Assembly: GCA_963735345.1 (NCBI GenBank)
Contig: CAVTKL010000013.1
Span: 321,130-385,129, forward strand
Direction of reading: 5' to 3'
Origin: an uncultured Thermoleophilia bacterium
GTDB taxonomy: Bacteria > Actinomycetota > Thermoleophilia > UBA2241
DNA: 64,000 nucleotides
How positions within the stretch are numbered: position 1 is the first letter of the stretch; the number at the start of each line of letters is the position of its first letter. Below are positions 1 to 64,000 of the stretch, one piece after another. The position numbers were made by a program, and so were the translations under genes. The notes below the pieces were generated by a model. It did not search any database, had not been told where the DNA came from, and saw nothing but the letters and a program-made list of their open reading frames with translations.

Positions 1-1
1 C

Positions 2-634
2 TTCAACCGGCACCGCTTCGGCACCTACGCCGAGTACGTGTGCTGGCCGGAAGACGGGCTGCTGGCGACGCGACCGGCCAACCTCACCGACGCGGAGGTC
101 GCCTCGATTCCCTACGGCGGCCTTCTCGCGCTCCACTTCCTGCGACGAGCCAACGTTCGGGCCGGACAGCGGGTCCTCGTCTACGGCGCCTCAGGGGCGG
201 TCGGCACGTCCGCGGTGCAGCTTGCCAGGCATTTCGGCGCCGAGGTGACGGGGGTGTGCAGCACGGCGAACCTGGAGTTGGTGCGCTCTCTGGGCGCGAC
301 CACGGTGGTCGACTACACGAGGGAGGACTGCACTGCTCAGGGACAACGCTACGACCTCATCTTCGACGCGGTCGGAAAGAGGAAGAGCGCGGCGGCACTA
401 CGGCACTGCGATGAGGCCCTCGCCTCCGGCGGCAAGCGTCTCTCGGTCGATGATGGAACGCCGAAGCTCCTCGTCGATGATCTGAGGCTGCTGGGCGAGC
501 TGGCTCGGGAAGGCGAGATCAGGCCGGTGATCGACAGATGCTATCCGCTGGAGGAGCTCGCCGAGGCCCACAGGTACGTCGACGAAGGACACAAGCGGGG
601 GAACGTCGTCATCGCCGTTGCCCAAGGCGACTAG
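2..634 (+). CDS. Zinc-type alcohol dehydrogenase / quinone oxidoreductase (MDR superfamily), 5'-partial
   Basis: Frame is open from the window edge. Has a Rossmann GxGxxG-like motif (VYGASGAVGTSAVQLA) and the typical MDR C-terminal fold. Stop TAG at 632-634. Confidence 0.75.
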   Translation, partial: FNRHRFGTYAEYVCWPEDGLLATRPANLTDAEVASIPYGGLLALHFLRRANVRAGQRVLVYGASGAVGTSAVQLARHFGAEVTGVCSTANLELVRSLGATTVVDYTREDCTAQGQRYDLIFDAVGKRKSAAALRHCDEALASGGKRLSVDDGTPKLLVDDLRLLGELAREGEIRPVIDRCYPLEELAEAHRYVDEGHKRGNVVIAVAQGD

Positions 635-728
635 CGGCCTCCCATCGAGAAGCGGAGAGTCCCGCAGGCGCGACCGCGCCTCGCCCGCGGGCGAAAGGGC
701 GAACGGGCGACTCAGCCGAACGGGATGC

Positions 729-1277
729 TCAAAGCATCTCGTCGGTGATGAGGCCCTCGTACCTGCTGCTCCGGTTGCGGACCCGCTCGTGGACGCCGTC
801 GCCCACCTCGCGGGCCACGTCAAGGAGGTTGCCATCCTGCCCCTTGGCAAGATGCAGAGTCCCGCCCTCGAAGAGGAGCTCGAGCAGCGCCGTCTCCGCC
901 TCTTCGCGGGTCCAGTACAGGAACGGTCCGCCGGCCAGCACTCTGTTCTGCGGCGTCATGGGTTCGAAGACGCGGAAGTCCACCTCGTCGCCAACTGGGT
1001 CCCAGCCGGCCTCCACGGAGCGGTCCGCGATGGATGCCTGCGTGGTGTCGGCCACGGGAGCGAGGAACTCCTTCTTGCTCTGCTGGAGCGCGATGATCCA
1101 CGCCAGGACATCCTTGCCTTCCAGCTTCAGCTTCACGGAATGGATCCATGAATCGGCCACGAACCGGAAGGCACGCGCGCGCATGCGGGCGGCGGCGACC
1201 GGGACGGAGTGGTGGATGAGATCCGGCTCGGGGAAATCACCCAGCCATGCTCTTCTATTGACCCTCTTGTTCTCCAT
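729..1277 (-). CDS. YdeI/OmpD-associated (DUF1801-like) family protein
   Basis: 182-aa ORF with coding-like composition. The family call rests on overall resemblance recalled from memory. Confidence 0.4.
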   Translation of the reverse strand: MENKRVNRRAWLGDFPEPDLIHHSVPVAAARMRARAFRFVADSWIHSVKLKLEGKDVLAWIIALQQSKKEFLAPVADTTQASIADRSVEAGWDPVGDEVDFRVFEPMTPQNRVLAGGPFLYWTREEAETALLELLFEGGTLHLAKGQDGNLLDVAREVGDGVHERVRNRSSRYEGLITDEML

Positions 1278-1463
1278 CTCTCACCCCTCGGCGGATCGCA
1301 GGCGCGCGATCGTCTGTACTGTCGCGGGCGAGTCTACACCGACGGGGCATGGGGGCGCTGGCGAGAGCCTGCCGGAGTGCGACGGGGCCGGCCCGACGCA
1401 ATGCCGGCCGGCCCCGCAGAAAGGGACTCTATGAGCACAGCCCGCTCGCACGGGCCTGGCTGC

Positions 1464-1613
1464 TTACTTGCTCTTGCCGATCTTGAACATCTTGGTGCCG
1501 CAATCGGGGCAGATGCCCTGGGTCGCGGGCTTGCCGTTCTTCATCGTGACTTCCTGCTCATCGTTCATCGTCTTCTTGGCGCGGCACTTGACACAGTAAG
1601 CCTCAGTCGCCAT
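1464..1613 (-). CDS. Small zinc-ribbon protein (CxxC...CxxC, DUF5679-like)
   Basis: 49-aa ORF MATEAYCVKCRAKK...GICPDCGTKMFKIGKSK with two CxxC pairs. ATG at 1613. Transcribed divergently from glnA. Confidence 0.55.
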   Translation of the reverse strand: MATEAYCVKCRAKKTMNDEQEVTMKNGKPATQGICPDCGTKMFKIGKSK

Positions 1614-1848
1614 GCGTGGTCTCCTTTCGGACTTCGGGCCATGAGCGTGCGGGTCAGCAAACAAGCCTGCACGCCGCCCACATCCCGGCGAGCATACAAC
1701 GGGCACTCCACGCACGCAATGAGTCTGGCGTTGCCCGCTGTGGGGGCGGATTCCTGACTCGTGTTGCTCATTGCCGCCGTACTTGGTAGAACCATGGGGT
1801 CGGCGAGGCGTCAGAAGGCGCCCCGGACACAGGCCCGAAAGGACGACC

Positions 1849-3177
1849 ATGACCAGCGAGCATCAAGCCAGGATCGCCAAGCTCGTCAAGGACGAGCGCG
1901 TGAAGCACATCCAGTTGTGGTTCACGGACATCCTCGGCAATCTCAAGATGGTCGAGATCCCCGACCGCCAGCTCGACAGCGTGCTGCAGAGCGGAGCGCC
2001 CTTCGACGGCTCGTCGATCACCGGGTACGCGGAGATCGAGGAGTCAGACATCGTGGCGATGCCCGACTGGGACACCTTCAAGCTGCTGCCGTGGTCACAG
2101 GCCAGTGAGAAGACGGCGTTCGTCTTCTGCGACGTGCTCGACCGCAACTTCGAGCCGTTCGAGGGCGACCCGCGCTGGGTCCTTCGCCGGCAACTGGACC
2201 GGGCCCGCGCCATGGGCCTCGAGTTCTACGTCGGCCCGGAGCTGGAGTACTTCTACTTCAAGACCCCGGACGCGCCCGTGACCATCGACGACGGCGGCTA
2301 CTTCGACGTGCTGCCCGACGACCTGGGCAACGACCTCCGCAAGCAGACCATGAGGGCGCTCGACAAACTGGACATCCCCATGGAGGCCTCGCACCACGAG
2401 GTGGCCCCGTCGCAGCACGAGATCGATCCGCACTACGACAAGGCGCTCGTCATGGCCGACCGCGTGATGATCACGCGGTTGATCGTCAAGGAGGTCGCGG
2501 CCCACAACGGCGTGCACGCGACCTTCATGCCCAAGCCACTGTACGGCCACGCCGGCAGCGGGATGCACGTGCACCAGTCGCTGTTCCGCGGCAGCGACAA
2601 CGCCTTCTTCAGCGCCGACGACGAGCACCACCTGTCAGATCTCGCCAAAGGCTTCATCGCCGGCCAGCTGCGGCACATGCGCGAGATCACCTCGATCCTC
2701 AACCAGTATGTGAACAGCTACAAGCGGCTGGTACCAGGCTTTGAGGCGCCGGTGTACATCAGCTGGGCGCACCGCAACCGCACGGCGCTCATCCGCGTGC
2801 CTCTCTACATCCAGGGCAAAGAGAGCACCGTGCGCGCCGAGGTGCGCAACCCAGACCCCGCCGCCAACCCCTACCTGGCCTTCGCCGTCATGCTCGCCGC
2901 CGGACTCGAGGGCATCGAGAAGGGATACGAACTGCCGCCGTCGGTGGAGCCCAACATCTACAAGATGAACGCCCAAGAGCGCGACGCTCACGGGCTGGAG
3001 GCGCTTCCCAACAACCTCTACGAGGCCATCACCGCGACCAAGGAGAGCGAGCTCGTGCGCCGCACGCTGGGCGACCACTGCTTCGACCGCTTCGTGACCA
3101 ACAAGCTCAACGAGTGGTACGAGTACCGCGAGCACGTCACGGACTTCGAGATCAAGCGGTACCTCTCCAAGCTCTGA
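1849..3177 (+). CDS. glnA: Glutamine synthetase type I (GSI-alpha-like, no adenylylation motif)
   Basis: 442 aa. Conserved GS catalytic regions (GPELEYFYF, MPKPLYGHAGSGMHVHQSL, NPYLAFAVMLAAGLEGI). SD AAAGGA precedes the ATG at 1849. C-terminus resembles Bacillus-type GlnA. Confidence 0.93.
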   Translation: MTSEHQARIAKLVKDERVKHIQLWFTDILGNLKMVEIPDRQLDSVLQSGAPFDGSSITGYAEIEESDIVAMPDWDTFKLLPWSQASEKTAFVFCDVLDRNFEPFEGDPRWVLRRQLDRARAMGLEFYVGPELEYFYFKTPDAPVTIDDGGYFDVLPDDLGNDLRKQTMRALDKLDIPMEASHHEVAPSQHEIDPHYDKALVMADRVMITRLIVKEVAAHNGVHATFMPKPLYGHAGSGMHVHQSLFRGSDNAFFSADDEHHLSDLAKGFIAGQLRHMREITSILNQYVNSYKRLVPGFEAPVYISWAHRNRTALIRVPLYIQGKESTVRAEVRNPDPAANPYLAFAVMLAAGLEGIEKGYELPPSVEPNIYKMNAQERDAHGLEALPNNLYEAITATKESELVRRTLGDHCFDRFVTNKLNEWYEYREHVTDFEIKRYLSKL

Positions 3178-3182
3178 TCACG

Positions 3183-3914
3183 ATGCGCGATCTCGCAGAA
3201 CATCTCGCGGAGTGGATCCACGACCAGGTGACTGAGGGCGGCGGCCGCGGCGTCGTGTTCGGCGTCTCGGGCGGCGTCGACTCCGCCGTGGTCGCCGCCC
3301 TCGCCAAGCGCGCCTTCGCCGAGCACACGCTCGGCGTGCTCATGCCCTGCCACAGCGAACCGCAGGACGCCGCGGACGGCGCTTTCGTCGCCGAGCACGT
3401 CGGCGTCCCCTTCGTGACCGTCGATCTCACGCCCACCTTCGACGTGCTGGCAAGGAGCCTCGCCACGGCGAGCCCGGGCTTTCTCCAGAGCCGTCTGGCG
3501 CTGGCCAACCTCAAGCCGCGCCTGCGCATGACCACGCTGTACGCGCTCGCCAACGAGCTCGGCTACTTCGTCGTCGGCAGCAGCAACCGTAGCGAGCTCG
3601 CCGTCGGGTACTTCACCAAATACGGCGACAGCGGCGTCGACCTGCTGCCGCTCGCGGACCTCGTGAAGCACGAGGTCCGCGAGCTCGCGCACGCGCTCGG
3701 CGTGCCCCAGCGCATCATCGACAAGCCGCCCTCTGCCGGGCTCTGGGCCGGCCAGACCGACGAGCACGACATGGGCCTGTCGTACGAGGAGTTGGACGCC
3801 TGCCTGCTCACCGGCCAGGCCTCGGAAGACGTGAGCCTCAGGGTCGCGGCCATGAATGCGGGCAGCGCGCACAAGCGCGCCCTGCCGCTGACGCCGCCGC
3901 GTCCGGACCGCTGA
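3183..3914 (+). CDS. nadE: NH3-dependent NAD+ synthetase
   Basis: PP-loop SGGVDS motif ([15 protein letters not shown]) and NadE C-terminal region. ATG sits 6 nt after the glnA stop. Confidence 0.88.
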
Positions 3915-3963
3915 ACGCAGGCGTCTGATACCATCTAACGCCCGTCGCGTCTGGGGGAGCAGC

Positions 3964-5217
3964 GTGCCTGTCGTCATCCAGAAATATGGTGGCACCTCGG
4001 TGGCCGACGCCACGCGCATCGGCAACGTGGCGCGGCGCATCGTCGCCACGTACGAGCAGGGCAACAGCGTCTGCGCGGTGGTCTCCGCCCGCGGCGACAC
4101 CACAGACGAGCTCGTGGCCCTCGCGCACGAGATCACGCCTCACCCCCCCGAGCGCGAGATGGACATGCTGCTCTCGGCCGGCGAGCGCATCAGCTGCGCC
4201 CTGCTGGCCATGGCCATCGACCGCATGGGTCGCGAGGCGGTGAGCTTCACGGGCTCGCAGGCGGGCATCGTCACCGACGGCGTGCACACCAAGGCACGCA
4301 TCCTCGGCATCAACCCCGGCCGCGTGCAGGAGGCCATGGCCCACGGCCGCATCGTGCTGGTGGCGGGCTTCCAGGGGGTCAGCACCGAGAAGGACGTCAC
4401 GACGCTCGGCCGCGGCGGCTCAGACACCACCGCAGTGGCCCTGGCGCACGCGCTGCACGCGGATGTGTGCGAGATCTACACCGACGTCGAGGGCGTCTAC
4501 ACCGCGAACCCGAGTCTCGTGGCCAAGGCCCGCAAGATCGAGCGCATCTCCTACGACGAGATGCTCGAGATGGCGGCGGCCGGCGCCCAGGTCCTCGCCG
4601 TGCGCGCCGTCGAGTACGCGCGCAAGTACGACATCCCGATCCACGTGCGCTCGAGCTTCTCGGCTCACGAAGGCACCTGGGTGAGAGAGGAAGACCCCAC
4701 CATGGAGAGCCCCATCATCAGATCCGTCACGTACACCACCGACGAGGCCCGGGTGACCGTGCGCGGGGTACCCGACCAGCCAGGCGTGGCGGCGGAGGTG
4801 TTCGGCGCCCTGGCCGAGGCGCACGTCAACGTCGACATGATCATCCAGAACTCGAGCGAGAGCGGCCACACCGACATCTCCTGCACCATCCCCAGGGAAG
4901 ACGGCGCCATCGCCGATCTCGCCCTGCGCGCCGTGGTCGCGAAACTGGGCGCCAAGGGCTTCTCCACCGACAACAGCATCGCCAAGATCAGCGTCATCGG
5001 CGTCGGCATGCGATCCAGCCCCGGCGTCGCGGCGATGATGTTCAAGACGCTCGCCGATCTGGGCATCAACCTGGACATGATCAGCACTTCGCCTATCAAG
5101 ATCTCCGCGGTCATCGCCAAGAGCCGCGTCGACGAAGCGGTCCGCGTGCTGCACGACGTCTTTGAGCTGGACGATGCCTGCGTCCACCACGTGCCCGCCG
5201 ACCGGGACTCCTTCTGA
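3964..5217 (+). CDS. lysC: Aspartate kinase
   Basis: N-terminal KYGGTSV motif and C-terminal ACT domains. GTG start. Followed 3 nt later by asd. Confidence 0.93.
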
Positions 5218-5219
5218 CG

Positions 5220-6266
5220 ATGGACAGGCAGTACTGCGTCGCCATCGTCGGCGCCACGGGCGTCGTCGGGGGTGCCTTGCGGACGATCCTCGCGGACAGG
5301 GCCTTCCCAGTGGGCGAGGTGCGCCTCTTGGCCAGCGCGCGCTCGGCCGGACGCCGGCTGGACTTCGCGGGCGCCGAGCTCCATGTGCAGGAGCTCGGCG
5401 TCGACTCGTTCGCCGGCGTCGACATCGCCTTCTTCGCCGCCGGCGGCGCCGTGAGTCGCGCCTTCGCCCCGGCGGCGGCGGCGGCCGGCGCCACGGTCAT
5501 CGACAAGTCGAGCGTGTTCCGCCAGCACCCCGAGGTCCCGCTCGTGGTGCCAGAGGTCAACGCCGACCATCTCGAGTGGCACCACGGCCTGATCGCCACG
5601 CCCAACTGTTCCACCATCCAGATGGTCGTCGTCCTGCGACCCATTCACGACGCCGTCGGCATCGAGCGCATCGTCGTCAGCACGTACCAGGCGGTGTCCG
5701 GCAGCGGCCAGGGCGGCATCGCCGCGCTCGACGCGCAGGTCAGGCAGTGGGCCGACGGCGAGACCGTGAAGGCATGCTTCTACCCCCATCAGATCGCCTT
5801 CAACGTCCTGCCGCACATCGACGGCTTCCTGGCTTCCGGTGCGACCAAGGAAGAGCAGAAGATGGTCGACGAGACGGTCAAGATCTTCGCGGACCCCAGC
5901 ATCAAAGTGACCGCCACGTGCGTGCGCGTGCCGGTCTTCGGCGCGCACAGCGAGGCGGTCAACGTCCAGACGCGCCGCAAGCTGACGGCAGGCGCAGCCC
6001 GCACCCTGCTCGCCGCCGCCCCCGGCGTCGCGGTGATCGACGATCCGGCGGAATTGCGCTACCCCATGCCGCTGCCGGCCGAGGGCACAGATCCCGTGTT
6101 CGTCGGGCGCATCCGCGAGGACCTGAGCATCCCCAACGGCCTCGACCTCTGGATCGTCGCCGACAACCTGCGCAAAGGCGCCGCGCTCAACGCCGTGCAG
6201 ATCGCCGAGGAGCTTGTGCGTCGCGATCTGTTGGGCCGTGAGGCGGATATACTGAGGTGGTCATGA
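5220..6266 (+). CDS. asd: Aspartate-semialdehyde dehydrogenase
   Basis: IVGATGVVG NAD-binding motif and the catalytic Cys region NCSTIQ. Forms an ask-asd operon. Confidence 0.93.
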   Translation: MDRQYCVAIVGATGVVGGALRTILADRAFPVGEVRLLASARSAGRRLDFAGAELHVQELGVDSFAGVDIAFFAAGGAVSRAFAPAAAAAGATVIDKSSVFRQHPEVPLVVPEVNADHLEWHHGLIATPNCSTIQMVVVLRPIHDAVGIERIVVSTYQAVSGSGQGGIAALDAQVRQWADGETVKACFYPHQIAFNVLPHIDGFLASGATKEEQKMVDETVKIFADPSIKVTATCVRVPVFGAHSEAVNVQTRRKLTAGAARTLLAAAPGVAVIDDPAELRYPMPLPAEGTDPVFVGRIREDLSIPNGLDLWIVADNLRKGAALNAVQIAEELVRRDLLGREADILRWS

Positions 6267-7288
6267 ACGGCACGAGCACACCCTCCACGCCCGACGATAC
6301 GGCGACGCGCGATGTCGTCATCATCGGCGCCGGCCCAGCCGGCTTGGCCGCCGGCATCTACTGCTCGCGCGGTCGCCTCGACACGGTCATGCTCGAGCGC
6401 AGCATGGCCGGCGGCGTCATCGCCATCACTGAACTCGTCGAGAACTTCCCCGGCTTCCCCGGCGGCATCTCGGGGTTCGAGTTGGCCGACAGGCTCAAGC
6501 GCCAGGCGATGCAGTTCGGCGTCGAGCTGCGTGAGATCACCGCGGTGACGGCCATCAAGACCGCGCCGGACGGCACGTACACTGTCTCCACCGATCGCGG
6601 CGATGTGCACGCCAAAGCCGTGATCCTCGCCCTCGGCCGCGAAGCCAAGCGCAGCGGCATCCCCGGCGAAGAGGAGTTCATCGGTCGCGGAGTCAGCTGG
6701 TGCGCGACCTGCGACGGCGCCCTCTACCGGGGCCGCACCGTGGCTGTGGTCGGCGGCGGCGACTCGGCCGTGGAAGAGGGCATCTTCCTCACCAGGTTCG
6801 CCGACAAGGTCTACCTTGTGCATCGCCGCGACACATTGCGCGCTGCCGAGGTCGCCCAGGAGCGCGCCTTCTGCAACCCGAAGTTCGAGTTCGTTTGGGA
6901 CTCCGTCCCCAAACGCATCATCGGCAGCAGCGTGGTCGAGGCGCTCGAGGTCGAGAACGTGAAGACGGGGGAGACCCGCAGCCTCGCCGTCAACGGCGTC
7001 TTCTTCTACATCGGCAACACACCGAACACCGGGTTGCTCAAGGGGTTCGTCGACCTGGATGAGGGCGGCTACATCGTCACCGACGAGCTGCTGCACACCA
7101 AGCTCCCGGGCGTCTTCGCCTGCGGCGACGCCCGCGCCAACCCTCTCAAGCAGATCGCCACGGCCGTGGGCGAGGGCGCGCTCGCCGCCATGCAGGCCGA
7201 GCACTTTCTCGATGAGATCGCGTGCGCGGTGCCGGGCGCCCATGGCGTGCCCGGCGGCACTGCCCCCGGCACCGGGCCCCAAAGCTGA
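6257..7288 (+). CDS. trxB: Thioredoxin-disulfide reductase
   Basis: FAD-binding GAGPAGL motif, redox-active CATCDG and NADPH-binding GGGDSAVEEG. Overlaps the asd stop by 10 nt. Confidence 0.92.
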   Translation: MVMNGTSTPSTPDDTATRDVVIIGAGPAGLAAGIYCSRGRLDTVMLERSMAGGVIAITELVENFPGFPGGISGFELADRLKRQAMQFGVELREITAVTAIKTAPDGTYTVSTDRGDVHAKAVILALGREAKRSGIPGEEEFIGRGVSWCATCDGALYRGRTVAVVGGGDSAVEEGIFLTRFADKVYLVHRRDTLRAAEVAQERAFCNPKFEFVWDSVPKRIIGSSVVEALEVENVKTGETRSLAVNGVFFYIGNTPNTGLLKGFVDLDEGGYIVTDELLHTKLPGVFACGDARANPLKQIATAVGEGALAAMQAEHFLDEIACAVPGAHGVPGGTAPGTGPQS

Positions 7289-7300
7289 CAGGAGGACCAC

Positions 7301-7615
7301 GTGGACGCCGTCACCCAGGACAACTTCGAATCTGAGGTCATCGCGGCCCAGGGCAAGGTGCTGGTCGACTTCTGGGCCGAGTGGTGCGGCCCCTGCCGGA
7401 TGATCGGCCCGGTGCTCGACGAGATGGCCGGCGACTACCCCGCCGTCAAGTTCGTGAAGCTCAACGTCGACGAGTCGCCGGCGGTGGCACAGCAGTTCGG
7501 CGTCATGAACATCCCGACCATCCTCGCCTTCGAGGGCGGCGAGGTGAAGCAGCGCGTGGTCGGCGCCATGGGTAAGGCCAAGCTCGCCGAGGAGCTCGAA
7601 GCCTTCCTCGGCTGA
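7301..7615 (+). CDS. trxA: Thioredoxin
   Basis: WCGPC active site, 104 aa. GTG start 13 nt after trxB. Confidence 0.93.
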   Translation: MDAVTQDNFESEVIAAQGKVLVDFWAEWCGPCRMIGPVLDEMAGDYPAVKFVKLNVDESPAVAQQFGVMNIPTILAFEGGEVKQRVVGAMGKAKLAEELEAFLG

Positions 7616-7621
7616 CGGCCC

Positions 7622-7641
7622 AGCCGCCCGCGGGCGGTGGC
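7622..7641. terminator. GC-rich palindrome (CCGCCCGCGGGCGG) between convergent trxA and deacetylase genes; possible bidirectional terminator
   Basis: Perfect 14-nt palindrome in the 27-nt convergent intergenic gap. No U-tract. Confidence 0.3.
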
Positions 7642-7642
7642 C

Positions 7643-9043
7643 TCAGAGGAGCCCGGCCGCCCGGAAGAGTTCATCCAGGCCGACGGGCTCAAGGCCCTTG
7701 GCGCGCAGGCCCTTGACCATCGCAGGGACGGCCTTCTGCGTGTTCCACTCGGTGTGCATGACGATGATGCTCCCGGGCTGCGCGCCTTCGATGACGCGCC
7801 GCGCTATCTCCGTCGACGAGATGCCCGCCCAGTCGCCAGGATCCACGTCCCAGTTGACGACGAAGGGGTAGCCCGCGCTGCCGGCCGCCTTGAGAGTCGT
7901 CTCATCCTGCGCACCGTACGGCGGCCGGAAGAACGGCGCGGGAATGGCTCCGCACGCCTTCCACCACGCCTGCGCGTTGTCGAGGAGCTGCCGGCGCGCC
8001 TCGTCGTAGCTGATGACCTGGAAGTTCGGGTGGTCGTAGGAGTGGTTGCCGATCGTCATGCCTTGGGCGATCGCCTCGCGCGCGACCTCCGGGTACTTGT
8101 TCACACTGACTCCGGTGCAGAAGAAGGTGCCTTTGGCATCGAGCTTGGTCAGCGAGATCATGATGTGGCGCCAGGCGTAGCCGGAGCCCCCGTCGAAGGT
8201 GAGCGCCACCAGTCTGCCCGCCTCTGGCAGGTTGGTGATCAGCTTGGCCGGGACGGGGGCGTCGCTGGCCAGCGACGCGGTCGCCGTGGCCTCGTTGCCG
8301 GCCGCGTCGCTGGCCGTCACCTGCAGCCGGTACGTGCCGGGGAAGAGCGCATCGCCCGCGGCGGGACTCGCCGCCCAGTCGATGGTCTCCGCACCGGCGG
8401 CGGGATGCGGCGCGCCACGCTGGCCCACCGGCTTGCCGAGCGTGTCCACCACCGCCCAGTCGACTGTGACCCCAGCCTGCTGAGCGTCGACAGAGAAGGC
8501 CAGTTTCACCGTCTCGAGGGCGCTGATGCGGTCGGGAGTCACGGAGACGCCGGCGATCTCGGGCGGCGTGGTGTCGATGCGCACCGTGTGGCTGGACACC
8601 GCGGCGTCGCCGACGGCGCGCACCTCGACCACGTGCTCGCCATCGTTGGCGTGGTCCGCCGGCGCCGCGACGCGCGCCTTGCTCGACTGGCGCCACTCGC
8701 CGCCGTCCACTCTCCACTCGGCCACGGTGGGGTCGCCATCGGGCGTCAGAAAGGCCAGGACGACCGCTGTGCCGTGCCAGGCATCGTCGGCGCCGGTGAC
8801 GTTCACCCCGCCCACGGTCACGTTGACCCCGTCGCCGCCGGCGCCGCCGGGCCAGGGCAGACCGAGATGACCGAACCACGGACCGGCCACCGCGACGATC
8901 ACGACGGATGCCGCCACAATCGCCGCCGCCGCGACGAGGCGGCGGCGCGTCCGGCGGCGCCGCTCAAGGCGGTCACTGCGATAGTAGTGCGTCTCGATCA
9001 AGCACGCTCCAGGCACAGCCCGACGACGTCGTAGCTGAAGCAC
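7643..9043 (-). CDS. Membrane-anchored polysaccharide deacetylase (NodB/CE4 domain) with N-terminal Ig-like/HYR-type domains
   Basis: N-terminal TM helix, then beta-rich Ig-like segments (TTPPEIAGVSVTPD). C-terminal NodB domain with TFDGGSG and HSYDHP motifs. Start is uncertain because it overlaps the upstream MTase ORF by 46 nt. Confidence 0.75.
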   Translation of the reverse strand: MLQLRRRRAVPGACLIETHYYRSDRLERRRRTRRRLVAAAAIVAASVVIVAVAGPWFGHLGLPWPGGAGGDGVNVTVGGVNVTGADDAWHGTAVVLAFLTPDGDPTVAEWRVDGGEWRQSSKARVAAPADHANDGEHVVEVRAVGDAAVSSHTVRIDTTPPEIAGVSVTPDRISALETVKLAFSVDAQQAGVTVDWAVVDTLGKPVGQRGAPHPAAGAETIDWAASPAAGDALFPGTYRLQVTASDAAGNEATATASLASDAPVPAKLITNLPEAGRLVALTFDGGSGYAWRHIMISLTKLDAKGTFFCTGVSVNKYPEVAREAIAQGMTIGNHSYDHPNFQVISYDEARRQLLDNAQAWWKACGAIPAPFFRPPYGAQDETTLKAAGSAGYPFVVNWDVDPGDWAGISSTEIARRVIEGAQPGSIIVMHTEWNTQKAVPAMVKGLRAKGLEPVGLDELFRAAGLL

Positions 9044-9696
9044 ACCGAGCGATCACTGAAGGCGACGTCCAGTCTCATCTGCACCTCGACCGGCAGGCCC
9101 AGGAAGCGCTCGCGAATGAGCGTCGCTCGCGATGGAGGCACGCCCGCCGTCTGCAGCCAGTACTCGAGATCGACGGTGCAACGCGCGCTGCCCTGCCGGC
9201 TCACCCGCAGCCCTGCCTGGGCGACCAGACGCTCGAGCTCGGCGAGTCGCAGGTGCCGGCGATGCCCGGGCTGACGGAGGCCGGCCAGATCGTTGAACGG
9301 CTCGTCGATGACATCGTCCACCACAGGCTCGACGAGCACCACCCGTCCGTTGGTGCGCGTCACCCGCCGCAGTTCGGCGAGCGCAGCAGCTGGGTCCGGG
9401 TACAAGTGGAGCGCTTCGCAGCCCATGGCGAGGGAGAAGGCGTCGTCGGCGTAGGGCAGGGCAAAGCGGTCGACCAGCGTGAAGGTCACGTTCTCGAGAC
9501 CCAACTCGAGGGCCAAGCGCCGCCCCTCCTCGAGCATGCCGGACTTGTCGGCCGCGGCGTCGAGCGAACGCACTTGAGGCGCCACAGCGAACGTGACCAT
9601 GCTCGGGAAGGCGGCGTAGTCGAGCACGACATCGTCCGCCCGAGGCCCCGCCAGCTCGATCAGCAGATCGAGTGACTCGTTGCGCGTCTCCTCCAC
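8998..9696 (-). CDS. Class I SAM-dependent methyltransferase (Methyltransf_11-like)
   Basis: Post-I/II motifs LPYADDAFSLA and GRVVLVEP. Motif I is degenerate. Confidence 0.55.
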   Translation of the reverse strand: MEETRNESLDLLIELAGPRADDVVLDYAAFPSMVTFAVAPQVRSLDAAADKSGMLEEGRRLALELGLENVTFTLVDRFALPYADDAFSLAMGCEALHLYPDPAAALAELRRVTRTNGRVVLVEPVVDDVIDEPFNDLAGLRQPGHRRHLRLAELERLVAQAGLRVSRQGSARCTVDLEYWLQTAGVPPSRATLIRERFLGLPVEVQMRLDVAFSDRSVCFSYDVVGLCLERA

Positions 9697-9740
9697 GTTC
9701 CTCCCTTCGTCGCCGGCCGGCGCCGCAGGCGGGCGGCCGA

Positions 9741-12700
9741 TCAGCCGTACGTGACGGTGAAGATGGTGCCCGTCGCGGTCAAACCGATCCCGACTTCCTG
9801 GCCCTCGACGCGCGCCGTCTCGACGTGCTCGCCACAGGCTTCGCCGAACGTCAGTTCGCTGGCGAGAGTCTCGGACTTGATGACGCCTTCGTGGCGATCC
9901 ACCAGGGCTCGCAGCCCGTCGGGCACCGACAGGGTCAGGCTGATCGTGTCCTCGATACGCAGATCGGCGTTCTTGCGCGCGAGCTGAATGGCATGCACGA
10001 ACTCGCGCGCCACGCCCTCCTCGCGCAGCGCCTCGTCGATGACGGTCTTGAGGGCGACCGTGCGTCCTGCCTCGCTTTCGACCTGATAGCCCTCCGGCGA
10101 GCCGGTCGCGATGAGCAGGTCTTCGCCGTCGAGCCTGATCTCGTCACCGCCGATAGCTAGCATCACCACGCCCGAACGCTTGAGTTCGGCGACCAAGGCG
10201 GCGCCATCTGCCTCGCGCAGCGCCGCCTGCAGCGGGCCGAGCTGCTTGCCGAGTCTCGGCCCCAGCACCTTGAGGTTCGGCTTCACCGTGTAGGCGACCA
10301 TCTCGCCCTCGTCGCCGACCACGCGCAGGTCCTTGACGTTGAGCTCGTCGAGGACCACGTCGCGCAACGCCTCGACGGCGCGCCGCTCCGCCTCGGGCAG
10401 CGCCACGACGACTTCGGCCAGCGGCTGGCGCGTCTTGACCGCGGCCGCGTTGCGCGCCGCCCGCCCAAGCTCGACGACACGGCGCGCCACGGCCATGTCG
10501 AAGGACAGGCCGTCGTCGACCGCTCCCTCCGCGACCTCCGGCCAGGCGCAGAGATGCACGCTCTCCGGGGCCGCGGCGTCGACCGAGCGCACCAGGTTCT
10601 GGTACAACTCCTCGGCGATGAACGGGGCGAACGGCGCCATGAGCTTCGCCACCGTCACGAGCGCCTCGTGAAGGGTGTGATAGGCAGCCAGCTTGTCGCT
10701 GTCGCTCTCGCTCTTCCAGAAGCGGCGGCGGCTGCGGCGCACGTACCAGTTGCTGAGGTCGTCGACGAACTGCTGGATGGCGCGGGACGTGCCGGTGACG
10801 TCGTAGTCCTCGAGACCGTCGGTCACGGTCTGCACGAGCCGGTTGAGCTCGCTCGCCACCCAGCGGTCGAGCAGCGGACGGTCGGCGAGCGGAACCGGAT
10901 GGTCCGTGGGGTCGAAGCGGTCGATGTTCGCGTACACCGTGAAGAAGCTGTACGTGTTCCAGAGCGTGAGCAGGAACTTGCGCACCACTTCGTCGACCAT
11001 CTCGGGGCTGAAGCGCCGAGGACTCCAGGGGTTCTGGCCCGCGAAGATGAACCAGCGCAAGGCGTCGGCGCCCTGGTTGTCCAGGATCTCCTCGGGCTGC
11101 ACCACGTTGCCTCTGCTCTTGCTCATCTTCTGGCCCTCAGCGTCGAGGATGTGCCCCAGACACAGCACGCGCTTGTAGGAACTGCGCCCGCTGACGAGCG
11201 TGGCAATGGCCAGCAGGCTGTAGAACCAGCCGCGCGTTTGATCGATGGCCTCGCAGATGAAGTCGGCAGGGAAGCGCTCGGCAAAGACCTCTGCGTTCTC
11301 GAACGGGAAATGCCACTGCGCGTACGCCATGGCTCCGGAGTCGAACCAGGCGTCGATGACCTCGTCGACCCGGCGCATGTCGCCCTGACACCGCGGACAC
11401 ACGAGGAGGACGTCGTCGACGTACGGCCGGTGCAGCTCGAGATCGTCCGGCACCGGCCCCAGCGCCAACTCGCGCAGCTCGGCGACGCTGCCGACGCAGT
11501 GCGTGTGGCCCTCTTCGCAGCGCCAGACGGGCAGCGGCGTACCCCAGTAGCGGTCGCGGCTCAGCGCCCAGTCGACGTTGTTGGCGAGCCACTCGCCAAA
11601 GCGCCCGTGCTTGATGTGGTCCGGGTACCAGGCCACGTCTTCGTTGGCCTGGATGAGCTCGTCCTTCATGGCGGTGGTCTTGATGTACCACGTCGCCTTG
11701 GCGTAGTAGAGCAGCGCCGTGTCGCAGCGCCAGCAGAAGGGATAGCTGTGCTCGTACGGCTCCACGCCGAGCAGCAGGCCGCGGGCCTTGAGCTCGGCGA
11801 TGATGGCCGGATCCGCGTCCTTGACGAAGACGCCGGCCCACGGCGTGACCTCGGCGATGAACCTGCCCTCGAGGTCGACGGCGTTGACGACCGGCAGATC
11901 GTTCTCCAGGCCCACGCGCATGTCGTCCTCGCCGAAGGCGGGAGCCATGTGGACGATGCCGGTGCCGTCGCTGGTCGTGACGTAGTCCGCGCCGACCACG
12001 AAGTGAGCCGGTTTCTCGGGCGTCATGTAGCGGAACGGCGGCTCGTATTCGAGGCCGAGCAGGTCGCGGCCCGAGAGTTCACGCTCGACCACAGCCTCCT
12101 TGCCGAGGACCTTCTCGTACAGGTCGCGGGCCATGATGAAACGCTCGCCGCGACTCGCCGCGACGACGTACGCGACATCGGGGTGCACCACCGCGGCGAC
12201 GTTGCTGATCAGCGTCCAGGGCGTGGTCGTCCAGACCGCCAGGGAGATCGGAGAGCCATCCTTCGCCCCCAAAGCAACGGCCGACTGGGGCGTCAGCGGG
12301 AAACGCACGTAGATCGAATCCTCGGTGACGTCCTTGTAGCCCTGCGCCACCTCGTGGCTGCTGATCGCCGTACCGCAGCGCGGGCAGTAGGGCACGACCT
12401 TGTGCCCCTGATAGAGCAGGTCTTTGTCCCACATCTGACGCAGCAGCCACCAGACCGACTCGATGTACTCGTTGGTGTAGGTGTAGTACGCGTCGCCCAG
12501 ATCGATCCAGAACCCGATGCGTTCGGTGAAGACGTCCCACTCTTCCAGGTAGGCCGTGACGCTCTCGCGGCACAGCCGGTTGAACGCGACGATCCCGTAC
12601 TCCTCGATCTGCTTCTTGCCGTTGATGCCCAGACGACGTTCGACCTCGAGCTCGACCGGGAGCCCGTGCGTGTCCCACCCGGCCTTGCGCGGCACGCGAT

Positions 12701-12962
12701 AGCCGCACATGGTCTTGTAGCGGGGAAAGAGGTCCTTGAAGATGCGCGAGATGACGTGGTGCGTGCCGGGGCGGCCGTTGGCCGTCGGCGGGCCTTCGTA
12801 GAAGACGTAGACCGGGGCGTCCTCGCGACCCTCGAGACTCTTCTCGAAGATGCGTTGCGCCTTCCAGAACGCCAGGATGCGGGCGTCCATCGCCGGGAGA
12901 TCGACGCGCGGCGACACCTCGCTGAACCTCGGGCGATCCTCGCTCACCTGACTCGCTTTCAT
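9741..12962 (-). CDS. ileS: Isoleucine--tRNA ligase (type 2)
   Basis: 1073 aa. HIGH-type motif PPTANGRPGTHH, KMSKS (KMSKSRGN), editing domain and C-terminal extension. Confidence 0.95.
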   Translation of the reverse strand: MKASQVSEDRPRFSEVSPRVDLPAMDARILAFWKAQRIFEKSLEGREDAPVYVFYEGPPTANGRPGTHHVISRIFKDLFPRYKTMCGYRVPRKAGWDTHGLPVELEVERRLGINGKKQIEEYGIVAFNRLCRESVTAYLEEWDVFTERIGFWIDLGDAYYTYTNEYIESVWWLLRQMWDKDLLYQGHKVVPYCPRCGTAISSHEVAQGYKDVTEDSIYVRFPLTPQSAVALGAKDGSPISLAVWTTTPWTLISNVAAVVHPDVAYVVAASRGERFIMARDLYEKVLGKEAVVERELSGRDLLGLEYEPPFRYMTPEKPAHFVVGADYVTTSDGTGIVHMAPAFGEDDMRVGLENDLPVVNAVDLEGRFIAEVTPWAGVFVKDADPAIIAELKARGLLLGVEPYEHSYPFCWRCDTALLYYAKATWYIKTTAMKDELIQANEDVAWYPDHIKHGRFGEWLANNVDWALSRDRYWGTPLPVWRCEEGHTHCVGSVAELRELALGPVPDDLELHRPYVDDVLLVCPRCQGDMRRVDEVIDAWFDSGAMAYAQWHFPFENAEVFAERFPADFICEAIDQTRGWFYSLLAIATLVSGRSSYKRVLCLGHILDAEGQKMSKSRGNVVQPEEILDNQGADALRWFIFAGQNPWSPRRFSPEMVDEVVRKFLLTLWNTYSFFTVYANIDRFDPTDHPVPLADRPLLDRWVASELNRLVQTVTDGLEDYDVTGTSRAIQQFVDDLSNWYVRRSRRRFWKSESDSDKLAAYHTLHEALVTVAKLMAPFAPFIAEELYQNLVRSVDAAAPESVHLCAWPEVAEGAVDDGLSFDMAVARRVVELGRAARNAAAVKTRQPLAEVVVALPEAERRAVEALRDVVLDELNVKDLRVVGDEGEMVAYTVKPNLKVLGPRLGKQLGPLQAALREADGAALVAELKRSGVVMLAIGGDEIRLDGEDLLIATGSPEGYQVESEAGRTVALKTVIDEALREEGVAREFVHAIQLARKNADLRIEDTISLTLSVPDGLRALVDRHEGVIKSETLASELTFGEACGEHVETARVEGQEVGIGLTATGTIFTVTYG

Positions 12963-13017
12963 CGCAGGGGCCGGAAACGTGATTCTACCAGACCGCGCCC
13001 TGCGCTAGACTCACGGG

Positions 13018-13773
13018 ATGGTGCTCCCCGCCTCACCGCAGCCCTCTCCTTCTCGCCGCACCCCGAGCTTCCTCGCGCTGCTCGACTATGACGGCACGAT
13101 CACGACGCGGGAGTGCAACGAGGTCGTCCTGCAGCAGCTCACCGGCGACGCCTGGCGGCCGTTTGAAGATGAGGTGCGCGCCGGCCGTATGAGCCACATC
13201 CAGTGCCTGCGCAGGCAGGTGGCGCTCATCAGGGCGCCGCGCACGGAGTTCCTCGGCGCCCTGGTCGCGGCGGCCGCCCCGACGCCGGGGCTGGCGGCCT
13301 TTCTCGACACGCTGGCGCGACGCGGCGGCCGCGCCGCCGTCGTCAGCGCCGGCTTCCGCGAGGCCATCGAGGCCTTCTGGCGGCGGGAGGCGCTGCCGGC
13401 CATCGCCACGTACGCCGGCGAGCTCGTCCCGACCGGCCCGGACGGCGGGCCGCCGTTCGACCTCGCCTTCAGCGAGGCGTTCGGCGACTGCCCGCGTTGC
13501 GGGCCCGGCGGCTGCAAGGCGGCGGTGGTGCACGCCCTGCGCCGCCCCGGCGACATCGTGCTCGTGTTCGGGGACGGCGCCGGCGACGTCTGCATGGCTC
13601 GCGAGGCTGATCTCACGTTCGCTCGCGGCCATTTGGCCGAGCGCTGCGCGGCCGATGGCCTCGAATGGCGCCCGCTGCACGACTACTCGACGGTCTGGGA
13701 TCAGGTGGACCAGTGGCTCCAGCTGCGCAGGCGCGGCGGCGGCCTCGAGCCCCCACACCGACCGGGTTTCTGA
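13018..13773 (+). CDS. HAD-IB family phosphatase (MtnX / phosphoserine-phosphatase-like)
   Basis: DxDGT motif (LLDYDGTIT) and C-terminal GDGAGD motif. Divergent from ileS across a 55-nt gap. Confidence 0.7.
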   Translation: MVLPASPQPSPSRRTPSFLALLDYDGTITTRECNEVVLQQLTGDAWRPFEDEVRAGRMSHIQCLRRQVALIRAPRTEFLGALVAAAAPTPGLAAFLDTLARRGGRAAVVSAGFREAIEAFWRREALPAIATYAGELVPTGPDGGPPFDLAFSEAFGDCPRCGPGGCKAAVVHALRRPGDIVLVFGDGAGDVCMAREADLTFARGHLAERCAADGLEWRPLHDYSTVWDQVDQWLQLRRRGGGLEPPHRPGF

Positions 13774-13876
13774 GCCGCCGTGCATCGACTATCATGACGG
13801 CGGCCCCGCGGCCCCGCGGCCCAGTATCTAGCCACGTGCACCACGCGGCCGCTCTCTCCCTCCATCTGGGTGGCTC

Positions 13877-14296
13877 TTGCGACGACGGCTGAAGCGCAGC
13901 GGTAAGCAGTTCGTGAAGTTCGCCATCGTGGGCGGGGTCGGCACGGTCGTGAACCTCGTCGTGCTCAAGCTGACCTTGACCATCTGGAGCCAGGTCGGCG
14001 CCGAGCCGTCGCTCGCCGTGGAGATCATGGCCAGCGGTCTCGCCTTTCTCGTCGCCGTAGGCAGCAACTACATGCTCAATCGCTGGTGGACCTTCCGCTC
14101 GACGGGGCCGGTCCACCTCGAGTTCGGCAAGTTCCTCACGGTGAGTCTCGCCGGCCTCTGCCTCAATACGCTCGCCTTCTCCCTCTTCCGCGCCCACCTG
14201 GGCTTCCCGGTGCTCCTCAGTCAGCTCCTGGCCATCGGCTGCGTGCTGCCGTTCAACTTCCTCGTCAACAAGTTCTGGAGCTTCCGGGCCGCCTGA
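13877..14296 (+). CDS. GtrA-family membrane protein (polysaccharide synthesis)
   Basis: KFAIVGGVGTVVNL N-terminal motif and four predicted TM helices. Stop overlaps the downstream start (TGATG). Confidence 0.75.
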   Translation: MRRRLKRSGKQFVKFAIVGGVGTVVNLVVLKLTLTIWSQVGAEPSLAVEIMASGLAFLVAVGSNYMLNRWWTFRSTGPVHLEFGKFLTVSLAGLCLNTLAFSLFRAHLGFPVLLSQLLAIGCVLPFNFLVNKFWSFRAA

Positions 14297-15573
14297 TGGA
14301 TGCCCTCACCGGCGGCGAACGCCATCGCGTGAGCGTCCTGCCGGCGGTACTGCTGAGCACCGGCCTCACGCTTCTCGTGCTCGCGGTGCTGCTCCCCAAC
14401 CTCTGGTACGGGCTGCACGACATCAGCGACATCCCCGTCTACCAGGGCTATGCCGAGAGGATCGCCCTCGGCGAGGCGCCCTTCACCGGCGACTTCCGGA
14501 TCGAGTATCCGCCGCTGGCCGTCCCTCTCTTCCGGCTCCCCGGCCACGTCGGCAGCCTCAGCGCCTACACCACGTGGTTCAGCATCTCGATGGGCGTCCT
14601 CACGGTGCTCACCGCCGCCCTCACGACCCTCGTCGCCTGCCGCCTGTGGCCCCGCGGCGGTCGCGCCTACACGGCGGCGGTGCTCTTCCCCGTCGGCGTG
14701 GCCCTCACGGGGGCGATCATCGTGAACCGCTATGACGTCGCGGTCGCGCTGGTCGTCGCGGCGCTGCTCGCCTGCCTCGTCCAGCGCTGGTACGTCTTCG
14801 CAGCTCTCGTCCTCGGCGTGGGCTTCGCGCTCAAGATCACGCCGGCCGCGATCCTGCCCCTCGTGCTGATCCTCGCCGGCCCCCCGAGACGCTGGCTGTG
14901 GCCGATCGTCGCGTTCTCGCTCGCCGCGCTGGCGCCCTTCGTCCAATACCTCGTCGCGGCGCCGGGGGGTATCTGGTACGTGTTCCACTACCACATGGCA
15001 CGACCGCTGCAGATCGAGAGCGTCCTTGGCACGCCGATGCTTCTGGGTCAGCTACTTGGCGCGAACTGGGCCAGATACGGATCCAGCTACGGATCGCACA
15101 GTCTCGTGGCTCCAGGCGCGCACCTCGCCGCCACGGCCTCCGGCGGACTCACCCTGCTGGCCGTGGTGGGTGTGTACCTGCTGGTATGGCGACGCCGCGC
15201 ACGACTCCTCCAGGTCCCTCAGGAGCAGATCCTGGCCGTACTCGCGCTGATCCTCGCGCTGATGACCTTCAGCAAGGTCCTCTCGCCGCAGTACATGATC
15301 TGGCTGCTGCCGGTCTGGGCGCTGGTGGGCGCCGGCGACCGTGTCCTCGGCGTCCTGGGGGGCCTCGTGATCCTGCTCACCCAGGTCGAGTTCCCCGTGC
15401 TGTACTGGCGCCTGCTCAGCATGGATCCCGCGACGCTGGCCATCGTCATCACGCGCAATTCCCTGCTCGTAGCCTTCTTCGCCGTCGTAGTGTGGCGACT
15501 GTGGCGGTTGCCGGGGGACGAAGCGCCTCGCGCAATCGTCCACACGTCACAGGCCGTTCAACCGCCCGGCTGA
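14296..15573 (+). CDS. Polytopic membrane glycosyltransferase, GT87/DUF2029-like (GT-C fold)
   Basis: About 12 hydrophobic helices with Arg/Trp-rich loops. Translationally coupled to gtrA via ATGA. Confidence 0.6.
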   Translation: MDALTGGERHRVSVLPAVLLSTGLTLLVLAVLLPNLWYGLHDISDIPVYQGYAERIALGEAPFTGDFRIEYPPLAVPLFRLPGHVGSLSAYTTWFSISMGVLTVLTAALTTLVACRLWPRGGRAYTAAVLFPVGVALTGAIIVNRYDVAVALVVAALLACLVQRWYVFAALVLGVGFALKITPAAILPLVLILAGPPRRWLWPIVAFSLAALAPFVQYLVAAPGGIWYVFHYHMARPLQIESVLGTPMLLGQLLGANWARYGSSYGSHSLVAPGAHLAATASGGLTLLAVVGVYLLVWRRRARLLQVPQEQILAVLALILALMTFSKVLSPQYMIWLLPVWALVGAGDRVLGVLGGLVILLTQVEFPVLYWRLLSMDPATLAIVITRNSLLVAFFAVVVWRLWRLPGDEAPRAIVHTSQAVQPPG

Positions 15574-15641
15574 CCGCTTTCGGCGCGGCATCTGCTGCCC
15601 GGAGCCTCCCCAGTCCGGCCTTGCAGTGTCGACGCCGGCCC

Positions 15642-17363
15642 TCAGGAATCGCGGCGGCTGACGGAGCTCAACGGCTTCGGCGCCTGCGCCACTGGAGCAT
15701 CCCTGCCTGCGGAATAGTAGCCATAGTACCCGCCGACCGGAGCCTCTCCGATCACGATGAAACCAAGCTTCCGGCAAGGCAGCTTGGCGAACTGCTCGTG
15801 AGCTCGCTGCAGCATCGGGCGCCGTACCTGTTCGGGGTTGACGACGAATGCGAGCGCTTCGACCTTCGGGGCCAAAGCAGCCGTGTCACCCACCGCCAGC
15901 ATGGCCGGAGCATCGATCAGCACCAGATCAGCCGATGCGGAGAGCTCGTTGATGATCTCGCCGAACCGGCGCGACGCCACGATCTCGCCCGGATTGGGCG
16001 GGACCAGGCCACTGGTCAGCAGCCGCAAGATGGGCGCTTCCCCGGTCTCATCGGGCCAGACCCACTCGTCAAGACCTGGGGCCGCTGCTGGCTGCCCAGT
16101 GACCGTGTGCAACTGCTTGGCGTTCTTGCCGTTTGATCCGCTCGCCCTCACCGACGCGCCCATGAGAACGCTGCCGCCTCGCGTACGGCTCGGATCCAGC
16201 ACGACCGGTATGACCGCCTTGCTCAGGTCGACGCGGCGCGCGACGACCTGAGAGACCCCGAGGACGTTAGGGGTGCCGAAATAGGCATGCACTCGAGGGC
16301 TGCGCAGGTCCGCGTCGACGAGGACGACGCGCTTGCCCGCCAATGCCATCGAGACGGCGAGGTTACAGATCGTGACGCTCTTGCCCTCCCCCTGGATCGA
16401 ACTGGTGATCATGAGACTACTGATATCGCCATCGATCCCCATGAAGTCCAGGTTGCTGCGCAAGAGCCGAAACGCCTCTGCGTTGACGCCCGATGAGTCG
16501 GTCAGCGTCGGCAGCACATCGACCCGCTTGCCCTTGCGCGGCAGAAGCGGGACATGCCCCAGGATCGGGAGACCGAGCATCTGAGCGATCTGCTCGTCCC
16601 CGTGCACTCGCGTATCGAACTGCTCGAGCAGGAAGGCGAGCCCGACACCCAGCACCGCGCCGACTACGAGCGCGATGAGAAGGCTGCGAAACTTGTCTGG
16701 CGAGAACGGCTCGGACGGCACCCCTGCAGTCGCGATGACCTCGAAGCCGCCGTTGATGCTCGCCTCGAGCAGTTCGAGGTCCTGGAGTCGTTGAGCCAGC
16801 GCTCGATAATCGGAGCTGTCCTGCGCCTCAGCGCTCGTGAACGTCTCCATCCTGCTCTTGACCACCTCGATGGCGTCGGCGACCTGCGACTTGGCGCTCT
16901 CGCGGCGCCATTCCATGAACGACTGAGCGTAGGCATTGGCAGCGGCGGCGGCCGTCTCCGGATCAGCCGAGACCCCTTCGATGCCCACCACGCTCGAGTA
17001 GTAGTTGTTGGCTCCGGCCGTCAGCGAGGCGCTCACGCTGTACCCAGCAGCGAGCTCTTCCTCGCTCATCAGCTTCTCGGCATTCTGCCGGACTCTGGCG
17101 CCCGCGATGATCGTCGGGACGCTCTCGAGGACTGCCTGCTGGGAGCTCGCATCGATGTACGACTGCCCGAGGGGATTCTGGAAGTCGACCTGCTTGACGT
17201 AGAGCAGTTTGGCCGAAGACGAGTACATCGGCGTCCGCGTCCAGGTGTAGGCGGCCCCGATCAAGGTCACGAGCAGCGTGACGACCAGGATCAGCCATTT
17301 CCAGCGGGCCATGACCTCGACGTAGCCGCGCAGCGAGAGTCCGTCAGTGTGCTGTGTCGTCAT
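15642..17363 (-). CDS. wzc: Polysaccharide co-polymerase / BY-kinase (Wzc/CapAB-like tyrosine autokinase)
   Basis: N-terminal TM and Wzz-like periplasmic domain. Walker A SSIQGEGKS, second TM, C-terminal tyrosine cluster GGYYGYYSAG. Confidence 0.88.
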   Translation of the reverse strand: MTTQHTDGLSLRGYVEVMARWKWLILVVTLLVTLIGAAYTWTRTPMYSSSAKLLYVKQVDFQNPLGQSYIDASSQQAVLESVPTIIAGARVRQNAEKLMSEEELAAGYSVSASLTAGANNYYSSVVGIEGVSADPETAAAAANAYAQSFMEWRRESAKSQVADAIEVVKSRMETFTSAEAQDSSDYRALAQRLQDLELLEASINGGFEVIATAGVPSEPFSPDKFRSLLIALVVGAVLGVGLAFLLEQFDTRVHGDEQIAQMLGLPILGHVPLLPRKGKRVDVLPTLTDSSGVNAEAFRLLRSNLDFMGIDGDISSLMITSSIQGEGKSVTICNLAVSMALAGKRVVLVDADLRSPRVHAYFGTPNVLGVSQVVARRVDLSKAVIPVVLDPSRTRGGSVLMGASVRASGSNGKNAKQLHTVTGQPAAAPGLDEWVWPDETGEAPILRLLTSGLVPPNPGEIVASRRFGEIINELSASADLVLIDAPAMLAVGDTAALAPKVEALAFVVNPEQVRRPMLQRAHEQFAKLPCRKLGFIVIGEAPVGGYYGYYSAGRDAPVAQAPKPLSSVSRRDS

Positions 17364-17560
17364 CTCATCCAGTCCGGTAGCCAGTTACGGGGCACCTCAT
17401 GCGACGAAGCAGTGAGGGCGGCCGTCGAGCGTCGTCCACCCTCACTTGCGCTCCACATGATCGTCGCGCCATCCTGTTCGTGTATCGGCAGTCTCGCGGA
17501 GCACATGAAGCGGAGACGAGGCCGCGGGATCGTTTGGTTCGACTCGCGATTCGGCAAGCA

Positions 17561-18916
17561 TCAGGAGACTCCTCCACTCGACACGTCCTCATGGTGCGAT
17601 TCGCCGTCGCGCGTGCGGGTCGCGAGCAGGTCGCGATGGGGTTCCCCGGGTCTCGACCGTGCGACGATCTCCTCATAGATGGCGATCGTGCGCGCAGCGA
17701 TCTGGTCCGGGTCGTTGCGCGCCTGTGCGCTGCGGCGAGCGGCCGCGCCCAGCGCCGCAGCCTCCATCCGGTTCTCGAGCAGGCGCTGGACCGCCGCCGC
17801 CAGCGCATGCGGATCACCGCGCGACACCAGAAGCCCCTCGACGCCGTGCTTCAGCAACGTCGGGGTGCCACCCACATGGGTGGCCACAATGGGCGCGCCA
17901 CAGAGCATGGCCTCCACGAGGGCGTTCGGACTGTTGTCCACGTGCGATGGATAGACGAAGACATCGGCGGTCTCCAGTTCGGTCACGATCTCTTCAGCCC
18001 CAAGGCGCCCCAGCCACTCGATGTGGCCGTCGACCCCGAGGCGCCGCGCGCTTCTGCGGTAGAGCTTGTCGAGCTCAGAGTCCTCTTGGACACCGGCCAC
18101 GCGTACCCGGAGACCGGCAAGACCTCGACGCTGGAGGATCGCTGCGGCCTGGATGAGGCACTCGGTGCCCTTTCCCATGAGTGCGCTCGAGGTGCTGTAG
18201 AGCCGTAGGCCCCCGTGACTCCGAAGTGACCAGTCTCCGCCGTAGAACGGAGACCGCATGATCTCGTCGCAGTGACGGTACTCGGCGAGCGGATTGCACG
18301 CCTCCAGCATGGCGCGATCCCAATCCGTGCGCCCCATGAACCATCGCGCCCCCCGCATGATCTCCTCTTCACGCACCGCCTGCCGACGCAGCAAGAGGTA
18401 CCGGTGCACGACACCGCGTCCCTTGAGGAACTCCTTGCTCAACACCAGGTCGGCAACATCGCGCGGTGTACGCCCCGCGAAGTAGAGACGCTCGTACGCG
18501 TGCAGGATCCCCTGCAATGAGATGACGCACGGGACCTGCGGGACAGCACCCGCGAGCAGGCCGAATCCTCCCTCGGTGCCGTGCACATGGACGATATCGG
18601 GGCGCATCTCCATCACCAGGGCGCGCGCGGAGGCGAGCACCGCCGTAGGCGTCAACTGATGCCGCCACGCCCGCGCGATTCGACGAAGTCGCGACGTGGT
18701 CATCTCCAGCGGGACATTGACGTAGTGAATGCGCTCCCGTGAGAACGAGGCGTACGGCTCGACGCCGGGAGACGCGATGGCCAGATCCAGCTCCGTCCGG
18801 TCCCTCAGGGCGCCGGCGAGACCATCTACCCAAGCCTGCGGTCCAGGCCGGCGAGGCAGGCCGAGATGCTCTCGCACAGCCGACGGCTGGACCTCCGTGA
18901 ACCAGAGCACCCGCAT
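17561..18916 (-). CDS. Glycosyltransferase family 4 (GT-B)
   Basis: C-terminal GT4 core (EGLPNALVEAMLCGAPIV-like: PSHVDNSPNALVEAMLCGAPIVATHVGG). ATG at 18916 overlaps the upstream deacetylase stop. Confidence 0.8.
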   Translation of the reverse strand: MRVLWFTEVQPSAVREHLGLPRRPGPQAWVDGLAGALRDRTELDLAIASPGVEPYASFSRERIHYVNVPLEMTTSRLRRIARAWRHQLTPTAVLASARALVMEMRPDIVHVHGTEGGFGLLAGAVPQVPCVISLQGILHAYERLYFAGRTPRDVADLVLSKEFLKGRGVVHRYLLLRRQAVREEEIMRGARWFMGRTDWDRAMLEACNPLAEYRHCDEIMRSPFYGGDWSLRSHGGLRLYSTSSALMGKGTECLIQAAAILQRRGLAGLRVRVAGVQEDSELDKLYRRSARRLGVDGHIEWLGRLGAEEIVTELETADVFVYPSHVDNSPNALVEAMLCGAPIVATHVGGTPTLLKHGVEGLLVSRGDPHALAAAVQRLLENRMEAAALGAAARRSAQARNDPDQIAARTIAIYEEIVARSRPGEPHRDLLATRTRDGESHHEDVSSGGVS

Positions 18917-18917
18917 G

Positions 18918-20009
18918 TCAGATGCCGGCCCGTCTAGTCCCGGGACCTTGTCGCCGCGCGTCACCTGGTCGTCCGCTGAGCCAACTCCCCAAGCTTTGAG
19001 CGAATCGCTCCGCTCCCCAGTCGCGGACAAGGAATCGCGGCAAGCGGTAGGGGTCGGTCAACGACGATACCCTGTCCGGCCAGTTGGCGCAGGCGGCCAT
19101 GAACCCACAGTCGTGAGCCAAGGCGACACTGCTCTGCGTCAGATCCCCAGCGGCGCCGAAGGGATACGACAGCAGATCCACAGGGGCCCCGCTGAACTGC
19201 GCCAGCGACTCCTTCCCCCGCCACAGTTCGTTCCGCTGGTCCTCCGGCGTCAGCACGGAGAGCGGGGCATGCCATACGCCGTGGGCTCCGACCTCAATCA
19301 CGTCGCTGTCGGCCAACCGCCCGATCTCGTCCGGGCGAAGCCGCCGGCAGTCCTCCAGAGTATCCGGCGGCGCGCATTGCCTGGCGACTTGGCCGATGAC
19401 CCGGTCGCGCTCCATGGGGGGAGGGAGCGACACAGCCGTGCCAGCGTCCGGTAGGCGGCATGGCGCGGCGTAGGATCGTGCGCCTGCGTGACGTCCCACG
19501 AGGGCGTGGCCTCGGGCATCTGACGAACCATCGTCTCCCAGATCCCATGCGAACTCCCGCCGCCCTGTTGTCACCACCAGGCGCCTCGGCGCCGGCGAAG
19601 ACCGCAGCAGCAACGCCTCAAGATGGTCCCACCAGAATGGCTGTCCCGTCTCCAGCCCACCCGTCGTCACAAAGACGGTTGCCGGGACCCCCGCGTTGCG
19701 CAGGAGCGGCTCAGCCGCGTGCAAGTTGTCCGCATAACCATCGTCGAACGTGACGACCACCGCCCGATCAGGCAGACGGCCTACTGCGGCGCGACGCACG
19801 AGTTCGCGTAACGAGAGAGGGACGCCCAGATCCGCTATCACCTTGAGTTGCGCGTCGAATCGTTCGGGCGCGACACACAGGAGTTGAGGATCGATGGCGG
19901 GCTCGGCGACCCGATGGTAGGCGAGGATCACCGCCGACGGCCCGAGGCTCATGCCGGCAGCCCGGGCTCGCCTGACGATCGCTCTCGCCGCACTCTTCGG
20001 ACGCATCAC
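18918..20009 (-). CDS. Polysaccharide deacetylase (CE4/NodB)
   Basis: VVTFDDGYADN motif and VGAHGVWH His motif. Confidence 0.8.
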   Translation of the reverse strand: MMRPKSAARAIVRRARAAGMSLGPSAVILAYHRVAEPAIDPQLLCVAPERFDAQLKVIADLGVPLSLRELVRRAAVGRLPDRAVVVTFDDGYADNLHAAEPLLRNAGVPATVFVTTGGLETGQPFWWDHLEALLLRSSPAPRRLVVTTGRREFAWDLGDDGSSDARGHALVGRHAGARSYAAPCRLPDAGTAVSLPPPMERDRVIGQVARQCAPPDTLEDCRRLRPDEIGRLADSDVIEVGAHGVWHAPLSVLTPEDQRNELWRGKESLAQFSGAPVDLLSYPFGAAGDLTQSSVALAHDCGFMAACANWPDRVSSLTDPYRLPRFLVRDWGAERFAQSLGSWLSGRPGDARRQGPGTRRAGI

Positions 20010-20013
20010 GGTC

Positions 20014-21066
20014 TCACCTCACACGACCTGGCGCAGCGCCCCTCACCAGTCTTCGCGCCCATCGTCGGCCGCGCCGCATCCAGCGATCGCACGGTTCGCC
20101 CAGCTTCACGAGTGAGCGGCCGAGGCGGTACACAGGCGACCGCAGCAGGGCTTCGGCATCATCGACTGGCCTCATCTCCAACGCGGCACTGTGAGCCAGA
20201 TCGGACATCATGCTCACCACGGCGGCAGGGTGGGCGCCCTCGTACCGCTCGAGCCAACTCGGGTAGCGATAGACATTGTGCACCCTGTACGGCTTGCGAA
20301 GCGTCAGGTACGAGTCGGCGAACCAGCGCCGCTCGTTGACAAACCAGTCGCCGTGCAAGCCCCAGTTCGAATAGTACTCCACCTTGTCGCGCACCTGCGC
20401 CGGAAACAGCAGCGAGTAGTGGTGCATGTGGATGCCCCTGCGCGCCATCTCCGCGGCGTCCAGCCAGCAGACCGAGCGGGTGTCCCGGCCGCGATCGTCC
20501 AGCACGGTAGGGGGGCGATGACCCGCGTAGGAGTATCCAGGCCCCCACTTGAACAGCCTGTGGAAGTCCGCAGCCCCGCGGCGAAGATACCATCCGTCCG
20601 CCACGTAGGCCGGCCTCGCCCAATGGGTGATCGTGGGAAAGGTGACAGCCGTGACCTGCGGCTCGCGCGCGAGCCGTTCGACGACCGCTTGCATGTCGGT
20701 CGAGTGGTAGAACTCGTCGACGTCGACCTGCCACAGGTAGTCCCCCGTGGCACGCACCGCGTAGGCCCGGCTCTGCTCGTCCTTCTCCCCCGGCCAGAAC
20801 CCGTCCTCGTGACCTTCGTCCTCGGCGGTCACGATCACGAGTTTGCCCGCCGGATCCTCCTCGCGCGCGAAGCGGCGCAGTTCCTCCAGTGTGCCGTCCC
20901 GGGAGTGCCCGTCGGGAGATGCGATCGCCGCGGCGCCCGGGGCGGCGCCCTCGACGACGATGATCTGGCCAGCGAACGGATAGAGCGCCCGCACGTTGTA
21001 CGTGACGAACGGCATCCCGTTCAGGACGATCATGCCAAAGGTGATGTTCGGACCCAAACGACTCAT
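20014..21066 (-). CDS. Glycosyltransferase (GT2-like / GT-A fold)
   Basis: N-terminal GMIVLNGMPFV and QIIVVEGAA regions, acidic DVDEF motif. ATGA overlap with the downstream-reading AsnB-like gene. Confidence 0.6.
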   Translation of the reverse strand: MSRLGPNITFGMIVLNGMPFVTYNVRALYPFAGQIIVVEGAAPGAAAIASPDGHSRDGTLEELRRFAREEDPAGKLVIVTAEDEGHEDGFWPGEKDEQSRAYAVRATGDYLWQVDVDEFYHSTDMQAVVERLAREPQVTAVTFPTITHWARPAYVADGWYLRRGAADFHRLFKWGPGYSYAGHRPPTVLDDRGRDTRSVCWLDAAEMARRGIHMHHYSLLFPAQVRDKVEYYSNWGLHGDWFVNERRWFADSYLTLRKPYRVHNVYRYPSWLERYEGAHPAAVVSMMSDLAHSAALEMRPVDDAEALLRSPVYRLGRSLVKLGEPCDRWMRRGRRWARRLVRGAAPGRVR

Positions 21067-22509
21067 GAACCGTGCCCGTTCCTCGCCGCATCCCGACGCC
21101 GCAGCAGCGCCTCGATCGGCCGGAGCGTGAGGTACGCCGCGTAGGCCGGCAGTCGCTGCTCGGCGACTCCCAGCCGTTTCATCATCTCGGCCCAGCGACG
21201 GAACCCGTGGGTCAGGCCGAGACGCCAGTAGACCTCCCACCACTGGCCCACAGGCCCGACAGTGCGATTGATCCAGCGGACGTAGTCGGGCTTCACGACC
21301 TCGCGCAGCAACGTAACGTCGAGAGGCCGCAGCGGCACGCGCCTCATCGCCTGGAAGTTGAGGGTGTTGCGAGAGTCGGCGTTCCAGCGCGTGTTCTCGA
21401 GATCCACTCCTTGCCGCGCGAAGAACTCCTTCTGCCACCGCCGGTCCCTGTGGGAGCGCGGGCGGCAGCGTCAGCATGGCCATGGCGAGGTCGACGCTTG
21501 TGAAGGGCGCGGCGCGCCCCGAAGCCCATGGCCTCGGGCGCCCTCACGAGGTAGGAGAGGAGGGCGATGCGCAGCCGGCACGCCGCCACCAGTCTCGGCC
21601 GGTACTGGGTCCGCAGACGCGGGTCCGACTCCAGGAACTCCTGGGCGCCGAGACGCTCGCTCTGGAGGCGGCTCATCGCCGAGTCAGCGGACATCGACGG
21701 GCCCCAACGGAGCAATGCGTAGACGTCGTCTGGACGGTCAAGCCTGCCCGTCTCCCCCTCGGGCCACGGAGAGCCGTTGAACCAGTCTCCACAGGAGCCG
21801 GTGAAGACCACGCTCCCAGCGGCCGTCCGTGAGCGGATGAAGTCGTAGAACTCCAGGTGGTACATGCCGTGCGCGTGCGTCGACACTCCGTATAGCGCAT
21901 CCCAAGCGTCGATGCGTTGGTGGAAGCGGCCCAGCGGCACCAGTTCCCAGCGGATGCCGAGGCGCCGCGCCAGCTCCTTGGCCTTGACCACCTCGAAGAG
22001 ACTCCTGAGGCCTGTCGCTCGTGCCGTACGTGAACGCGCGCACGCGACGCTTGTCGCTGAGCAGTACGTTGATGAAGCGCGAATCGTAGCCGCCACTCGT
22101 CGGCACGACGAGATCCCCTGCCGCGCACGGCGGCGGCGTCGTTGATCCTGGCGCTCGCCAACCCGAGCACGTCCTCGACGCTGCTCTGCCCCTCCAGCCC
22201 CTCGAGAGTGGGGTCGGGCAGGTGCTCCACGCGAAGCCCCGAGGGGCCAGACCACAGGCGCGACGAGTGCCGCAGCATGCGCACGTCGCGCACGGGCGTA
22301 CGGCCGAAGACGCTGAAGCCGAAGTCAAGGTAGTCGTTGAAACCCTCGGGATCGATCTCGACGTTGACGAGGTCGATGACCTCGTTGATGTTGGCTCCGC
22401 TGCGACCGGTCCGCTCGTTGTAGAAGAACGGCCGCGAAGCGAGCCAGTCCGACTCGAAGACGAGCGTCTCGCTCTGGTGCTCGAGATGGGACGCTTCAGG
22501 CAACGGCAT
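21063..22509 (-). pseudogene. Asparagine-synthetase-like amidotransferase (PP-loop SGGYDS), interrupted by >=3 frameshifts
   Basis: Protein is spread over four reading frames (ORFs 21673-22509, 21738-22565, 21344-22255, 21063-21407). SGGYDSRF PP-loop is present. N-terminus lacks the Cys2 glutaminase nucleophile. Confidence 0.6.
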
Positions 22510-22568
22510 GCGGCTCCTCTCTGGTCACGGGCAACGCGAGCGCCCGCTCCGCGCGCCGCCGGCATGCC

Positions 22569-23912
22569 TCAGCGGCCAGGAACGCGAACAGCCAGAAGCC
22601 CATGGGGTACCGGGTCGGGCTGAGGAACCCGAACGACGTCAGGCTCTCGATGAGCGACACCGACGAGCGTTCCCAAGAGGACGAGCGCCAGGAACTCGGC
22701 CTCGCCCTCTCCGCTGAGGCTCATTCTCAGCGGCGCGCCAGCCGGAGACGACATAGAGGAGCAAGACCGTCGCAACACCGATCAGGCCCAGTCGGTACAG
22801 CACCGGCACCCAGACCAGATCGGCGCTCATCCACAGGATGTCAGCGGCCGTGGGCTCCTGCTCGACGGTGACGAATCCTTGGCCCAGCGCGTGGCTCTCC
22901 GAGCCGATCCAGGCGTAGGTGCGCTGCAGCTTGCCCATTCGGTTCTGGAGGTTCTGGTCAGCGACGACGCTCCCGCTGCGCGTGGTCTTGACGATGCGCT
23001 TGAGGAAGTACTGGGACTGGACCGGCAGAGCCACGGTAGGCGACCGCGCCGAAGACGGCCACGAGGGCGAGCACGGCTACCGCTCGTCTCAGGGCCTGCC
23101 CGACCTGCCGCGCCTTGAAGACGCGCACGCCGAGAACCACGACGAACACCGCGATCGTGCACCGACGAGCAGGGTGCGCGTGTACGAGACCCACAGCGCC
23201 GCCAACGGTGACCATCATCACCCCGACCCAGAACACGCTCCACCGAGGCTTGGCGAAGCAGAAGGCGAGCGCCAGGATGCAGAAATCTGCGGCATGAAGT
23301 AGAAGCTCCTCGTGATCTGCTGACCCATGAACGTGATGCTGAGGTACTCCGTCGACCACGTAGATCGGAACGTGCAGCCCCTGGTGCAGGATGAATAGAC
23401 CTGCGGCGATGGTGTTGACGACCACCAGGGCGTCGACGAGATCGACGGTGTCGGAGCGACTCGCGCGACAGAGCATCCCACGAAGAAGGAAGTAGCCGAC
23501 GAAGAGATAGATGAAGCCCTTCGCCTCGCCCACCGTCGCGCTGAGGTCGCCGAAGCGCGACGACCGTGAGAGCCACCTCGAGCGCAGCCAGCGCGGCGAG
23601 CCCCAGCAGAACGACCTCCTCCGGGGCCGAGAGCGACGGGCCGAAGACACGCGGTCGAGGGTCAGCGCGTCGCCGTGACGGCAGCACGCAGCTCGAAGTA
23701 CACGACCCAGACGATCACGAGCCACATCATGATGTGATCTGAGATCGAGAGCCGCCCGGGTATCCAGAAAGGCCGTGCGTAGTCGAAGAACACCGCGAGA
23801 TTCTGATACATGAGGAACGGGATGCCGAGCAGGAAGATGCGCTGCCGAAACGACGCCCCACGAAGTACGCGAGGAGGAGCGCGGGGAGCGCGTAGTGCAG
23901 GAGCGTCAGCAC
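22569..23912 (-). pseudogene. Wzy/O-antigen-ligase-like polytopic membrane protein, heavily frameshifted
   Basis: Hydrophobic helices are distributed over ORFs 23727-23912, 22958-23725, 22827-23687, 22639-23034 and 22569-22778 in different frames. Confidence 0.45.
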
Positions 23913-24234
23913 CTCAGGTCAGTCCCGAAGTAGTCAGAGACCCGACTGCGGACGGCCCCACGCGCGGGAGCGCGCCGAGGATGATCGAGGGCGGCAACTG
24001 AGCCGTCAGGACTCGTCCGGTGCGACCGACCAAGGTTCCCCGCCCAGCCTGCCACCCTCGCGGTGTCACCGACAGACACAGGCTGAAGTCCAACTGGGAG
24101 AGCGACGATCAGCGTCGCCGACGCGGTCACTCGAGAGGTCCGACATGGGGATGGGACAAGCACGCACCCTGCCTCGATTAGGGCGGACCCTCACTTCTTC
24201 CGGCCCGCGGCATCCGACGGAACTGTACACCACT

Positions 24235-24261
24235 TCGATAACGCTTATCGGCGTCGATCAC
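24235..24261. promoter_or_regulatory. AT-rich inverted repeat CGATAA-cgc-TTATCG plus a third CGAT half-site, in the divergent promoter region
   Basis: Unusually AT-rich palindrome in a 70% GC genome. Lies about 160 nt upstream of the beta-helix gene start and 320 nt upstream of the wzy-like start. Confidence 0.3.
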
Positions 24262-24414
24262 TCAACTCCTGAGCCGCAATGCCGAGGCCATGCCTGACGC
24301 AGAACGCACATGTGCTCTGCACGAGGCGAACGATCGGCAGTCGATGGTGGCGTCACATCCTCTGAAAGGACAGGGGATCCGGCCATTCTCGACACTGGAT
24401 CATAGGAGGCAGAC

Positions 24415-26063
24415 GTGACCTCGACGAAGACAATCCTCGTAGGCATAGCTACGTCCTTGCTGCTCGTGCTCGCACTGGCCCCCGCCCCTGCGGGCGCCGC
24501 AGTAATGACTCAAGAGCAGCACGCACGCCTCGCCACCCTCAACGCCCGCGCCACAAGCATCCACGAGCGGATCGGGGAACTCCGCAGGCACACCCGCCTC
24601 GCGCGACACAGCGACAAGCTGCAGCGTCGACTCGTCCGTGCAGACGCAGCGCTGATCCGCGTCAACCAGAGCCTGGCCTCCCTGAACCGTGCCGTTCTCG
24701 ATACCCCCCAAGCGCGTAGTGAGTATGCGGTGAGGCTCCTCGACAGCAATCGTCTTGCTGCGCACGTGACCGCCGACGCCGTGGTCCTGAATGGGCGAGC
24801 CCTGCGCCTCTGGAACGCCGGACTGGGGCGGAGGGTCGAAGCGGCGCGCACTGATCTGGGGATCCTGAGCTCACAGGTTCGCGCCCAGCGTCTGGACTCG
24901 CGCCGACCGAAGCCGCCCTCGAGGCCGGCTCCGACGCCGACAGTGAAGCCAGCCGTGATGCCTACTCCTACTCCTACGCCCACGCCGACTCCGACGCCCA
25001 TTCCCGCGCCCACGGTGACACCGGCACCGACTCCGACGCCCATTCCCGCGCCCACGGTGACACCGGCACCGACTCCTGCACCGGCACCGACTGTGACGCC
25101 GACACCGACGCCCACCGTGACACCGACGCCGACGCCGACCGTGACACCGACACCGACGCCCACCGTGACGCCGACGCCCACACCGACTCCCGCGCCCACG
25201 CCGGCCGATGCGCCTGCGGACTGGACGCTCGTGTCCGGCAAGACTTTCACGACGTACGTGGTGCCGACCGGCACGCAGAACGTCGTCTATGAGGACTGCA
25301 CGTTCACCGGCGGCCTGCCCGACTGGAACGGCGTCCTCACCCTCACCAATCCCTGCCACGACATCACCTTCCGCAATTGCGTGATCGACTCAGGGCCGGT
25401 GAACGGCGTGACCATCGTCGACCAGGGCGGCACGATCTCCAACATCACCTTCGAGAACTGCACCTTCCGCTCCTCGAAGCGCATGGGCTTCGAGTGCATC
25501 AGCCGCGGCTCCGGCAGCAGCGGCTACCGCAACATCAACCTCATCAACTGCACCTTCGAGCCCCAGGGCTCGGAGATCGTCAGCTACGACGGCACGGCCG
25601 CATCCGGGCTATCTCGACGATCAGCGGCTGCACGCTCAAGGGCGGCGGCACGGTCCAGCGCAGCGGCGGCATGGGCAGCGGCCTCGAGCTCAACGGCATC
25701 ACCAACATGACCGTGACGAACAACCGCATCTACGCCTGCGCCAACGGCCTGCTGAACCTGCAGATGGGGCAGATGGACGGCTACACGGGCGACAGCAAGT
25801 GGGTCATCACCGACAACCTCATCGACGCCTCGACCTCTTACGGACCGGTCTCGGTGGGCTCCGCGGTGGTCGGCGGCATCAACGTCTACGGCGGCGTCTA
25901 TGCCCGCAACACGGTGATCAGCGGCCTCTCCTCGGGCGGCTGCCTCACCCTGAACGGGAGCCACAACATGAACTGGCGCACGACGACCTTCCGGGACGCC
26001 CAGAACCGCGCGGACTACGTGACGCCTTGGCAGGGCAGCGGCAGCTCGGGGAACCTGTTCTGA
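24415..26063 (+). CDS. Secreted right-handed beta-helix protein (pectate-lyase/epimerase-like) with coiled-coil and Pro/Thr linker; one frameshift near 25605
   Basis: Signal peptide, then a heptad-like region, then a (PT)n linker, then parallel beta-helix repeats ([30 protein letters not shown]). Frame changes from the 24415 frame to the 25377 frame. Confidence 0.7.
24910..25201 (+). repeat. Coding tandem repeats encoding a [14 protein letters not shown] / PTPTVT linker
   Basis: Perfect 42-nt tandem duplication (24985-25026 = 25027-25068), followed by about four 18-nt PTPTVT units. Confidence 0.85.
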
Positions 26064-26112
26064 CGACAGGCACGAGCCTGGCCACAGGCCGCCTAAGCGA
26101 ACAGCCAGCTAG

Positions 26113-27219
26113 CTAGCCGCGGATCCACCTGTTCATGGATGAGGCGTCCACAAGGGCCGACCCGAGATCCCGGAACTCCGACTCGCCGTGCAGCAAAGCG
26201 TCGACCTGGGTCAGGACCGGCACGCTGCGGTCGCGCAGAAGGAGCCGAGGGCGAAACGGCGCCATCATGCCAAAGACGGACCGATCGCCTCTCTCTTCGA
26301 GGAGCGAGGGCACGCGAAGCCAGCACATGAGATCGGCCCATCCGCTGTTGGGCGCAAACATGAGCCTGCAACTCCTGAGGTAGCCTAGCTCCCGGGTCAA
26401 CAGCGAGGCATCGGCCAGTGAGGCGGTCGTGACCATGCCGTCGGGCAGCACGGAGCCGCCGGGATGCCCGTAGACCAGAAGCGGCAAGCACAAGTGCGCG
26501 GCCGTCGTGCGAGCGTCCGCCAGCACTTCCTCCACGGAGCTGTTTCTCGGGTCGAGCGAGAAGGACACGGACCTCATCTGCACACCCACGTGGTCCGGGT
26601 AGGTGTTCTCCGAGGAGGCGCAGTCGAATGCTGACGGCAGGTAGGTCGGGGGCATCACGTCCCCATGCTTCCAAGGGTCATCGTTGTCGAACTCCGTGGA
26701 GACCTCCACGAGGTCGCGATCCCAGCGCGTCCAAGGGCGAGCTGGGGCCAGGTAGACTCGATGACTCAAGAGGCTGCGCCATTCCTCCTGCAGCCGTCTA
26801 GCCTTCTCGCGAGCCACGACCCCCCTGATCCTGTTGAGCCTGCCCCTGTCGGGCTGCCTGATGTGTGGGCCGAAAGCGAGCCGGTCCGCGCCGTAGCGCC
26901 GGAAGAGGGCGTCCTCGGCGGCGAACAGATCCGGATCGTCGATCGCCGCACCCGCCGGGTACAGTTGCGGTCGACGCGCGAGCACTTTCCAGCCGGCTCT
27001 CAGCCAGGGCTCTACCCGGCCCAGGAAGTAGCGGATCTCGATCCCCATCTCACCTGGGTAGGCAGGCAGCAGGTGACCGTCGCTCACAATGGGGTGCATC
27101 GGCGCAGCCGCCGCACGAGCAGGGACGAGGTGCAAGCGCTCTGCCGACACAGCGATGATTCTCCGTTTGATGCCGAAGTGAGGACTAGTCACGAGAGAGA
27201 GAATGTCGTTCGGACACAA
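26113..27219 (-). CDS. Hypothetical protein, possibly a GT-B-like glycosyltransferase or capsule-synthesis protein
   Basis: 368-aa ORF with coding composition and no recognised motifs. Start may be the internal M at 27102. Confidence 0.35.
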   Translation of the reverse strand: MCPNDILSLVTSPHFGIKRRIIAVSAERLHLVPARAAAAPMHPIVSDGHLLPAYPGEMGIEIRYFLGRVEPWLRAGWKVLARRPQLYPAGAAIDDPDLFAAEDALFRRYGADRLAFGPHIRQPDRGRLNRIRGVVAREKARRLQEEWRSLLSHRVYLAPARPWTRWDRDLVEVSTEFDNDDPWKHGDVMPPTYLPSAFDCASSENTYPDHVGVQMRSVSFSLDPRNSSVEEVLADARTTAAHLCLPLLVYGHPGGSVLPDGMVTTASLADASLLTRELGYLRSCRLMFAPNSGWADLMCWLRVPSLLEERGDRSVFGMMAPFRPRLLLRDRSVPVLTQVDALLHGESEFRDLGSALVDASSMNRWIRG

Positions 27220-27249
27220 ACGCTAGTGGAATAGTGCGTACCACGGTCT

Positions 27250-27684
27250 TCAGAGCTCGACGAGACCGGAGTCGATCCCAGAGGCCCCGGGGGCCGCCGC
27301 CGAGTCCGGGTCACACGTTCCCGCCGAGAGGATGTCCGGGATGCCGACATCTCGAGCCACGCTCAGTGCCCAAGCAGTACGAAGCCCCCGTGGCTTCTCA
27401 TCGTTGATGAGCACTCGCTCGCCAACGGGCAGCCCAAGCAGCAGGATGGCGTACCGCAGCCCCCAACGAGCAAGTTGTTCCTCCGTCTGCTGTCTGTAGC
27501 TATGGGCCCGGGCACTCAACAGCACGACCACATCACCCTCCGGCACATCCCGAAAGAACTCCCGCACCCCCGGCAAAGGGGTCTCCTCGGCCGAATGCAA
27601 GTAGCCATTGTGCGGGAAGATCACGCCGTCGACGTCAATGAGCCACGTCTTGGGCAAGTCACTCAGCTGGGAGCGCCTGATCAC
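27250..27684 (-). CDS. HAD-superfamily phosphatase (KdsC/GmhB-like sugar-phosphate phosphatase)
   Basis: DxDG motif (WLIDVDGVIF). The N-terminal part of the long ORF is S/W-rich junk, and a GTG at 27684 is the preferred start. Overlaps the SIS gene end by 26 nt. Confidence 0.5.
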   Translation of the reverse strand: MIRRSQLSDLPKTWLIDVDGVIFPHNGYLHSAEETPLPGVREFFRDVPEGDVVVLLSARAHSYRQQTEEQLARWGLRYAILLLGLPVGERVLINDEKPRGLRTAWALSVARDVGIPDILSAGTCDPDSAAAPGASGIDSGLVEL

Positions 27685-28267
27685 CGCTCTTGCCCCTTCT
27701 GCCGATAGCGCCACCTGGATGGTTGTGCAGGAACTGCTCCAGAGGGACACCCAGTCTCTCCGAGAGATCCACGGCGATGGCATTGAAGACAGCGAGGAAG
27801 ACGATGGATGAGTTGACCGGAGCCATGTCCCAGAGGTCACCCTCGTGCGCGAGTTCGACGACCGTGCTGTGCTGCGTGAGGTCGGCGATGGGCGACGCGG
27901 CCGTGCAGGTGAGCGACCATGTGGTCAAGGGTCGACTCTGCACAAGCCGCGCAAGAGCGACGCTCTCTTCGGTCGATCCGCTCTTGGAGACGATGATGAG
28001 CAGGTCGTGCGGCGCGAGGATGCCCAGATCGCCGTGGACTGCACTGTTCGAGTGGAGGAATCGAGCCGACAGCCCGAAGCTGTTCAGGGTCCCGGCGAAC
28101 TTCTCGCAGATCGGGACGTTCTTGCCCAAGGCGGTGACCACGACCTGGTGGCCGTCCCGCAATGCAGCCTCGCAAGCATCTGCGAGGAGCCCGACCCCAT
28201 CCGCATCCCTGTCAGCCACCGAGGCGATCGCAGACGCCTGGTCAAGTAGCCGCTCTCTCAGTCCCAC
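27659..28267 (-). CDS. SIS-domain sugar-phosphate isomerase (KpsF/KdsD arabinose-5-P isomerase-like, no CBS domains)
   Basis: ALGKN...HGDLGIL...SKSGSTEE closely matches the KdsD SIS core (GKSGHIGRK...HGDLGM...SNSGES). Confidence 0.65.
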   Translation of the reverse strand: MGLRERLLDQASAIASVADRDADGVGLLADACEAALRDGHQVVVTALGKNVPICEKFAGTLNSFGLSARFLHSNSAVHGDLGILAPHDLLIIVSKSGSTEESVALARLVQSRPLTTWSLTCTAASPIADLTQHSTVVELAHEGDLWDMAPVNSSIVFLAVFNAIAVDLSERLGVPLEQFLHNHPGGAIGRRGKSGDQALPAE

Positions 28268-29763
28268 AACTCCCCCAGCACCTCCGTGCCCCTGTAGAAG
28301 GCGCCGCAGACCTTATCATAGTCATCCCACGCATAGGTCGTCAGCGAGAGCCAGATGATGCCCAGAATCGTCATGAGGTGGCGCTCGGAGATCCCACTGG
28401 CTTCGAAGACCTCAGGAGCCAGTGATTCCCACCCACTGCTCTCGATCTCCAGGTCGACCTCGTGCGGCTTTATGGAGAGGCGAAAGCGACCCACGTTGAA
28501 CTGATCGTAGTTGGTCAGAACGGAGTAGAGCAGCTTGCCCCAATCGTACGCAGGATCGCCAAACAGGCGTGTCGTCCCGAAGTAACCGCGCGGGTCGATG
28601 AAGACGACGCGCTCTCCATCCAGCAGCATGTTCGAGAACGTCGGATCCCCGTGGATGAAGCAGAAGCGCTCCGGGTAGTGACGACGCACCATCTCACTGA
28701 GCGCCTCCCACTGGTAGAGTGGGTTCAGATACGTCCTGCCGTTGATGACGAGCTCAGGGCGATCGGCGAACGGAACGAGCCTCCTCACCTTCGCCAAGCG
28801 CTCCGCCGTCTTCGTGAGATAGGCAGTCTCCAGGCTCGAGGCATCAGCGCTCACTGGGGGGAAGGCTCCATGGATCTCGCTGAGCTCGCGAATGATGGTG
28901 TCCAGAGAACCTTTGGACGCGTGCCCGCGATACGGCTCCCGTCCGCGAACACGCCCCATGCGCAATGGGTCGTAGCCACGAACCGCCGGCAGACACTGCA
29001 GCCCCGCGAGAGAAGCCTGTCGATACCAGTTCTGCTCCAGCTCGGCCAGCGTCCGCCCTTGCTCATCGAGGGGCTCCTTCACGATCGATCCGTCCGGCAG
29101 CGAGGTGATGCTATTGAACGGACGGCTCGCGAACTCGCCGACGCCCCGCTCCTCGTAAGCCTCCAGCGTGCCGATCTCCGAACAGATGTCGCCGAGCGGC
29201 ACGCCCACCGCCTGCCATTCGGGCAATGAAGCGAGGTGCTCGCAGAACTCGCCGGCAGGGGGGACTGAGAGCAGATCAGAGGTCCGCGGGAACCAGAAGT
29301 AGCCTGCGATCCCCGCCACACTGGAAGGCAGATGAATCGGCTTCCCGTCCTGGAGAGACCACCGACATGGAAATGACTGCGAGAGACCGATCGCGGGCAA
29401 GTCAAGACCCGAGCAGAGCGGGACCGGAGACTCGGAGTAGACGAGATCGCACCATGAGAGCACGACGGGAACCTCCGGGTCCAGCTGCTCAGCCGCTTTC
29501 GCGACCCCGGCACAGGTCCCAGAGCCATCAGCCGAGACGATGCGACAGCGCTGATGGCGCCCGAATGCCTCCATGTACCTCCTGAGCACGTCGAGCTTGT
29601 AGTCGCCGATGACGACGATGTCCGCCTCGGGGAAGAGGTCCAAAGCGTGAAAGAGCAGCGGCTTGCCGCGAAGAGGGACAAGCGCCTTGGGCTTGTTGGC
29701 GGTGAGCTGTGCCATGCGCGTGCCTTGGCCCCCCGCCTGGATTATGACGTTGAGCTCGCCCAT
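28258..29763 (-). CDS. Bifunctional nucleotidyltransferase (N-term) / APH-choline-kinase-fold sugar or small-molecule kinase (C-term)
   Basis: N-terminal IIQAGGQGTRM...KPKALVPL nucleotidyltransferase signature. C-terminal FIHGDPTFSNMLL and FIDPRGYFG Brenner/APH motifs. Resembles AmgK-MurU or LicA-LicC fusions. Confidence 0.7.
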   Translation of the reverse strand: MGELNVIIQAGGQGTRMAQLTANKPKALVPLRGKPLLFHALDLFPEADIVVIGDYKLDVLRRYMEAFGRHQRCRIVSADGSGTCAGVAKAAEQLDPEVPVVLSWCDLVYSESPVPLCSGLDLPAIGLSQSFPCRWSLQDGKPIHLPSSVAGIAGYFWFPRTSDLLSVPPAGEFCEHLASLPEWQAVGVPLGDICSEIGTLEAYEERGVGEFASRPFNSITSLPDGSIVKEPLDEQGRTLAELEQNWYRQASLAGLQCLPAVRGYDPLRMGRVRGREPYRGHASKGSLDTIIRELSEIHGAFPPVSADASSLETAYLTKTAERLAKVRRLVPFADRPELVINGRTYLNPLYQWEALSEMVRRHYPERFCFIHGDPTFSNMLLDGERVVFIDPRGYFGTTRLFGDPAYDWGKLLYSVLTNYDQFNVGRFRLSIKPHEVDLEIESSGWESLAPEVFEASGISERHLMTILGIIWLSLTTYAWDDYDKVCGAFYRGTEVLGELWD

Positions 29764-29799
29764 TGCGCCCGGTCCCATTGGCTGCTTCGCCCGCGACCG

Positions 29800-31092
29800 C
29801 TAGGCCCCGGAGACCCCGCTCACCGACAGTTCCAGCGGTCCGTCAGAAATGCGCACGTCATCCTCACCAAAGGTCGCCGCCCAGTTGGTGCCATAGCGGA
29901 AGTCGAACCCTACTCGGCCCGGATCGCAGGTCTCCACGTCGAACTCGAGATGGACGGCGTCGATGACTCGGCGAAAGGCCTGAGTCGCAGCCAGCTCGAG
30001 ACGGTATCTTCCCGACGCCAGCGGCAGTCGACGTATGTCGAGCGTGATCGGCAAACGCGCCGAGACGGGAACGAAGCTGCTCCTGCCGAAAGAGCTCTGG
30101 CGCCCCGAACACGACCGGCTGTCCGACGATCGTGACGATCCTCCATTCGACGTTGAAGGCCAGCTCTTCGCGACCCACGCAGGCCATTTCGACGTGCAGG
30201 CTGGTCAGGGAGTCCTCGTCCTGCGTCGACGTCCAGAACGTGCGCCTCAGCGATCGCGACGTCCGCCATCGACTGCTCGTCGTCCGCCCTGCGGACGGTG
30301 AAGACGGTGCCCTGAGTGCCACCCTCGGCGACGTACTCGTCGACGATTTCGTCGACGTCTCCCACCTGCACGAGTCGACCCAGCGTCGAGAAGAGCACAG
30401 CGCGTGCACAGGGCGCGCACGGCGCCCATGTTGTGGCTGACGAAGACGACGGTCCTGCCGCTGCTGGCGACCTGCTCCATCTTGCCGAGGCACTTCTTCT
30501 GGAACTCGGCGTCGCCGACGGCAAGCACCTCGTCGACGATGAGGATCTCCGGGTCGAGGGACGAGGCGACCGCGAACGCAAGCCGCACGTACATGCCGCT
30601 CGAGTAGCGCTTCACGGGTGTGTCGAGGAAGCGTCCGATCTCGCTGAACTCGACGATCTCGTCGAACTTGCGCTTGATCTCGGCGCGCGTCATGCCCAGG
30701 ATCGCGCCGTTCAGCAGGATGTTCTCGCGACCGGTCAGCTCGTTGTGGAAGCCGGTGCCCACCTCGAGGAGGCTCGCCACCCGCCCTCTGATCTCGGCCC
30801 GCCCTTCGGTCGGCTCAGTGATGTGAGAGAGCACCTTCAGCAGCGTGCTCTTGCCGGAGCCATTGCGTCCGATCACGCCCATCACTTCGTCGCGCTTCAC
30901 CTCGAAGCTGATGTCCCTGAGCGCCCAGAGCGTCTCCGAGGTGTGGGTAGCGGCGCCAGGGTGGCGAAGACGCTCGAGCGGGCGCTTGGCGGCCTGCGTG
31001 AGCGTGTCACGCAGCGTTCGATAGCTCGCACGCTCACCACCGATGCGGTACATCTTGCCAAGGCCGACCGTACGCAGGGCGACGTCGCTCAT
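29800..31092 (-). pseudogene. wzt: ABC transporter ATP-binding protein Wzt with C-terminal carbohydrate-binding domain; three apparent frameshifts
   Basis: Walker A GRNGSGKST, signature YSSGM, Walker B ILIVDE. Reading continues in shifted frames (ORFs 29910-30581, 29864-30493, 29800-30054) into a Wzt-C-like beta-sandwich. Confidence 0.7.
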
Positions 31093-31095
31093 CGT

Positions 31096-31963
31096 TCACA
31101 CCACATCGGCGAACACACGCTCCATTCTCTTGAAGTAGAACAAGCCGAAGACGAACAGCACGACGATCACTACCGTCGAGATCCACATGTAGCCGCCCGG
31201 AGCCTGCTGACCGAGCAACGCCCAGCGGAAGCCGCCGATCACTCCCGTCATCGGGTTCAGGGCGAAGATGACACGCAAAGGCCCTTCCGGGATACTGCTG
31301 ATCGGGTAGATCACGGGGCTCACGAACATCCAGAGCTGAACCAGGAACGGGATGACGTACTGCACGTCGCGATACAGGACATTGAGGGCGCTCAGCCAGA
31401 GACTGACGGCGAGCGCGGTGACAAGCGCGAGCAGGACGAACAGCGGCAGAAAGACGATGTGCCATGTGGGGGCGATCCCATACGCAGCCATGAGTCCGAT
31501 CAGCACCACGAACGAGACGCCGAGGTCGACTAGCCCGGCCAGCACCGCCGAGACGGGGATCACCAGCCGCGGAAAGTAGACCTTGGTGATGAGGTTCGCG
31601 TTGCCGACGAGGCTCACGCCGGAGCGCGACAGCGCTCCGGCGAAGAACTGCCACGGCAGCAGCCCGGCGAAGCTGAACACCGGGTAGGGGATACCGGAGG
31701 TCGAGTCCTGACCGATCCCGAGCATCTTGTTGAACACGACCGTGAACACCACCATCGTGAGGAGCGGCTGCAGGATCGCCCAAGCCACGCCGATGACGGC
31801 CTGCTTGTAGCGGACGAGAATGTCCCGCCACGTGAGGAAGTAGAGAAGCTCGCGATACTCCCACAGCTCACCGAAGCCGAGCGCCGCCCAGCCACGCTTG
31901 CGTTCGTAGACGACGAAACCCCTTGTCCGCCGGCGCGCTGGCTGCCTTCGCGATGCCCATCAT
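31096..31963 (-). CDS. wzm: ABC-2 type polysaccharide exporter permease Wzm (N-terminal frameshift or non-canonical start)
   Basis: ABC-2 signature region ELWEYRELLYFLTWRDILVRYKQAVIGVAWAILQPLL is in frame upstream of the called GTG 31788, with no in-frame ATG/GTG. An ATG at 31963 is in the +1 frame. Confidence 0.65.
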
Positions 31964-32382
31964 CTCCCTTCCGCGGCGATCCACCTCATGTCCCCGGCCA
32001 GAGACAGACCTGCTCCGAGGCTCCGACAACGGCAGTAGCCCACGTTAGAGGCGGGCGAGTAGTCTAGCACTCCGCATCTACCCCGCCTGAGCTCCTGTCG
32101 GCATGCAGGTCCGACGTCGTCCCAGTGGACTACGCGTTCCTGCCGTTCTATCGGCACCCTGGCGAGAAAGCGTAGTCTTCGTGTGAGTCTTGGTAGACTT
32201 GCCACGTTCGGGGCTCCGACTCCACGCGATGCGATGGCGAGCGAAGGAGGAGTGGTGGCGGATTTCGTCGAGGCTGGCAGATCGTTCGAGGAGACAAGCG
32301 AGGCTGGCGCCGGTCGCACTCATCGAACGCGCAGCGCGAAGCAGCCCGGTGATCTTACGTCACGGACCCCAGAGGAGGACGC

Positions 32383-33237
32383 GTGACCCATACGCCCCGC
32401 ATCTCCGTGGTGACACCCTCCTTCCAGCAGGCGGCGTTCGTCGAGGCGACCCTCCGTTCGGTCGTCGACCAGAAATACGAGGGGCTGGAGTACGTCGTCA
32501 TCGACGGCGGCTCGACTGACGGTAGCGTCGAGATCATCGAGCGATACGAGAAGCACCTGGCGTACTGGGTGAGTGAACCTGACAACGGCCACGCGCATGC
32601 TCTGAACAAGGGCTTCGCTCGGACCAGCGGCGACATCATGTGCTGGATCAACAGCTCCGATCTGCACTATCCCTGGACGCTGCAGACAGTCGCCGACGTG
32701 TTCGAGTCCCTGCCGGAGGTGGAATGGGTGATGGGGATGCCCTCTCAGTTCTCGACCATGGGCGGCCCGAAGAGCGTCGGCCAGAGCTCAATGAACGTGT
32801 ACGATTTCCTCGCCGGCAACTACCGGTGGATCCAGCAGGAGTCTGTGTTCTGGCGCCGCAGCCTTTGGGAACGTGCCGGTGGGGAGCTGAACGACAGGCT
32901 CGTCTGCGCCGCGGACTTCGACCTCTGGCTGCGGTTCCTGCGCCTTGCCCCCCTGTGCCACGTTGGCACACTGCTCGCCGGGTTCCGCGTCCACGACAAC
33001 CGTCTCGGCGAAGTCGGCAACGGGCTGTACGAGCGCGAGACCACGGCCCTGCACGCGGAGTTCGTGGCTGCGTTCGGTCGCCGCGACTTGCGCAGGGCCC
33101 GCCTCGTGCGCGCCGTCGGCGCCGGTCGGCGAAAGGTCGTCGGACAGGCGCTCCACAAGGTCGGTGTCTGGCCGTGGTACAGGCACCCCGACGTGCGCTT
33201 CGACTTCAACGCCGAGCGATGGTCTCTACGCAAATGA
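32383..33237 (+). CDS. Glycosyltransferase family 2
   Basis: ISVVTPSFQQAAFVEATLRSVVDQKYEGLEYVVIDGGSTDGS GT2 motif. SD AGAGGAGG precedes the GTG start. Confidence 0.85.
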   Translation: MTHTPRISVVTPSFQQAAFVEATLRSVVDQKYEGLEYVVIDGGSTDGSVEIIERYEKHLAYWVSEPDNGHAHALNKGFARTSGDIMCWINSSDLHYPWTLQTVADVFESLPEVEWVMGMPSQFSTMGGPKSVGQSSMNVYDFLAGNYRWIQQESVFWRRSLWERAGGELNDRLVCAADFDLWLRFLRLAPLCHVGTLLAGFRVHDNRLGEVGNGLYERETTALHAEFVAAFGRRDLRRARLVRAVGAGRRKVVGQALHKVGVWPWYRHPDVRFDFNAERWSLRK

Positions 33238-34478
33238 CGCCCTGCACCGCGCTGCGTCGACCCCCTCATGTCGTCTTCCTGATCCGCTCGTTCGGGTTTC
33301 CCGAAGGAACCGCGGCGACCAACCGCGTGCGCTTGCTCGGCCGCGCGCTGAAGGATCAGGGCGCGGCCGTGAGCGTCGTCTGCATGCGAGTGAGCGAGAG
33401 CACCGACGCCTGCCTCAACCACGCCGTGCGCGGCACCTGCGAGGGCATCGACTTCTTCTACGCCACCGGCGCTACGGTGCGCTCCAGTTCCTTCCTCATC
33501 AGACGCTACCGGGAGGCGCGTGGGTACTTCGTCTCGCTGGGACGCCTGTGGCGCCTGCACCGCCGCGGCGACCTCGACTGTGTCTATCTCGCGGCTCTGC
33601 CGGAGGCGGACCGGCTCAGCATGTGGCTTGCCCTCCGGTTCGTTGCTTCGCTGGGGGTGCCGATCGTCGTCGAACTCAACGAGTTGCCCAGCGCTGTCGG
33701 CAATCCCTCAGGCCTGCTGACTCGCCGCTTCCCGCCCCTCGACGGCGTGCAGGGCACCGTCGTGATCTCCGCGTGGTTATCGGACTGGGTAGCCGCCGAG
33801 GCGGCACGCACACACCATCCGGTCAAGATCATCGAAGTGCCGATCGTCGTCGATGTCGATGAACAGGACGTCACACCCTACCCGGCGGGATCACCCGTGT
33901 TCGTGTACTCCGCTTCGACCGGGTACGACCGCCATGTGACCTTCGTTCTCAACGCGATGAGGCTGGTGTGGCAGAAGCGTCCCGACTGCCGCCTGACCGT
34001 GACGGGCATGGCCCCCCAGCGAGTTGCCGCTATCGGCGCGAAGGCGGGGATGCACGGCGCGATCAGCGACCGCCGGATCGTCCTCACCGGCTACGTCGAT
34101 CGCGCCGACCTCCTGGAGTACTACCGCAGCGCTGCGGCGCTGCTCATCCCTCTGTTCGACGACCTTCGCTCCCGGGCGCGGTTCCCTACCAAGATCGGCG
34201 AGTACCTCTCTGCGGCGCGGCCCATCGTGACCTCCGAGGTGGGCGAGATCCCGCGCTACTTCACGGACGGGGAGACCGCCTATCTGGCGGCGCCTGGCGA
34301 TGTCACGGCCTTCGCCGCCAAGATGGTGGAGGTCCTCGATGACCCAGGGCGGGCGGCCATGGTCGGCAGCGCAGGGCGACGGCTGGCCGAACAGAACTTC
34401 CGGTACACCGAACACGGTCGCCGCCTGTTCGACTTTATCGGCTCTCTGGCGCCGACAAATCGGGGACAGACGCGATGA
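33234..34478 (+). CDS. Glycosyltransferase family 4
   Basis: GT-B C-terminal motifs (FPTKIGEYLSAARPIV). ATGA overlap with the upstream GT2. Confidence 0.8.
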   Translation: MTPCTALRRPPHVVFLIRSFGFPEGTAATNRVRLLGRALKDQGAAVSVVCMRVSESTDACLNHAVRGTCEGIDFFYATGATVRSSSFLIRRYREARGYFVSLGRLWRLHRRGDLDCVYLAALPEADRLSMWLALRFVASLGVPIVVELNELPSAVGNPSGLLTRRFPPLDGVQGTVVISAWLSDWVAAEAARTHHPVKIIEVPIVVDVDEQDVTPYPAGSPVFVYSASTGYDRHVTFVLNAMRLVWQKRPDCRLTVTGMAPQRVAAIGAKAGMHGAISDRRIVLTGYVDRADLLEYYRSAAALLIPLFDDLRSRARFPTKIGEYLSAARPIVTSEVGEIPRYFTDGETAYLAAPGDVTAFAAKMVEVLDDPGRAAMVGSAGRRLAEQNFRYTEHGRRLFDFIGSLAPTNRGQTR

Positions 34479-35473
34479 GACTGGCCGTCACCATCGACAC
34501 GGAGGCAGACAGCCAGTGGGACCCAGGCATTCCCATCTCGACGCGCAACGTCGAGTTCTGGGAACCCTTCCAGGATCTCTGCGAACGGCACGGAGTGTCC
34601 CCGACCTACCTTGTCGCGACCGAGATCGTGCAGGATGACAAGGCCTGCGCCCTGCTGGACGCATGGAGACGCCGTGGCGTCGCCGAGGTCGGAGCTCATC
34701 TCCATCCGTGGACGACACCCCCCTTCGCCGACCTCCCCGGTCTGCGTCACAACGACCCGGTCCATGCATTCCCCTCGCAGCTCCCCGACGACCTGCTCCA
34801 AGAGAAGACCCTCGTCTTGACCGATCAGATCGCTGGCGCCTTCGGTGCCCGTCCAACCTCGTACCGCGCTGGCCGGTTCGGCCTGGACGCCCGCGGCGCG
34901 GCCTACCTTGCGCAGGCCGGGTACCTCGTGGATTCTTCGGTCACGCCGCTGACGTCGTGGGACGCACATCCAGGTCTCGATGCGGCTGGCGGGCCGGACT
35001 TCAGGCACCACTCTCCCCTGCCGTTCCGAATCGCGACCGGCGGTACGGATGATCTGATCGAGGTCCCGGTGACGGTCCTGACGTCGTACGAGTTGCTCAG
35101 GCGGCTGCCGATCCTTCTCCGCGCCTACAGGACGCTTCCGGTGCGCGCAGTGCGCAAGCTGCTGCTCTCCCGATGGCTGCTGCCGCAGCCGGTGTGGTTG
35201 TCCCCAGACCCACGATACAAGCCCGAGGATCTCGCCCAGACGTGGCGCTGCGCGTCGCACGCCGGTCTCGACACGGCCGTCATGATGTTCCACAGCAGTG
35301 AACTCATGCCCGGCGGCAGTCCCTTCTGGCCGGACGCGCGCGCCGTGAGTACCCTGCTGGCGTGCCTCGACGAGTTCTTCGCATTCGTTCGTCGCGAGGG
35401 TGGCGAGTTCTCGACTCTGACGGGGCTGGCGACGCAACTCGACGCCGGCAGCCTCAGGGTGAAGTCGCTGTGA
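34475..35473 (+). CDS. Putative polysaccharide deacetylase / glycoside-hydrolase-like protein
   Basis: Translationally coupled into the GT operon. Has His-rich motifs (HLHPW, MFHSSEL). Family assignment is tentative. Confidence 0.45.
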   Translation: MRLAVTIDTEADSQWDPGIPISTRNVEFWEPFQDLCERHGVSPTYLVATEIVQDDKACALLDAWRRRGVAEVGAHLHPWTTPPFADLPGLRHNDPVHAFPSQLPDDLLQEKTLVLTDQIAGAFGARPTSYRAGRFGLDARGAAYLAQAGYLVDSSVTPLTSWDAHPGLDAAGGPDFRHHSPLPFRIATGGTDDLIEVPVTVLTSYELLRRLPILLRAYRTLPVRAVRKLLLSRWLLPQPVWLSPDPRYKPEDLAQTWRCASHAGLDTAVMMFHSSELMPGGSPFWPDARAVSTLLACLDEFFAFVRREGGEFSTLTGLATQLDAGSLRVKSL

Positions 35474-35475
35474 AG

Positions 35476-36585
35476 ATGATGCTCCTTGTCGACCGCCTGG
35501 GCAATGGCGGCCTGGAACGACAGCTCGCGCTCGTCGCTACGAGCCTCCCCGAAAGCTGGGAACGGCGTGTATGGGCGATGGGGGGCGGTCCATTCGCGAC
35601 GTACCTGCGAGAGCAAGGCATACCAGTCGCGATCCATGACCGGCGCGCTCGCTTCGACCCCCTGCCCGCGCCGGCACTGTGGCGGGAACTGATCAGATGG
35701 CGACCCGATGTGGTTCACTCATGGCACTGGATGTCGACTGTAGCCGCAGCGCCGATGTGCAGGCTGCTGGGCATCCCTCTCATCGACGGCATGATCCAGA
35801 CGGGCGTACGTCAGCCGGATCACGCTTGGCTGAAGCAGTTCGGCATGCGGTGCGCAACGCTGGTGGCCGCCAACACCCAGGCAGGCCTCGATGCGTGGAA
35901 CGTCTGCCCCGCGAAAGGACGCGTACTCTACAACGGCTTCGATCGCGGCCGCCTTCCCCCAGCCGTCGAGCAGAGGGCTGACGACGCCACGTGCTTCACG
36001 GTGATCATGACGGCACGTATGGAGCCCGTGAAGCATTACGACGTCGTCATCGAGGCCGCGCGCCAGCTCAGTCGTGAGTCAGACGGTTGGCGCTTCGTGC
36101 TCGTCGGTGAGGGCTCGGATCGCGCTCGCCTGCAGGCCACGGCTTCCGAGCTCGTACGCGTCGGCGTCGTGGCATTCCCGCAGCCGCGCATGGAGATCCT
36201 CGAGCTCGTTCGCGACGCCGACGTAGGAGTCCTGATGACCAACCCGGCGTTTGCCAAGGAGGGCCTCTCTAACTCGATCATGGAGTACATGGCTCTGGGC
36301 CTGCCGGTCGTCTGTGGAGACGGCGGGGGCAACCCCGAGCTCGTCCTCGACCAGGTCACAGGGTTCATCGTTCCTCCTGCGAGCCCTGGCGACCTGGCTG
36401 ATCGACTGCGGTACCTGCGCACGCACAGGTCCGAAGGAAGGGCGATGGGTGAGGCGGGGGAGAGACGCATCCGCGAATGCTTCTCCGCGGACGCGATGGT
36501 GGTTCGGGCGACGAGCATCTACGCCGAGGCCATGGACGCCCAAGGCCGGCGCCAACGATGCTCACGTGAGAAGGGCAGGAGCTGA
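35476..36585 (+). CDS. Glycosyltransferase family 4
   Basis: EGLSNSIMEYMALGLPVV GT4 motif. Start ATG at 35476 or GTG at 35470, adjacent to the upstream stop. Confidence 0.8.
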   Translation: MMLLVDRLGNGGLERQLALVATSLPESWERRVWAMGGGPFATYLREQGIPVAIHDRRARFDPLPAPALWRELIRWRPDVVHSWHWMSTVAAAPMCRLLGIPLIDGMIQTGVRQPDHAWLKQFGMRCATLVAANTQAGLDAWNVCPAKGRVLYNGFDRGRLPPAVEQRADDATCFTVIMTARMEPVKHYDVVIEAARQLSRESDGWRFVLVGEGSDRARLQATASELVRVGVVAFPQPRMEILELVRDADVGVLMTNPAFAKEGLSNSIMEYMALGLPVVCGDGGGNPELVLDQVTGFIVPPASPGDLADRLRYLRTHRSEGRAMGEAGERRIRECFSADAMVVRATSIYAEAMDAQGRRQRCSREKGRS

Positions 36586-36641
36586 TTCAGTCGCGAACCT
36601 GACGAGGAGCCACCTGGCCAGGAACGTCGCCGCGCCACCCT

Positions 36642-39600
36642 TCAGTTCACTGTCAACCGTGCCGCCGGGACCTTGCTCGCCACATTGCCGGCGAGATCGG
36701 TCGCCAGCACGCGCCAATTGTAGGTGCCCTTCTTGAGCACCGCTTTGTATCTGCTGATCTGCGCGACATTGCTGATCCGCGTTCCCACGGTGATGGTCTT
36801 CACGACCTTCGTGTGTTTCCTGATCTGGATCTTGACGACGGCCTTGCCGCAACCGGGCAACGCGTCGGTGATCCGGAAGCGGAGCGTCGCCACCCTGCCT
36901 GCCTTCACGGAGACGGCGGTGGCCGCAGTGCTCGGCCTCGCGCTGTCGATATTGACGAAGCCGATCTCGGGGGCCCCGGCGTTCCCGGCCCTGTCAGTCG
37001 CCGAGTACGTGACCGTGTGACTGCCCGCCTCGCTCACGGTGAGAGGGCCCGCGTAGACGGTGCTGGGACCGCCATCGATGCTGTAGCTGATGCTCTCCGC
37101 GCCGGACTTGGCGTCGCTCGCCGTCAGGACGACTGTCTGGTCGGTCTTGAGCCAGCCGCTCGTAGGGGTGCTCGCCAGGACCGGCCTGGACGAGACCGCA
37201 GGGGGCGTCACGTCCACGTTCACATACCCGGCATCGTGGACCGATTCCGTGGCGAGGCTGTCGCTAGCGTAGTACTTGAAGGAGTGTGAGCCCTCCTGGG
37301 CGATGACAACCGCGGCGCTGTCCCCCAAGATATCGGTCCATGTCGCGCCGTCGTCCGTGCTGTAGTGGATGGCGCGCTGCGCACCCCCGCCACCGGCGGC
37401 GCTCACGACCACCGTCTGCGCAAGGTTGTGCCAGCCGGTCGTCGCGGCTGCGGCGAAACTGTACGTCGTCTCGCTGACCGGTGGCGGGGAGTCAACGAGG
37501 ACGGTGAAGCTCCGATCGGCCTCCCGGTTACCTGCGGCGTCGATCGACCGGTAGGAGACGGTGTGCGACCCGTGGCTCAGCACCACGGCCGAGCCGCTAC
37601 GGTATTCGCCGGCATCGTCCACTTTGTACTCGGTCCTGGCGAGGCCCCCCCTCATGCCCGAGAGAGCGTCGGTCGCGCTCAGAACGATCGTCGCCGGAGC
37701 CATCAGCGACGCCACCAGATGATCGTCGGTGGTGACCGGCGAGGTCTTGTCGATGTTCACGAAGCCAGGGGCGTGCGTGGCCTCTGTGGTCAGCGAGTCG
37801 CTGGCATAGTACTGGAAGCGGTGAGAGCCTTCGGCGCTCACCGTCACTTCGGCACTGTCGCCGGCGGTCGTGGTCCACGTGGAACCGGCATCCGTGCTGC
37901 AGTGAATGGAGCGTGAGATGCCGGTGCCGCCGCTCGCCGTGACGGTCACCTTCTGATCGGCGCTCTTCCAGCCGCTGGCGCCGTTCCAGGCGAACACGTA
38001 GTCGCTGCTCGACGTCAGCAGATTCGATGGAACGTATCCGCTCCGCGCCGCAAGGATGGTGCCAGCGTCGCCGACCGTCCACCCCCACGCCGACACGCCA
38101 TAGAGAGGTTTGCCCGTCCCTGAGTCCTGTGGGACCCAGGTGACGCCGCCGTTCGTGGTGACGAGCATCGTCCCGCCCGCGCCACTGATCCAGCCCTGTG
38201 AGGCGTCTCCGAAGGACACGTCATGCAGATCGTTGCCCGTCCCAGAGGACTGGGGTGTCCAGGTGGCTCCGCCGTTTGCCGTTGTGAGGATGGTGCCACC
38301 AACGCCGACCGCCCAGCCATGCGACGGGTCGCTGAAGGCGACGCCGGCAAGATCGACGCCCGTCCCCGAGACCTGTGGAGCCCAGGTGGAGCCGCCGTCG
38401 GCGGTCGCCACGACGGTGCCGCCCACGCCGACCGCCCACGCGTGTTGACTGTCGGTAGCAGCCACATCAGCCAGCCTGCGGACGGTCCCCGAGGCCTGAG
38501 GAGCCCAGGTGGAGCCGTCGGTACTGACGAGGATCGTGCCGCCGGCGCCCACTGCCCAACCCCGCGTGAGGCTGGGCATGGCGACGTCATCGAGGGCCGG
38601 GTACGCCCCGGGCGTCGTCTGCGACGCCCACGTTGCGCCTCCGTCCGCAGTCGCGAGAATGATGCCCTGGGCGCCCGCGACCCACCCGTGAGCGGCGTCG
38701 ACCGCATCGGCGCCGTACAGACTCGTATTGCCGGCCGGCCGGCCCTGGGACACCCACGTGACGCCGGCGTTCGCGGTGGCGAGGATCAACCCGTTGTCGC
38801 TGACTGCCCAGCCGTGCGTCGCGTCGGAGAAGCTGACACCCAACAGAGAACTCAGTGTCCCTGCGCTCAGCTGGCTCCACGTCGCGCCATCGGTGGTGTG
38901 CAGGATGGTCCCATTGACGCCCACCGCCCAACCCGCACTCGTGCCGACTATGGAAGCGCCGGCCAGGTTACTCCCGGGGCCAGCGGTCTGCGCACTCCAA
39001 GTCGTGCCGTCGGCGGTGGCGGCGATCCATCCGCCCTCGCCCACCGCGTAAGCATGCGTGCCGTCGTGACTGCAGGTGATCCATCTGAGGTTTTCGGGGA
39101 CACCTGAGGACTGAGGGACCCAGGTCGCGCCGCCGTCCGTGGTGATGAGCAGGGTTCCGGCGTAGCCCGCCGCGTAGCCATGTACAGCGTCGTCAGCGAA
39201 GGCAACAGCTCTCACGGTCACGCTTGTCCCCGAAGCCTGGGGCCCCCAGATGGCGCCGCCATCCGCGGACGCCACCATCGTGCCGCCGTCGCCGACCGCC
39301 CACACACGCGAGCCGGCGCTGTCGCAGGTGACGCCTCGGAGGAATTGCGTCGTGTTCGACGCCTGCAGGGTCCAGCTGGCGCCGCCGTTCGACGTGGCGC
39401 AGATGACGCCGCCACCGCCGACCGCCCAGCCGAGTGTACCGGTGCTGTCGAAGGCGACGGCATGCAGCCACTCGCCCGTCGGCGCACTACGATGGGTCCA
39501 GGTGACGCCGCCATTGGTCGTCACCAGAATGACTCCGCCGTCACCAGTGACCCAACCATGACGACCATCGCTGTTGAACGCTACCCCCGTCAACCAGAGG

Positions 39601-39863
39601 CGAGTCCCCGAAGCCTGACCGGTCCACGTAGCCCCACCGTCCGCCGTGGCGATGATGGTGCCGTTGGCGCCCACGGCCCAACCGTGCAGGGAATCCGAGA
39701 AGGCGACGCCACTAAGCTGGTTCCCCTGGGGCAAGGGATTCTGCCAGAACCAGGTTCCGTCGCCAGTCGAGACAACAGCTGAAGCCGGACCTGCCGCCGC
39801 GGCGAGAGCCAGAGCCGTCATCAGGGCGGTCACCCAAATCGCAAGGACGTGCCTGGTGTTCAC
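36642..39863 (-). CDS. Large secreted BNR/Asp-box (Ycf48-like / GH74-like) tandem beta-propeller protein with C-terminal Ig-like domains
   Basis: About 16 SxDGGxTW repeats, then C-terminal Ig-like segments. GTG at 39863 is preceded by GAGGAGG and followed by a signal peptide (AAAAGPASA-VV). Confidence 0.8.
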   Translation of the reverse strand: MNTRHVLAIWVTALMTALALAAAAGPASAVVSTGDGTWFWQNPLPQGNQLSGVAFSDSLHGWAVGANGTIIATADGGATWTGQASGTRLWLTGVAFNSDGRHGWVTGDGGVILVTTNGGVTWTHRSAPTGEWLHAVAFDSTGTLGWAVGGGGVICATSNGGASWTLQASNTTQFLRGVTCDSAGSRVWAVGDGGTMVASADGGAIWGPQASGTSVTVRAVAFADDAVHGYAAGYAGTLLITTDGGATWVPQSSGVPENLRWITCSHDGTHAYAVGEGGWIAATADGTTWSAQTAGPGSNLAGASIVGTSAGWAVGVNGTILHTTDGATWSQLSAGTLSSLLGVSFSDATHGWAVSDNGLILATANAGVTWVSQGRPAGNTSLYGADAVDAAHGWVAGAQGIILATADGGATWASQTTPGAYPALDDVAMPSLTRGWAVGAGGTILVSTDGSTWAPQASGTVRRLADVAATDSQHAWAVGVGGTVVATADGGSTWAPQVSGTGVDLAGVAFSDPSHGWAVGVGGTILTTANGGATWTPQSSGTGNDLHDVSFGDASQGWISGAGGTMLVTTNGGVTWVPQDSGTGKPLYGVSAWGWTVGDAGTILAARSGYVPSNLLTSSSDYVFAWNGASGWKSADQKVTVTASGGTGISRSIHCSTDAGSTWTTTAGDSAEVTVSAEGSHRFQYYASDSLTTEATHAPGFVNIDKTSPVTTDDHLVASLMAPATIVLSATDALSGMRGGLARTEYKVDDAGEYRSGSAVVLSHGSHTVSYRSIDAAGNREADRSFTVLVDSPPPVSETTYSFAAAATTGWHNLAQTVVVSAAGGGGAQRAIHYSTDDGATWTDILGDSAAVVIAQEGSHSFKYYASDSLATESVHDAGYVNVDVTPPAVSSRPVLASTPTSGWLKTDQTVVLTASDAKSGAESISYSIDGGPSTVYAGPLTVSEAGSHTVTYSATDRAGNAGAPEIGFVNIDSARPSTAATAVSVKAGRVATLRFRITDALPGCGKAVVKIQIRKHTKVVKTITVGTRISNVAQISRYKAVLKKGTYNWRVLATDLAGNVASKVPAARLTVN

Positions 39864-40233
39864 GTTCAGCCTCCTCGGGCACGCCTCCCGCGCAGAAGGG
39901 TCATGCGCTGCCCCGACAAACCCACCAGCGACGCGTCCAGCCACCGTCCGGCAGCGCCGCAAGGACGTCAGTATCTTAGCCGCTGTGGCGCCCCGAGGTC
40001 GAGATAGACTTGCCCACTGGCAGCGACTCGCCCGCCCGATTCGAATGACCTCAGCCCCGGCACGCGCTGTGATAGGCTGCCAACCGAACCGCCCGAAGGA
40101 CCTGTTCGTGGACGATCATGAATGCGTTAGTTCCGCAGCGGGCTCGTGACGTACCAGACGGATCCTGCGGGCAAGCAGAGACTGGCCGAGCGGAGACTCG
40201 ACCTGCACATGCCGACGCAATGGAGCTGACCTG

Positions 40234-41307
40234 GTGATGATCGAATCACTCGCGCGCCGGGGCATGGACTCCCTGGTCCTTTGTCAGAAGGCCAGGCAGC
40301 ACTGGCAGCGTCGCACAGAAGACGGCCGACTTGTCGAGGCGCGACGCTCTCGCTTCTATCGCAGGGCCTGGGAAGAAGCCGCGGCCGCCACGGGGGCTTC
40401 GCTCACGCATCTCGACGAGACGGTCACGGAGATCAGCGTCGGCGGCCACCGGCTCCTCGTGTCCGACAGTACGACGTCTCTGGACGATCCTGTGACGCTC
40501 CGCATCGCCGGGGACAAACCCCTCGTCTATCGGCTCCTGGGCGCACAGGGAGTACCTGTGCCTCGCCATGTCGTCTGTCCAGGAGACGATCTGTCGAGCG
40601 CTTGGCGATTCGTGTCGCGAACGCGTGAGCCCTGCGTCGTCAAGCCGGCACGCAACACGGGAAGGGGCAACGGGGTCACGGCAGGAGTGACGAGCAGACG
40701 TGGCCTGGTCGGCGCGCTGGCGCTGGCGGCCTCGTATTGCGGCGACGTCGTCATTGAAGAGCAGGTCTGGGGAGGCAACTACCGGCTCCTGTACTTCGAT
40801 GGCGAGCTCCTCGACGCTGTCCTGAGGTGCCCTCCGGTCGTACGTGGCGACGGCATCCACACCCTTAGGGAGCTGATCGCCGCTGAAAACCGAGACAGGA
40901 TGCGCGGGGGGATCGAGACGAGTCAGACCCTTCTTCCTCTCGACCGGGAGCTCCGCAAGACCTTACGGGAGAGCAGCTTCCGGCTGCGTTCGGTCCCGCC
41001 CGCCGGTGATCTGGTGCGCCTGAAGACCGTCATCAGCGACAACCGAAGAGAGGACAATGTACCCGCCTCTCACCGCCTGTGCGCGTCGGTCGTCGAGAGC
41101 GGCGCGACTGCTGCCCGCGCGGTGGGAGCGCGGCTGGCCGGTGTGGATGTGATCACACCGGATGCCGCGGTCCCTCTCAGCGAGTGCGGGGGCGCGATCA
41201 TCGAAGTCAACACGACGCCGGGTCACTACTTCCACTATGCGGAAAGGTCAGACCCGGGCGCGGTGGCGCGAATGATCCTGGAACGACTCGCCGGGAGCGC
41301 CACGTAG
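40234..41307 (+). CDS. ATP-grasp family ligase (RimK/cyanophycin-synthetase-like)
   Basis: ATP-grasp core (CVVKPARNTGRGNGV, EEQVWGGNYRLLYFDGEL, IIEVNTTPG). Confidence 0.7.
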   Translation: MMIESLARRGMDSLVLCQKARQHWQRRTEDGRLVEARRSRFYRRAWEEAAAATGASLTHLDETVTEISVGGHRLLVSDSTTSLDDPVTLRIAGDKPLVYRLLGAQGVPVPRHVVCPGDDLSSAWRFVSRTREPCVVKPARNTGRGNGVTAGVTSRRGLVGALALAASYCGDVVIEEQVWGGNYRLLYFDGELLDAVLRCPPVVRGDGIHTLRELIAAENRDRMRGGIETSQTLLPLDRELRKTLRESSFRLRSVPPAGDLVRLKTVISDNRREDNVPASHRLCASVVESGATAARAVGARLAGVDVITPDAAVPLSECGGAIIEVNTTPGHYFHYAERSDPGAVARMILERLAGSAT

Positions 41308-41403
41308 GGCAGGCGCCGATGCCTGGGCAAGAGTGACCCGCACGCCGATGCGCGGAGCGCGCGCCGGACCCACCCGCCCAAGCCACAGGAGGTGTGACGA
41401 CAG

Positions 41404-42501
41404 ATGGAGACGCCAGTGATCCTGATCGACGCGGACGCTCTCACCGCCCACGTCGCGAAGCTCCTTCACGCCGCTGGAGTCGGCGTTGAGGATGCGCGCT
41501 TCTGTGCCGAATGCCTTGTCCAGACGAGTCTCTGGGGCAAGGATTCCCATGGTGTGATGCGAGTCCCGCACTACATGAAGCGGCTGGGAAGCGGCGCCCT
41601 GAACCCGAGACCAACGCCTCAGATCGTTCGCGGCGCGGGCGCCCTGGAAGTCATGGATGCCGACAATGGCCCCGGGCACCTCGCCGGCAGGGACGCCATG
41701 CTGCGCGCCATCTCGCTGGCGGAGATCCACAACGTCGGCGTCGTCGGCGTCGTCAAGAGCAATCACTTCGGAGCGGCCGCCGTCTTCGCGCGCCTCGCTG
41801 CAGAGCGCGACATGGTCGGTATCGCGATGACCAACTCCGTCCCCAAGGTCATCGCGCCGGGGGGGGCGAAGCCGATCACCGGCAGCAACCCGATCGCCAT
41901 CGCGGTGCCCACCCATGGCGACTTCCCGTTCCTGCTCGACATGTCGCTCTCTGCCGTAGCTGGCGGCCGCCTGCTGCTGGCCGCTCAGAGCGGCGAGCGA
42001 ATCCCCACCGACTGGGCGACCGACGCGCAGGGTCAGCCGACGGACGACCCAGCCAAGGCCTTCGCCGGACTCTGGCTGCCTATGGGAGGCGTCAAGGGCC
42101 TCGGGCTGTCCTACGCCGTCGACATCCTCTGTGGCCTCATCACCGGAGGAGCCTTCGGGCTGGGCATGAAGAGCCAATACTCCAACCCGACCGAGCCGAG
42201 CGGGACCGGCCACATGATGATCGCCATCAACGTCGCCGCGATCATGGACAGGGACGAGCTCCGCGAGCGCATGGCGGAGTTCTGCTCGGCGATCAAGTCA
42301 TCGCCGATGCGCGACCCCTCTCTGGAGATGCTCATCCCCGGAGAGCGTGCTCACCGGACCGCGGAGCAACGCCGGTCACACGGGATCCCGCTCTCGCCCG
42401 ACCTCTACGACGAACTGCTGGCTCTCGGCGCCGCATTCGATATCTCCACGACACTCGCCCCGCTGCCGCAGCGCGCCTTTGACGAAGATGGACCGGCGTG
42501 A
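41404..42501 (+). CDS. Ldh_2 family oxidoreductase (malate/L-sulfolactate/ureidoglycolate dehydrogenase family)
   Basis: GKDSHG and SNHFGAAA motifs typical of the Ldh_2 family. Confidence 0.75.
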   Translation: METPVILIDADALTAHVAKLLHAAGVGVEDARFCAECLVQTSLWGKDSHGVMRVPHYMKRLGSGALNPRPTPQIVRGAGALEVMDADNGPGHLAGRDAMLRAISLAEIHNVGVVGVVKSNHFGAAAVFARLAAERDMVGIAMTNSVPKVIAPGGAKPITGSNPIAIAVPTHGDFPFLLDMSLSAVAGGRLLLAAQSGERIPTDWATDAQGQPTDDPAKAFAGLWLPMGGVKGLGLSYAVDILCGLITGGAFGLGMKSQYSNPTEPSGTGHMMIAINVAAIMDRDELRERMAEFCSAIKSSPMRDPSLEMLIPGERAHRTAEQRRSHGIPLSPDLYDELLALGAAFDISTTLAPLPQRAFDEDGPA

Positions 42502-43794
42502 GGGCTGATCTGCCGAGGCAGCTGTCAGACGTTGGATCAGGTGCCTGCCCACGCGCCCGAAGAAACGCGACGCAGCGACAGCGGAGGGCATAGGGTCGTC
42601 CCAGCGGAAGTACGGAAGGACCTGGCGGTGTGCGAGACTCCTGGCCCAAGCGAAGAGTGTGAGCTCCTTTCGTTGCCTGAGCTCGAGAAAGGCCCGGACA
42701 TCTCGCCCCGGCCACCACAGATGCAGCCCCTGCGTGTACTGCTTCCCATCGAGTGACTCGTTTGGCAGACCGACAAGCCGGCCGTAGACGAACGGCGCCA
42801 GATCGTACCCGCTCGCCACAAGAAGCATGTTCGCCGCCGTGAACCGCGCGTTGCACTCGATGACTTTCAGCTTGCCGTCCCGCTGATCGAGCTTGAACTC
42901 GACGTTGCCGAGTCCGAGAAGCCCAGCATGTTCGAAGAGGCGCAGGCCCAGGTCGCGGACCTCGGGGATCCAGTCGGTGACGTGGTAGCAGCCCATCCCC
43001 CGATTCACTGGGAAGCGGCGAACGACGCGCTTCGTGTACGCGAAGAGCGGCGTGCCCGTCTCGTCCACGTATGAGAAGAGGCTGCACAGGCGATCGTCCG
43101 GTCCAGGGATCTCTTCCAGGAGCAGAACGTCCAGACCGTGGCTCGTGGCGCGAGAGTAGGCGCTCATCAGCTCGGCGAAGTCCATGACCCTGAAGAACTT
43201 CGCGCCGAAGACGGCGACGAACTTGTGTGAGTAGAGCGGTTTGACCAGCAACGGGTAGACGAACTCGTCCTTCTGGGCCTCCAGATGCTCTACGCTGTCG
43301 GCCGTCCAGAACAGAGGCGTGTCGAGTCCGGCCTCGCGCGACACCCGATAGGTGGACAGCTTGTTGAGAAAGCAGCGCTGAGCCGACGGGTCGGAGATAT
43401 CCAGCACGAACTTGTCAGCCAGTCGCTCCCGGTGCTCCAGAATGATCTCGATGCCGGCGTCACTGCAAGCTAGAAGGACGGCTCCTCGCAGTGGCTCCGA
43501 CTCCTGCCCGAGCAGGTATCGAGCCCAGGCGTCCTGAGGCCGAACATCCTGTGGCAGACGGATGAATCGCGCGTGTCTCGAATACGCGTCCGAGGTACCG
43601 GGGTTTCCCAGCAGGTACACCCCGATGCCCCGCTGGCCGAGGCTTCGCGCGACCGACAGGGCATTGGCCTCTGACCCCCCCAGAAGGATGGCCGGAGGAA
43701 GGCCGCGGCTGCCATTCAATTGGCCACGGTACGGAGTGCGTGGAGTCTGCATCGTCGGCCGCTCTCCGCCGTGGTCTGTCTGCGCCGTATCCAT
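42376..43794 (-). CDS. ATP-grasp domain protein (carboxylate-amine ligase-like)
   Basis: ATP-grasp fold motifs (YPLLVKP, EEIPGPDD, KVIECNARF). Start is uncertain (M at 43794 or 43752). The 3' end overlaps the convergent Ldh_2 gene by 126 nt. Confidence 0.6.
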   Translation of the reverse strand: MDTAQTDHGGERPTMQTPRTPYRGQLNGSRGLPPAILLGGSEANALSVARSLGQRGIGVYLLGNPGTSDAYSRHARFIRLPQDVRPQDAWARYLLGQESEPLRGAVLLACSDAGIEIILEHRERLADKFVLDISDPSAQRCFLNKLSTYRVSREAGLDTPLFWTADSVEHLEAQKDEFVYPLLVKPLYSHKFVAVFGAKFFRVMDFAELMSAYSRATSHGLDVLLLEEIPGPDDRLCSLFSYVDETGTPLFAYTKRVVRRFPVNRGMGCYHVTDWIPEVRDLGLRLFEHAGLLGLGNVEFKLDQRDGKLKVIECNARFTAANMLLVASGYDLAPFVYGRLVGLPNESLDGKQYTQGLHLWWPGRDVRAFLELRQRKELTLFAWARSLAHRQVLPYFRWDDPMPSAVAASRFFGRVGRHLIQRLTAASADQPSRRSIFVKGALRQRGECRGDIECGAESQQFVVEVGRERDPV

Positions 43795-44187
43795 TTCGAT
43801 GACGACCCCCTGCGGCCCCTCGACCGGGAAGGTCGACCGGAGCGTACGACTTCCTGGCCGACCCGCCGTGAGTACGGTCGAGTCCGACCCGGGCGACCCG
43901 TCGAGCGCCGGGCGCGCCCGTCGTGCGCCGTCCGCGGCACCCACTGTCGCGGGAGTCTACTCCAATCCCCTCCAGCCGGCGACGGGCGCGTGCTCGGCCT
44001 CGCCGATGACGTCGTCGCAGTCCTGGACTCTTGGTCGGGTCCCCTCCACTTTCCAGCCGCCGCCGTGCCAGAGTAGACTGTCTCGGGCTACGCCGAGTAC
44101 GGCGTCGTCGAACTCAGCCAGCCGCGACCGAGCCCAATGAGGGCTGGCCTCGGCTACTCCTCAGCAACGGGCGAAGAGAGGCCGAAG

Positions 44188-45216
44188 CACATGTCTGAGC
44201 CACTCCGTATCGGCATCGTCGGTCTTGGCAAGATGGGCGGCATCCGCGCCACGACGGTCCGCCAGAACGACGACACGGTCCTGATCTCGGGCACTGACCC
44301 AGCCCCACCGGCGAGGGGCTTCGGCGACCTGCGTCTCTTGCCGGACTACAAGGCGGTCATCGACTCCGACGTCGATGCGGTGTTCGTCTGCACGCCCAAC
44401 CGCTTCATCCCCGAGGTCGCGATCGCCGCCCTGGATGCCGGCAAGCACGTCTTCTGCGAGAAACCGCCCGGCCGCACGATGGACGACATCGAGCACATCA
44501 TGGCTGCCGAGACACGCAACCCCGGCCGCGTCCTCAAGATCGGCTTCAACCACCGGTACCACTTCGGCATCATGGAGGCGAAGCGCATCGTCGAGAGCGG
44601 CAAGTACGGCAGGATCCTGTGGATGCGTGGCATCTACGGCAAGGGGCAAGGATCCGCGGGCTATCCCAACGAGTGGCGCCGCGATCCCGCCGTATCCGGC
44701 GGAGGAATACTTCTCGACCAGGGGATCCACATGCTCGATCTGTTCCGGCACTTCAGCGGAGAGTTCACTGAGATCAAGAGCATGTGCGCAACGTCCTTCG
44801 GGGACGCTCCCTTGGAAGACAACGCCTTCGCCCTGCTGCGAAGCGAGCAGGGATGCGTCGCCATGCTGCACAGTTCCGCAACGCAATGGAAACACCGATT
44901 CACCATTGAGATCTGCATGGAGAATGGCTACGTGGTCGTGGACGGCATGCCCTCCTCCACGCGCAGCTACCGAGACGAATGGCTCATCGAAGGCGAACGA
45001 TCCGGAGGATTCGCGATCGGCAACCCGCCCGAGAAGTCCACGTTCTGCAACACTGACCCGTCGTGGGACCTCGAACTCGTCGAGTTCGTCGACTGCATCC
45101 GCCGCGGTCAACCGACCCGCTATGGCACCTCCCGAGACGCCTTCGAGACGATGCGGCTCGTGTTCGGCATCTATGCTGCCGATACGGGGTTCGTCGAGCC
45201 ACCAGCGACGCCATAG
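44188..45216 (+). CDS. Gfo/Idh/MocA family NAD(P)-dependent oxidoreductase
   Basis: RIGIVGLGKMGG Rossmann motif and EKP motif (VFCEKPPGR). SD GAGAGG. Confidence 0.8.
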   Translation, partial: HMSEPLRIGIVGLGKMGGIRATTVRQNDDTVLISGTDPAPPARGFGDLRLLPDYKAVIDSDVDAVFVCTPNRFIPEVAIAALDAGKHVFCEKPPGRTMDDIEHIMAAETRNPGRVLKIGFNHRYHFGIMEAKRIVESGKYGRILWMRGIYGKGQGSAGYPNEWRRDPAVSGGGILLDQGIHMLDLFRHFSGEFTEIKSMCATSFGDAPLEDNAFALLRSEQGCVAMLHSSATQWKHRFTIEICMENGYVVVDGMPSSTRSYRDEWLIEGERSGGFAIGNPPEKSTFCNTDPSWDLELVEFVDCIRRGQPTRYGTSRDAFETMRLVFGIYAADTGFVEPPATP

Positions 45217-45244
45217 CGAACGCTCCAGGCGAGGAGAGCCCACG

Positions 45245-46198
45245 AAGGATCACACGCCGATCGCCGTCACCTCACGCTCCTTCTCGCGACACCCGATCCT
45301 GCGGGCGGAGCTGATGGAGAGGTACTCGGACATCCGCTTCAACGACGAGGGCTTGGCTCTCGGCGGCGCGGCGCTGGTGGAGTTCGCGCGCGGCCGCCGC
45401 AAGCTGATCACCGCGCTCGAACGTATCGATGAGACCGTGCTCGCCGCGCTGCCCGAGCTTGAAGTGATCAGCAAGTACGGGGTCGGTACCGACATGCTCG
45501 ACAAGCGCGCCATGGCCCGACACGGCGTCCGCCTGGGATGGACCGGCGGCGTCAACAAGCGCTCGGTCACTGAGCTCGCGATCGCCTTCATGCTCTCGCT
45601 GCTTCACGAGGTGCCGCTGGCCAATCGGGAACTGGCAGCTGGCACCTGGAAGAACCGTCAGGGGCGAGAGCTCTCTGGTCGCGTCGTCGGCATCGTCGGC
45701 TGCGGAAGCATCGGCAAGGACCTCGCACCTCTCCTGCGCGCGTTCGGGTGCACGGTCCTGGCCCATGACATCCTCGACTTCCCGGAGTTCTACGCAGCCA
45801 ATCAAGTGGAGCCGGTCGGGCTCGAGGAACTCCTGCAGCGATCGGACGTCGTGACCCTGCACGTGCCGCTGGACGACAGCACGCGCAACATGCTGAACGC
45901 CGGAAGGCTTCGTCTGCTGAAGCCCGAGGCGGTGCTCATCAACACGGCCCGCGGCGGCCTTGTCGACGAGGTGGCCCTCAAAGCCATGCTGGCGGAGGGC
46001 CGCATCGGCGGGGCGGCGTTCGATGTGTTCGCGACAGAGCCGCCCGAGGATCTCGAATTGCTCCGCTTGCCCAACTTCCTCGCCACGCCGCACATCGGCG
46101 GCAGTTCTCAGGAGGCGGTGCTGGCGATGGGCCGCGCGGCGATCAGGGGACTGGACGACAACAGGCCGCCGACCGACGGTGCCGGGGCCATGGACTGA
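45245..46198 (+). CDS. D-isomer-specific 2-hydroxyacid dehydrogenase (PGDH-like)
   Basis: GIVGCGSIGKD NAD motif and catalytic His region (PHIGGSS). No canonical start codon between the upstream stop (45216) and the conserved N-terminus, so the start coordinate is approximate. Confidence 0.7.
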   Translation, partial: KDHTPIAVTSRSFSRHPILRAELMERYSDIRFNDEGLALGGAALVEFARGRRKLITALERIDETVLAALPELEVISKYGVGTDMLDKRAMARHGVRLGWTGGVNKRSVTELAIAFMLSLLHEVPLANRELAAGTWKNRQGRELSGRVVGIVGCGSIGKDLAPLLRAFGCTVLAHDILDFPEFYAANQVEPVGLEELLQRSDVVTLHVPLDDSTRNMLNAGRLRLLKPEAVLINTARGGLVDEVALKAMLAEGRIGGAAFDVFATEPPEDLELLRLPNFLATPHIGGSSQEAVLAMGRAAIRGLDDNRPPTDGAGAMD

Positions 46199-46208
46199 TG
46201 GAGTAGCG

Positions 46209-47003
46209 ATGAGAAAGAACACCGTGAAAGAGATCTGGGCACGCGGCGGAGCCGTGATCAACGGCTGGTGCTCGATCCCCAGCTCGTTCTCCGCTGAGAT
46301 CATGGCCCATCAAGGCTTCGACTCGATCACCATCGATATGCAGCACGGATTGGTGGACTACCAGGTCGCAGTCACGATGCTGCAGGCCATCTCGACGACG
46401 CCGGTCATCCCACTCACCCGGGTGCCGTGGAGTGACCCGGCCCGACTCATGAAAGTCCTTGATGCGGGCTCGTACGGGGTGATCTGCCCGATGATCAACA
46501 CCCGGGAGGATGCCGAGGCCTTGGTGGCTGCGTGCAAGTACCCGCCGAGAGGCTTCCGCAGCTTCGGCCCTATCCGGGCGAAGTACTACGGCGGCGGCGG
46601 CACGCACGGCGGCGGCGACTACCACCACTTCGCCGACGAGGAGACGCTCGTCATCCCGCAGATCGAGACTCGTCAGGCCATCAGCAATCTCGACGAGATC
46701 CTCGAGGTCCCAGGCATCAGCGCGATCTACATAGGACCGTCGGATCTCTCCATGGCGCTGGGCAAGGAGCCACGCGCAGGGCAAAGCGACCCGGAGGTGC
46801 GGGAGGCGATGCGGACCATCCTCGCCGCCGCCAAGCGTCACGGTATCCCAGCCGGCATCCACACCAACTCAGTGGGGGTCGCCGTGGAGATGATCAAGCA
46901 GGGCTTCCAGCTGACCTCCTTGCAGAGCGACGACCGCTTCCTCATGGCGGCGGCGAAGGCCGAGGTGGAGGCAGTACGCAAGGGCCTCGGCGAGGACAGC
47001 TGA
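46209..47003 (+). CDS. HpcH/HpaI family class II pyruvate aldolase
   Basis: Characteristic HpcH/HpaI-fold regions (VINGWCSIPSSFSAEIM, IPQIETRQAI, IYIGPSDLS). SD GGAG. Confidence 0.75.
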   Translation: MRKNTVKEIWARGGAVINGWCSIPSSFSAEIMAHQGFDSITIDMQHGLVDYQVAVTMLQAISTTPVIPLTRVPWSDPARLMKVLDAGSYGVICPMINTREDAEALVAACKYPPRGFRSFGPIRAKYYGGGGTHGGGDYHHFADEETLVIPQIETRQAISNLDEILEVPGISAIYIGPSDLSMALGKEPRAGQSDPEVREAMRTILAAAKRHGIPAGIHTNSVGVAVEMIKQGFQLTSLQSDDRFLMAAAKAEVEAVRKGLGEDS

Positions 47004-47014
47004 AGGAGGCCCCG

Positions 47015-47635
47015 ATGACGTTCCCTGACACCAGGTTCGCCGACGCTGGTGACTACGCAGACGCCTACTTCGAGCACATTCGCGAGGCCGCGGCCTCTGT
47101 CGACGGAGCCAAGCTTCAAGCGGCGGCCGTCATCCTCACACAGGTCCACCGTCACGGCGGCATGGTCTACTCCTGCGGTAATGGAGGGTCAGCGGCCATC
47201 GCCAACCACCTGGTCTGCGACCACTGCAAGCTGGTGCGCACCGACACGGACCTTACACCGCGCATCTACTCGCTCAGCTCCACCATCGAGCTCATCACCG
47301 CCATCGGCAACGACCTGTCGTACGACGAGGTGTTCGTGTACCAGCTGAAAGCGCTTGCCAAGCCCGGCGACGCACTGATCACGATCAGTTCCTCCGGTGA
47401 CTCCGAGAACGTGGTGCGTGCCTGCGGCTGGGCCAAGGAGTACGGCCTCCCCGTGATTGCGATGACGGGCTTCTCCGGTGGCCGTTCGGCGCACCTGGCG
47501 GACGTGAACCTGCACGTCGAGGCCGACAACTACGGTGTCATCGAGGACGTGCACCAGTCGCTGATGCACATCCTTGCCCAATACATCCGGCAAGCGCACA
47601 TGGACGAGGCGCTCGTCGAGAGACGTACGTTCTGA
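47015..47635 (+). CDS. SIS-domain phosphoheptose isomerase (GmhA-like)
   Basis: GNGGSAAIANHL and ISSSGDSENV motifs match GmhA. SD AAGGAGG. Confidence 0.75.
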   Translation: MTFPDTRFADAGDYADAYFEHIREAAASVDGAKLQAAAVILTQVHRHGGMVYSCGNGGSAAIANHLVCDHCKLVRTDTDLTPRIYSLSSTIELITAIGNDLSYDEVFVYQLKALAKPGDALITISSSGDSENVVRACGWAKEYGLPVIAMTGFSGGRSAHLADVNLHVEADNYGVIEDVHQSLMHILAQYIRQAHMDEALVERRTF

Positions 47636-47769
47636 CCCGGACTCGATTCGCCAACCGCCCCCAGATGGACCTGTCGACTCGCCCCATAGCTGAGACCCCG
47701 CGCACTCGAACGAGCGCCCAGCGCCCCACTGAGGAGACTCGGTCAGCGACGGACTCCCGCGTCCTGCAC

Positions 47770-48790
47770 ATGCCCGATCTGGGGAGCACGGTGTACCTCC
47801 ATCATGTTCCCGACTGGGCCGCCGAAGCACTTCCCGACCTGTACCAGAGCTGCTACGCGGTCCAGGACTACTTCCTTGAGGACGACCCATCGAGGAACAT
47901 GAGCACCTGTGTCCTGGAGGACCCACGACACATCGTGGTGTTCGCCGTGGATGGCCGAACGGTTGTCGTGCAGAATCGGCTGTTCGATATCGACCCCAGG
48001 TCTGCGTCTCGTGTGATCCGCTCGATCTTCCGCGCGCTTCCCCGCGTTCGCCGCGATCCTGATGAACCGGTCGAAACTCGACCTCAGTGCGATGCCCCAC
48101 CCAAGTCGGGTCATTGAGACAGCTTCAAACATGGTCGTCGCCCTGCCGGACGACCTCGAGAAGTACCTCGCGGGCTTGGGCAGGACGCGTCAGAACCTGC
48201 GCAGGTACTTCAGGCGGTTCGCGACGTCCTTCCCGACGTACACCTTCAGCACGCTTAGGTCCAGCGAGATCGACCACGCCTTCGTCCACCGCATGGTCGA
48301 GATGAACCGTCAGCGCATGGCAAGCAAGGGCTGGGTCAGCTCGTATCGCGACGAGGACGAAGCCTTCCTCTTGGAGCGCGCGCAACGTCATGGCTTCGCC
48401 TGCGCGATCACGATCGACGGCACGATTGTCGCGGGCACCCTCTCATCACGCGTGGGCGACCAAGTCTACCTGCACATAACGACGTTCAGCAATGAGTACT
48501 TCGAGTACCATCTTGGCTACGTCGTGCTCTTCCTGCTCGTGTCGGCGTGCATCGACGCCGGGGTGGAGAAGCTGCATTTCCTCTGGGGCAAGTCCGAGTA
48601 CAAGATGCGCTTCGGCTGCATCGAGGAGCGAGTCCACGATGGGTTCGTCTATCGTTCGTGGATCTGGTGGGCCCTGAGCATGGACGACATCGCGAAGCGA
48701 ACCCGCTGGCGCTGGCGCACAGGACGCGCGTCCGCGATGCGCGCCGCGCTGCGACGCCGCCTGCGCCGCCTGTACCCACTGAAGCAGTAG
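47770..48790 (+). pseudogene. FemAB/CelD-like GNAT acyltransferase (Acetyltransf_6-like), one frameshift near 48040
   Basis: N-terminal half is in ORF 47665-48117 and C-terminal half in ORF 48062-48790. The two halves are in different frames. Confidence 0.5.
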
Positions 48791-48937
48791 GCCTCGAACC
48801 TGTCGAAGGCCGCCATCGCGAGGGCCCCCACCGTCCCCTGGATCCCAGGCGGGACTCAACGCTTCCAGGGACTTGTCGTACGATGTGCCACCGTGGTTAG
48901 CTGTAGCGTCGGGACACCCGACGGATGACCATCGAGT

Positions 48938-50706
48938 GTGCTCAGCGCGCACGGAGGAGTCGACGCCATGACGTGGCTCATGATCCGCTGGATGCTTCTG
49001 TTCGTGCTCTGTCTGGGTGCCGCGCCAGCTGTTCGTTCTGGCTTCTGCCTCTTCAGAGAAGGCGGGAGCCACCCGCACCCCTACTGCCGCGAGGGCGGCG
49101 GCCGCCCCTCTGAGCAAGTGGCAGGTGACGCTAGGCGCCTCGCCGGCCAAGGTCCAGATGAACCAGAGGATCACCTTCTCGGGGGCTGTAAGCGACGGCA
49201 AGCGGCAAGGCCGGAACCGGCACCGTGACGATCCAGAAGCGGCCCTTCTCAGGCGGCGCCTGGAGCACCTGGAGGTCGGCGACCCTGAGCTCGCGGGGCG
49301 GCTACGCACTCACCGTCACGATGACCGCCGCCCAGGTCTCGCAGGTGCGCGCCAGGATGCCCGGCAACGCCGCCAGCGCCACCGGCTTCAGCGCGAACAA
49401 GAAGGTCACGGTGGAGGCCGCGGCAGGCAAGACGCTCAGCGTGCGCGAGTTCGGCGCGAAGGGAGACGGCAAGAGGGACGATACCGCCGCCATTCGCGCC
49501 GCCCTGAAAGCCTCCTTGGCAAAGGGACGCACTCTCTCTTTCCCCTCTGGGACCTATAGGGTGAGCTCCCTCCTGCTGCCTGCCAGAGCCAAACTCGCCG
49601 GCGCAGGCGCGGGGCGCACCTGGATCAAGGGACGTGTGGAGGCGAGCGGCGGCGATCGCCTGAAGGACCTGAAGGTCGGCGTCGACGGCCACTCGTTCCG
49701 TTTCGTCAACGGCACCAGAGACGTCCTTTTCGAGCGAGTCACCTTCGTCGGCGGCGGCGGCTCCTCCGACGCCCTGATCGATTCGGGCGTGATTCGTTTT
49801 CACGAGGGTCGCAGGGCATCGTTCATCACCTTTCGTGCCTGCACCATCGGCCGCAACTCGGCGAACGGCAACGGCGTGATCCTGGTCGACCGGGGTCGCC
49901 CCGACGCCACCTACCACGACATCGTCTTCGAGCGGTGCCACTTCCTGGCCTCTCCGCGCATGAGCTTCGAGGCCATCCAGCGGCCGTCGGGCGACGAAGC
50001 AATCACCACGGGCTACCACGGGATCGACCTGATCGCAAACCTCTTCGAACCGGCAGGTTCCCAAGCCATCTCATACGACGCCGACGAGGGGCTAGCCGGT
50101 GACTCGCTTGTCTCGGGCAATGTGATCATGGGCGCCGGCACGAACGCGGCCTACCCATGGGGAGCGGGTGTCGAGTTCAACGGCGTTGAAGCCATGCGGT
50201 TCGTCAACAACAAGGTCTACCGCTGTCGCGGGTCGATGATCAACCATCAGGGCTACGCTCGCGCCGTGTCCAACAACACGTTCAGCAACAACGTCTTCGA
50301 CAGCACCACAAGCCATATCCGGCTCACGCCGTCCGCCTGGACGGGCGTCATCGAGTTCATTGGTGTGACGGGTTCGCAGTTCATCGACAACATCGTGCGG
50401 ACCAACGTGGGCGGCCAGCAGGTCATGCTATCCGAGTCATCCGACAACGCTTTCCTGCGGAACGAGATCACGGATGAGCGGCCGGCTCCCTACGCGCTGG
50501 CGTCGGTGTGGCTGGAGGACACCTCCCTCCGGAACACCTTCGACAGCAATCGCTTTGAGACCGCCGCTGAGTGGGGGACCTTCTGTGCGTACCGAGGCTC
50601 AGACTTCAACGTCGTGTCCAACTGCGCGTTCGTCACGTACGGCGGCAGACCCGTCGATGTGGACCCCGGCCTCACGTTGACGCTTGTGAACAACACGTAC
50701 AGGTAG
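48938..50706 (+). CDS. Secreted pectate-lyase-superfamily right-handed beta-helix protein; two frameshifts in the N-terminal 300 nt
   Basis: Signal peptide in frame 2 (48938), Ig-like segment in frame 0 (49017 ORF), then the beta-helix (REFGAKGDGKRDDTAAIRAAL motif) in the 49225 frame. Confidence 0.7.
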
Positions 50707-50865
50707 CTGGAGACCGAAGAGGCGCCGGTCTCGGAAGTACGGACCTCTGCAGTACCAGCATCGGCGAGCAAGCGGGACAACCTCCCGTTCTCTCGCCGCT
50801 TCCATTGTGCGAGAATGGCACGACTCGCTTCGGGCCGGAGTCATCTTTCAGAGGGGGCGACTCAC

Positions 50866-51966
50866 GTGAATCGGCGCGGGATCGGACGCTTCGAGCGGGT
50901 CCTCATACAGGTCGGCCCTGCGCGCCAGTCCGGCGGCATCGCCGACGTGATGCAGGCCATCGAGCGCTGGTCGCGCGCCTCTGGACGACCTGTGCGCACC
51001 GTGAACACCTCGTGCGACGGTCCCCTCGCGGCACGGGCGGCCACGGGCGTTGCGGGCGTTGCGCAAGCACTCGCACACATCGCCGCCCAGCCTGAGGCAC
51101 TAGTCCACGTGCACATGGCCTCCAACGGCAGCTTCCTCCGCAAGTCGACCGTCGTCATCGCCGCGCACGCGCTGAGACGGCCGATCGTCCTGCAGATCCA
51201 CGGCGGCGGCTTCGCCGCCTTCGCCACCGGCGGCAGCGCCGTACGCAAGCGCTGCGTCAGGCATGTTCTCGGCCTCGCTGACGTCGTCCTTGTCCTCAAC
51301 GAGGCTTCTCGTCGGGCGATGGGCGCGCTTCAGCCGAACGCGCCCATCGAGATCGTCCCCAACCCGGCGACGCTTCTCTGCGGTACGCTCACGGACCCCG
51401 CTTCGAGACAGATCCTCTTTCTTGGCCGCCTCGGGCGAACAAAGGGCACCGATGTGCTCCTGGAGGCCATTCGCGCCCTTCAGGCTGCGGGGGTTGATGC
51501 CGACTATGTACTCGCAGGGGACGGCGACATCAAACGCACGCGCGAGGTAGTCTCGAGTCTGCCGGCCCCGCAGCGTGTGCGGGTCCCGGGCTGGGTGCGG
51601 GGAGATGATGTTCACATACTGCTGCACGAGTCGAGCGTCTTCTGCTTGCCCTCGAGATACGAGGGTCTTCCCATGGCGCTGCTGCAGGCCATGGGGCACG
51701 GTCTCGCCTGCGTCGTCACGCCCATAGGTGGCATGCGCGACATCATCGACAGTGGAGAGAACGGCATGCTGATACCGGTAGACGACAGCCAGACGCTGGC
51801 ACGGGTGCTCGGGAGCCTCCTCGTCGACGCACCGGAGAGGGCCAGACTCGGTAGAGGGGCCGCCGAGACCATCCAGGCCGGGTACACGCCGGATGTGGTC
51901 ATGCGACGCCTGGACGAGATCTACTCCACCATGTGGGCAGGCGAGGGCCATCATGGGGGCGCTTGA
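50866..51966 (+). CDS. Glycosyltransferase family 4
   Basis: GT4 motif EGLPMALLQAMGHGLACV. GTG at 50866 with GAGGGGG SD. Confidence 0.8.
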   Translation: MNRRGIGRFERVLIQVGPARQSGGIADVMQAIERWSRASGRPVRTVNTSCDGPLAARAATGVAGVAQALAHIAAQPEALVHVHMASNGSFLRKSTVVIAAHALRRPIVLQIHGGGFAAFATGGSAVRKRCVRHVLGLADVVLVLNEASRRAMGALQPNAPIEIVPNPATLLCGTLTDPASRQILFLGRLGRTKGTDVLLEAIRALQAAGVDADYVLAGDGDIKRTREVVSSLPAPQRVRVPGWVRGDDVHILLHESSVFCLPSRYEGLPMALLQAMGHGLACVVTPIGGMRDIIDSGENGMLIPVDDSQTLARVLGSLLVDAPERARLGRGAAETIQAGYTPDVVMRRLDEIYSTMWAGEGHHGGA

Positions 51967-53351
51967 CCGTCTGCGCGGTTCCTACGTCAACTCGCCGCCC
52001 TGGCTCCAGTCGACGGGAGGGCGCGCGCTCTCGGTGGTTCCTCCTGCCATCCTCTACGGGACGGCCTTCCGCGAACTGCGGGCTGACATCGAGCGCAGCC
52101 GCCACGATGCCGCGTTCGTCGACGAGCGCGTTCGCGCGTCGCTGCGCACGCTGTTGACGCGCGCCAGCGCGACCGCATTCTATGGCCCATTCGCTCTCCC
52201 GGATCGATCTGGAATCGCCCAGCGTCGCGGGCCTCGCGACACTGCCGATCCTGACGCGAGACGCGGTGAGAGCACAGACGGAACGCATGCTCACGGTCCC
52301 CAGGTCAGGACTGGACGAACGTCATACCAGCGGCACGTCGCACGCCCAACTCACTGTCTTCCTGGACAGAGACAGGTCAGTGCGGGAATGGGCCTTCATC
52401 ACGAACGTCTGGGGCAGGAGCGGATACCGCCTGGGCGACCGGCGCGCCTTTCTGCGGCGGGGCGAAGGAGGCCTGCCCGGAGACTGGACGTGGGAGCCAG
52501 GCACCAGAGAGTTGCGACTGACACCGTTCAGGATGATCCCGCCGGTCATGGACGACTATCTGAGCCTCATGTCTCACTACAGGATCGCCTACGTCCACGG
52601 CTACCCCTCCGCAATCACCCTCTTGGCGGCGCATGCCCGCAGGACGGGATGGGCGCCCTCACCGCCTCTGAAGGGTGTATTGCCCATCTCGGAGTCCCTC
52701 CTGCCGCACCAGCGCGAGATCATCCGGGAGGGCTTCGGGCCGGTCCGCATCCAGCCCTTCTACGGACTCACGGAGAAGGTCGCCCTGGCGGGCGAGATCG
52801 GCGACCGCCCCGACGAGTACGAGTTCGAGCCGCTCTACGGCATCACCGAGATCGTCGACGCCAGTGGCGAGCCCGTCGAGCCCGGGCAGCGCGGCAGGCT
52901 CATCGGCACTGGCTTCATCTCGATGGGCATGCCGCTCATCCGCTACGACACGGGTGATCTCGCCACCCTGGTCGATGCGCCTTCGGCGGAGAACTGCTGG
53001 CGTCTGCGAGCCAGGAACATCTCCTCGTGCTATGCGCAGGAGTATGTCGTGACCAACGAACGGGGCCTCGTCTCGGGGCTCTCCGCCCGTCCGCACGATG
53101 ACCGCGTCAAGGACTTCCAGATCGTCCAGCGGGAAGCCGGGCACATCACGCTGCGCATCGTCCCCGAGGAGGGAGTTGGCCTCGACAGACTGGCCTCCAT
53201 TCCCGAGAAGACGCGCGCCGAGTTCGATGATCTCGTATCGGTCGACATGGAGATCGTCGACGCGATCCCGCTCACAGCGGGCGGGAAGAAGCGCTACGTG
53301 GAGCAGCATCTCGACCTTTCCCAGTACGGGGGTGTCGATGCTCCGGAATAG
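51953..53351 (+). CDS. CapK / phenylacetate-CoA-ligase-like adenylate-forming enzyme; one frameshift near 52195
   Basis: N-terminal 80 aa are in the 51893 frame, and the rest is in the 52182 frame with AMP-binding-like motifs (TSGTSH, YGLTEK). Confidence 0.6.
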
Positions 53352-55317
53352 TCTGGCCGCCCATCCCGCAGTGCGCCGCGTCGCGTGGCGCACACGGCGG
53401 TTGCAGAGCATGGCGCCCGAGGAGATCGTGTGGCGCCTGCGCACGCGCGCGCTGCTCGAGATCCTGCGTCGGCGGGGAGACTGGCCCGGGCCACGCTTCG
53501 TCGCGCGCCCGGGTCGCTCGCCCTATCGAATGCCCGCGCTGGGCGAACTCGGCGAACACAGCTCCGTGATCCAGCAGGCCGAGCGCCTGCTCGATGGACA
53601 GCTCACCGCCTTGGACCAGTCGTTCTGCCTGGACAACGTCGACTGGCACCGTGACCCGCAGACCGGCGTCACGGCCCCCTTGAGTTTTGGCCCACTCATC
53701 GACTACCGCGACCCGAAGACCGTCGGCAACGTACGCAACATCTGGGAGCTCAGCCGTCATCAGTACCTGACGATCGCCGCGCTCGCCTTCGCCCTCACGC
53801 GCGACGATCGGTTCGCCCTGTTCGTGCGCCGTCAGCTCGAGTCGTGGCTCGCACAGAACCCGTTCGCCCTCGGGGCGAACTGGGCGAGCCCACTCGAACT
53901 GGGGCTGCGTCTCATCTCCTGGGTCTGGATCGCCCGCTTCCTGGAGGGCAGCCCGCACGGTGAGGCGCTGTTCGGAGCGGGAGGCCTGATGTGGCGTGCG
54001 GTCTACCAACACCAGTGGATGATCGCCCAACTGCGCTCGACCGGTTCGTCCGCAAACAACCACCTCATCGGCGAGATGGCGGGTCTGCTGATCTCGACGC
54101 TCGAGTGGCCGGTGTTCCCCGAGTCTCCGTCTTGGGCGCAGAGCGCACAGGCAAGCCTCAGCGCCGAGAGCGAACGCCAGTATTACCCCTCAGGAGTGAA
54201 CCGCGAACAGGCCTTCGGCTACCAGCTCTTCGCCACGGAGTTGCTGATTCTGGCCGGGATCGAGGCCCAGCGCGCGAAGCGCCCCTTCGGACCGGACTAT
54301 CGTACACGCCTGCTCAGAGCCTCAGATGCCGCCTTGGGGCAGGTCGGCGCTGGGGGGATCCTTCCGAGGTACGGCGACGCGGACGACGGGATGGCATTCG
54401 GGCTACCCGGCGGGGGCGACCAGGTCCTGGGCCGCATCGCCATAGTCGCTTCTCGATGGCTCAGGCGCGAAGGCGACCCGCCTCGGGCATCGCTTGACCA
54501 GCAGCTGGCCGCCCGCTTGCTGCTCTCAGGCCTGCCCTCCGAAGGGCCTGACGCGGCGCTTCCCGACCGTCCATCGCCTCTCGGCAGCCGAGCGTTCCCA
54601 GATGCCGGCCTCTTCGTCATGACCTCTCGTGAGGGAGACGAGGAGGTCTTCTGCCTCGCAGACGCCGGCGAACTGGGTTACCTGAGCATCGCCGCCCACG
54701 GGCACGCCGATGCCCTCGCCTTCACTCTCGCCGTCGGCGACGAGCAGATCGTCGTCGACCCCGGCACCTACACGTATCATCTCGACCCACAGGCGCGCGC
54801 GTATTTCCGCGGCACGCGCGCGCACAACACGATCACGCTCGACGGCCAGGACCAGTCCGTCGCAGCCGGCCCGTTCCTGTGGACGCGTAGAGCGCAGGCG
54901 GCGATGCAGGAATGGCGCGTGCACGAACGGGGCGCCCTCCTCAAAGCCAGCCACGATGGCTACCGACGGCTGGCCGATCCGGTCATCCACCACCGTACCC
55001 TGGCCCTGGAGGGGGGAGTGCTGACGATCGATGATGAGCTCGCCGGTGGCGACGTCCACGACGTGGAGTGGCGCCTGCACCTCGGGCCTCAATGCGCCGC
55101 ACGAATCCAGGCCGACGAATGCCAGATCTGGGGAGGGCGTCACCGCCTGACCCTTCAGCTCGACAAAGCCCTTCGCTGGGACCTGCTCGTGGGGGCTTCG
55201 CAAGGAGGTTGGTACTCATGCCATTTCAATCAGCGACAGAAGTCCGTGACCGTGGTCGGCAGCGGTCGTCTCGCGCTGCCGGTGACCCTTCAGCACGTCT
55301 TGCGGGTGTCTAGGTGA
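53338..55317 (+). CDS. Heparinase II/III-like (alginate-lyase-like) protein
   Basis: 660 aa with the Hepar_II_III N-terminal alpha-toroid and C-terminal beta-sandwich architecture. Overlaps the upstream stop by 14 nt. Confidence 0.7.
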   Translation: MLRNSLAAHPAVRRVAWRTRRLQSMAPEEIVWRLRTRALLEILRRRGDWPGPRFVARPGRSPYRMPALGELGEHSSVIQQAERLLDGQLTALDQSFCLDNVDWHRDPQTGVTAPLSFGPLIDYRDPKTVGNVRNIWELSRHQYLTIAALAFALTRDDRFALFVRRQLESWLAQNPFALGANWASPLELGLRLISWVWIARFLEGSPHGEALFGAGGLMWRAVYQHQWMIAQLRSTGSSANNHLIGEMAGLLISTLEWPVFPESPSWAQSAQASLSAESERQYYPSGVNREQAFGYQLFATELLILAGIEAQRAKRPFGPDYRTRLLRASDAALGQVGAGGILPRYGDADDGMAFGLPGGGDQVLGRIAIVASRWLRREGDPPRASLDQQLAARLLLSGLPSEGPDAALPDRPSPLGSRAFPDAGLFVMTSREGDEEVFCLADAGELGYLSIAAHGHADALAFTLAVGDEQIVVDPGTYTYHLDPQARAYFRGTRAHNTITLDGQDQSVAAGPFLWTRRAQAAMQEWRVHERGALLKASHDGYRRLADPVIHHRTLALEGGVLTIDDELAGGDVHDVEWRLHLGPQCAARIQADECQIWGGRHRLTLQLDKALRWDLLVGASQGGWYSCHFNQRQKSVTVVGSGRLALPVTLQHVLRVSR

Positions 55318-56615
55318 ACATCAGCATCTTCGGATTGGGCTACGTCGGCGTGGTCACCGCAGCGTGCCTGGCCCGGGACGGACATGAGATCGTTGGCGTC
55401 GACGTCAACCCCGAGAAGGTCGCAGCGATCGCCGCCGGCCGATCCCCCATCGTCGAGCCCGGGCTGGCGGAGTTGTTGCGCGCAGGGGTCGCGGCCGGAC
55501 GCATTCGCGCCACCGTGGACGTGAAGCAGGCGATCGACGAGACCGAGGTCTCGCTGATCAGCGTGGGCACCCCCACTTCAGACAGAGGCGCCCCGAACCT
55601 CGGTCACGTCCGAAAGGTATCCGCCGAGATCGGCGCGGCTGTGGCGGGCAAGGCCAAGCCGCACGTCATCATCCTGCGCAGCACCGTACCGCCCGGGACC
55701 CTGAAAGAGTGCGCTGAGATCGTCGGTGAATGTGCCGCGGGCGTTCCCGTCGGGTTCGCCTTCAACCCGGAGTTCCTCCGAGAAGGATCCGCGATCGCCG
55801 ACTTTGACCACCCCAGCTACACGGTCATCGGCACGGAGAGCCGTGCCGCGGAGGATGCAGTCCGAGGCGTCTACGCCGGCGTCGACGCGCCGTTCCTGGT
55901 CGTGCCGCCGGAGGTGTCTGAGATGGTCAAGTACGTCGCCAACTGCTGGCACGCGACCAAGATCGGCTTCGCCAACGAGGTGGGAAGGGCCGCGAAGGCC
56001 TTCGGCGTTGACGGGCGTGTCGTCATGGGCATCATCGCCAAGGACACCAAACTGAACGTCTCTTCTGCCTACATGAAGCCCGGATTCGCGTACGGAGGCT
56101 CCTGTCTGCCCAAGGACGTCAGGGCCCTGTTGTACTACGCGCGGGAGATGGGCGTGGAACTGCCGATGCTCACCGCGCTTCCTCACTCCAACCAGCTGCA
56201 GATCGACGCCGCGCTCCATCTCGTTCTGGCAACCAGGGCTTCACGCGTCGCGGTGTTCGGCTTGGCCTTCAAGTCCGAGACCGACGACCTCCGCGAAAGC
56301 CCGGCGGTCCCGCTCGTGAAGGCGCTCCTCGGCGAAGGCTGCGAGATCCGCATCTACGCTCCCGACGTCAACAAGGCGCGGCTCATGGGCACCAACCTTG
56401 ACTACATTCGGGAGAACATCCCGCATTTCGAGCATTTACTGGTGGACGATCCGCAGGACTCGGTCGCTTGGGCCGAGACGGTCGTCGTGACCCATCCGCA
56501 GGCGCAGTTCAGCAAGGCCCTCGAGGCGGCGCCGGCCGGCAAGCGCATCGTCGATCTGGCGGGCGTGTTCGCTGAGAGACCACAACGATTCGAGTACGAT
56601 GGCATCGCCTGGTAG
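55314..56615 (+). CDS. algD: GDP-mannose 6-dehydrogenase (AlgD-like nucleotide-sugar dehydrogenase)
   Basis: N-terminus MNISIFGLGYVGVV...GVDV closely matches AlgD. Catalytic GGSCLPKD. GTGA overlap with the upstream gene. Confidence 0.8.
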   Translation: MNISIFGLGYVGVVTAACLARDGHEIVGVDVNPEKVAAIAAGRSPIVEPGLAELLRAGVAAGRIRATVDVKQAIDETEVSLISVGTPTSDRGAPNLGHVRKVSAEIGAAVAGKAKPHVIILRSTVPPGTLKECAEIVGECAAGVPVGFAFNPEFLREGSAIADFDHPSYTVIGTESRAAEDAVRGVYAGVDAPFLVVPPEVSEMVKYVANCWHATKIGFANEVGRAAKAFGVDGRVVMGIIAKDTKLNVSSAYMKPGFAYGGSCLPKDVRALLYYAREMGVELPMLTALPHSNQLQIDAALHLVLATRASRVAVFGLAFKSETDDLRESPAVPLVKALLGEGCEIRIYAPDVNKARLMGTNLDYIRENIPHFEHLLVDDPQDSVAWAETVVVTHPQAQFSKALEAAPAGKRIVDLAGVFAERPQRFEYDGIAW

Positions 56616-57846
56616 CGTCCTTATCGTCGTCGAGAACCTCCCCGTTCCCTTCGATCGCAGGGTCTGGATGGAGGCGACGACCCTCGCAGCCGCCGGATAC
56701 GACGTCAGCGTCATCTGCCCCAAGGGCAAGGGGTATTCGCGCGCCCACGAAGTCATCGACGGCGTGTCGGTGTACCGTCACGACTTGACCGTCGAAGGGC
56801 ACTCGGCGCGCACGTACCTGCAGGAGTACGCACAGGCGCTATGGCGCGAGGCCTCGCTCGCTCGCCGCATCTATCGCGCCGACCCGTTCGATGTGCTTCA
56901 CGTCTGCAACCCTCCTGACCTCATGTTCCTCTTCGCGCTCTGGTTCCGGATCCGTCATGGGGTCAGGATCATCTTCGATCACCACGACATCAACCCGGAG
57001 CTTTACGAAGCAAAGTATGGGAAGCGAGACGCCTTCTATCGCGTCTTGCGCCTCGCCGAACGACTCACATTCCTCACGGCCCACGTCGTCATCACGACCG
57101 GCGAGAGCTACCGTGAGATCGCGCTGCATCGCGGCCACAAGAGGCCCGAGGATGTGTTCATCGTCCGCAGCGGCCCTGACATGGCCAAGTTCCGCCCTGT
57201 GCAGCCGGTGCCCGCCTACAAGCACGGCCGCCGCTTCCTCGTTGGATACGTTGGCGTCATGGGACCTCAGGAGGGGATCGACTACCTCTTGCGGGCGGTG
57301 CGCATCATCGTCCATGAGCGCCGGCGGACCGACATCTCCTTCGTACTCATCGGCTCGGGCCCGGCAGTCGACGATCTCAAGACGCTTTGTGCCGACCTGG
57401 ACGTGTCGGGCTACGTGGAGTTCACCGGTCGAGTACCCGACGAGGAGCTTGTCGCGCGCCTGTCGACCTGCGACCTGTGCGTGAACCCCGACCCGCACAA
57501 CCCGTTCAATGACGCGTCCGTCATGAACAAGATCCTGGAGTACATGGCCCTCGCGAGACCGGTCGTGCAGTTCGATCTCACTGAGGGGCGCAGGTCAGCG
57601 GGCGCAGCGAGCACGTACGCCCGCCGCAACGACCAGCACGACCTCGCGGAGAAGATCCTCGAGTTGCTCGCCGACGACGCGCGGCGCCGACAGATGGGCG
57701 AGGAGGGGTATCGGCGCATGCGCGATGAGCTGGAGTGGAAGCACCAGGTGCCGAAGCTCCTGCGTGCCTACGGCAGAGCGCTGGCGAAGCCTCCAAGGGG
57801 AGCCGCGCGGCGAATTGGCTCATTCGCGGATCGAATGCGGCGCTGA
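56599..57846 (+). CDS. Glycosyltransferase family 4 (WcaI-like)
   Basis: GT4 motif NKILEYMALARPVV. Overlaps the algD-like end by 17 nt. Confidence 0.8.
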   Translation: MASPGSVLIVVENLPVPFDRRVWMEATTLAAAGYDVSVICPKGKGYSRAHEVIDGVSVYRHDLTVEGHSARTYLQEYAQALWREASLARRIYRADPFDVLHVCNPPDLMFLFALWFRIRHGVRIIFDHHDINPELYEAKYGKRDAFYRVLRLAERLTFLTAHVVITTGESYREIALHRGHKRPEDVFIVRSGPDMAKFRPVQPVPAYKHGRRFLVGYVGVMGPQEGIDYLLRAVRIIVHERRRTDISFVLIGSGPAVDDLKTLCADLDVSGYVEFTGRVPDEELVARLSTCDLCVNPDPHNPFNDASVMNKILEYMALARPVVQFDLTEGRRSAGAASTYARRNDQHDLAEKILELLADDARRRQMGEEGYRRMRDELEWKHQVPKLLRAYGRALAKPPRGAARRIGSFADRMRR

Positions 57847-58080
57847 CACGAACCGTGTTGGGTTCGCCGGCAGGATGCTACTCATGTCGATGCCGCCCCG
57901 TTTAGAGGCTCCGAGCACGTTCGCGACACCGCTGCACAGTCAGGCGCACGCGCTCAGAGTGATCGTCCGATCCTGCCGCCGCCGACTGCATCCCCGATAC
58001 CAACGTGCGCGAAGTCGACGTAGTCACTGACCATTCGCGCCCGGCGCCCTATGGCCCGGTCCCCGACGCCCGAGGGACGC

Positions 58081-59646
58081 TCAGTACGCCCCGCGCTTCG
58101 CAAGCACGGCCGGCACCGTCTGCAGAAGGAGCTTGATGTCCCAGCTCAGACTCCAGCCGGTGACGTACATGTAGTCCAGCTTGACCATCTCGTCGAAGGG
58201 GATGTCGCTGCGCCCCAGGACCTGCCACAGCCCGGTGATGCCCGGCGTGATGTCGAGACGCTTCTGCGTCCAGCCATGCACCTGCCGAGCCTCCTCCACC
58301 CACAGCGGCCGGGGACCCACCAAGCTCATGTCGCCCTTTATCACATTGATGATCTGTGGCAGCTCGTCGATGCTCCAGCGTCGAATGAACTCCCCGACCC
58401 GCGTCACCCTGGGATCGCGCTTCATCTTGAACATCGGGCCCGAGTACTCGTTCTGCTCGCTGAGCTCCTCGCGAAGCTCATCGGCGCCGAGCCGCATGGA
58501 GCGGAACTTGAGGATCATGAAGGGCCTGCCGCCGCGTCCCATCCGCTCCTGACGGAAGAAGACGGGGCCCTTGGAGTCGAGTTTGATGACGATCGCCATG
58601 ACGACGAGCACGGGCAGGAAGAACAAGAAGATGATGCCGCCGACGAAGAGGTCGAACGCGCGCTTGACCACCATGTTGAAGCGGCTGAGCTCGACGTGAC
58701 CGACGTCGAGCAGCGGGATGCCTTCGACGTCGTCGACGAGCGCGCGCGAACTGACCACTTCGAAGAGGCGCGGCACGATGTTGACCCGTACCGCGGAGTC
58801 GGCACAGGTGCGCACGATCCGCAGAAAGTCGTCGTGCCGAGCTCGCGAGAAGGCGACGATCACACGGTCCACGCGCTGCTCAAGGACGATGCGCTTCAGG
58901 TCATGGAAGGCGCCGACCATGGGCACGGGCGGTCCCCCAGTACCGTTGCGGCGCGGCTCTCCATCGTCGAGAAACCCCACCAGGGTGATGCGGTACTCGG
59001 GGTGTTTGCTGATCTTCTCCGCGATCATGTGACCGACTTCGCCGGCTCCGATGATGAGCACGCGCTCGCGCAGCGCCGTGGTCGACCAGATCGTGTGCCG
59101 GCTGATCGTTCGGCAGATGGGGACCAGGACGATGGCGATCAGCCAGAAGACGATGAGGACGCCGATGGGGGCCTGGCTGCCTTGGATGGACACGAGCGCG
59201 ATGAGCAGCAGCCAGCTGGCGGCCGTCAACGCGGTCGGGCCACTCAGCGTCTCCGTGAGGTCGGCGCCGCCGATGCTGCGACCGGGGGCCCGGTAGAGGC
59301 CAAAGGCCCAGAGCGCCGCGAGCCAGTACGGAACGAGAGCGACGAACATGAACACACTGCCGCCCTCGATCTGGGAGAACGGCGAAACCAGCCGTTCGAC
59401 GACGGGCACCCCGACGAGAGCATCAGCCACCCACACGGCGAGCGACGACGCGACCAGTATGCCAAGGGTGTCGGCGCCGACCGTCGCCGCGATGCGAAGC
59501 TTGGCCGGTCGTTTGGTCAGGGTGTGCTCGAGAGCGGCAGCTTGGACCGCGAGCTCCCCGTAGGTGTCCACGCTTCTGAGTGTTCCGTCCGACATGTACC
59601 CAGCATCGGCAACATCGGCGCTGAACAATAGAGGGTCTCTCCCCAT
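58081..59646 (-). CDS. wbaP: Undecaprenyl-phosphate hexose-1-phosphate transferase (WbaP/CpsE-like polyprenyl glycosylphosphotransferase)
   Basis: N-terminal TM block, CoA-binding-like domain and C-terminal bacterial sugar-transferase domain (KFRSM, DELPQ, PGITGLWQ). Start is uncertain (59646 or 59595). Confidence 0.85.
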   Translation of the reverse strand: MGRDPLLFSADVADAGYMSDGTLRSVDTYGELAVQAAALEHTLTKRPAKLRIAATVGADTLGILVASSLAVWVADALVGVPVVERLVSPFSQIEGGSVFMFVALVPYWLAALWAFGLYRAPGRSIGGADLTETLSGPTALTAASWLLLIALVSIQGSQAPIGVLIVFWLIAIVLVPICRTISRHTIWSTTALRERVLIIGAGEVGHMIAEKISKHPEYRITLVGFLDDGEPRRNGTGGPPVPMVGAFHDLKRIVLEQRVDRVIVAFSRARHDDFLRIVRTCADSAVRVNIVPRLFEVVSSRALVDDVEGIPLLDVGHVELSRFNMVVKRAFDLFVGGIIFLFFLPVLVVMAIVIKLDSKGPVFFRQERMGRGGRPFMILKFRSMRLGADELREELSEQNEYSGPMFKMKRDPRVTRVGEFIRRWSIDELPQIINVIKGDMSLVGPRPLWVEEARQVHGWTQKRLDITPGITGLWQVLGRSDIPFDEMVKLDYMYVTGWSLSWDIKLLLQTVPAVLAKRGAY

Positions 59647-59779
59647 TTCCAGTCCGGAGATCGCCACGCTCGCCCCCCCGCCAAGACCAAGCCGGCCATC
59701 AGGCTCTGTGCTGTCTGTACCCGTCGGCGCCCATCCTGGAACCCCAGCGACCTCCGACGACACCCCCCTGACGTCGACG

Positions 59780-60592
59780 CTACCCAAGCGCCACGTCCAG
59801 GACCATCATCAGCGCGAAGCCGGCCATCAGGCTCATGGTCACGAAATCGCTGTGGGAACCCCGATGAGCCTCGGGGATAAGCTCCTCGGCGACCACGAAG
59901 ATCATCGCGCCGGCCGCGAAACTCAGGGCATATGGCAGAAGGGGCTGCATCAGGAGTACGGCGGCGGCGCCGACCACTCCCGCGATCGGCTCGACGATTC
60001 CCGAGAGCTGACCCCACCAGAAGCTGCGCCGCCGCGAGAGTCCTTCGCGGCGCAGCGGCATCGAGACGGCCGCCCCCTCCGGGAAGTTCTGGATGCCGAT
60101 GCCCAGCCCCAGGGCGATGGCCGCGCCGAGCGTCGCCCCCGGCAGGCCGGCGGCCGCGGCGCCGAAGGCGACGCCGACGGCAAGCCCTTCGGGGATGTTG
60201 TGGATGGTGATCGCCAGCACCAGCAGTACGCTGCGCCGCCACGACGTGTGGACGCCCTCCGCAGCACTTGTCGGGAAGCCCGGGTGAAGATGCGGCACGA
60301 GCTTGTCCACCGCGAGCAGAAAGGCCCCGCCGGCAAGGAAGCCGACCACGGCGGGCAGCCACGCGGACCCCATGGTCTGGCCCGCAAGAGCGATGGCCGG
60401 CGCCAGCAGCGACCAGTAGCTCGCAGCGATCATGACCCCTGCCGCGAAGCCGAGCATCGAATCCATGACGACCGGCCGGAAGTCCTTGGCGAAGAACACG
60501 AGGGCCGCGCCAGCGGCCGTCACGGCCCAAGTGAAGCAGGTCGCAACAAGAGCCTGGACGATGGGATCGAGGTCCCGAAAAGCGTTCAGCAT
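59780..60592 (-). CDS. zupT: ZIP-family zinc transporter (ZupT-like)
   Basis: Eight TM helices and the [10 protein letters not shown] signature. ATG at 60592 with a GGTGGAG SD. Confidence 0.8.
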
Positions 60593-60750
60593 CGATACTC
60601 CACCGCGGGGCCCCCTGAGCAGCCTGGTCTCTGCGTCATCGAGCGCAACAGAGACGAAGGCGCCGGCTTGCACGGCAACGCAAACGCACCCCCCTGCGCT
60701 GCCACCCCGTGATTCTACCTGTCTGTCGGTCCAGTTCCCAGCAGAACGCG

Positions 60751-60782
60751 GAACGGGACCCCCTAAGCCGCGAGGGTCCCGT
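60751..60782 (-). terminator. Perfect 10-bp stem hairpin (AACGGGACCC-12 nt-GGGTCCCGTT) 20 nt downstream of the DHOD-like gene stop
   Basis: Inverted repeat seen directly in the sequence. No U-tract, which is common in high-GC genomes. Confidence 0.4.
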
Positions 60783-60803
60783 TCGCTTCGACGCGCTCCG
60801 GCC

Positions 60804-61837
60804 TCAGAATCCCGGGTGACCCCGCTGCTGCAGCGACTGCGGCGCGTTCCAGGAGTGTAGCGTCTTCACGTAGTTCGCCCGCTCGAAGGCTGACGGGTCG
60901 TCGGCGGCGAAGTAGCTCGCGCTGCCCCGCAGTTCGCTCACGGACTCGTACTCGTTGGCGTCCATCCACTGCACCAGGTCACGCTCGACCGTCCCGAAGT
61001 GCTCGGGGCCGTTGAGCAGGACGGCCGAGGTCATCATCGCCACATCCGCGCCCGCGAGCAGGGCCTTGGCCGCGTCGCGCCCGGTGTGGATCCCTGTCGA
61101 CGCGGCGAGCGATGTCGGTTCGCCAAGCTGCGACCGGAGGATCGCCGTCCACATGACCGGCAGGCGCAGCTCCCAGGACCGGCTCAGCTCGACGCTCGGT
61201 ATGACCCGCCTTGTGTCCGGGTCGAGCTCCGGCTGGTAGAAACGGTTGAAGAGCACGAGCCCGTTGGCGCCGGCGAGAACGACCTCGCGGGCGAAGCCGG
61301 CAAGCGTCGAGTAGTACGGCGAGATCTTGACGGCCAACGGCACCCGGATGGACTCCCTCACCTCGCGGATGACGCCGAGGTCGCCGGCCTCCATGGCCGC
61401 CCCGCTGAGGAACGGGTCGGTGGCGATGCGGTACAGGTTCAGTTCCAGGGCGTCGGCGCCCGCCTCTTCAATCAAGCGAGCGTACCGCACCCATCCGCCC
61501 ATCGATGTAGCATTGAGACTGGCGATGATCGGGACGTCGAGTTTGGCCTTCATCTGCTCGATGGACTTCAGATAGTGATCGGTCGTCGACTCGAACTCGG
61601 GGATCTCAGGGAAATAGTTGAGAGACTCGGCGAACCCCTCTGTGCCCGCCTCGAGCGCGCGGTTGAGCTCGACCTGTTCGTGGACGATCTCTTCCTCGAA
61701 GAGCGACGGGAGGACGATCGCCGCGGCGCCGCTCTCCTGCAGGCGCCGAGCGCTCTCCGGGTCCCTGGTCAGCGGCCCGGCCGAGGCCACGAGCGGTGAG
61801 CTCAGATCAAGGCCGAGATACTTCGTAGCCAAACGAT

Positions 61838-61841
<4 letters not shown>
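60804..61841 (-). CDS. Dihydroorotate-dehydrogenase-like (DHOD family, class 1-like) protein
   Basis: TIM-barrel DHOD motifs (LNLSCPN-like [14 protein letters not shown]). ATGA-coupled to the upstream PFOR gene. Confidence 0.65.

Positions 61842-64000
<2,159 letters not shown>

Follow-up and report, generated by a model that had tools for sequence, protein, structure and literature searches.

Introduction

In TagGH and Wzm/Wzt systems, an ABC-2 exporter can handle a lipid-linked polymer that is initiated by genes located elsewhere. The exporter of the present locus resembles these systems: in NCBIfam comparisons its ATPase is most similar to TagH and the Wzt of the mycobacterial galactan exporter (200-207 bits), and its permease to the Wzm of that galactan exporter. 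The type of locus is already known, and the example is new: a real yet fairly ordinary 44-kb cluster for building and exporting cell-surface sugar polymer, in an uncultivated species of Thermoleophilia (Actinomycetota).

We refer to the whole 64,000-nucleotide stretch of DNA analysed as the window, and we compare it with two conspecific assemblies, also metagenome contigs, called strain A and strain B. What we observe directly are the gene families, the synteny and the differences between strains. Our main reading, to which we assign a probability of about 0.72, is that the interval is a genuine super-locus for cell-envelope glycan biosynthesis, in which two or more assembly lines are represented in part and which has diversified by recombination. 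Such a recombining super-locus, at a conserved site, probably specifies at least two polymers.

Boundaries and composition of the locus

A first-pass annotation had treated everything from position 13877 onwards as accessory. The first two genes of that interval belong to the lineage core. They encode a GtrA-family small membrane protein with four TM segments (13913..14296, plus strand; PF04138, 85 bits) and its partner, a GT87-like membrane glycosyltransferase of GT-C type (14296..15573, plus strand). The annotated pair is indeed present, with a firm match for GtrA; the GT-C assignment draws on a sub-threshold score against the GT87 profile (21 bits, cutoff 25), 10-11 predicted TM segments, and orthologs that are 48-73% identical and adjoin GtrA in loci L001-L010 and L014. 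The pair adjoins ileS-HAD in 12 related loci, and its codon usage is that of the flanks (GC3 0.90 and CAI 0.71 for flanks and pair; GC3 0.94 for the GtrA gene itself). Given this synteny and this codon usage, the left 1.7 kb is part of the conserved ileS-HAD-gtrA-GT-C arrangement of the lineage. The two proteins probably carry out extracytoplasmic glycosylation from a polyprenyl-phosphate sugar.

The variable part extends from 15642 to 59787 (44 kb), between the ileS..GT87 genes on one side and ZIP/DHOD genes on the other, with wzc as its first gene and a WbaP-class transferase as its last. The comparison of codon usage with the flanks, which the annotation had proposed as a check, sets these genes apart from the flank-like GtrA/GT-C pair only mildly: from wzc to WbaP, GC3 is 0.79-0.83 and CAI is 0.53-0.59, and the step falls at 15573/15642. 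GC content shifts little (0.655 in the variable part versus 0.68) and does so uniformly across modules, as is expected of weakly expressed genes. A tRNA search of the region found none flanking it, an Rfam scan gave zero matches, no scanned ORF carries an integrase or transposase domain or any other sign of a mobility gene, and the locus edges lack a flanking repeat.

Genes of the proposed Wzc, Wzy-like and WbaP module

The genes at the left of the variable part lie on the minus strand. The first (15642..17363) encodes a fusion of a Wzc-type polysaccharide co-polymerase and a tyrosine autokinase, with Wzz, GNVR and P-loop domains, Walker A, A' and B motifs, the C-terminal tyrosine cluster GGYYGYYS, and a TIGR01007 score of 120 bits (cutoff 108). 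It is followed by a GT4 glycosyltransferase (17561..18961; Glycos_transf_1, 99 bits; 99.6% identical to its strain B ortholog), a canonical CE4 polysaccharide deacetylase with weak PgaB/IcaB similarity (18918..20009; PF01522, 70 bits), and a soluble, weakly GT2-like protein of 350 aa (20014..21066; Glycos_transf_2, E=0.0025, under cutoff; strain B ortholog 98% identical). An asparagine-synthase-like PP-loop amidotransferase (21066..22509) is in five frame pieces in the window; its translation shows an SGGYDS motif, and the intact 480-aa ortholog of strain B matches Asn_synthase at 26 bits. Next comes a Wzy/O-antigen-ligase-like membrane protein (about 22499..23912), in at least four frame pieces, whose strain B ortholog has 468 aa, 10 TM segments and a large loop. 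HMM scans gave zero matches for this gene and likewise for its intact conspecific ortholog; roughly 20 of 111 homologs of the ortholog carry PF04932.

At the opposite end, also on the minus strand, stands a large polyprenyl-phosphate hexose-1-phosphate transferase of the WbaP/WcaJ class (58081..59787; Bac_transf, 219 bits; CoA_binding_3). It scores 406 bits against TIGR03025 (cutoff 296) and falls under both the WbaP and the WcaJ equivalog cutoffs; in L009, an ortholog sharing 61% identity stands 2.4 kb away from GT87. The window holds no Wzx flippase, and neither a WecA/TagO-type initiator nor an LCP ligase.

Further genes of the right-hand half lie on the plus strand, among them two GT4 glycosyltransferases (50866..51966, Glyco_trans_1_4, 117 bits; and 56599..57846, identified by HMM scan) and a CapK/PaaK-like adenylate-forming enzyme (51953..53351; one frame break at 52190) with weak AMP-binding matches, whose orthologs carry a precomputed CapK_C match. 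A heparinase II/III-like protein (53338..55317; Hepar_II_III_C, 172 bits; Hepar_II_III_N, 54 bits) has neither a signal peptide nor a hydrophobic N-terminus, which places it in the cytoplasm. A nucleotide-sugar 6-dehydrogenase (55314..56615; three UDPG_MGDP_dh domains; TIGR03026, 377 bits, cutoff 190) would supply uronic acid.

Three secreted proteins accompany these enzymes and may trim or bind polymer. The first is a beta-helix protein with a signal peptide (24415..26063, plus strand; Beta_helix, 26.5 bits), a coiled coil and a Pro/Thr-rich tandem-repeat linker (repeat at 24970-25203); it has one frame break near 25611, and its frames were mapped from the strain A and strain B orthologs. The second, a 1074-aa BNR/YCF48-like beta-propeller with Ig-like domains (36642..39863, minus strand; PSII_BNR, 170 bits; Big_13), begins with a hydrophobic segment and has homologs named 'YCF48-related'. 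The third is a beta-helix protein of pectate-lyase/rhamnogalacturonase type (48968..50706, plus strand; Pect-lyase_RHGA_epim, 57 bits; Beta_helix, 39 bits), with a signal segment and two frame breaks at its N-terminus.

Genes around the ABC exporter

The exporter genes lie on the minus strand. The Wzt/TagH-type ATPase (29800..31092; ABC_tran, 80 bits) carries roughly 180 extra aa at its C-terminus; its N-terminal half occupies 30247-31092, its C-terminal half is spread over three extra frames, and the 429-aa strain B ortholog maps to the window in four pieces. The Wzm/TagG-type permease (31096..31959; ABC2_membrane, 59 bits) has its main frame at 31096-31788 and, beyond a break near 31926, its N-terminus in another frame.

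Divergent from wzm, on the plus strand, is an operon encoding a GT2 glycosyltransferase (32383..33237; Glycos_transf_2, 77 bits; an identical protein in strain B), a GT4 (33234..34478; Glyco_trans_1_4, 78 bits), a divergent NodB/CE4-like putative deacetylase (34475..35473) and another GT4 (35479..36585; Glycos_transf_1, 93 bits). The deacetylase assignment is a remote one: our own HMM scans gave no direct domain match for the protein, 13 of 70 relatives match PF01522 (Polysacc_deac_1), a search of PDB with the family profile gave CE4 structures as all of its best four matches (E=0.008-0.05), and residues D8, E10, D12 and H75 are invariant.

Next to the exporter, on the minus strand, is a four-gene cassette. 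It comprises a soluble 328-aa protein without a match in Pfam, NCBIfam or PDB (26113..27099), which strain A and an independent JGI contig both have and strain B lacks; a candidate small HAD-like phosphatase (27250..27684) with a DVDG motif and weak HAD matches only (E about 0.02-0.03), also missing from strain B; a KpsF/KdsD-like SIS-domain sugar-phosphate isomerase without CBS domains (27659..28267; SIS, 56 bits), scoring 84-90 bits against KpsF/KdsD, under the equivalog cutoffs; and a fusion of an N-terminal nucleotidyltransferase to a C-terminal APH-fold kinase (28258..29763; NTP_transf_3, APH). More than 2800 homologs share the architecture of the fusion, one of them additionally fused to SIS.

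These scans uphold much of what had been annotated: the BY-kinase Wzc, the WbaP-class initiating transferase, the Wzm/Wzt exporter, the nucleotide-sugar dehydrogenase, the lyase-like enzymes (the heparinase II/III-like protein and the two beta-helix proteins), and the several sugar-modification cassettes that accompany the export parts. Other calls require adjustment. The Wzy-like polymerase is suggested by the PF04932 matches of its homologs and was not recovered directly; the seven or more GT4/GT2 enzymes become five GT4, one clear GT2 and one weak GT2-like protein; and of three CE4 deacetylases, two lie inside the interval (one canonical, one remote) and the third in the conserved flank at 7643-9043.

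We infer a division of the genes between two polymers, from gene adjacency alone, and we infer substrates and chemistry as well. Polymer 1 would be a repeat unit initiated by WbaP, built by GT4 enzymes and containing uronic acid made via the NDP-sugar dehydrogenase; the amidotransferase, adenylate-forming, ATP-grasp and FemAB-like enzymes and the deacetylases would tailor it, and the Wzy-like protein would polymerise it under the control of Wzc. For polymer 2, the GT2-GT4-(NodB-like)-GT4 operon would carry out synthesis in the cytoplasm and the divergent, TagGH-like Wzm/Wzt transporter the export, with the cassette, in some strains, converting a ketose phosphate to the NDP-sugar that feeds this polymer. 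Of the annotated machinery for two export routes, parts are present (Wzm/Wzt on the one hand; WbaP, Wzy-like protein and Wzc on the other), but neither assembly route is complete in the window: the Wzy-dependent one lacks Wzx there, and its Wzy-like gene reads as frameshifted.

Enzymes between 40.2 and 48.8 kb

The block at 40.2-48.8 kb encodes, on the plus strand except where stated, a first ATP-grasp ligase resembling the ATP-grasp domain of cyanophycin synthetase (40237..41307; NCBIfam, 163 bits, partial match); an Ldh_2-family 2-hydroxyacid dehydrogenase (41404..42501; PF02615, 377 bits, under all equivalog cutoffs); a second ATP-grasp ligase of 522 aa on the minus strand (42376..43944; weak CPSase_L_D2 and PRK12767 matches); a Gfo/Idh/MocA oxidoreductase (44191..45216; three Pfam domains); a PGDH/glyoxylate-reductase-like D-2-hydroxyacid dehydrogenase (45314..46198; 2-Hacid_dh_C, 186 bits); an HpcH/HpaI class II pyruvate aldolase (46209..47003; PF03328, 119 bits; 144-167 bits against HpaI/GarL, under the cutoffs); a GmhA-like SIS isomerase (47015..47635; SIS_2, 82 bits; gmhA, 120 bits, cutoff 209); and a FemAB-like GNAT (Acetyltransf_6; 47770..48790; PF13480, 56-63 bits; one frame break).

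The block might be a small-molecule or peptide operon, biosynthetic or catabolic, that happens to lie within the glycan locus. HpaI/GarL aldolases, Ldh_2 enzymes and glyoxylate-reductase-like enzymes typically belong to organic-acid metabolism, the block contains no glycan-specific family, and all of its members fall under equivalog cutoffs. We nevertheless regard this as rather unlikely. EPS loci commonly include FemAB-like GNATs and GmhA-like isomerases; in EPS-like metagenome loci, relatives of the second ATP-grasp ligase (46-56% identity) adjoin GT4, Wzc and WbaP-like genes and co-occur with a relative of the first; and the block is embedded among glycan genes and conserved with them in three strains.

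Frame breaks

At least 17 frame breaks occur between 21 and 52 kb, and none in 20 kb of flank. They affect the asnB-like, wzy-like, wzt, wzm, GNAT and CapK-like genes and both beta-helix genes; if they were real, parts of both assembly routes would be inactive. One might therefore suppose a decaying locus in which these genes are pseudogenes and neither the Wzy route nor the ABC exporter functions, as the confinement of the breaks and the unusual divergence of the wzy region (87-93% nucleotide identity, versus 98% nearby) would allow. Spontaneous bacterial indels, however, are usually biased towards deletion, whereas those specific to the window comprise 17 unique +1 insertions and two single-base deletions, nearly all of them insertions at non-homopolymer sites. 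The strain A and strain B assemblies, which belong to the same ENA series, each have a different set of broken genes (GT4, NTP/kinase, GT4c, HepII and UGDH in strain A, the UGDH excess again being extra bases; 2-HADH, HepII, ATP-grasp and SIS2 in strain B), and where one assembly has a broken ortholog, another has it intact (94-99% identity). Such a picture is what consensus errors would give in a region of strain heterogeneity; the breaks are probably assembly errors, and decay is unlikely.

Comparison among strains and genera

Strain A is collinear with the window over 15531-57620 at 95.9% identity, and strain B over 5640-57626 at 97-98%, with two exceptions: 21004-22690 is tandemly duplicated (1.7 kb), and 26066-29478, the 3.4-kb sugar-activation cassette, is missing. 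Divergence among conspecifics is concentrated at 21-26, 30-32, 48-49, 50-51 and 55-57.6 kb, most strongly in the FemAB-like GNAT (76% nucleotide identity to strain A, versus about 98% in its flanks). In other genera the same site carries different genes: gmd/fcl-like/WbaP in L009, GFO/WbaP/DegT/Wzc in L007, epimerase/GT4/DUF6625/Wzc in L010, and Wzc directly after GT87 in L014. All relatives with enough sequence hold glycan genes here, and orthologs of Wzc and/or WbaP are often among them (32-61% identity). The site is a long-standing glycan locus that has stayed occupied throughout, and its content differs between related lineages. The earlier description of a mosaic, strain-variable locus is borne out; as to core status, the region as a whole is not core, the GtrA/GT-C pair is, and the remainder is conserved, in collinear order, within the species.

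All modules might still make one complex glycoconjugate, such as a side-chain-bearing heteropolymer attached to the wall or a glycan linked to protein, with export systems that are not independent. The single initiating transferase (WbaP class), the lack of Wzx, the co-inheritance of the whole block in three strains and the ability of ABC-2 exporters to handle polymers initiated elsewhere would suit such an arrangement. It is made quite improbable by the independent JGI contig, where Wzm/Wzt and the GT2-GT4-x-GT4 operon are kept, with the cassette, as a self-contained unit, and by relatives that hold Wzc and WbaP at the site without an ABC exporter; moreover, it would be unusual for one polymer to depend on an ABC exporter as well as a Wzy-like polymerase.

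That the 46 kb are one laterally acquired island, which entered between housekeeping genes in a single piece as first annotated, is very improbable: codon adaptation and GC3 do drop below the flanks, other genera do not share the content past GT87 and L009 has only about 4.3 kb between GT87 and non-glycan genes, but the shift in composition is small and uniform, tRNA, integrase, transposase and flanking repeat are absent, all three conspecific assemblies hold the locus collinearly, and the sufficiently sequenced relatives have glycan genes at the site. In the recombining super-locus that we favour, diversification would proceed by recombination at hot spots, gain and loss of cassettes, and duplication.

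The source is an uncultured soil actinobacterium. Its IleRS is 77-81% identical to those of uncultured Thermoleophilia MAGs, which places the lineage.

A fixed chromosomal site with lineage-specific content

Because the window has a G+C content of 66%, raw lists of its open reading frames are full of spurious frames. Genes were therefore called by third-position G+C and checked with Pfam and NCBIfam, and their starts and frames were adjusted against intact orthologs from two metagenome contigs of the same species. These contigs, which we refer to as strain A (ENA ERZ25039462, contig_27073) and strain B (ENA ERZ25039459, contig_45637), were found by exact and cluster look-ups of the window proteins. 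The IleRS is at most 81% identical to those of genome representatives, and its best matches are all uncultured Thermoleophilia MAGs. Thus, we regard the organism as an uncultivated member of the Thermoleophilia, without a same-species representative in the collection scanned.

The left flank consists of housekeeping genes (glnA, nadE, aspartate kinase, asd, thioredoxin reductase, thioredoxin, a CE4 gene with Ig-like domains at 7643-9043, a methyltransferase, ileS and a HAD hydrolase), and the right flank contains a ZIP transporter, a dihydroorotate-dehydrogenase-like gene and the C-terminal part of a pyruvate:ferredoxin oxidoreductase. When all window proteins were compared by tblastn with 80 loci centred on relatives of the IleRS, the synteny from glnA through ileS, HAD, GtrA and GT87 was found to be conserved in the nearest 9-14 genomes. 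GtrA (13913-14296) and its GT-C/GT87-like partner (14296-15573) have a GC3 of 0.90 and a CAI of 0.71, like the flanks (0.90 and 0.72, respectively). Every module from Wzc to WbaP, on the other hand, has a GC3 of 0.79-0.83 and a CAI of 0.53-0.59, and the step falls exactly between 15573 and 15642. Since the synteny ends after GT87 and the codon step lies there as well, we take the variable region to be 15642-59787 (44 kb). The first-pass annotation had counted the GtrA/GT-C pair as accessory; the pair belongs instead to the lineage core, and the left limit moves to 15642. The composition shift from Wzc to WbaP is mild, and also fits low expression.

Beyond GT87 the relatives resemble neither the window nor each other, yet they still carry glycan genes. 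Wzc follows GT87 directly in one related locus (L014), whereas in others the order is epimerase, GT4, DUF6625 and Wzc (L010), or a Gfo-type oxidoreductase, WbaP, a DegT aminotransferase and Wzc (L007), or DegT and a Gfo-like gene (L001). The locus of MAG UBA6103 (L009, 2992-8178) holds a GDP-mannose 4,6-dehydratase (gmd), an fcl-like epimerase/reductase and a 61% identical WbaP, followed by unrelated YmdB and Mrp/Nuo genes; about 4.3 kb separates GT87 from these, an example of how compact the locus may become in the lineage. Wzc and WbaP, which bound the variable region of the window, both recur at this site in relatives.

The window contains no tRNA, and no ORF has an integrase or transposase Pfam domain, so that the marks of mobility associated with an island border are absent. 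Nor was an empty site seen: both conspecific contigs carry the locus collinearly, and the distant relatives have other glycan genes there. The idea of one accessory insertion is thus contradicted, both by the species-conserved, collinear locus and by the core synteny of GtrA/GT-C. What emerges is a fixed chromosomal site, anchored by ileS-HAD-gtrA-GT-C, whose content is lineage-specific, and the locus provides a first annotated picture of how surface-glycan genes are organised in this uncultured, soil-associated Thermoleophilia lineage.

Mosaicism among conspecific strains

We tiled 42 kb of the strain A locus and 51 kb of the strain B locus, and compared them with the window up to 57.6 kb. 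Strain A is collinear with the window over 15531-57620, at 95.9% identity. Strain B is collinear over 5640-57626, at 97-98%, with two structural differences. The first is a tandem duplication of 21004-22690 (1.69 kb), which spans the asnB-like gene together with the final wzy codons and the opening 21 codons of the gene that follows; at its junction (4622-4867 of the strain B locus, L083) there is a chimeric ORF of 81 codons, in which 21 GT2-like codons are joined to the last 52 wzy-like codons. This duplication could be real or an artefact of assembly. The second difference is that strain B lacks 26066-29478, and has about 0.8 kb without a credible gene in its place. The one ORF considered there (B_219) was ruled out as a gene, since its translation is Arg-rich junk without matches.

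In 1-kb bins, identity has a background of 97-99% that is interrupted by sharp hot spots. These lie at 21-26 kb (the asnB-like and wzy-like genes and the first beta-helix gene), at 30-32 kb (the C-terminal half of wzt, and wzm), at 48-49 kb (a FemAB-like GNAT, 76% identical to strain A and 93% to strain B) and, with respect to strain A only, at 50-51 kb and at 55-57.6 kb (a dehydrogenase and a GT4). The locus is therefore species-conserved but mosaic at the scale of genes. The suggestion of a mosaic thus holds, in the form of hot spots, presence or absence of a cassette, and duplication among conspecific contigs. Such within-species mosaicism is the signature expected of phage or predation pressure, or of niche selection, on surface chemistry, and it makes the locus a sensible strain-typing marker for metagenomes.

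The sharpest of the allelic hot spots is the FemAB-like GNAT (47500-49000), which is surrounded by DNA of 98% identity and looks like a case of allele replacement by recombination. The strain A contig (1.05 Mb) ends 111 bp past Wzc (L086; window position about 15531), exactly where the conserved GtrA/GT-C pair gives way to the variable region, an end point suggesting that strain variation breaks the assembly graph here.

Frame breaks within the locus

With the intact orthologs as guides, the window has at least 17 frame changes, all of them within 21.0-52.2 kb: four in the asnB-like gene, at least four in the wzy-like gene, three in wzt, two in the second beta-helix gene, and one each in the first beta-helix gene, wzm, the GNAT and the CapK-like gene. 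Frame changes were also looked for in the flanking housekeeping genes, and none were found. At sites where strains A and B agree against the window, there are 17 unique +1 insertions, which are not in homopolymers, versus 2 single-base deletions. Strains A and B are themselves broken in other, different genes, and the excess in the dehydrogenase region of strain A again consists of extra bases.

If the broken genes were real pseudogenes, the breaks would record gene decay. Given a pattern that is biased towards insertions, specific to each assembly and concentrated where strains differ, we consider decay unlikely and consensus errors the better account: we assign a probability of roughly three in four to the frame breaks being artefacts of assembly. 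The locus concentrates insertion-type breaks in these long-read metagenome assemblies, so that automated annotation will under-call or split its genes.

Partial machinery for two proposed polymer routes

Domain scans support the principal calls of export and initiation machinery in the first-pass annotation, namely Wzc, Wzm/Wzt and WbaP. The BY-kinase Wzc (15642-17363) has a Wzz domain at residues 9-83 and a GNVR domain at 186-245, with transmembrane segments at 24-42 and 228-246, as expected of a Wzz-type domain set between two TM helices. It scores 120.1 against TIGR01007 (cutoff 108.05), and carries the Walker A, A' and B motifs (GEGKS, VVLVDADLR and LVLIDAP) as well as a tyrosine cluster, GGYYGYYS, at residues 553-560.

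At the other end, the initiating transferase (58081-59787) matches Bac_transf at 219 bits and CoA_binding_3 at 56 bits, has N-terminal transmembrane segments, and scores 405.8 against TIGR03025 (cutoff 295.55). It falls below the specific equivalogs, both for galactose (TIGR03022, WbaP; 339 versus 403) and for glucose (TIGR03023, WcaJ; 350 versus 411). By its domains, then, the protein can clearly be assigned to the large WbaP/WcaJ-class phosphoglycosyl transferases, as a class and short of specificity for galactose-1-P.

The proposed Wzy-like polymerase (22499-23912) fares less well. Neither the window fragments of the gene nor the intact conspecific ortholog of 468 aa matches Wzy_C (PF04932) in an HMM scan, and the gene has at least four frame changes relative to its orthologs, which are probably artefacts of assembly. 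In its favour, the strain B ortholog (468 aa) has 10 hydrophobic segments, the eighth and ninth of which are separated by a loop of about 75 residues, a topology that fits a polymerase, and PF04932 is carried by about 20 of the 111 homologs, several of which are named O-antigen ligase by JGI. No Wzx flippase was found in the 64-kb window, where no ORF matches Polysacc_synt/MOP and no unassigned protein has 12-14 transmembrane segments; a WecA/TagO-type initiator and an LCP ligase are also absent from the ORFs scanned.

The exporter pair wzm/wzt (29800-31959) consists of an ABC-2 permease (PF01061, 59 bits) and an ATPase (PF00005, 80 bits) whose genes are 3 nt apart. Among named NCBIfam models it is most similar to TagH and to Wzm/Wzt, the galactan exporter of mycobacteria, with every score below the equivalog cutoff. 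The Wzt orthologs (429 aa) have a C-terminal extension of about 180 residues, without a match to Wzt_C or any other domain, and this extension is a divergence hot spot between strains. The pair is divergent from a neighbouring GT2-GT4-(NodB-like)-GT4 operon, and the exporter, this operon and the cassette described below occur together on an independent JGI contig as well. Neither polymer route is complete within the window.

In the GtrA/GT-C pair, GtrA is secure (84.7 bits against PF04138, cutoff 26.1). Its partner has 10-11 transmembrane segments, compatible with GT-C, and matches GT87 only at 21.1 bits, below the threshold of 25.

Glycosyltransferases, deacetylases and secreted proteins

At least seven GT4/GT2 transferases had been proposed. 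We find five GT4 and one clear GT2; a further GT2-like gene is weak. The domain scan also recovers the proposed nucleotide-sugar dehydrogenase and, for the lyase-like enzymes, a cytoplasmic heparinase II/III-like protein and two secreted beta-helix proteins. Heparinase II/III-like proteins may be linked to uronate C5-epimerases, an idea for which the literature searched offered no direct support and which is not used as evidence here.

The count of three CE4 deacetylases in 13877-59646 does not stand. Only one canonical CE4 lies inside this interval (18918-20009; PF01522, 70 bits), and the other canonical one, at 7643-9043 (97 bits), lies outside it in the conserved flank. The third protein (34475-35473) has no direct domain match of its own. 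Its family comprises 1911 representatives, and 13 of the 70 tested match Polysacc_deac_1; a profile of the family searched against the PDB has NodB/CE4 enzymes as its four best matches, all with marginal E-values. We therefore count it as a putative, remote CE4-like (NodB-like) enzyme. Single-sequence searches of the PDB with 34475-35473, 26113-27219 and 20014-21063 gave no matches, single-sequence AlphaFold models of 34475-35473 and 26113-27099 were unusable (pLDDT 33-34), and a scan of the window against Rfam gave no match.

Compared with strains A and B, the canonical CE4 gene at 18918-20009 carries an extra base at 19501 and another indel close by, and its frame stays open. The protein is only 90% identical to that of strain B, and its 90% cluster contains neither conspecific contig's protein; compensating indels have probably left a short stretch between them out of frame.

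The linker of one secreted beta-helix protein is a Pro/Thr-rich tandem repeat (24970-25203) with periods of 18-48 nt, including 2.2 perfect copies of a 42-nt unit. This repeat is also a divergence hot spot: the 25-26 kb bin is 71% identical to strain B, with 58 gap columns. The secreted BNR/YCF48-like gene has internal repeats of about 123 bp at 38090-38560 (two copies, 74% match), and further, more distant copies appear as blastn self-matches of 65-70%. Homologs of its product are 35-49% identical and named "YCF48-related"; the conspecific orthologs are not among them.

Two uncharacterised enzyme sets

The cassette that strain B lacks (26113-29763) encodes a KpsF-like SIS isomerase, a weak HAD-like phosphatase with a DVDG motif, a fusion of a nucleotidyltransferase with an APH-fold kinase, and one protein without assignment. 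Homologs of the fusion number more than 2800 and are spread over different phyla, and in one of them SIS is joined on as well; we found no direct support in the literature for a characterised fusion of this kind. In its four chemical roles (isomerase, kinase, phosphatase and nucleotidyltransferase) the cassette resembles the GDP-heptose pathway GmhA-HddA-GmhB-HddC, but the parts are non-orthologous. The isomerase is KpsF/KdsD-like rather than GmhA, and the kinase is of the APH fold and fused to the nucleotidyltransferase rather than GHMP; the match to HddC reaches just 20 bits, and that of the phosphatase to HAD is weak. The substrate may be a pentose, a hexose or a heptose, and LicC/LicA-like amino-alcohol activation is conceivable instead.

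The block at 40-49 kb comprises a recurrent trio, ATP-grasp 1 (40237-41307), Ldh_2 (41404-42501) and ATP-grasp 2 (42376-43944), whose relatives sit in EPS-like metagenome loci, and a second set that does not travel with the trio (a Gfo-type oxidoreductase, a 2-hydroxyacid dehydrogenase, an HpcH aldolase, a GmhA-like SIS and the FemAB-like GNAT). It is plausible that the block serves to tailor an acidic sugar by adding an amino acid or hydroxyacid to it. A larger proposal joins the two sets: the cassette would turn a ketose phosphate into an NDP-aldose (e.g., NDP-D-arabinose or NDP-heptose) by an uncharacterised but widespread pathway, providing a strain-specific residue for the ABC-exported polymer, and the aldolase/ATP-grasp block would yield a new acidic sugar carrying an amino acid or hydroxyacid. 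This combined proposal is speculative and we think it rather improbable. For enzymology, the kinase/nucleotidyltransferase cassette and the ATP-grasp/aldolase block both make sensible subjects; nothing in the locus departs from known principles by which glycan loci are organised.

Ldh_2 (+ strand) and ATP-grasp 2 (- strand) are convergent, and their 3' ends overlap by 126 nt at 42376-42501. The gene calls of strains A and B contain this overlap too, so it does not resemble an error.

Relation to known systems and a working scheme

The locus resembles Wzy-dependent capsule and EPS loci (E. coli group 1/colanic acid, Gram-positive cps) in its large polyprenyl-phosphate hexose-1-P transferase, its fused PCP/tyrosine kinase with a tyrosine cluster, its multi-TM Wzy/O-antigen-ligase-like protein, several GT4, a UDP-sugar dehydrogenase and deacetylases, and in having conserved ends and a variable middle. 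It differs in lacking Wzx, a Wza-type channel (the lineage being actinobacterial), CpsA/LCP and the CpsB phosphatase; moreover, its Wzy-like gene reads as frameshifted and is without a direct HMM match, and its initiator and kinase stand at opposite ends, 42 kb apart.

The exporter shares with TagGH (wall teichoic acid) and with the mycobacterial galactan Wzm/Wzt (Rv3783/Rv3781) an adjacent ABC-2 permease and ATPase, its best NCBIfam similarity, and an adjoining operon of cytoplasmic GT2/GT4. Its scores are sub-equivalog, however, and there is neither a TagO/WecA-type initiator nor any CDP-glycerol/ribitol gene. Like terminus-recognising Wzt proteins, the ATPase has a C-terminal extension, although without a recognisable Wzt_C domain. 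The 4-TM GtrA directly upstream of a 10-11-TM GT-C-like transferase recalls GtrABC (phage/Shigella) and mycobacterial Rv3789 with GT-C (GT87, PimE-like), but the pair has no adjacent GtrB-type GT2, its GT87 match is sub-threshold, and in this lineage it is chromosomal core rather than phage-borne or serotype-converting. With proteobacterial PEP-CTERM/exosortase EPS loci (TIGR03013-TIGR03019 and neighbouring models) the locus has in common an EPS sugar transferase, a chain-length determinant/tyrosine kinase, an asparagine-synthase-like amidotransferase, a FemAB-like GNAT, a CapK/acyl-CoA-ligase-like enzyme and a divergent polysaccharide deacetylase; it has no exosortase or PEP-CTERM proteins, reaches no specific TIGR equivalog, and belongs to another phylum. 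Every element is thus a known family or pathway type, and conserved anchors around a recombining interior are the classic pattern of capsule, O-antigen and wall-polymer loci. What is new is the lineage, the particular gene combination, and the two uncharacterised enzyme sets.

From gene families and adjacency we propose the following scheme. GtrA and GT-C, as a lineage-core pair, would use a polyprenyl-phosphate sugar for glycosylation outside the membrane, by analogy with GtrABC or with mycobacterial Rv3789 and its GT-C enzymes. One polymer would be made by the GT2-GT4-(NodB-like)-GT4 operon and exported by the divergent wzm/wzt beside it; the cassette would convert a ketose phosphate into an NDP-sugar for this polymer, following the logic of GmhA/HddA/GmhB/HddC in non-orthologous form. 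A second, WbaP-initiated polymer of repeat units would draw on both ends of the locus: on the right WbaP, two GT4, the dehydrogenase (for a uronic acid), the cytoplasmic heparinase II/III-like protein and a CapK-like adenylating enzyme, and on the left Wzc, a GT4, the CE4, the GT2-like gene, the asnB-like amidotransferase and the Wzy-like protein. Cleavage or binding of the polymers may fall to the secreted proteins of the locus, namely the two beta-helix proteins and the BNR/YCF48-like one.

In the thioredoxin-ileS interval of the conserved flank (7643-9696), the secreted CE4 with Ig-like domains is accompanied by a SAM methyltransferase. Orthologs of the former are detectable in only 4 of the related loci, and of the latter in 10. 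Because of this patchy distribution, there may be a second, small variable spot to the left of ileS.

Follow-up and report, generated by a model that had tools for sequence, protein, structure and literature searches.

Indel errors in long-read assemblies fragment genes (PMC9262707), and a preprint describes the same class of long-read indel error (bioRxiv 10.1101/2021.08.23.457338). In such Nanopore frameshift errors (IDEEL test; proovframe), single-base indels split genes within an otherwise contiguous contig, and the true sequence can be recovered via intact homologues. A related situation is strain collapse or chimeric consensus resulting from microdiversity, in which strains of one species are merged into one contig and a strain-variable region is hit. 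Strainberry is one of the strain-separation tools that address strain collapse in metagenome assembly (PMC8302730). The locus described here lies in a window of 64,000 nt, i.e. the whole stretch of DNA that was analysed, and resembles both situations: its split genes can be rebuilt with intact homologues, and in a sister sample, two strains part ways at the window's glycan locus. It differs from the classic Nanopore errors, which are genome-wide homopolymer deletions, as the window has clustered non-homopolymer insertions in a polymorphic locus, mostly pairs of SNP alleles.

In gene content, the locus is similar to Wzy-dependent O-antigen/EPS loci, encoding a Wzy-like protein, a Wzz/Wzc-type co-polymerase (one Wzz + tyrosine-kinase protein), the glycosyltransferases GT1, GT2 and GT4, a deacetylase and an asparagine-synthase-family protein. 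Its very high strain divergence (dS 0.42 versus flanks that are ~98.5% identical) is likewise typical of such loci. It departs from them in a Wzy-like protein that stays below the Pfam/NCBIfam thresholds, in an AsnB-like protein without a glutaminase N-terminus and in the presence of an ABC-2/ATPase exporter pair near the Wzy-like locus.

Across 21063-23912, the coding signal of the minus strand hops from frame to frame, as seen in a GC3 frame plot, a codon-usage Viterbi segmentation and a three-frame reading. Fourteen frameshifts were located in the two glycan genes, 10 in the Wzy-like and 4 in the AsnB-like gene, corresponding to ~4.9 per kb (21.06-23.91 kb). Twelve of these events are insertions and none lies in a homopolymer. 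Their sizes (+1, +2, -1 and -2) shift the frame in both directions, and the codon bias is kept in every frame piece of the GC3 frame plot. The initial annotation of this DNA had described two adjacent glycan genes as broken across frames, which is true, with more hops than it had stated. It had also listed the ileS, heparinase and BNR genes as unbroken, and these indeed encode intact proteins of 1073 aa (ileS), 739 aa (heparinase II/III-like, 53098-55317) and 1106 aa (BNR protein, 36642-39962).

Two same-species assemblies, A (ERZ25039459 contig_45637, L001) and B (ERZ25039462 contig_27073), were used as comparators. Their flanks are 98-99% identical to the window and the flanking proteins ~99% identical, versus a dS of ~0.42 between the A and B alleles of the Wzy/AsnB-like segment. 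In assembly A, both genes are intact (468 aa for the Wzy-like and 480 aa for the AsnB-like protein); in assembly B, both are also broken. None of the 14 frameshifting indels of the window was found in A or B in a three-way alignment. The sister assemblies themselves carry private clusters of 1-nt insertions elsewhere, breaking genes that the window has intact. One such cluster of assembly A corresponds to window 45.3-48.6 kb, where 4 of 11 single-base insertions place both alleles of a SNP side by side (a both-allele merge); assembly B has private insertions in Wzy and GT1. Sample ERZ25039462 contains two contigs with a common flank that is 98.7% identical (window 4295-15550), followed by different glycan loci, one of the two contigs stopping at window 15531. 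This divergence after a common flank indicates strain heterogeneity at exactly this locus. The contig L016 has a different locus at the window's glycan site. Searching JGI metagenome contigs for Wzy alleles like that of the window gave no matches with the exact patterns used (indel-spanning with N{1,2}, and a 30-mer conserved in three strains). P0123 was considered as a fourth strain and rejected as an unrelated, apparently eukaryotic contig. The GTDB relatives are only ~60% identical and were used for taxonomy and synteny, not for alleles.

The Wzy-like gene (22496..23912, minus strand) encodes a putative O-antigen polymerase/ligase-like membrane protein and was reconstructed from 11 frame pieces by three-frame reading and orthologue alignment. 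Its length is 1417 nt in the window, whereas the intact orthologue (L001:6937-8343) has 1407 nt (468 codons); frameshifts lie near 23853, 23688, 23562, 23351, 23286, 23206, 23162, 23036, 22733 and 22657. The one at 23853..23854 is a 1-nt deletion compared to L001, at a spot where one extra nt is present in the L012 assembly. All others are insertions. At 23688..23689, the alignment and the merge test described below identify a +1 both-allele merge, with allele A reading GAGTTGGTGC, allele B GAGCTCGTGC and the window GAGCTGCGTGC. The same holds for 23350..23351 (A GTCGAGGAG, B GTCGACGAG, window GTCGACGGAG), for 23560..23562, where both bases of a G/T SNP are present, for 23036..23038 (A TAC, B ACC, window TACC) and for the C/G SNPs at 22731..22733 and 22655..22657, all of them +1 insertions. 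At 23157..23162, where the window has a +2 insertion, B-type sequence (GTGCA) gives way to A-type sequence (CGATCG) at an offset of 2 nt (alignment and merge test). Two further sites were read from the alignment by hand: a +1 insertion compared to both sisters at 23200..23206, where the G of the B allele and the T of the A allele occur together, and a +2 insertion beside a private substitution at 23281..23286, which by eye breaks down into a merge at a G/A SNP and another at a G/C SNP, each of one base, and is not counted as a merge in the formal test.

The AsnB-like gene (21063..22509, minus strand), an asparagine-synthase-related PP-loop gene, consists of five frame pieces by the same approach and measures 1447 nt versus 1443 nt (480 codons) in its intact orthologue (L001:8330-9772). 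Its start overlaps the stop of the Wzy-like gene by 14 nt, and its stop overlaps the start of the next gene (ATGA). Frameshifts lie near 22127, 21998, 21520 and 21454. The first (22127..22128) coincides with a 3-nt indel that separates alleles A and B in the alignment, the window being intermediate with -2 compared to A and +1 compared to B. At 21998, a +1 C insertion (GAGTCT[C]TTCGAGG) is unmatched by either allele in the alignment and merge test. Alignment places the third, also +1, within a 30-nt block of 13 private substitutions (21489..21520) that may represent a third allele. The last is a +1 C insertion at 21454..21457, bordering a block that diverges strongly between A and B (alignment and merge test). 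In addition, the aligned window is 3 nt longer than both sister alleles at 21700..21703, which leaves the frame unbroken.

Once repaired, the AsnB-like protein matches hundreds of intact homologues (~478 aa), with alignments that cover 94-100% of it, and therefore its pieces are parts of single genes rather than chance ORFs. The SGGxDS PP-loop motif is present as TSGGYDS (~22105-22085 in the minus-strand frame) and conserved in the homologues P0001, P0002, P0003 and P0008. Family assignment of both genes was based on homologues and the intact orthologue. The hand-repaired AsnB-like protein of the window has no Pfam match at E<=0.01; the orthologue, with 95.6% amino acid identity, reaches 26.2 bits with the Pfam Asn_synthase profile (cut-off 21), and PF00733 is precomputed on many homologues. 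An N-terminal Ntn glutaminase domain with its catalytic Cys is absent from this protein, which begins with MPLPEASH. The orthologue matches TIGR01536 with its residues 12-192, which cover profile positions 132-314 (21.9 bits, cut-off 267), leaving the first ~130 profile positions, Cys included, without a counterpart. The assignment as a putative asparagine-synthase-family PP-loop protein lacking the glutaminase end is broadly right as judged from these comparisons. Of the identities given in the initial annotation, the PP-loop asparagine-synthase family and, broadly, the Wzy-like family can be retained; amidotransferase cannot, with the glutaminase end missing. For the Wzy-like protein, neither the repaired window version nor the intact orthologue has a Pfam/NCBIfam match above thresholds. 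Its family (~468 aa) has about 20 of 111 members with a precomputed PF04932 (Wzy_C/O-antigen-ligase domain), several are named 'O-antigen ligase' by JGI, the sequence is visibly hydrophobic, and the locus also encodes Wzz and glycosyltransferases.

Most of the extra bases in the window occur at SNP sites between A and B, where the window has both alleles side by side. In the formal merge test, 8 of the 12 insertions private to the window can be written as the A base followed or preceded by the B base at a column that differs between A and B, compared to 6.6% expected by chance for random insertions (binomial P = 1.4e-7). Sites 23206, 23286 and 22128 follow the merge pattern by hand, beyond these eight. 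Most merges (9-10) fall in the Wzy-like gene. The indels at 21998, 21520, 52189 and 19501 and three in an ABC ATPase gene are not accounted for by the two alleles at hand and would call for another allele or for ordinary error in the reads. A literature search found no published description of a signature with both SNP alleles in tandem.

The coding sequence beneath the indels is undamaged and under purifying selection. Without the extra bases and read in the intact frame, neither the Wzy-like nor the AsnB-like gene of the window has an internal stop. The dN/dS values between the window and A are 0.21 (Wzy) and 0.37 (AsnB-like), next to 0.20 and 0.42 between A and B, so that neither gene has the nonsense codons or the dN/dS approaching 1 that mark pseudogenes. 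Lesions shared with the closest relatives are equally absent, all 14 frameshifting indels being private when compared to two same-species strains. Between 21.06 and 23.91 kb, 14 private frameshifting indels stand against 34 private substitutions, versus ~10 private indels, mostly intergenic, and 166 substitutions between 31.4 and 52.5 kb (Fisher P = 2.9e-5). The conserved flanks contain 3 indels in 9.6 kb compared to A (98.5% identical) and 2 gap openings in 11.2 kb compared to L016. Synonymous divergence is additive, with 0.252 + 0.184 close to 0.423, implying that the window has almost no private branch. A fine-scale mosaic of A and B was dropped as independent evidence for chimerism because comparing three taxa, one of them a genuine third lineage, gives the same interleaving. 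The short private branch and the fine-scale A/B pattern also fit such a lineage near the three-taxon node, and this part of the argument carries little weight by itself.

Taken from sequence comparison, the most probable reading, at a probability of about 0.88, is that the frameshifts are not mutations of the organism but errors of consensus or polishing, caused by mixed haplotypes when long metagenomic reads were assembled. Consensus indels in a strain-heterogeneous region had been named as the alternative in the initial annotation, and the comparative evidence favours it. The source of the window is probably a Thermoleophilia-like genome (Actinomycetota) of soil or sediment. Its nearest GTDB relatives are Thermoleophilia MAGs named 'MFD...bin', and the contig names of the sister records are Flye-style. 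The MFD MAGs were assembled from Nanopore reads using Flye 2.9.2 (--meta --nano-hq) with one Medaka round (PMC12313526); judging from the sister records, the window probably has a similar history of Nanopore sequencing, assembly by Flye --meta and a single Medaka round. From ~15.5 kb onward, the window is a strain-variable glycan locus, and the sample probably had at least two Wzy/AsnB-like haplotypes resembling alleles A and B, which the assembler would have collapsed into one contig. In SNP-dense stretches, reads of the minority haplotype may align as insertion/deletion pairs rather than as mismatches. The consensus would then retain both SNP alleles in tandem, each spurious base shifting the frame. 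The merges probably arose in either the alignment or the polishing step. In agreement with such a chimeric consensus, most extra bases are alternative alleles of the population (8 of 12, and three more by hand), and the errors are limited to strain-variable sequence with clean flanks.

Decay of the polymerase module, the reading preferred in the initial annotation, would mean that the strain lost a Wzy-dependent polymer and that both genes, as true pseudogenes, have been gaining frameshifts. The clustering of frameshifts in a few glycan genes beside intact housekeeping neighbours is consistent with this, as are the frequent loss or replacement of glycan loci between strains, exemplified by the different locus of L016, and the broken Wzy and AsnB-like genes of assembly B. 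However, the indels are private, nearly all insertions and mostly tandem SNP alleles; none is common to either sister strain. They come without any accompanying nonsense mutation once the frame is repaired, selection is not relaxed, and private indels are far more frequent relative to substitutions (~14:34) than in the flank (~10:166). Bacterial pseudogenes are deletion-biased, against the strong insertion bias seen here. Moreover, no natural mutational process is known that would put the two alleles of a population SNP next to each other, as at 8-11 sites in this locus. Decay is therefore unsupported and improbable. Somewhat less probable again is that the extra bases are real and stem from repeated recombination of two divergent Wzy alleles within a mixed population, for example through faulty heteroduplex repair at mismatches as the source of the both-allele insertions, or, in a tamer version, that the genes are true, very recent pseudogenes. 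If recombination were the cause, the polymerase module would be inactivated and the insertions would represent an undescribed mutational signature between alleles differing at ~15% of sites.

Merging of sequences could also have taken place within one genome, if it has two diverged tandem AsnB-like copies that the assembler merged as paralogues. L001 has tandem AsnB-like copies at 8330-9772 and 10001-11448, the second being a B-like allele, and the AsnB-like gene of the window is intermediate between the two. Against this, 9-10 merges fall within Wzy, of which L001 has only one copy except for the last ~190 nt; assembly B has one AsnB-like copy; and the tandem of L001 could itself be two haplotypes joined end to end. 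We consider a collapsed duplication as improbable as decay. Random long-read error in a low-coverage stretch without strain mixing agrees with the indels at 21998, 52189, 19501 and 30048-30378, which match no known allele, and with the homopolymer miscount at 19422 (C6 versus C7). It cannot account for 8 of 12 insertions copying the alternative SNP allele, nor for the crowding of errors into the 3 kb with the most polymorphism next to a conserved flank of 20 kb that is nearly clean, and is very improbable as the overall cause. Biological recoding that keeps the genes functional (programmed ribosomal frameshifting, transcriptional slippage or phase variation) would explain the preserved codon bias in every piece and nothing else. 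With 14 sites of four sizes in both directions, contexts that are neither homopolymeric nor slippery and orthologues that lack the sites at 90-96% protein identity, its probability is negligible; programmed frameshifting and phase variation are ruled out by sequence context and the number of sites.

If real, the frameshifts would record that an uncultured actinobacterium from soil has lost a surface polymer whose synthesis depends on Wzy. Since they are judged not to be real, the practical value of the mixed-haplotype reading lies in quality control. Annotation of the contig will list ~20 spurious gene fragments or pseudogenes in the glycan locus, and pseudogene or 'gene decay' statistics from such MAGs would be inflated exactly where surface-polysaccharide loci are hypervariable. 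Given two related assemblies, one can look for the both-allele-in-tandem signature without any reads, making it a cheap separator of consensus artefacts from true pseudogenes.

Further frame-breaking indels that had previously been missed occur near the glycan genes, in the beta-helix, ABC ATPase, deacetylase and CapK-like genes. The beta-helix/Pro-Thr-repeat protein gene (24415..26063, plus strand) is split into two overlapping ORFs via a +2 insertion at ~25612, whereas each sister has an unbroken version (557 and 540 aa). In the ABC-transporter ATPase gene (minus strand), three private +1 insertions lie towards the C-terminus, at 30378 (T), 30226 (A) and 30048 (A), and jointly restore the frame; for 27.4-31.4 kb, 'private' refers to a comparison with a single sister. 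In the CapK-like gene, a frame-breaking indel is located at 52189. The polysaccharide deacetylase gene (minus strand) carries a window-private compensating pair, +T at 19501 and -C at 19422, the latter being a C-run miscount (6 C versus 7).

The window has a G+C content of about 67% and contains long spurious ORFs in all frames; therefore, codon-position signals were used. A GC3 frame plot and a Viterbi segmentation by codon usage, with the long ORFs of the window as training set, agree that the coding signal on the minus strand switches frame repeatedly at 21.06-23.91 kb. Reading across the three minus-strand frames reveals two genes: a gene for a Wzy-like membrane protein (GTG at 23912 to the stop at 22498-22496) and an asparagine-synthase-like (AsnB-like) gene with a TSGGYDS motif (ATG at 22509 to the stop at 21065-21063). 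A 14-nt overlap joins the end of the Wzy-like gene to the beginning of the AsnB-like gene, whose own stop overlaps via ATGA with the start of the next gene, encoding a 350-aa glycosyltransferase-like protein. After repair by hand, the AsnB-like protein (481 aa) has hundreds of intact matches of ~478 aa with ~60% identity over 94-100% of the length, so its pieces belong to one gene. The frame breaks of the initial annotation are thus confirmed and exceed what it reported: the AsnB-like gene is shifted 4 times and the Wzy-like gene 10 times. As noted there, the neighbouring ileS, heparinase II/III-like and BNR genes are intact.

The best database protein match (91% identity) led to ENA ERZ25039459 contig_45637 (1.47 Mb; assembly A), and cluster look-ups led to ERZ25039462 contig_27073 (1.06 Mb; assembly B) and contig_54195. 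All three are conspecific with the window: flanking DNA is 98.5-98.7% identical between the window and these sister contigs, flanking proteins ~99%, and gene order is the same. The nearest GTDB genomes (~60% identity) are Thermoleophilia/Actinomycetota MAGs, mostly with MFD...bin names and Flye-style contig names. The pipeline of the MFD MAG project combined Nanopore reads, Flye 2.9.2 (--meta --nano-hq) and one Medaka round (PMC12313526); we infer the platform and pipeline of the window from these sister and related records.

In assembly A, both the Wzy-like (468 aa) and the AsnB-like (480 aa) genes are intact. Indels were placed by pairwise and three-way alignments of the window with assemblies A and B, and every frame break is an indel absent from both. 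On the minus strand, the Wzy-like gene has a -1 at 23853, a +1 at each of 23688, 23562, 23351, 23206, 23036, 22733 and 22657, and a +2 at 23286 and at 23162. The AsnB-like gene, also on the minus strand, has an indel at 22127 (-2 relative to A, +1 relative to B), a +1 at 21998, 21520 and 21454, as well as a +3 at ~21700 that keeps the frame. The net changes of +10 nt (Wzy-like) and +4 nt (AsnB-like) account exactly for the gene lengths. Insertions make up 12 of the 14 events, and none lies in a homopolymer.

Most insertion sites coincide with a SNP between assemblies A and B, and both of its bases stand in tandem in the window. At 23351, allele A reads GTCGAGGAG, allele B GTCGACGAG and the window GTCGACGGAG; at 23688, these are GAGTTGGTGC, GAGCTCGTGC and GAGCTGCGTGC, and at 23036 TAC, ACC and TACC, respectively. 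An insertion was scored as such a merge when the local window sequence can be traced through the A/B columns with a return to a polymorphic column to take the other allele. Eight of the 12 private insertions passed, compared to 6.6% of single bases inserted at random in this region (binomial P = 1.4e-7), and plain random error is regarded as extremely improbable. Read by hand, 23206 and 23286 are merges as well, and at 22128 the window is intermediate for a 3-nt indel polymorphism between the alleles. The indels at 21998, 21520, 52189, 19501 and 30048-30378 are left without an explanation from alleles A and B, which accounts for part of the remaining uncertainty. The both-allele pattern would be expected of a consensus built on two mixed haplotypes, and no natural mutational process known to us yields it. 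With a probability of roughly 0.88, the frame breaks, although present in the record, would be consensus or polishing artefacts from the collapse of two haplotypes in a hypervariable glycan locus. This had been the alternative of the initial annotation (consensus indels in a strain-heterogeneous region) and, given the merges and the restriction of all breaks to the window, it appears the best explanation, rather than a biological feature. That the mixture stems from a collapsed tandem paralogue is given a very low probability, and recoding practically none.

The initial annotation had preferred decay of the polymerase module. Bacterial pseudogenes are deletion-biased, and genuine decay with 14 frameshifts should be accompanied by nonsense codons, relaxed dN/dS, deletion bias and lesions common to relatives, none of which is seen. 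Projected onto the frame of assembly A, the window sequence has no internal stop codons in the Wzy-like (468 codons) or AsnB-like (480) gene. For Wzy-like and AsnB-like, respectively, dN/dS is 0.21 and 0.37 between the window and A, 0.25 and 0.36 between the window and B, and 0.20 and 0.42 between A and B. The dS of Wzy is additive (0.252 + 0.184, close to 0.423); thus, the window is intermediate between A and B, having next to no branch of its own. In addition, the region of both genes (21063-23912) has 14 private frameshifting indels versus 34 private substitutions, and 31.4-52.5 kb has ~10, mostly intergenic, versus 166 (Fisher P = 2.9e-5). Based on the lack of stops, the dN/dS values, the absence of lesions common to the sisters and the excess of insertions, decay of the two genes is considered very unlikely.

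The sister contigs indicate how variable this locus is. Assemblies A and B have a dS of ~0.42 in Wzy, yet their flanks are ~98% identical. Contig_27073 stops at window position 15531, and contig_54195 is 98.7% identical over 4295-15550, sharing ask, asd, trxB, ileS and others up to a 425-aa protein, and then continues into a wholly different glycan locus with an epimerase gene and several GT4 genes. Therefore, different strains co-exist in one sample (ERZ25039462) and branch exactly here; the strain-variable island begins at ~15.5 kb. The clean conserved flanks argue against a generally poor assembly. Assembly A has the same type of error elsewhere: 11 private 1-nt insertions at window 45300-48650 (L013:13900-17100 in its own locus), 4 of them both-allele merges, fragment a 2-hydroxyacid dehydrogenase, a SIS-domain and an acetyltransferase-like gene, all three of which the window and assembly B have intact. 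Assembly B has private insertions of its own in Wzy, the AsnB-like gene and GT1. Assembly A also carries a tandem duplication (L001:8090-11450) of the last ~190 nt of Wzy and the whole AsnB-like gene (window 22690-21004, twice); copy 1 (8330-9772) is intact and copy 2 (10001-11448) is a B-like allele with one frameshift. The duplication may be genuine, or the assembler may have placed two haplotypes end to end. Window 26113-29478 is a strain-specific addition of 3.4 kb to the glycan locus, missing from A and at least partly in B, encoding a 368-aa protein without family match, a SIS-domain protein and a 506-aa nucleotidyltransferase/APH-like kinase fusion.

The indel problem reaches beyond the two genes. 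A beta-helix gene with a long Pro-Thr-rich repeat (24415-26063, plus strand) is split by a private +2 at ~25612; it also shows a 24-nt repeat-length difference to assembly B at ~25184, and its outer part is only ~70% identical to assembly A. On the minus strand, the C-terminal extension of an ABC-transporter ATPase has private single-base insertions (30378 T, 30226 A, 30048 A) within 330 nt, which sum to +3 and restore the frame, leaving the ABC_tran domain intact. A private compensating pair in a polysaccharide deacetylase gene (minus strand; 19501 +T, 19422 -C) shifts the frame of ~26 codons but leaves the ORF open; the -C is a C-run miscount (C6 vs C7), and such a pair would escape ORF-based checks. 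A CapK-like gene (~51954-53351, plus strand; 465 aa in both sisters) has a private +A near its 5' end at 52189, which is not a both-allele merge. Finally, a private -1/+1 pair 55 nt apart (39953-40008) lies a short way upstream of where the sister assemblies place the BNR start and is probably intergenic.

The surrounding locus encodes a Wzz + tyrosine-kinase protein, GT1/GT2/GT4 glycosyltransferases, a deacetylase and an ABC-2 exporter pair. Concerning the 'AsnB-like amidotransferase' of the initial annotation, the asparagine synthase PP-loop family holds (intact assembly A protein: Pfam Asn_synthase 26.2 bits, cut-off 21), but amidotransferase is not established: the N-terminal glutaminase part is missing, the alignment of the orthologue to TIGR01536 starts at profile position 132 with a score far under the cut-off, and the Cys looked for after the initiator Met is absent. 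Wzy-like family members have 467-470 aa, some with Pfam Wzy_C (PF04932) and several named 'O-antigen ligase' by JGI; neither the window protein nor its intact orthologue reaches a curated family threshold. Members of the two families are neighbours in 5 of 10 GTDB loci, and many database matches have both on one contig; the Wzy-like gene and its glutaminase-less asparagine-synthase-like partner are a conserved adjacent pair (window 21063-23912; GTDB loci L002, L003, L004, L007 and L008). In two of these loci, both from MFD MAGs, the families look broken as well: the Wzy-like homologue at L003:8622-9873 aligns in two pieces in different frames, and the AsnB-like homologue at L007:10140-11384 (database protein of 402 aa) aligns from residue 49 only.

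Follow-up and report, generated by a model that had tools for sequence, protein, structure and literature searches.

A predicted bacterial UDP-D-arabinofuranose pathway with a candidate transferase in a Wzm/Wzt polysaccharide gene cluster

Which activated sugar might be made by four tightly packed ORFs on the minus strand of an uncultured Thermoleophilia genome, just downstream of the genes for the ABC exporter Wzm/Wzt? The analyzed stretch of 64,000 nucleotides (the window) had been read, from its letters alone, as carrying an uncharacterised module for a salvage or bypass route. Instead, three of the ORFs encode the same enzyme trio as the UDP-D-arabinofuranose pathway of phages (PMC13326640), and the route would start de novo from ribulose-5-P and follow the same logic as NDP-heptose synthesis. 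We consider it likely that this trio and the neighboring 368-aa protein form a bacterial UDP-D-arabinofuranose pathway with a candidate transferase, located in a Wzm/Wzt polysaccharide cluster. So far the pathway has been demonstrated only in phages, and a bacterial version is implied here. The genes are:

31096 to 31788, minus strand: Wzm-type ABC-2 permease (Pfam ABC2_membrane, E 5e-16; NCBIfam Wzm/RfbD-type permease, below cut-off)
29815 to 31092, minus strand: Wzt-type ABC ATPase (Pfam ABC_tran, E 3e-22; NCBIfam TagH/Wzt-type, E 3e-60 to 3e-56, below the curated cut-offs)
28258 to 29763, minus strand: AfhE-like nucleotidyltransferase/APH-kinase fusion, 501 aa (Pfam NTP_transf_3 and APH)
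27659 to 28267, minus strand: SIS-only isomerase, 202 aa (Pfam SIS; PDB and PHROG 5670 matches)
27250 to 27684, minus strand: minimal capless HAD phosphatase, 144 aa (motif, profile and predicted fold)
26113 to 27219, minus strand: orphan GT-B-like protein of the "GTB368" family, 368 aa (AF2 model and Foldseek)

This array of Wzm, Wzt, fusion, isomerase, phosphatase and 368-aa protein sits in a polysaccharide cluster of about 45 kb, and several other glycosyltransferases are encoded in the window. The four ORFs were all confirmed at these coordinates. They represent real genes and not chance ORFs, since third-position GC is 0.75-0.81 in their frames compared to about 0.65 overall and numerous conserved homologues were found for each protein. 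For the fusion, an alternative upstream ATG at 29778 would give 506 aa. The phosphatase gene starts with GTG, has AAGGGG ahead of it and shares 26 nt with the end of the SIS gene, as read directly. The 368-aa ORF starts at TTG; other candidates are GTG 27192 and ATG 27099, and the 328-aa form present in public databases corresponds to this ATG.

Wzt and Wzm lie directly upstream of the four genes, and the earlier proposal that the product feeds the ABC-exported polymer is plausible. The Wzm frame is open up to 31959, so its true start may be located further upstream than 31788. Wzt carries a C-terminal extension of about 170 aa. Its ORF in the window shows three frame changes (near 30380-30416, 30208-30225 and 30048-30060), with one segment at 30247-31092 and the rest further 3'. 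The Wzt orthologues at loci L029-L031 are unbroken frames of 420-434 codons, colinear with the window in three different frames. Unless these frame changes are assembly errors, they may render the exporter non-functional.

The isomerase matches Pfam SIS alone (E 6e-15), without CBS domains. In the PDB it is most similar to the single-domain SIS proteins 5uqi, 3etn and 3fxa and to the SIS domain of KdsD (2xhz), with E-values of 1e-18 to 2e-13, and the best NCBIfam models are KdsD, KpsF and GutQ, at 90 bits far below the cut-off of 505. The CBS-less SIS core of KdsD/KpsF type recognized by the sequence-only reading was confirmed. The isomerase retains the GK, HGDLG, E and HPGG positions. RB69 gp55 shows 33% identity (E 1e-28), and PHROG 5670, annotated as arabinose 5-phosphate isomerase, matches with E 1e-30. 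The protein is predicted from these similarities to be a single-domain arabinose-5-phosphate isomerase like the characterised ones.

The fusion protein combines NTP_transf_3 (residues 11-114, E 1.5e-12) and APH (residues 268-419, E 2.6e-8) in a single polypeptide, in agreement with the suspected coupling of a nucleotidyltransferase to an APH-fold sugar kinase. A tblastn search matched 357 phage records, 336 of them over at least 80% of the fusion length, and PHROG 4098 aligned end to end (E 5e-45). In RB69, ORF052c (29% identity, E 1e-29) and ORF053c (E 1e-9) cover both domains. Across the family, the motifs GG.GTR..KPK, HGDxxxxN and IDPRGYFG do not vary. Among PDB sequences, the transferase domain is closest to glucose-1-P cytidylyltransferase (CTP) and mannose-1-P guanylyltransferases (GTP); MurU (4y7t) matches the N-terminal domain weakly, and LicC (1jyk) matches only the first 56-60 residues, also weakly. 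In the NCBIfam scan, the fusion reached neither the MurU nor the AmgK cut-off and matched no LicA/LicC model. The HMM scans placed the fusion in no housekeeping function with confidence and the 368-aa protein in no non-glycan family. The N-terminal domain is predicted to act as a sugar-1-phosphate nucleotidyltransferase and the C-terminal APH-fold domain as an arabinose-5-P 1-kinase.

The 144-aa protein has no Pfam match above threshold and was assigned to the HAD phosphatases by motif, profile and predicted fold. Both HAD alignments show DxDG, R59 (S/T-A-R motif) and the R-x3-N-D-x-K core as invariant, while E89, P98 and G100 vary little or not at all. Its profile finds the phosphatase domain of Pnkp1 in the PDB (E 5e-6). 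Foldseek with the AF2 model (pLDDT 84.9) retrieved Pnkp1 (1.4e-4) and AfhF of phage HY126 (9iqw, 4e-4), with target-normalised TM of 0.51-0.57; the AfhF match is modest (TM about 0.5), and GmhB (2gmw) ranks only 45th. No sequence similarity to the T-even-phage phosphatase was detectable (hhalign E 0.014). The protein belongs to a Pnkp-like sequence family of which only 6 phage records carry members. It is predicted to be an arabinose-1,5-bisphosphate 5-phosphatase analogous to AfhF. Of the earlier label "KdsC/GmhB-like", the GmhB-like role stands, while the likeness to KdsC gives way to Pnkp1 and AfhF as best matches.

The phage trio consists of an arabinose-5-P isomerase, the bifunctional AfhE (A5P kinase and UDP-arabinose pyrophosphorylase) and the Mg-dependent HAD phosphatase AfhF (PMC13326640). 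It serves to produce DNA with arabinosyl-5-hydroxycytosine and is encoded by gp55, gp53:52 and gp51 in RB69 and by gp83-81 in DLP3 (PMC13326640). In that paper, the HY126 biochemistry is credited to He et al. 2026 (Nat Chem Biol; PDB 9iqw), and the route is given as ribulose-5-P to arabinose-5-P, arabinose-1,5-bisphosphate (AfhE kinase), arabinose-1-P (AfhF) and UDP-arabinose (AfhE transferase) (PMC13326640). The window likewise encodes a SIS-only isomerase, a fusion of about 500 aa and a HAD phosphatase in adjacent genes. Fusion and isomerase are homologous to the phage proteins over the full length, and the phosphatases, about 125-145 aa in size, match by fold. In contrast to the phages, the genes belong to a cellular genome and a Wzm/Wzt polysaccharide cluster and not to a DNA-modification module, and they are adjoined neither by a ThyA homologue that would serve as 5-hydroxycytosine synthase nor by a DNA arabinosyltransferase of the phage type. 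The phosphatase is Pnkp-like by sequence and not recognizably of the T-even-phage type, and the transferase partner is from a different, unnamed family.

In the proposed pathway, the isomerase would convert ribulose-5-P to D-arabinose-5-P, which the APH-fold domain would phosphorylate at C1 to arabinofuranose-1,5-bisphosphate. The HAD phosphatase would remove the 5-phosphate, and the N-terminal domain of the fusion would form NDP-D-Araf from arabinofuranose-1-P and an NTP, probably UTP, which the phage enzyme is reported to use. By analogy, the bacterial enzymes would keep the substrates and the nucleotide of their phage counterparts, to which they are only 24-33% identical. The ring is expected to be a furanose, since a pentose with a phosphate at position 5 cannot form a pyranose, and the ring is subsequently fixed by the glycosyl phosphate. 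The 368-aa protein would transfer Araf in the cytoplasm onto a presumably lipid-linked glycan, which Wzm/Wzt would export. Domain content, homology, predicted fold and gene linkage were established directly here; the enzymology of AfhE and AfhF is that of the literature. The enzymology is already known; what is new is the transferase family and the occurrence in a cellular polysaccharide context.

This family, GTB368, is a new, unnamed transferase-like family. The 368-aa protein had zero matches in Pfam, NCBIfam, PHROGs and PDB sequences. The family is rare, with 47 clusters among 5.8 bn proteins and 74 representatives among 1.84 bn, and a profile search of the latter found no bridge to a larger family. 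No phage homologue was found. The AF2 model (pLDDT 84.9, pTM 0.84) has a GT-B fold, and its top Foldseek matches are mainly the GT9 heptosyltransferases TibC, WaaC and WaaF (E from 3e-4, TM 0.3-0.4), together with viral GT9-like structures; UDP-GlcNAc 2-epimerases, which are non-transferases of the same fold, follow lower in the list. Pfam Glyco_transf_9 is not matched, in contrast to GT9 proteins. In the C-terminal domain, ..PNSGWADLM.. may occupy the place of the donor-binding motif DSGxxHLA of GT9 enzymes, which it resembles. The suggestion of a cognate transferase is plausible; the protein is not similar to KpsS/KpsC, as had also been suggested, and the predicted GT-B fold is closest to GT9.

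With the window and L001/L002 each counted once, GTB368 adjoins the fusion and/or phosphatase genes, or lies within about 6 kb of them, at 11 of about 21 loci from four phyla. Direct linkage to both genes occurs in Actinomycetota, Cyanobacteria, Alphaproteobacteria and Campylobacterales. Some members adjoin flagellin, STELLO or TPR genes instead. About half of the loci have no module within the available DNA, including L008, the closest GTDB relative. In Rhizomicrobium, Nitrospirillum, Phenylobacterium and Caulobacter, GTB368, fusion and HAD genes form a stand-alone three-gene island amid housekeeping genes. At loci without GTB368, the slot is filled by another uncharacterised family, which has the motif ..SG[WF]xDL.. 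in common with it. This second family occurs in 25 of 28 well-flanked loci and never together with GTB368 in those 28; the mutual exclusion suggests one shared role.

There is perhaps one chance in four that the 368-aa protein is an epimerase, a hydrolase or a transferase for another donor or a non-sugar group, and that one of the GT2/GT4 enzymes of the cluster transfers the arabinose. The weak Foldseek E-values, the epimerases among the matches, the missing Pfam GT family, the module-free loci, the flagellin, STELLO and TPR neighbors and the other glycosyltransferases in the window all fit such a role. However, the top structural matches are mainly GT9 transferases, the island of the four alphaproteobacterial genomes contains no other candidate transferase, and in the 28 well-flanked loci GTB368 and the other module-linked family exclude each other. 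From fold and linkage we infer that the 368-aa protein is the cognate arabinofuranosyltransferase, a candidate for UDP-D-arabinofuranose dependence.

The cassette is widespread and conserved in bacteria. Among 44 well-flanked metagenomic loci, the HAD gene is found at 40, the SIS gene at 34, both at 31 and neither at one. In Sutterella-type loci the neighboring isomerase is a full KdsD-like protein with SIS and CBS domains, and at some loci a SIS domain is fused to the kinase/transferase. Alphaproteobacterial loci have no dedicated SIS gene. These organisms already produce A5P for Kdo. The KdsD-like neighbors, the SIS fusions and the absence of SIS in alphaproteobacteria independently support arabinose-5-P as the substrate.

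It is rather improbable, though it deserves weight, that the same enzyme logic yields another product, such as ribofuranose from ribose-5-P, another ketose-derived aldose, or a CDP-, GDP-, dTDP- or ADP-pentose. The low identity to the phage enzymes, the lack of a nearby isomerase at about 23% of well-flanked loci and the CTP- or GTP-using PDB matches of the transferase domain would allow it. However, these matches span only the generic N-terminal nucleotide-binding loop, the isomerase-less loci mostly belong to organisms in which KdsD is expected, and the isomerase that accompanies the fusion is specifically an arabinose-5-P isomerase by type, with counterparts in other lineages that are full KdsD-like proteins or fused to the kinase.

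It is very improbable that the isomerase and the phosphatase act as KdsD and KdsC in a remnant or variant Kdo pathway. The best NCBIfam matches of the isomerase point to it, but at scores far below the cut-offs, and the phosphatase is Pnkp/AfhF-like and not KdsC-like. Pfam matched no KdsA-type or KdsB-type family in any ORF scanned across the window, in line with the absence noted from sequence alone. The nearest relative identified is an Actinomycetota MAG, from a group that is not known to have Kdo-containing LPS. Hardly any weight falls on a LicC/LicA-like fusion activating choline or another small alcohol as a CDP-linked polymer substituent: LicCA fusions have the same domain order, transferase then choline-kinase-fold kinase, and LicC matches weakly, but the full-length homology to phage AfhE-type proteins is far stronger, no LicA/LicC model matched, and choline activation has no use for the phosphosugar isomerase and the phosphatase to which the fusion is obligately linked. 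The phosphocholine and CMP-sugar products once considered are without support.

The UDP-D-arabinofuranose pathway proposed here resembles several known systems. NDP-heptose is made by the isomerase GmhA, the kinase HldE/HddA, the phosphatase GmhB and the nucleotidyltransferase HldE/HddC. The four-step logic (isomerisation, C1 phosphorylation, removal of the distal phosphate by a HAD enzyme, nucleotidylation) is identical, and kinase and transferase are also fused in HldE. In contrast, the predicted sugar of the window is a pentose, the isomerase is KdsD-type and not GmhA-type, the kinase has an APH fold instead of a ribokinase or GHMP fold, and the phosphatase is a minimal capless HAD, distant from GmhB by fold rank. 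AmgK and MurU, like other pairs of an APH-fold anomeric sugar kinase and a uridylyltransferase, also combine an APH-fold kinase producing a sugar-1-phosphate with a small nucleotidyltransferase forming the NDP-sugar. However, they salvage a free sugar in MurNAc recycling and need no isomerase or phosphatase, whereas the window kinase is predicted to act on a 5-phosphorylated sugar. Corynebacteriales derive the lipid-linked donor decaprenyl-phospho-D-arabinose (DPA) from PRPP, and their membrane GT-C arabinofuranosyltransferases use it outside the cytoplasm. Both routes would place D-arabinofuranose in an actinobacterial cell-envelope glycan. In contrast to DPA, the donor predicted for the window is a soluble nucleotide sugar on which a GT-B-like enzyme would act in the cytoplasm, and this would fit an ABC-transporter-dependent pathway.

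The third-position GC of 0.75-0.86 supports a single array on the minus strand at 26113-31788, in a window with a G+C content of about 66%. A four-gene module beside Wzm/Wzt had been proposed in the sequence-only reading, and its presence was confirmed with all ORFs lying in this one array. In order of transcription, the genes are:

31096-31788, minus strand: Wzm, first in transcription order
from 31092 downwards, minus strand: Wzt, second in transcription order
28258-29763, minus strand: 501-aa fusion of nucleotidyltransferase and APH-fold kinase; an ATG further upstream at 29778 would give 506 aa
27659-28267, minus strand: 202-aa SIS protein (Pfam SIS alone)
27250-27684, minus strand: small HAD phosphatase; GTG start after AAGGGG, 26-nt overlap with the preceding gene
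26113-27219, minus strand: 368-aa ORF, last in transcription order

A trio of arabinose-5-phosphate isomerase, bifunctional protein and small HAD phosphatase was described in the phages RB69 and DLP3 (PMC13326640, Nucleic Acids Res 2026). The phage bifunctional protein carries the nucleotidyltransferase at its N-terminus and the kinase at its C-terminus (PMC13326640). The homologues of phage HY126 were characterized, according to the account of He et al. (Nat Chem Biol 2026) as cited in PMC13326640. There, AfhF is given as a Mg-dependent phosphatase forming arabinose-1-phosphate from arabinose-1,5-bisphosphate, and arabinose-5-phosphate kinase and UTP-dependent pyrophosphorylase activity is reported only for AfhE of phage HY126. 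The fusion and the isomerase of the window group with this AfhE/AfhF pathway in the comparisons that were run, the phosphatase by fold and motif.

The fusion is one polypeptide of about 500 aa with the Pfam domains NTP_transf_3 (residues 11-114) and APH (residues 268-419). A tblastn search of phage genomes matched 357 records, 336 of which cover at least 80% of the query. The identity is 26-30% in the matches listed and below 60% in all 357 records. Among the matches listed, E-values range from 1e-23 to 1e-76, with 1e-76 for Synechococcus phage S-SRM01 and about 1e-31 to 1e-33 for the listed Mosigvirus (RB69-like) records. Compared with RB69, the kinase half has 29% identity to ORF052c (E 1e-29), and both contain the motifs IHGDP.FSN and FIDPRGYFG; the nucleotidyltransferase half matches ORF053c (E 1e-9). 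The fusion also aligns end to end with PHROG 4098, a family of unknown function (query residues 6-497, profile positions 4-499 of 559, E 5e-45). Q-A-G-G-x-G-x-R...N-x-P-K, H-G-D-x-T-F-x-N and I-D-P-R-G-Y-F-G are invariant in 24 family members including the window fusion. Judged by sequence, the motifs for catalysis are intact in both domains, and arabinose-5-phosphate kinase and UTP-dependent pyrophosphorylase are the predicted activities.

For the isomerase, the earlier description as a KdsD/KpsF-like SIS core lacking CBS domains was borne out. Pfam finds SIS alone in the 202-aa protein. KdsD, KpsF and GutQ have tandem CBS domains in addition, and the NCBIfam alignments to these three end at the SIS part. 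The NCBIfam scores are 90 bits for KdsD (cut-off 505), 87 for KpsF (204) and 84 for GutQ (481); since they lie below the curated full-length cut-offs, we do not file the protein as KdsD. Among solved structures, it is closest to the single-domain SIS proteins 5uqi (E 1e-18), 3etn (1e-17) and 3fxa (5e-16), followed by the KdsD SIS domain 2xhz (2e-13). GK, HGDLG, E(143) and HPGG are kept in the PDB alignments, positions which we take to be catalytic residues, as in KdsD. The protein is 33% identical to RB69 gp55 (E 1e-28) and matches PHROG 5670, annotated as arabinose 5-phosphate isomerase. 3etn is treated as the Bacteroides fragilis arabinose-5-phosphate isomerase (PMC13326640). The comparisons made agree with a single-domain arabinose-5-phosphate isomerase of the c3406/B. 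fragilis API type, to which the window protein would belong.

The phosphatase is the weakest sequence-level link to the phage pathway and resembles AfhF by fold and motif, not by sequence. Invariant positions are D17, D19 and G20 of the DxD nucleophile motif, R59 and an R-x3-N-D-x-K core; E89, P98 and G100 vary little or not at all. The protein has no Pfam match, and its family profile finds only the Pnkp1 HAD phosphatase domain in the PDB (E 5e-6). Pnkp1 also ranks first in a Foldseek search of the PDB with the AlphaFold model (pLDDT 84.9). Ranks 2-4 are the three chains of 9iqw, deposited as [quoted passage not shown] (PDB 9iqw), a modest match with E 4e-4 to 6e-4, a probability of 1.00, a target-normalised TM of 0.51-0.57 and 18-19% identity. 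BLASTP against RB69 gp51 and PspYZU05 gp074 found nothing, and hhalign against RB69 gp51 is marginal (E 0.014, probability 3%) with the motifs in the same order. Phosphatases of the window type were found by tblastn in only 6 phage records, among them S-SRM01, where a 47% identical protein is encoded 3' of the fusion gene. The arabinose-pathway HAD phosphatases RB69 gp51 (locus L109:1209-1595) and PspYZU05 gp074 (L006:5659-6267) are labelled "phosphoheptose isomerase" in GenBank/RefSeq, which appears to be a mis-annotation.

Based on these assignments, it is likely that the three enzymes make NDP-D-arabinofuranose (NDP-D-Araf). The isomerase would convert ribulose-5-phosphate to arabinose-5-phosphate, which the kinase domain of the fusion would phosphorylate to arabinofuranose-1,5-bisphosphate. 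The HAD phosphatase would then yield arabinofuranose-1-phosphate, and the nucleotidyltransferase domain would activate it to NDP-Araf, the nucleotide probably being UDP. The order of the kinase, phosphatase and nucleotidyltransferase steps and the UDP specificity follow the phage work as given in PMC13326640. A furanose ring is expected because the sugar cannot close to a pyranose with its 5-phosphate in place, and the glycosyl phosphate then fixes the ring form. Finally, the GT-B-like 368-aa protein would add Araf to a lipid-linked glycan in the cytoplasm, with export by Wzm/Wzt. ABC-transporter-dependent pathways finish the polymer in the cytoplasm, so a soluble nucleotide donor suits such a pathway. 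The interpretation offered in the sequence-only reading is supported in part; the module is a bacterial representative of a recently defined pathway, in a new context and accompanied by an orphan GT-B-like protein.

Other activation systems were also considered. NDP-heptose pathways have their logic in common with the route in the window but use different enzyme families, and a GmhA-type heptose pathway was rejected, the isomerase being of the KdsD type and not of the GmhA type. A remnant of the Kdo pathway (KdsD/KdsC) was rejected as well, since none of the ORFs scanned in the 64 kb matched a KdsA-like or KdsB-like family and the isomerase lies far under the equivalog cut-offs. The proposed likeness of the fusion to AmgK-MurU or LicA-LicC holds for the joining of a nucleotidyltransferase to an APH kinase, but the module belongs to none of the Kdo, LicA/LicC and AmgK/MurU systems. 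Phosphocholine activation was dismissed, as the sole signal is a generic N-terminal loop (residues 10-65 against LicC 1jyk, E 1.4e-4), neither Pfam nor NCBIfam lists a model of the LicA or choline-kinase type for the fusion, and its two domains together do not match choline kinase and cytidylyltransferase models.

The predicted NDP-D-Araf cassette is common in bacteria. Thousands of full-length bacterial homologues of the fusion with 41-47% identity were found, all under generic names, their only annotations being "NTP transferase domain-containing protein" or "hypothetical". Named sources are Synergistales, Clostridiales, Fervidobacterium, Solirubrobacteraceae and Sutterella wadsworthensis; overall, homologues occur in Actinomycetota, Thermotogota, Synergistota, Clostridia, Cyanobacteria and Proteobacteria including human-gut Sutterella. 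Among 80 metagenomic fusion loci, 44 have adequate flanks. A small HAD gene lies within 3.5 kb of the fusion gene in 40 of these 44 loci and a SIS gene is present in 34; both occur in 31 and neither in one. In some proteins, the SIS domain is joined to the kinase/nucleotidyltransferase. Such triple fusions of 700-790 aa were seen at L025:225-2339 (P0151) and in L055, L070, L080, L084 and L102, and are Rosetta-stone evidence that isomerase and fusion act in one pathway. In loci of the Sutterella type, the neighbour is a full-length KdsD-like protein with SIS and CBS domains, and alphaproteobacterial loci are without a dedicated SIS gene. The organisms with these SIS-less loci already produce arabinose-5-phosphate for Kdo. 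The SIS fusions, the KdsD-like neighbour in Sutterella and the SIS-less alphaproteobacterial loci are three independent pointers to arabinose-5-phosphate as the substrate.

Phage S-SRM01 (L007:4402-7578) carries a cassette of the bacterial type with SIS, fusion and Pnkp-like phosphatase genes, which sits among genes for a glycosyltransferase, an epimerase and a methyltransferase. No thymidylate-synthase homologue is annotated in the 11.5-kb stretch of this phage that was examined. Together with the setting of the cassette, this suggests modification of a glycan and not of DNA.

The 368-aa protein has no sequence match in PDB, Pfam, NCBIfam, PHROGs or phage genomes. Its family comprises 47 clusters in 5.8 billion proteins, and a profile search of 1.84 billion representatives found 74 members and no link from them to another family. 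Conservation is complete in the blocks PGEMG.EIR..RVEPWL, HVGVQ.R...RNS, LLVYG and RELG.L..C..M.APNSGWADLM.WL.VP, and the invariant positions include E57/E61, R83, H210, Q214, R216, E277 and S292-G293-W294. The AlphaFold model is confident (pLDDT 84.9, pTM 0.84), and Foldseek against the PDB returned mostly two-domain GT-B proteins, with heptosyltransferases of GT9 (TibC, WaaF and WaaC) holding most of the top ranks at E-values of only 3e-4 to 7e-4 and TM-scores of 0.3-0.4. Viral GT9-like proteins head the BFVD list. Pfam Glyco_transf_9, like any other Pfam family at E ≤ 0.01, does not match. The structure matches suggest a GT-B fold for the modelled protein, not membership in GT9. The suggestion of a KpsS/KpsC-like transferase was not upheld, as there is no Pfam match and none of the 50 best Foldseek PDB matches is described as such.

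Gene linkage is a stronger argument than the fold for a role as transferase. GTDB representatives with the family are an Actinomycetota MAG, cyanobacteria, several Alphaproteobacteria, a Campylobacterales MAG and a Burkholderiales MAG. About 21 distinct loci were counted, including the window and with L001/L002 and L004/L005 taken once each; in 11 of them the 368-aa gene adjoins the fusion and/or phosphatase gene or lies within about 6 kb. About half of the loci have no module within the DNA available, including the closest GTDB relative (L008), and some of these adjoin flagellin, STELLO and TPR genes. An isolated trio of 368-aa homologue, fusion and phosphatase, without a SIS gene, forms minimal three-gene islands in four genomes:

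loci: L020:9902-12974, L018:9932-12977, L022:9941-13087 and L014:7587-11116
genomes: Rhizomicrobium electricum DSM 21034, Nitrospirillum iridis DSM 22198, Phenylobacterium aquaticum KACC 18306 and a Caulobacter MAG

The islands are neighboured by genes for FtsK, an aminotransferase, an ammonium transporter, NadA and NadB, peptidases and TonB receptors. Since the trio stands isolated among unrelated genes, the 368-aa protein is the only candidate user of the nucleotide sugar there. We consider it reasonably probable, if less so than the proposed product of the three enzymes, that the 368-aa protein is the transferase of the pathway.

Some members of the family have a different setting. In a Xenococcaceae cyanobacterium (L010:8705-11053), the domain is fused behind about 400 aa of N-terminal TPR repeats. 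In an alphaproteobacterial contig (L004:10001-11029 and L005:9654-10682), the gene of a homologue adjoins three flagellin genes and the genes for a TPR protein, FlbT/FlaF and a STELLO-like transferase. The TPR fusion and the flagellin neighbours suggest that some members may glycosylate proteins such as flagellin.

A second uncharacterized family, here called RSGF, was identified by a motif search (300-470 aa, motif RSGFxD[LIV]). It has no Pfam match above threshold, and its members occur in the retrieved loci L025-L028 and L034-L107 (e.g., L027:6877-7953, L028:11175-12458 and L035:9979-11382). Of 28 well-flanked loci, 25 have an RSGF gene on the strand of the fusion gene and no more than 6 kb from it. 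The 368-aa family occurs in one of these 28 loci, and none of them has both families. As they take the same slot and were never found together in these loci, the two families seem to have one role, and RSGF is probably the commoner cognate transferase. The cyanobacterial locus L010 gives a weak match to both families. Alignment of the two families by hhalign is weak (E 0.0076, probability 5%) and single-sequence comparisons are insignificant, so we make no claim of homology.

To our knowledge, the D-arabinofuranose of bacterial envelopes has been traced to a lipid donor, decaprenyl-phospho-arabinose, and GT-C enzymes of the membrane; the nucleotide-sugar route to D-Araf dates from 2025-2026, when it was elucidated for DNA modification in phages alone. 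A literature search of incomplete coverage found no bacterial, non-phage UDP-D-Araf route. Neither the fusion nor the phosphatase nor the two candidate transferase families have a functional model in NCBIfam, Pfam or PHROG. The enzymology is thus already known; its use in cellular polysaccharide clusters and the two candidate transferase families were not found described. The window sets the nucleotide-sugar route in a cellular, ABC-transporter-dependent polysaccharide cluster. We tentatively suggest, as a possibility somewhat short of probable, that UDP-D-Araf, made by these three enzymes, is a widespread overlooked precursor of cellular glycans in bacteria, that the 368-aa and RSGF families are the first nucleotide-sugar-dependent D-arabinofuranosyltransferases for cell-surface glycans, and that the phage pathway for DNA arabinosylation shares its origin with the cellular cassette. 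In the cytoplasm, both families would be the counterpart of the mycobacterial lipid-donor GT-C enzymes. Should this hold true, thousands of genes would gain a function, D-Araf would be expected in glycans of many bacteria not yet studied, including a gut commensal, and two new transferase families would be defined. The reading is directly testable because several cultured alphaproteobacteria have the minimal three-gene island, and the Rhizomicrobium, Nitrospirillum and Phenylobacterium strains are good experimental entry points.

The array lies within a polysaccharide region of about 45 kb. This region also contains a Wzz/tyrosine-kinase (BY-kinase)-like gene at 15642-17384, several GT4 enzymes, one GT2 enzyme, a weak, below-threshold GT87 match, two polysaccharide deacetylases and beta-helix proteins. 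A second polysaccharide block (49192-57846 and 58081-59805) encodes a beta-helix/pectate-lyase-like protein, GT4 enzymes, a heparinase II/III-like protein, an enzyme of the UDP-glucose/GDP-mannose dehydrogenase family and a Bac_transf initiating transferase with a CoA_binding_3 domain. Given this block and the Wzz/BY-kinase-like gene, the region may encode more than one assembly route.

Wzt exceeds its 281-aa ORF, as uninterrupted orthologous frames of 420-434 codons (L029-L031) align colinearly in three frames of the window. The frame changes lie at about 30380-30416, 30208-30225 and 30048-30060, and the true end is at about 29815. The alignment over all pieces indicates that Wzt has about 170 further aa at its C-terminus, which may be a glycan-binding domain; the gene is a pseudogene unless the assembly has introduced indels. 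In 21000-23700 and 24400-26063 as well, the frame in which third-position GC is highest changes repeatedly, and a PT-repeat-rich right-handed beta-helix protein is split into 24415-25710 and 25377-26063. The related MAG contigs L001 and L008 likewise give multi-frame matches. The switching in these two stretches looks like long-read indel error rather than biology. For the frame changes of the window as a whole we suspect assembly indels, with pseudogenes as the alternative. In the middle of the polysaccharide region, a 1106-aa protein encoded at 36642-39962 on the minus strand carries six YCF48/BNR-type beta-propeller repeats and Ig-like domains.

What the first reader, a model, noticed from the sequence alone, without database searches (positions are those of the whole stretch)
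29800..31963. wzt (three frameshifts) and wzm (start missing) disrupted, with at least one shift at a G-run
Wzt reads in frames 0, 2, 1, 0 along its length. One shift maps to a GGG/GG run (gctGGGtcgactc), where removing one G restores LLDAG-RLVQVGDVDEIV. The Wzm conserved N-terminal region (LWEYRELLYFLTWRD) is in frame upstream of the called start, but has no in-frame start codon. An ATG at 31963 is in the +1 frame. The exporter of the ABC-dependent polymer may therefore be inactive, slippage-prone or mis-assembled. The Wzt C-terminal beta-sandwich implies a terminally capped polymer recognised by the transporter.
Basis: seen in the sequence. Interest (0 to 1): 0.55.

Follow-up and report, generated by a model that had tools for sequence, protein, structure and literature searches.

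The report
Frameshifted wzm–wzt: probable assembly artefact
The polysaccharide-exporter genes wzm and wzt really do carry four one-base insertions in this record, but the evidence points to consensus errors of a long-read metagenome assembly at a strain-variable locus rather than to a dead or switchable exporter.

Summary
On the minus strand, wzt (31092..29800) changes frame three times. The "missing start" of wzm (31963..31096) is a fourth frameshift about 40 nt after its ATG. All four are single extra bases. Removing them gives a 288-aa Wzm and a 429-aa Wzt, gapless and 97% identical to an intact, syntenic metagenome ortholog (P0121).

The reading "inactive or slippage-prone exporter" is not supported:
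- Substitutions against two conspecific genomes are synonymous-biased in the corrected frames, including downstream of the shifts (pN/pS 0.10-0.30, like intact neighbours).
- Each inserted base sits where the two relatives differ, and the window carries both alleles side by side. The chance of this for random insertions is about 4e-5.
- The sister genome L001 is in frame at all four sites but has its own, different shifts.
- All of the window's roughly 12 frameshifts fall in two strain-hypervariable blocks. None was detected in the other ~57 kb.
- The relatives have Flye-style contig names, which hints at long-read assemblies.

The most likely cause is mixed-strain consensus error. The Wzt C-terminal domain fails Pfam Wzt_C, but profile and structure comparison show an A. 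aeolicus-like beta-sandwich. Interest is low.

The parts
31096..31963 (-). wzm, the ABC-2 type membrane permease; 288 aa after removing one base
   Evidence: Pfam ABC2_membrane E=6.5e-21 on the corrected protein. The window matches residues 12-287 of the L082 Wzm at 96.7%. Intact orthologs are 288 aa (JGI contig) and 287 aa (L082; L164).
31916..31924 (-). One extra base in ACAAGGGGTTTC, which separates the ATG(ATG) start from the rest of wzm
   Evidence: L082/L164 read AAGGGGTTC and L001 reads AGGGGTTTC, both in frame. The window reads AAGGGGTTTC, which combines both.
29800..31092 (-). wzt, the ABC ATPase with a C-terminal beta domain; 429 aa after removing three bases
   Evidence: Pfam ABC_tran E=7.6e-22. 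Full-length alignment to intact 419-431-aa homologs at 60-86% identity. 97% gapless identity to P0121. Walker A GRNGSGKST, signature YSSGM, Walker B ILIVDE and H-loop SH are read directly from the sequence.
30378..30382 (-). wzt frameshift 1, an extra base in GCTGGGTCGA
   Evidence: L082 reads GCTGGGCGG and L001 reads GCGGGTCGA. The window carries both the upstream T and the downstream T.
30224..30225 (-). wzt frameshift 2, an extra base in GTCGACGCAG, not in a homopolymer
   Evidence: L001 reads GTCGACCAG and L082 reads GTCGTGCAG. The window carries C and G side by side.
30048..30051 (-). wzt frameshift 3, an extra base in TTTGCCGATCACG
   Evidence: L082 reads TTTGCCGTCACG and L001 reads TTTGGGATCACG. 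The window carries G and A side by side.
29800..30380 (-). Wzt C-terminal all-beta domain, probably carbohydrate-binding, split over three frames in this record
   Evidence: The AF2 model of ortholog P0001 has 8 strands over residues 278-415 with pLDDT 70-88. Foldseek top hits are full-length A. aeolicus Wzt with 408-419 aligned columns. The profile alignment reaches residue 356 of 8dku_A. There is no Pfam Wzt_C hit.
21004..26066 (.). Second strain-hypervariable block with at least 8 further frame changes, the same phenomenon as in wzm-wzt
   Evidence: tblastn of intact L082 proteins. The 480-aa Asn-synthase-like homolog is split over 5 frame segments (22509-21066). The 468-aa homolog is split over at least 4 (23853-22499). 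The 557-aa homolog is split over 2 (24415-26060). Divergence from L001 is 4-7% here.

Best explanation
wzm and wzt are an ordinary, functional ABC-transporter pair for export of an undecaprenyl-linked glycan. They sit in a glycosyltransferase and sugar-nucleotide cluster of a high-GC soil bacterium, probably Thermoleophilia-like. The four one-base insertions are most likely errors of the deposited consensus, not mutations of the organism. The locus is strongly polymorphic among co-occurring strains of the species. When long reads from two allele types are piled onto one draft, a substitution or adjacent double substitution can be resolved as 'keep base A and also insert base B'. This leaves both alleles in the consensus and adds one base. 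Shown here: the insertions, their exact coincidence with allelic differences, purifying selection in the corrected frames, intact orthologs, and confinement of all frameshifts to hypervariable blocks. Inferred: that the assembly is long-read and mixed-strain, and that the polisher produced the doubling.
For: (1) Corrected proteins equal intact orthologs in length and are collinear. Wzt is 429 aa and 97% identical without gaps to P0121, which comes from a JGI contig with the same gene order and a 288-aa Wzm. L082 has an intact Wzm of 287 aa and Wzt of 429 aa.
(2) pN/pS in corrected frames is low. Versus L001: wzm 0.17, wzt NBD 0.19-0.20, wzt after the first shift 0.20. Versus L082: 0.10, 0.20 and 0.30. 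Intact neighbours give 0.11-0.17.
(3) Three-way DNA alignment: all 4 insertions, plus a fifth at 32113 upstream of wzm, lie at sites where L001 and L082 differ, and the window has both bases adjacent. A random 1-nt insertion would look like this with p=0.079, so 4 of 4 gives about 4e-5.
(4) L001 is 98-99% identical in the flanks. It is in frame at all four sites but has different shifts in wzm, wzt, the NTP-transferase/kinase gene and a GT4 gene.
(5) Indels cluster where strains diverge. Substitutions are 6-10% at 30000-32000 and 4-7% at 21000-24000, against about 1.2% elsewhere. Of 59 indel events, 56 fall in these blocks. No frameshift signature was found in the other ~57 kb.
(6) In wzm-wzt the window has only 10 unique substitutions, against 167 for L001 and 190 for L082. 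It lies on the path between two allele types, as a blended consensus would.
(7) The relatives come from ENA assemblies with Flye-style 'contig_N' names. The nearest GTDB genome is a Microflora Danica MAG. That project used Nanopore-only metaFlye with one round of Medaka (PMC12313526).
Against: No reads were available, so the error is inferred and not seen. The source assembly of the window could not be identified, so its sequencing platform is unknown. The window's central position between the alleles is also what a natural, unrecombined allele would show. P0121 shows that a window-like NBD allele exists in nature. In the second block, some window-specific insertions (for example 21998) are not at sites polymorphic among the sequences in hand. 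The 'SNP doubling' assignments were made by eye on short alignments, so the p-value is approximate.
Confidence: 0.8

Rival explanations
1. The inactivation is real and recent. This strain, and independently its sister L001, has lost the glycan exporter through several fresh frameshifts, for example under phage or predator pressure on a surface polysaccharide. Too little time has passed for relaxed selection to show.
For: The frameshifts are in the deposited sequence. Surface-glycan loci are common targets of loss. Both conspecific genomes carry disruptions in the same genes. The neighbouring gene content is strain-variable, as L082 lacks the NTP-transferase/SIS module.
Against: Four independent hits in 2.1 kb, plus at least 8 in another block, with none shared between sister genomes and no rise in pN/pS, would need an implausible burst of mutations. 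Real insertions have no reason to duplicate the alternative allele of a polymorphic site. An intact ortholog at 97% identity exists.
Confidence: 0.12
2. The frameshifts reflect phase variation by slipped-strand mispairing, or programmed ribosomal or transcriptional frameshifting, so that exporter expression is switchable.
For: Two of the four sites touch short runs, GGG and A2G4T3.
Against: The runs are 2-4 nt, far below tracts known to slip at useful rates. Two sites have no run. Restoring the protein would need four simultaneous corrections. All orthologs (P0001-P0020, P0121, P0122) encode a single uninterrupted ORF, so no conserved shift site exists.
Confidence: 0.02
3. These are old pseudogenes. 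The exporter was lost in the common ancestor and both copies are decaying neutrally, which would explain the raised divergence.
For: Divergence in wzm-wzt is 5-8 times that of the flanks, and indels are numerous.
Against: Substitutions are strongly third-position and synonymous-biased. For wzt versus L001 the codon positions 1/2/3 carry 21/12/60 substitutions and pN/pS is 0.19. pS of 0.18-0.25 far exceeds the flank pS of 0.02-0.04, so the excess is allelic divergence or recombination, not neutral decay. No frameshift is shared between the genomes.
Confidence: 0.03

Closest known systems
Aquifex aeolicus Wzm-Wzt O-antigen ABC transporter (PDB 6M96, 7K2T, 8DKU)
   Same: An ABC-2 permease gene lies immediately upstream of the ATPase gene. 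The NBD is about 40% identical, and the family profile matches 8dku_A at E=9e-88. The alignment continues into the C-terminal carbohydrate-binding domain. The predicted fold is an 8-strand beta domain after the NBD.
   Different: The C-terminal domain is too diverged to hit Pfam Wzt_C. The host is probably a high-GC actinobacterial lineage, so the exported polymer is unlikely to be a classical LPS O antigen (inference). The ligand or cap is unknown.
E. coli O9a / Raoultella terrigena Wzt with a cap-binding C-terminal domain (Pfam PF14524 Wzt_C)
   Same: The architecture is the same, an NBD followed by a beta-sandwich of about 150-190 aa. More distant homologs with 57-60% overall identity (P0042, P0046) carry PF14524 at the equivalent position, residues 269-393. 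The window's domain aligns to P0042 at 26% identity, E=1e-4.
   Different: Neither the window protein nor its close orthologs reach the PF14524 model. No WbdD-like terminator was identified next to it.
TagGH/TarGH and mycobacterial Wzm-Wzt (Rv3781/Rv3783-type) cell-wall glycopolymer exporters
   Same: The transporter family is the same, with Foldseek and HMM hits at E of about 1e-20 to 1e-65. The monoderm or actinobacterial setting is similar.
   Different: The structures matched here cover only the NBD (for example the B. subtilis TagH N-terminal domain and 260-aa mycobacterial chains). No match to the window's C-terminal domain was seen in them.
Indel and frameshift errors of long-read metagenome assemblies at strain-heterogeneous loci
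   Same: The lesions are single-base indels that split otherwise conserved genes. They are confined to regions where conspecific strains differ. A sister assembly shows different errors in the same genes.
   Different: The errors are not mainly in homopolymers. They look like retention of both alleles of a substitution. This was not verified on reads.

Membership tests
Wzm/Wzt-type (ABC-2) glycan exporter | An ABC-2 membrane permease gene adjacent to and co-oriented with the ATPase gene | tested here: met
   PF01061 E=6.5e-21 on corrected Wzm. The wzm stop at 31096 lies 3 nt before the wzt ATG at 31092.
Wzm/Wzt-type (ABC-2) glycan exporter | An NBD with Walker A, a YSSGM-type signature, Walker B and an H-loop, closest to Wzt/TagH structures | tested here: met
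   PF00005 E=7.6e-22. The motifs are invariant in A1/A2. Best PDB matches are A. aeolicus Wzt, TarH/TagH and M. abscessus Wzt.
Wzm/Wzt-type (ABC-2) glycan exporter | Uninterrupted reading frames | tested here: not met
   There are four +1 insertions in this record. The frames are intact in orthologs P0121, P0122 and L164.
Wzt with C-terminal carbohydrate-binding domain (Pfam Wzt_C, PF14524) | A match to the PF14524 profile | tested here: not met
   No hit at E<=10 for the corrected 192-aa C-terminus or for ortholog P0001. P0042 and P0046 do hit, at 1e-13.
Wzt with C-terminal carbohydrate-binding domain (Pfam Wzt_C, PF14524) | A beta-sandwich fold C-terminal to the NBD that superposes on a solved Wzt CBD | tested here: inconclusive
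   The AF2 model has 8 beta strands with pLDDT 70-88. Full-length A. aeolicus Wzt chains are the top Foldseek hits with 408-419 aligned columns, but TM is only 0.44-0.54 and no domain-only superposition was made. The profile alignment reaches into the CBD.
Wzt with C-terminal carbohydrate-binding domain (Pfam Wzt_C, PF14524) | Binding of a non-reducing-end cap of the polymer | not testable with these tools
   Needs biochemistry. No terminator gene was identified.
Pseudogene (relaxed selection) | pN/pS approaching 1 downstream of the lesion | tested here: not met
   pN/pS after the first wzt shift is 0.20 versus L001 and 0.30 versus L082.
Pseudogene (relaxed selection) | The lesion is shared with, or no intact copy exists in, the closest relatives | tested here: not met
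   L001 and L082 are in frame at all four sites. P0121 is intact at 97% identity.
Phase-variable contingency gene | A long homopolymer or short tandem repeat tract at the shift site | tested here: not met
   The runs are 2-4 nt, and two sites have none.
Programmed frameshift gene | The shift site and two-frame arrangement are conserved in orthologs | tested here: not met
   All 20 or more full-length homologs are single ORFs.
Long-read consensus error at mixed-strain locus | Reads of a single haplotype lack the extra base | not testable with these tools
   No read data and the source assembly was not identified. The indirect evidence is listed under the best explanation.

The most novel reading that the evidence does not exclude
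The insertions are real. Two sister strains of one soil species have each just knocked out the same surface-glycan exporter, and a neighbouring Asn-synthase-like module, by multiple independent frameshifts. This would be convergent, very recent loss of a cell-surface polymer in nature.
Probability: 0.1. Interest if true: 0.4.

Novelty: not a real feature. Interest (0 to 1): 0.1.

Why it matters
If the frameshifts were taken at face value, this genome would be annotated as lacking a working exporter for its ABC-dependent cell-surface glycan. A pseudogene or phase-variation story might then be built on it. The analysis indicates the gene pair is ordinary and most likely intact in the organism.

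The useful lessons are practical. Frameshifts in long-read MAGs concentrate in strain-variable loci such as surface-polysaccharide clusters. They can take the form of both alleles of a substitution being kept in the consensus. They can be recognised without reads from three signals: purifying selection in the corrected frame, intact close orthologs, and coincidence with allelic differences.

A small biological point remains. This clade's Wzt carries a C-terminal beta domain too diverged for Pfam Wzt_C. The wzm-wzt alleles differ 8-17% between strains whose flanks differ 1-3%, which suggests exchange of exporter specificity.

Tried and rejected
They returned only distant relatives. Neither the source genome nor the DNA of the JGI contig was obtained.
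2. Exact-protein look-ups for the window's own products (P0022, the 506-aa NTP-transferase/kinase) found nothing on record. The SIS protein and P0121 gave contigs without DNA. The window's sample and platform therefore stay unknown.
3. Dropping all gap columns from the pairwise alignment to get a common frame scrambled the frames. It was replaced by per-segment codon analysis in the window's known frames. The first attempt had wrong phases for segments 2 and 3 and was corrected.
4. A simple GC3 phase plot was too noisy. It was replaced by a codon-usage Viterbi parse and an ORF-boundary check.
5. An outgroup test to separate 'blended consensus' from 'natural central allele' was considered and dropped, because both scenarios predict the same site patterns.
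6. A methylation-motif cause was considered because GTCGAC occurs next to four indels. It was not pursued, because the allele-doubling pattern explains the sites better.
7. Old pseudogene, phase variation and programmed frameshift were considered and rejected. See the rival explanations.

Full report
**1. What is in the sequence**

The window is 66.5% G+C. On the minus strand, an ABC-2 permease gene (wzm, 31963..31096) is followed 3 nt later by an ABC ATPase gene (wzt, ATG 31092, stop 29800).

Translation of the three minus-strand frames shows wzt running in four segments (exact segment coordinates):
- To ~30383 it reads one frame, ending …RALCTRCALLDAG.
- Over 30380-30225 it reads the next frame (RLVQVGDVDEIVDEYV…HVLDVD).
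- Over 30223-30053 it reads the third frame (QDEDSLTSLHVEM…RSRLGAF).
- Over 30048-29803 it returns to the first frame (ITLDIRRLPLASGRYRLE…VSGA*).

In wzm, the conserved N-terminal segment FVVYERKRGWAALGFGELWEYRELLYFLTWRD has no start codon in its own frame. An ATGATG at 31963/31960, preceded by GGAAGGGAG, opens MMGIAKAASAPADKG in the adjacent frame. The two frames meet at ACAAGGGGTTTC (31916-31924). All four changes have the same sign, one extra base each. This is why wzt ends in the frame in which it began.

**2. The breaks are real departures from an intact gene**

A search with the frame-corrected Wzt returned about twenty full-length metagenome homologs of 419-431 aa. They are 60-86% identical over 97-100% of the query and align straight across all three junctions. 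The window's own truncated product (281 aa, P0022) is in the database from NCBI/ENA, on a 534,617-bp contig.

A 429-aa protein from a JGI metagenome (P0121) is 97% identical to the corrected Wzt with no gap. Its 9.7-kb contig has the same gene order as the window:
- GT4 (414 aa)
- GT2 (284 aa)
- Wzm (288 aa)
- Wzt (429 aa)
- NTP-transferase/kinase (501 aa)
- SIS (202 aa)
- proteins of 144 aa and 328 aa

My corrected Wzm is also 288 aa.

**3. Two conspecific genomes**

L001 (ENA ERZ25039462, contig_27073, 1.06 Mb) aligns to window 19764-40833 at 96.8% identity. L082 (ENA ERZ25039459, contig_45637, 1.47 Mb) aligns to 29478-41090 at 95.3%.

L082 has intact wzm (287 aa) and wzt (429 aa). A Logan contig of run ERR11561443 (L164) is 99.96% identical to L082 and confirms its in-frame wzm start.

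L001 is in frame at all four window sites but carries different frameshifts in wzm, wzt (called as 343 aa, P0007), the NTP-transferase/kinase gene and a GT4 gene.

**4. Where the indels are**

The window and L001 differ by 59 indel events. Of these, 56 lie in two blocks, 32167-28927 and 25611-21428. Only three fall in the remaining ~13 kb of the alignment.

The same blocks have 4-10% substitutions, against about 1.2% elsewhere. tblastn of the intact L082 proteins shows which window genes are broken:
- wzm (1 frame change)
- wzt (3)
- a 480-aa Asn-synthase-like homolog (4)
- a 468-aa homolog (at least 3)
- a 557-aa homolog (1)

Every other shared gene is intact. These are the 1074-aa protein, the GT4 of 368 aa, the 332-aa protein, the GT4 of 414 aa, the GT2 of 284 aa, and the 350-aa and 363-aa proteins.

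A codon-usage Viterbi parse and an ORF-boundary check of the whole window found no frameshift signature in the other ~57 kb. Errors or mutations are thus not uniform. They track strain-level divergence.

**5. Selection test**

I used the window's known frames segment by segment and scored each substitution as synonymous or not.

| Region | Comparator | pN/pS | Notes |
|---|---|---|---|
| wzm | L001 | 0.17 | pS 0.25 |
| wzt NBD | L001 | 0.19 | pS 0.24 |
| three wzt segments after the first shift | L001 | 0.23, 0.13, 0.22 | together 0.20; codon positions 1/2/3 = 6/5/16 |
| intact neighbours | L001 | 0.11-0.17 | pS 0.02-0.04 |
| wzm | L082 | 0.10 | |
| wzt NBD | L082 | 0.20 | |
| wzt after the first shift | L082 | 0.30 | |

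The L001 figures are, and the L082 figures.

Two conclusions follow. First, the raised divergence is allelic, because synonymous divergence is 6-10 times that of the flanks. This is typical of recombining surface-glycan loci and is not neutral decay. Second, the frames downstream of the shifts have been under purifying selection for essentially all of that divergence. Old pseudogenes are excluded. Real lesions would have to be very recent, numerous and independent in each genome.

**6. Nature of the inserted bases**

In the three-way alignment, each window-specific insertion lies exactly where L001 and L082 differ. At each one the window carries both variants next to each other.

| Site | L082 | L001 | Window |
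|---|---|---|---|
| wzm | AAGGGGTTC | AGGGGTTTC | AAGGGGTTTC |
| wzt site 1 | GCTGGGCGG | GCGGGTCGA | GCTGGGTCGA |
| wzt site 2 | GTCGTGCAG | GTCGACCAG | GTCGACGCAG |
| wzt site 3 | TTTGCCGTC | TTTGGGATC | TTTGCCGATC |

A fifth insertion, upstream of wzm at 32113, does the same: ACGT-C… in L082, ACGT-G… in L001, ACGTCG… in the window.

A random one-base insertion in wzm-wzt would mimic this with probability 0.079, so four of four has p of about 4e-5. This figure is approximate, because the assignments were made by eye. Homologous recombination between the alleles would keep the length. Retaining both bases is what a pile-up consensus does when reads of two haplotypes disagree.

Two other observations fit this. 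In wzm-wzt the window has only 10 private substitutions, against 167 for L001 and 190 for L082. At least one of L001's own lesions, CT[C]GGGC for CTC/CTG-GGC, could have arisen the same way.

**7. Sequencing context (inferred)**

The relatives are ENA metagenome assemblies with Flye-style contig names. The nearest GTDB representative is a Thermoleophilia MAG of the Microflora Danica series. That project assembled Nanopore-only data with metaFlye and one round of Medaka, and it reports variable microdiversity among MAGs (PMC12313526).

I could not identify the window's own record. The platform is therefore an inference, drawn from the 0.53-Mb soil-type contig and its relatives.

**8. The C-terminal domain**

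Pfam finds ABC_tran but not Wzt_C (PF14524) in the corrected protein, in its isolated 192-aa C-terminus, or in the intact ortholog P0001, even at E<=10. The literal prediction "Wzt_C after correction" therefore fails.

Other evidence does point to a comparable domain:
- More distant homologs that cover the C-terminus (P0042, P0046) carry PF14524 at residues 269-393.
- The window's domain aligns to P0042 collinearly at 26% identity over 183 aa, E=1e-4.
- An AlphaFold2 model of P0001, built with a 21-sequence alignment, gives an eight-strand all-beta domain at residues 278-415 with pLDDT mostly 70-88.
- The best Foldseek matches are the full-length A. aeolicus Wzt chains (8DKU, 7K2T, 8DL0), with E of about 1e-32 and 408-419 aligned columns.
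- The family profile aligns to 8dku_A through residue 356, well inside its carbohydrate-binding domain.

A diverged Wzt-type beta-sandwich is thus likely. Whether it binds a terminal cap was not tested.

**9. Verdict**

The most probable explanation (about 0.8) is a consensus artefact at a strain-polymorphic locus of a long-read metagenome assembly. The exporter itself is an ordinary Wzm/Wzt pair. Real recent multi-hit inactivation remains possible (about 0.1). Phase variation, programmed frameshifting and old pseudogenisation are effectively excluded. Read mapping would settle the question.

Noticed in passing
window 21004-26066: This is a second block with at least 8 frame changes, affecting homologs of L082's 480-aa (Asn_synthase-like), 468-aa and 557-aa proteins. 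It has 4-7% substitutions against L001. It shows the same clustering of indels with strain divergence as wzm-wzt. Some insertions here (for example TCT[C]TTC at 21998) are not at sites polymorphic among the sequences in hand.
   Followed up: partly
L082 15956-19074 (corresponds to window 22509-21066): L082 has two tandem copies of the 480-aa gene. Copy a is intact and closer to the window allele (96.6%). Copy b is split into 353 + 128 aa and is closer to the L001 allele (97.0%). This could be a true duplication or two strain haplotypes assembled in tandem.
   Followed up: partly
window 29478-26066 versus L082 11608-12384: The module next to wzt is absent from L082 and present in L001 and the JGI contig. 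It comprises the NTP_transf_3+APH fusion (506 aa, 28258-29778), a SIS-domain protein (27659-28267), a small ORF with a DVDG motif that may be HAD-like (27250-27840, no Pfam hit), and a 368-aa protein with no Pfam hit (26113-27219). Gene content beside the exporter is therefore strain-variable. The module looks like a sugar-nucleotide (heptose-like) pathway, but this is unverified.
   Followed up: partly
window 30000-32000: wzm-wzt alleles differ 8-17% between conspecific genomes whose flanks differ 1-3%, with pN/pS of about 0.2. L082's divergence is concentrated in the Wzt C-terminal domain (79 and 152 unique substitutions in the last two 500-nt bins). This fits recombinational exchange of exporter or ligand specificity.
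   Followed up: partly
window ~25137 and ~24960: There is a 24-nt indel (CGGCGTCGGCGTCGGTGTCACGGT) and a 6-nt indel (AGTAGG) against L001, within a short-repeat region of the 557/540-aa gene. Both preserve the frame and are probably true repeat-number variation.
   Followed up: no
window 36645-39863 (-): This is a 1074-aa protein with no Pfam hit on record. It contains diverged internal DNA repeats (about 69% identical segments around 38100-38560 and 39100-39300, seen in blastn against L082). It is conserved and intact in all three genomes.
   Followed up: no
window 40009 and 32113: Two further window-specific one-base insertions lie in non-coding DNA, also at sites where L001 and L082 differ. 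The one at 32113 carries both alleles side by side.
   Followed up: yes
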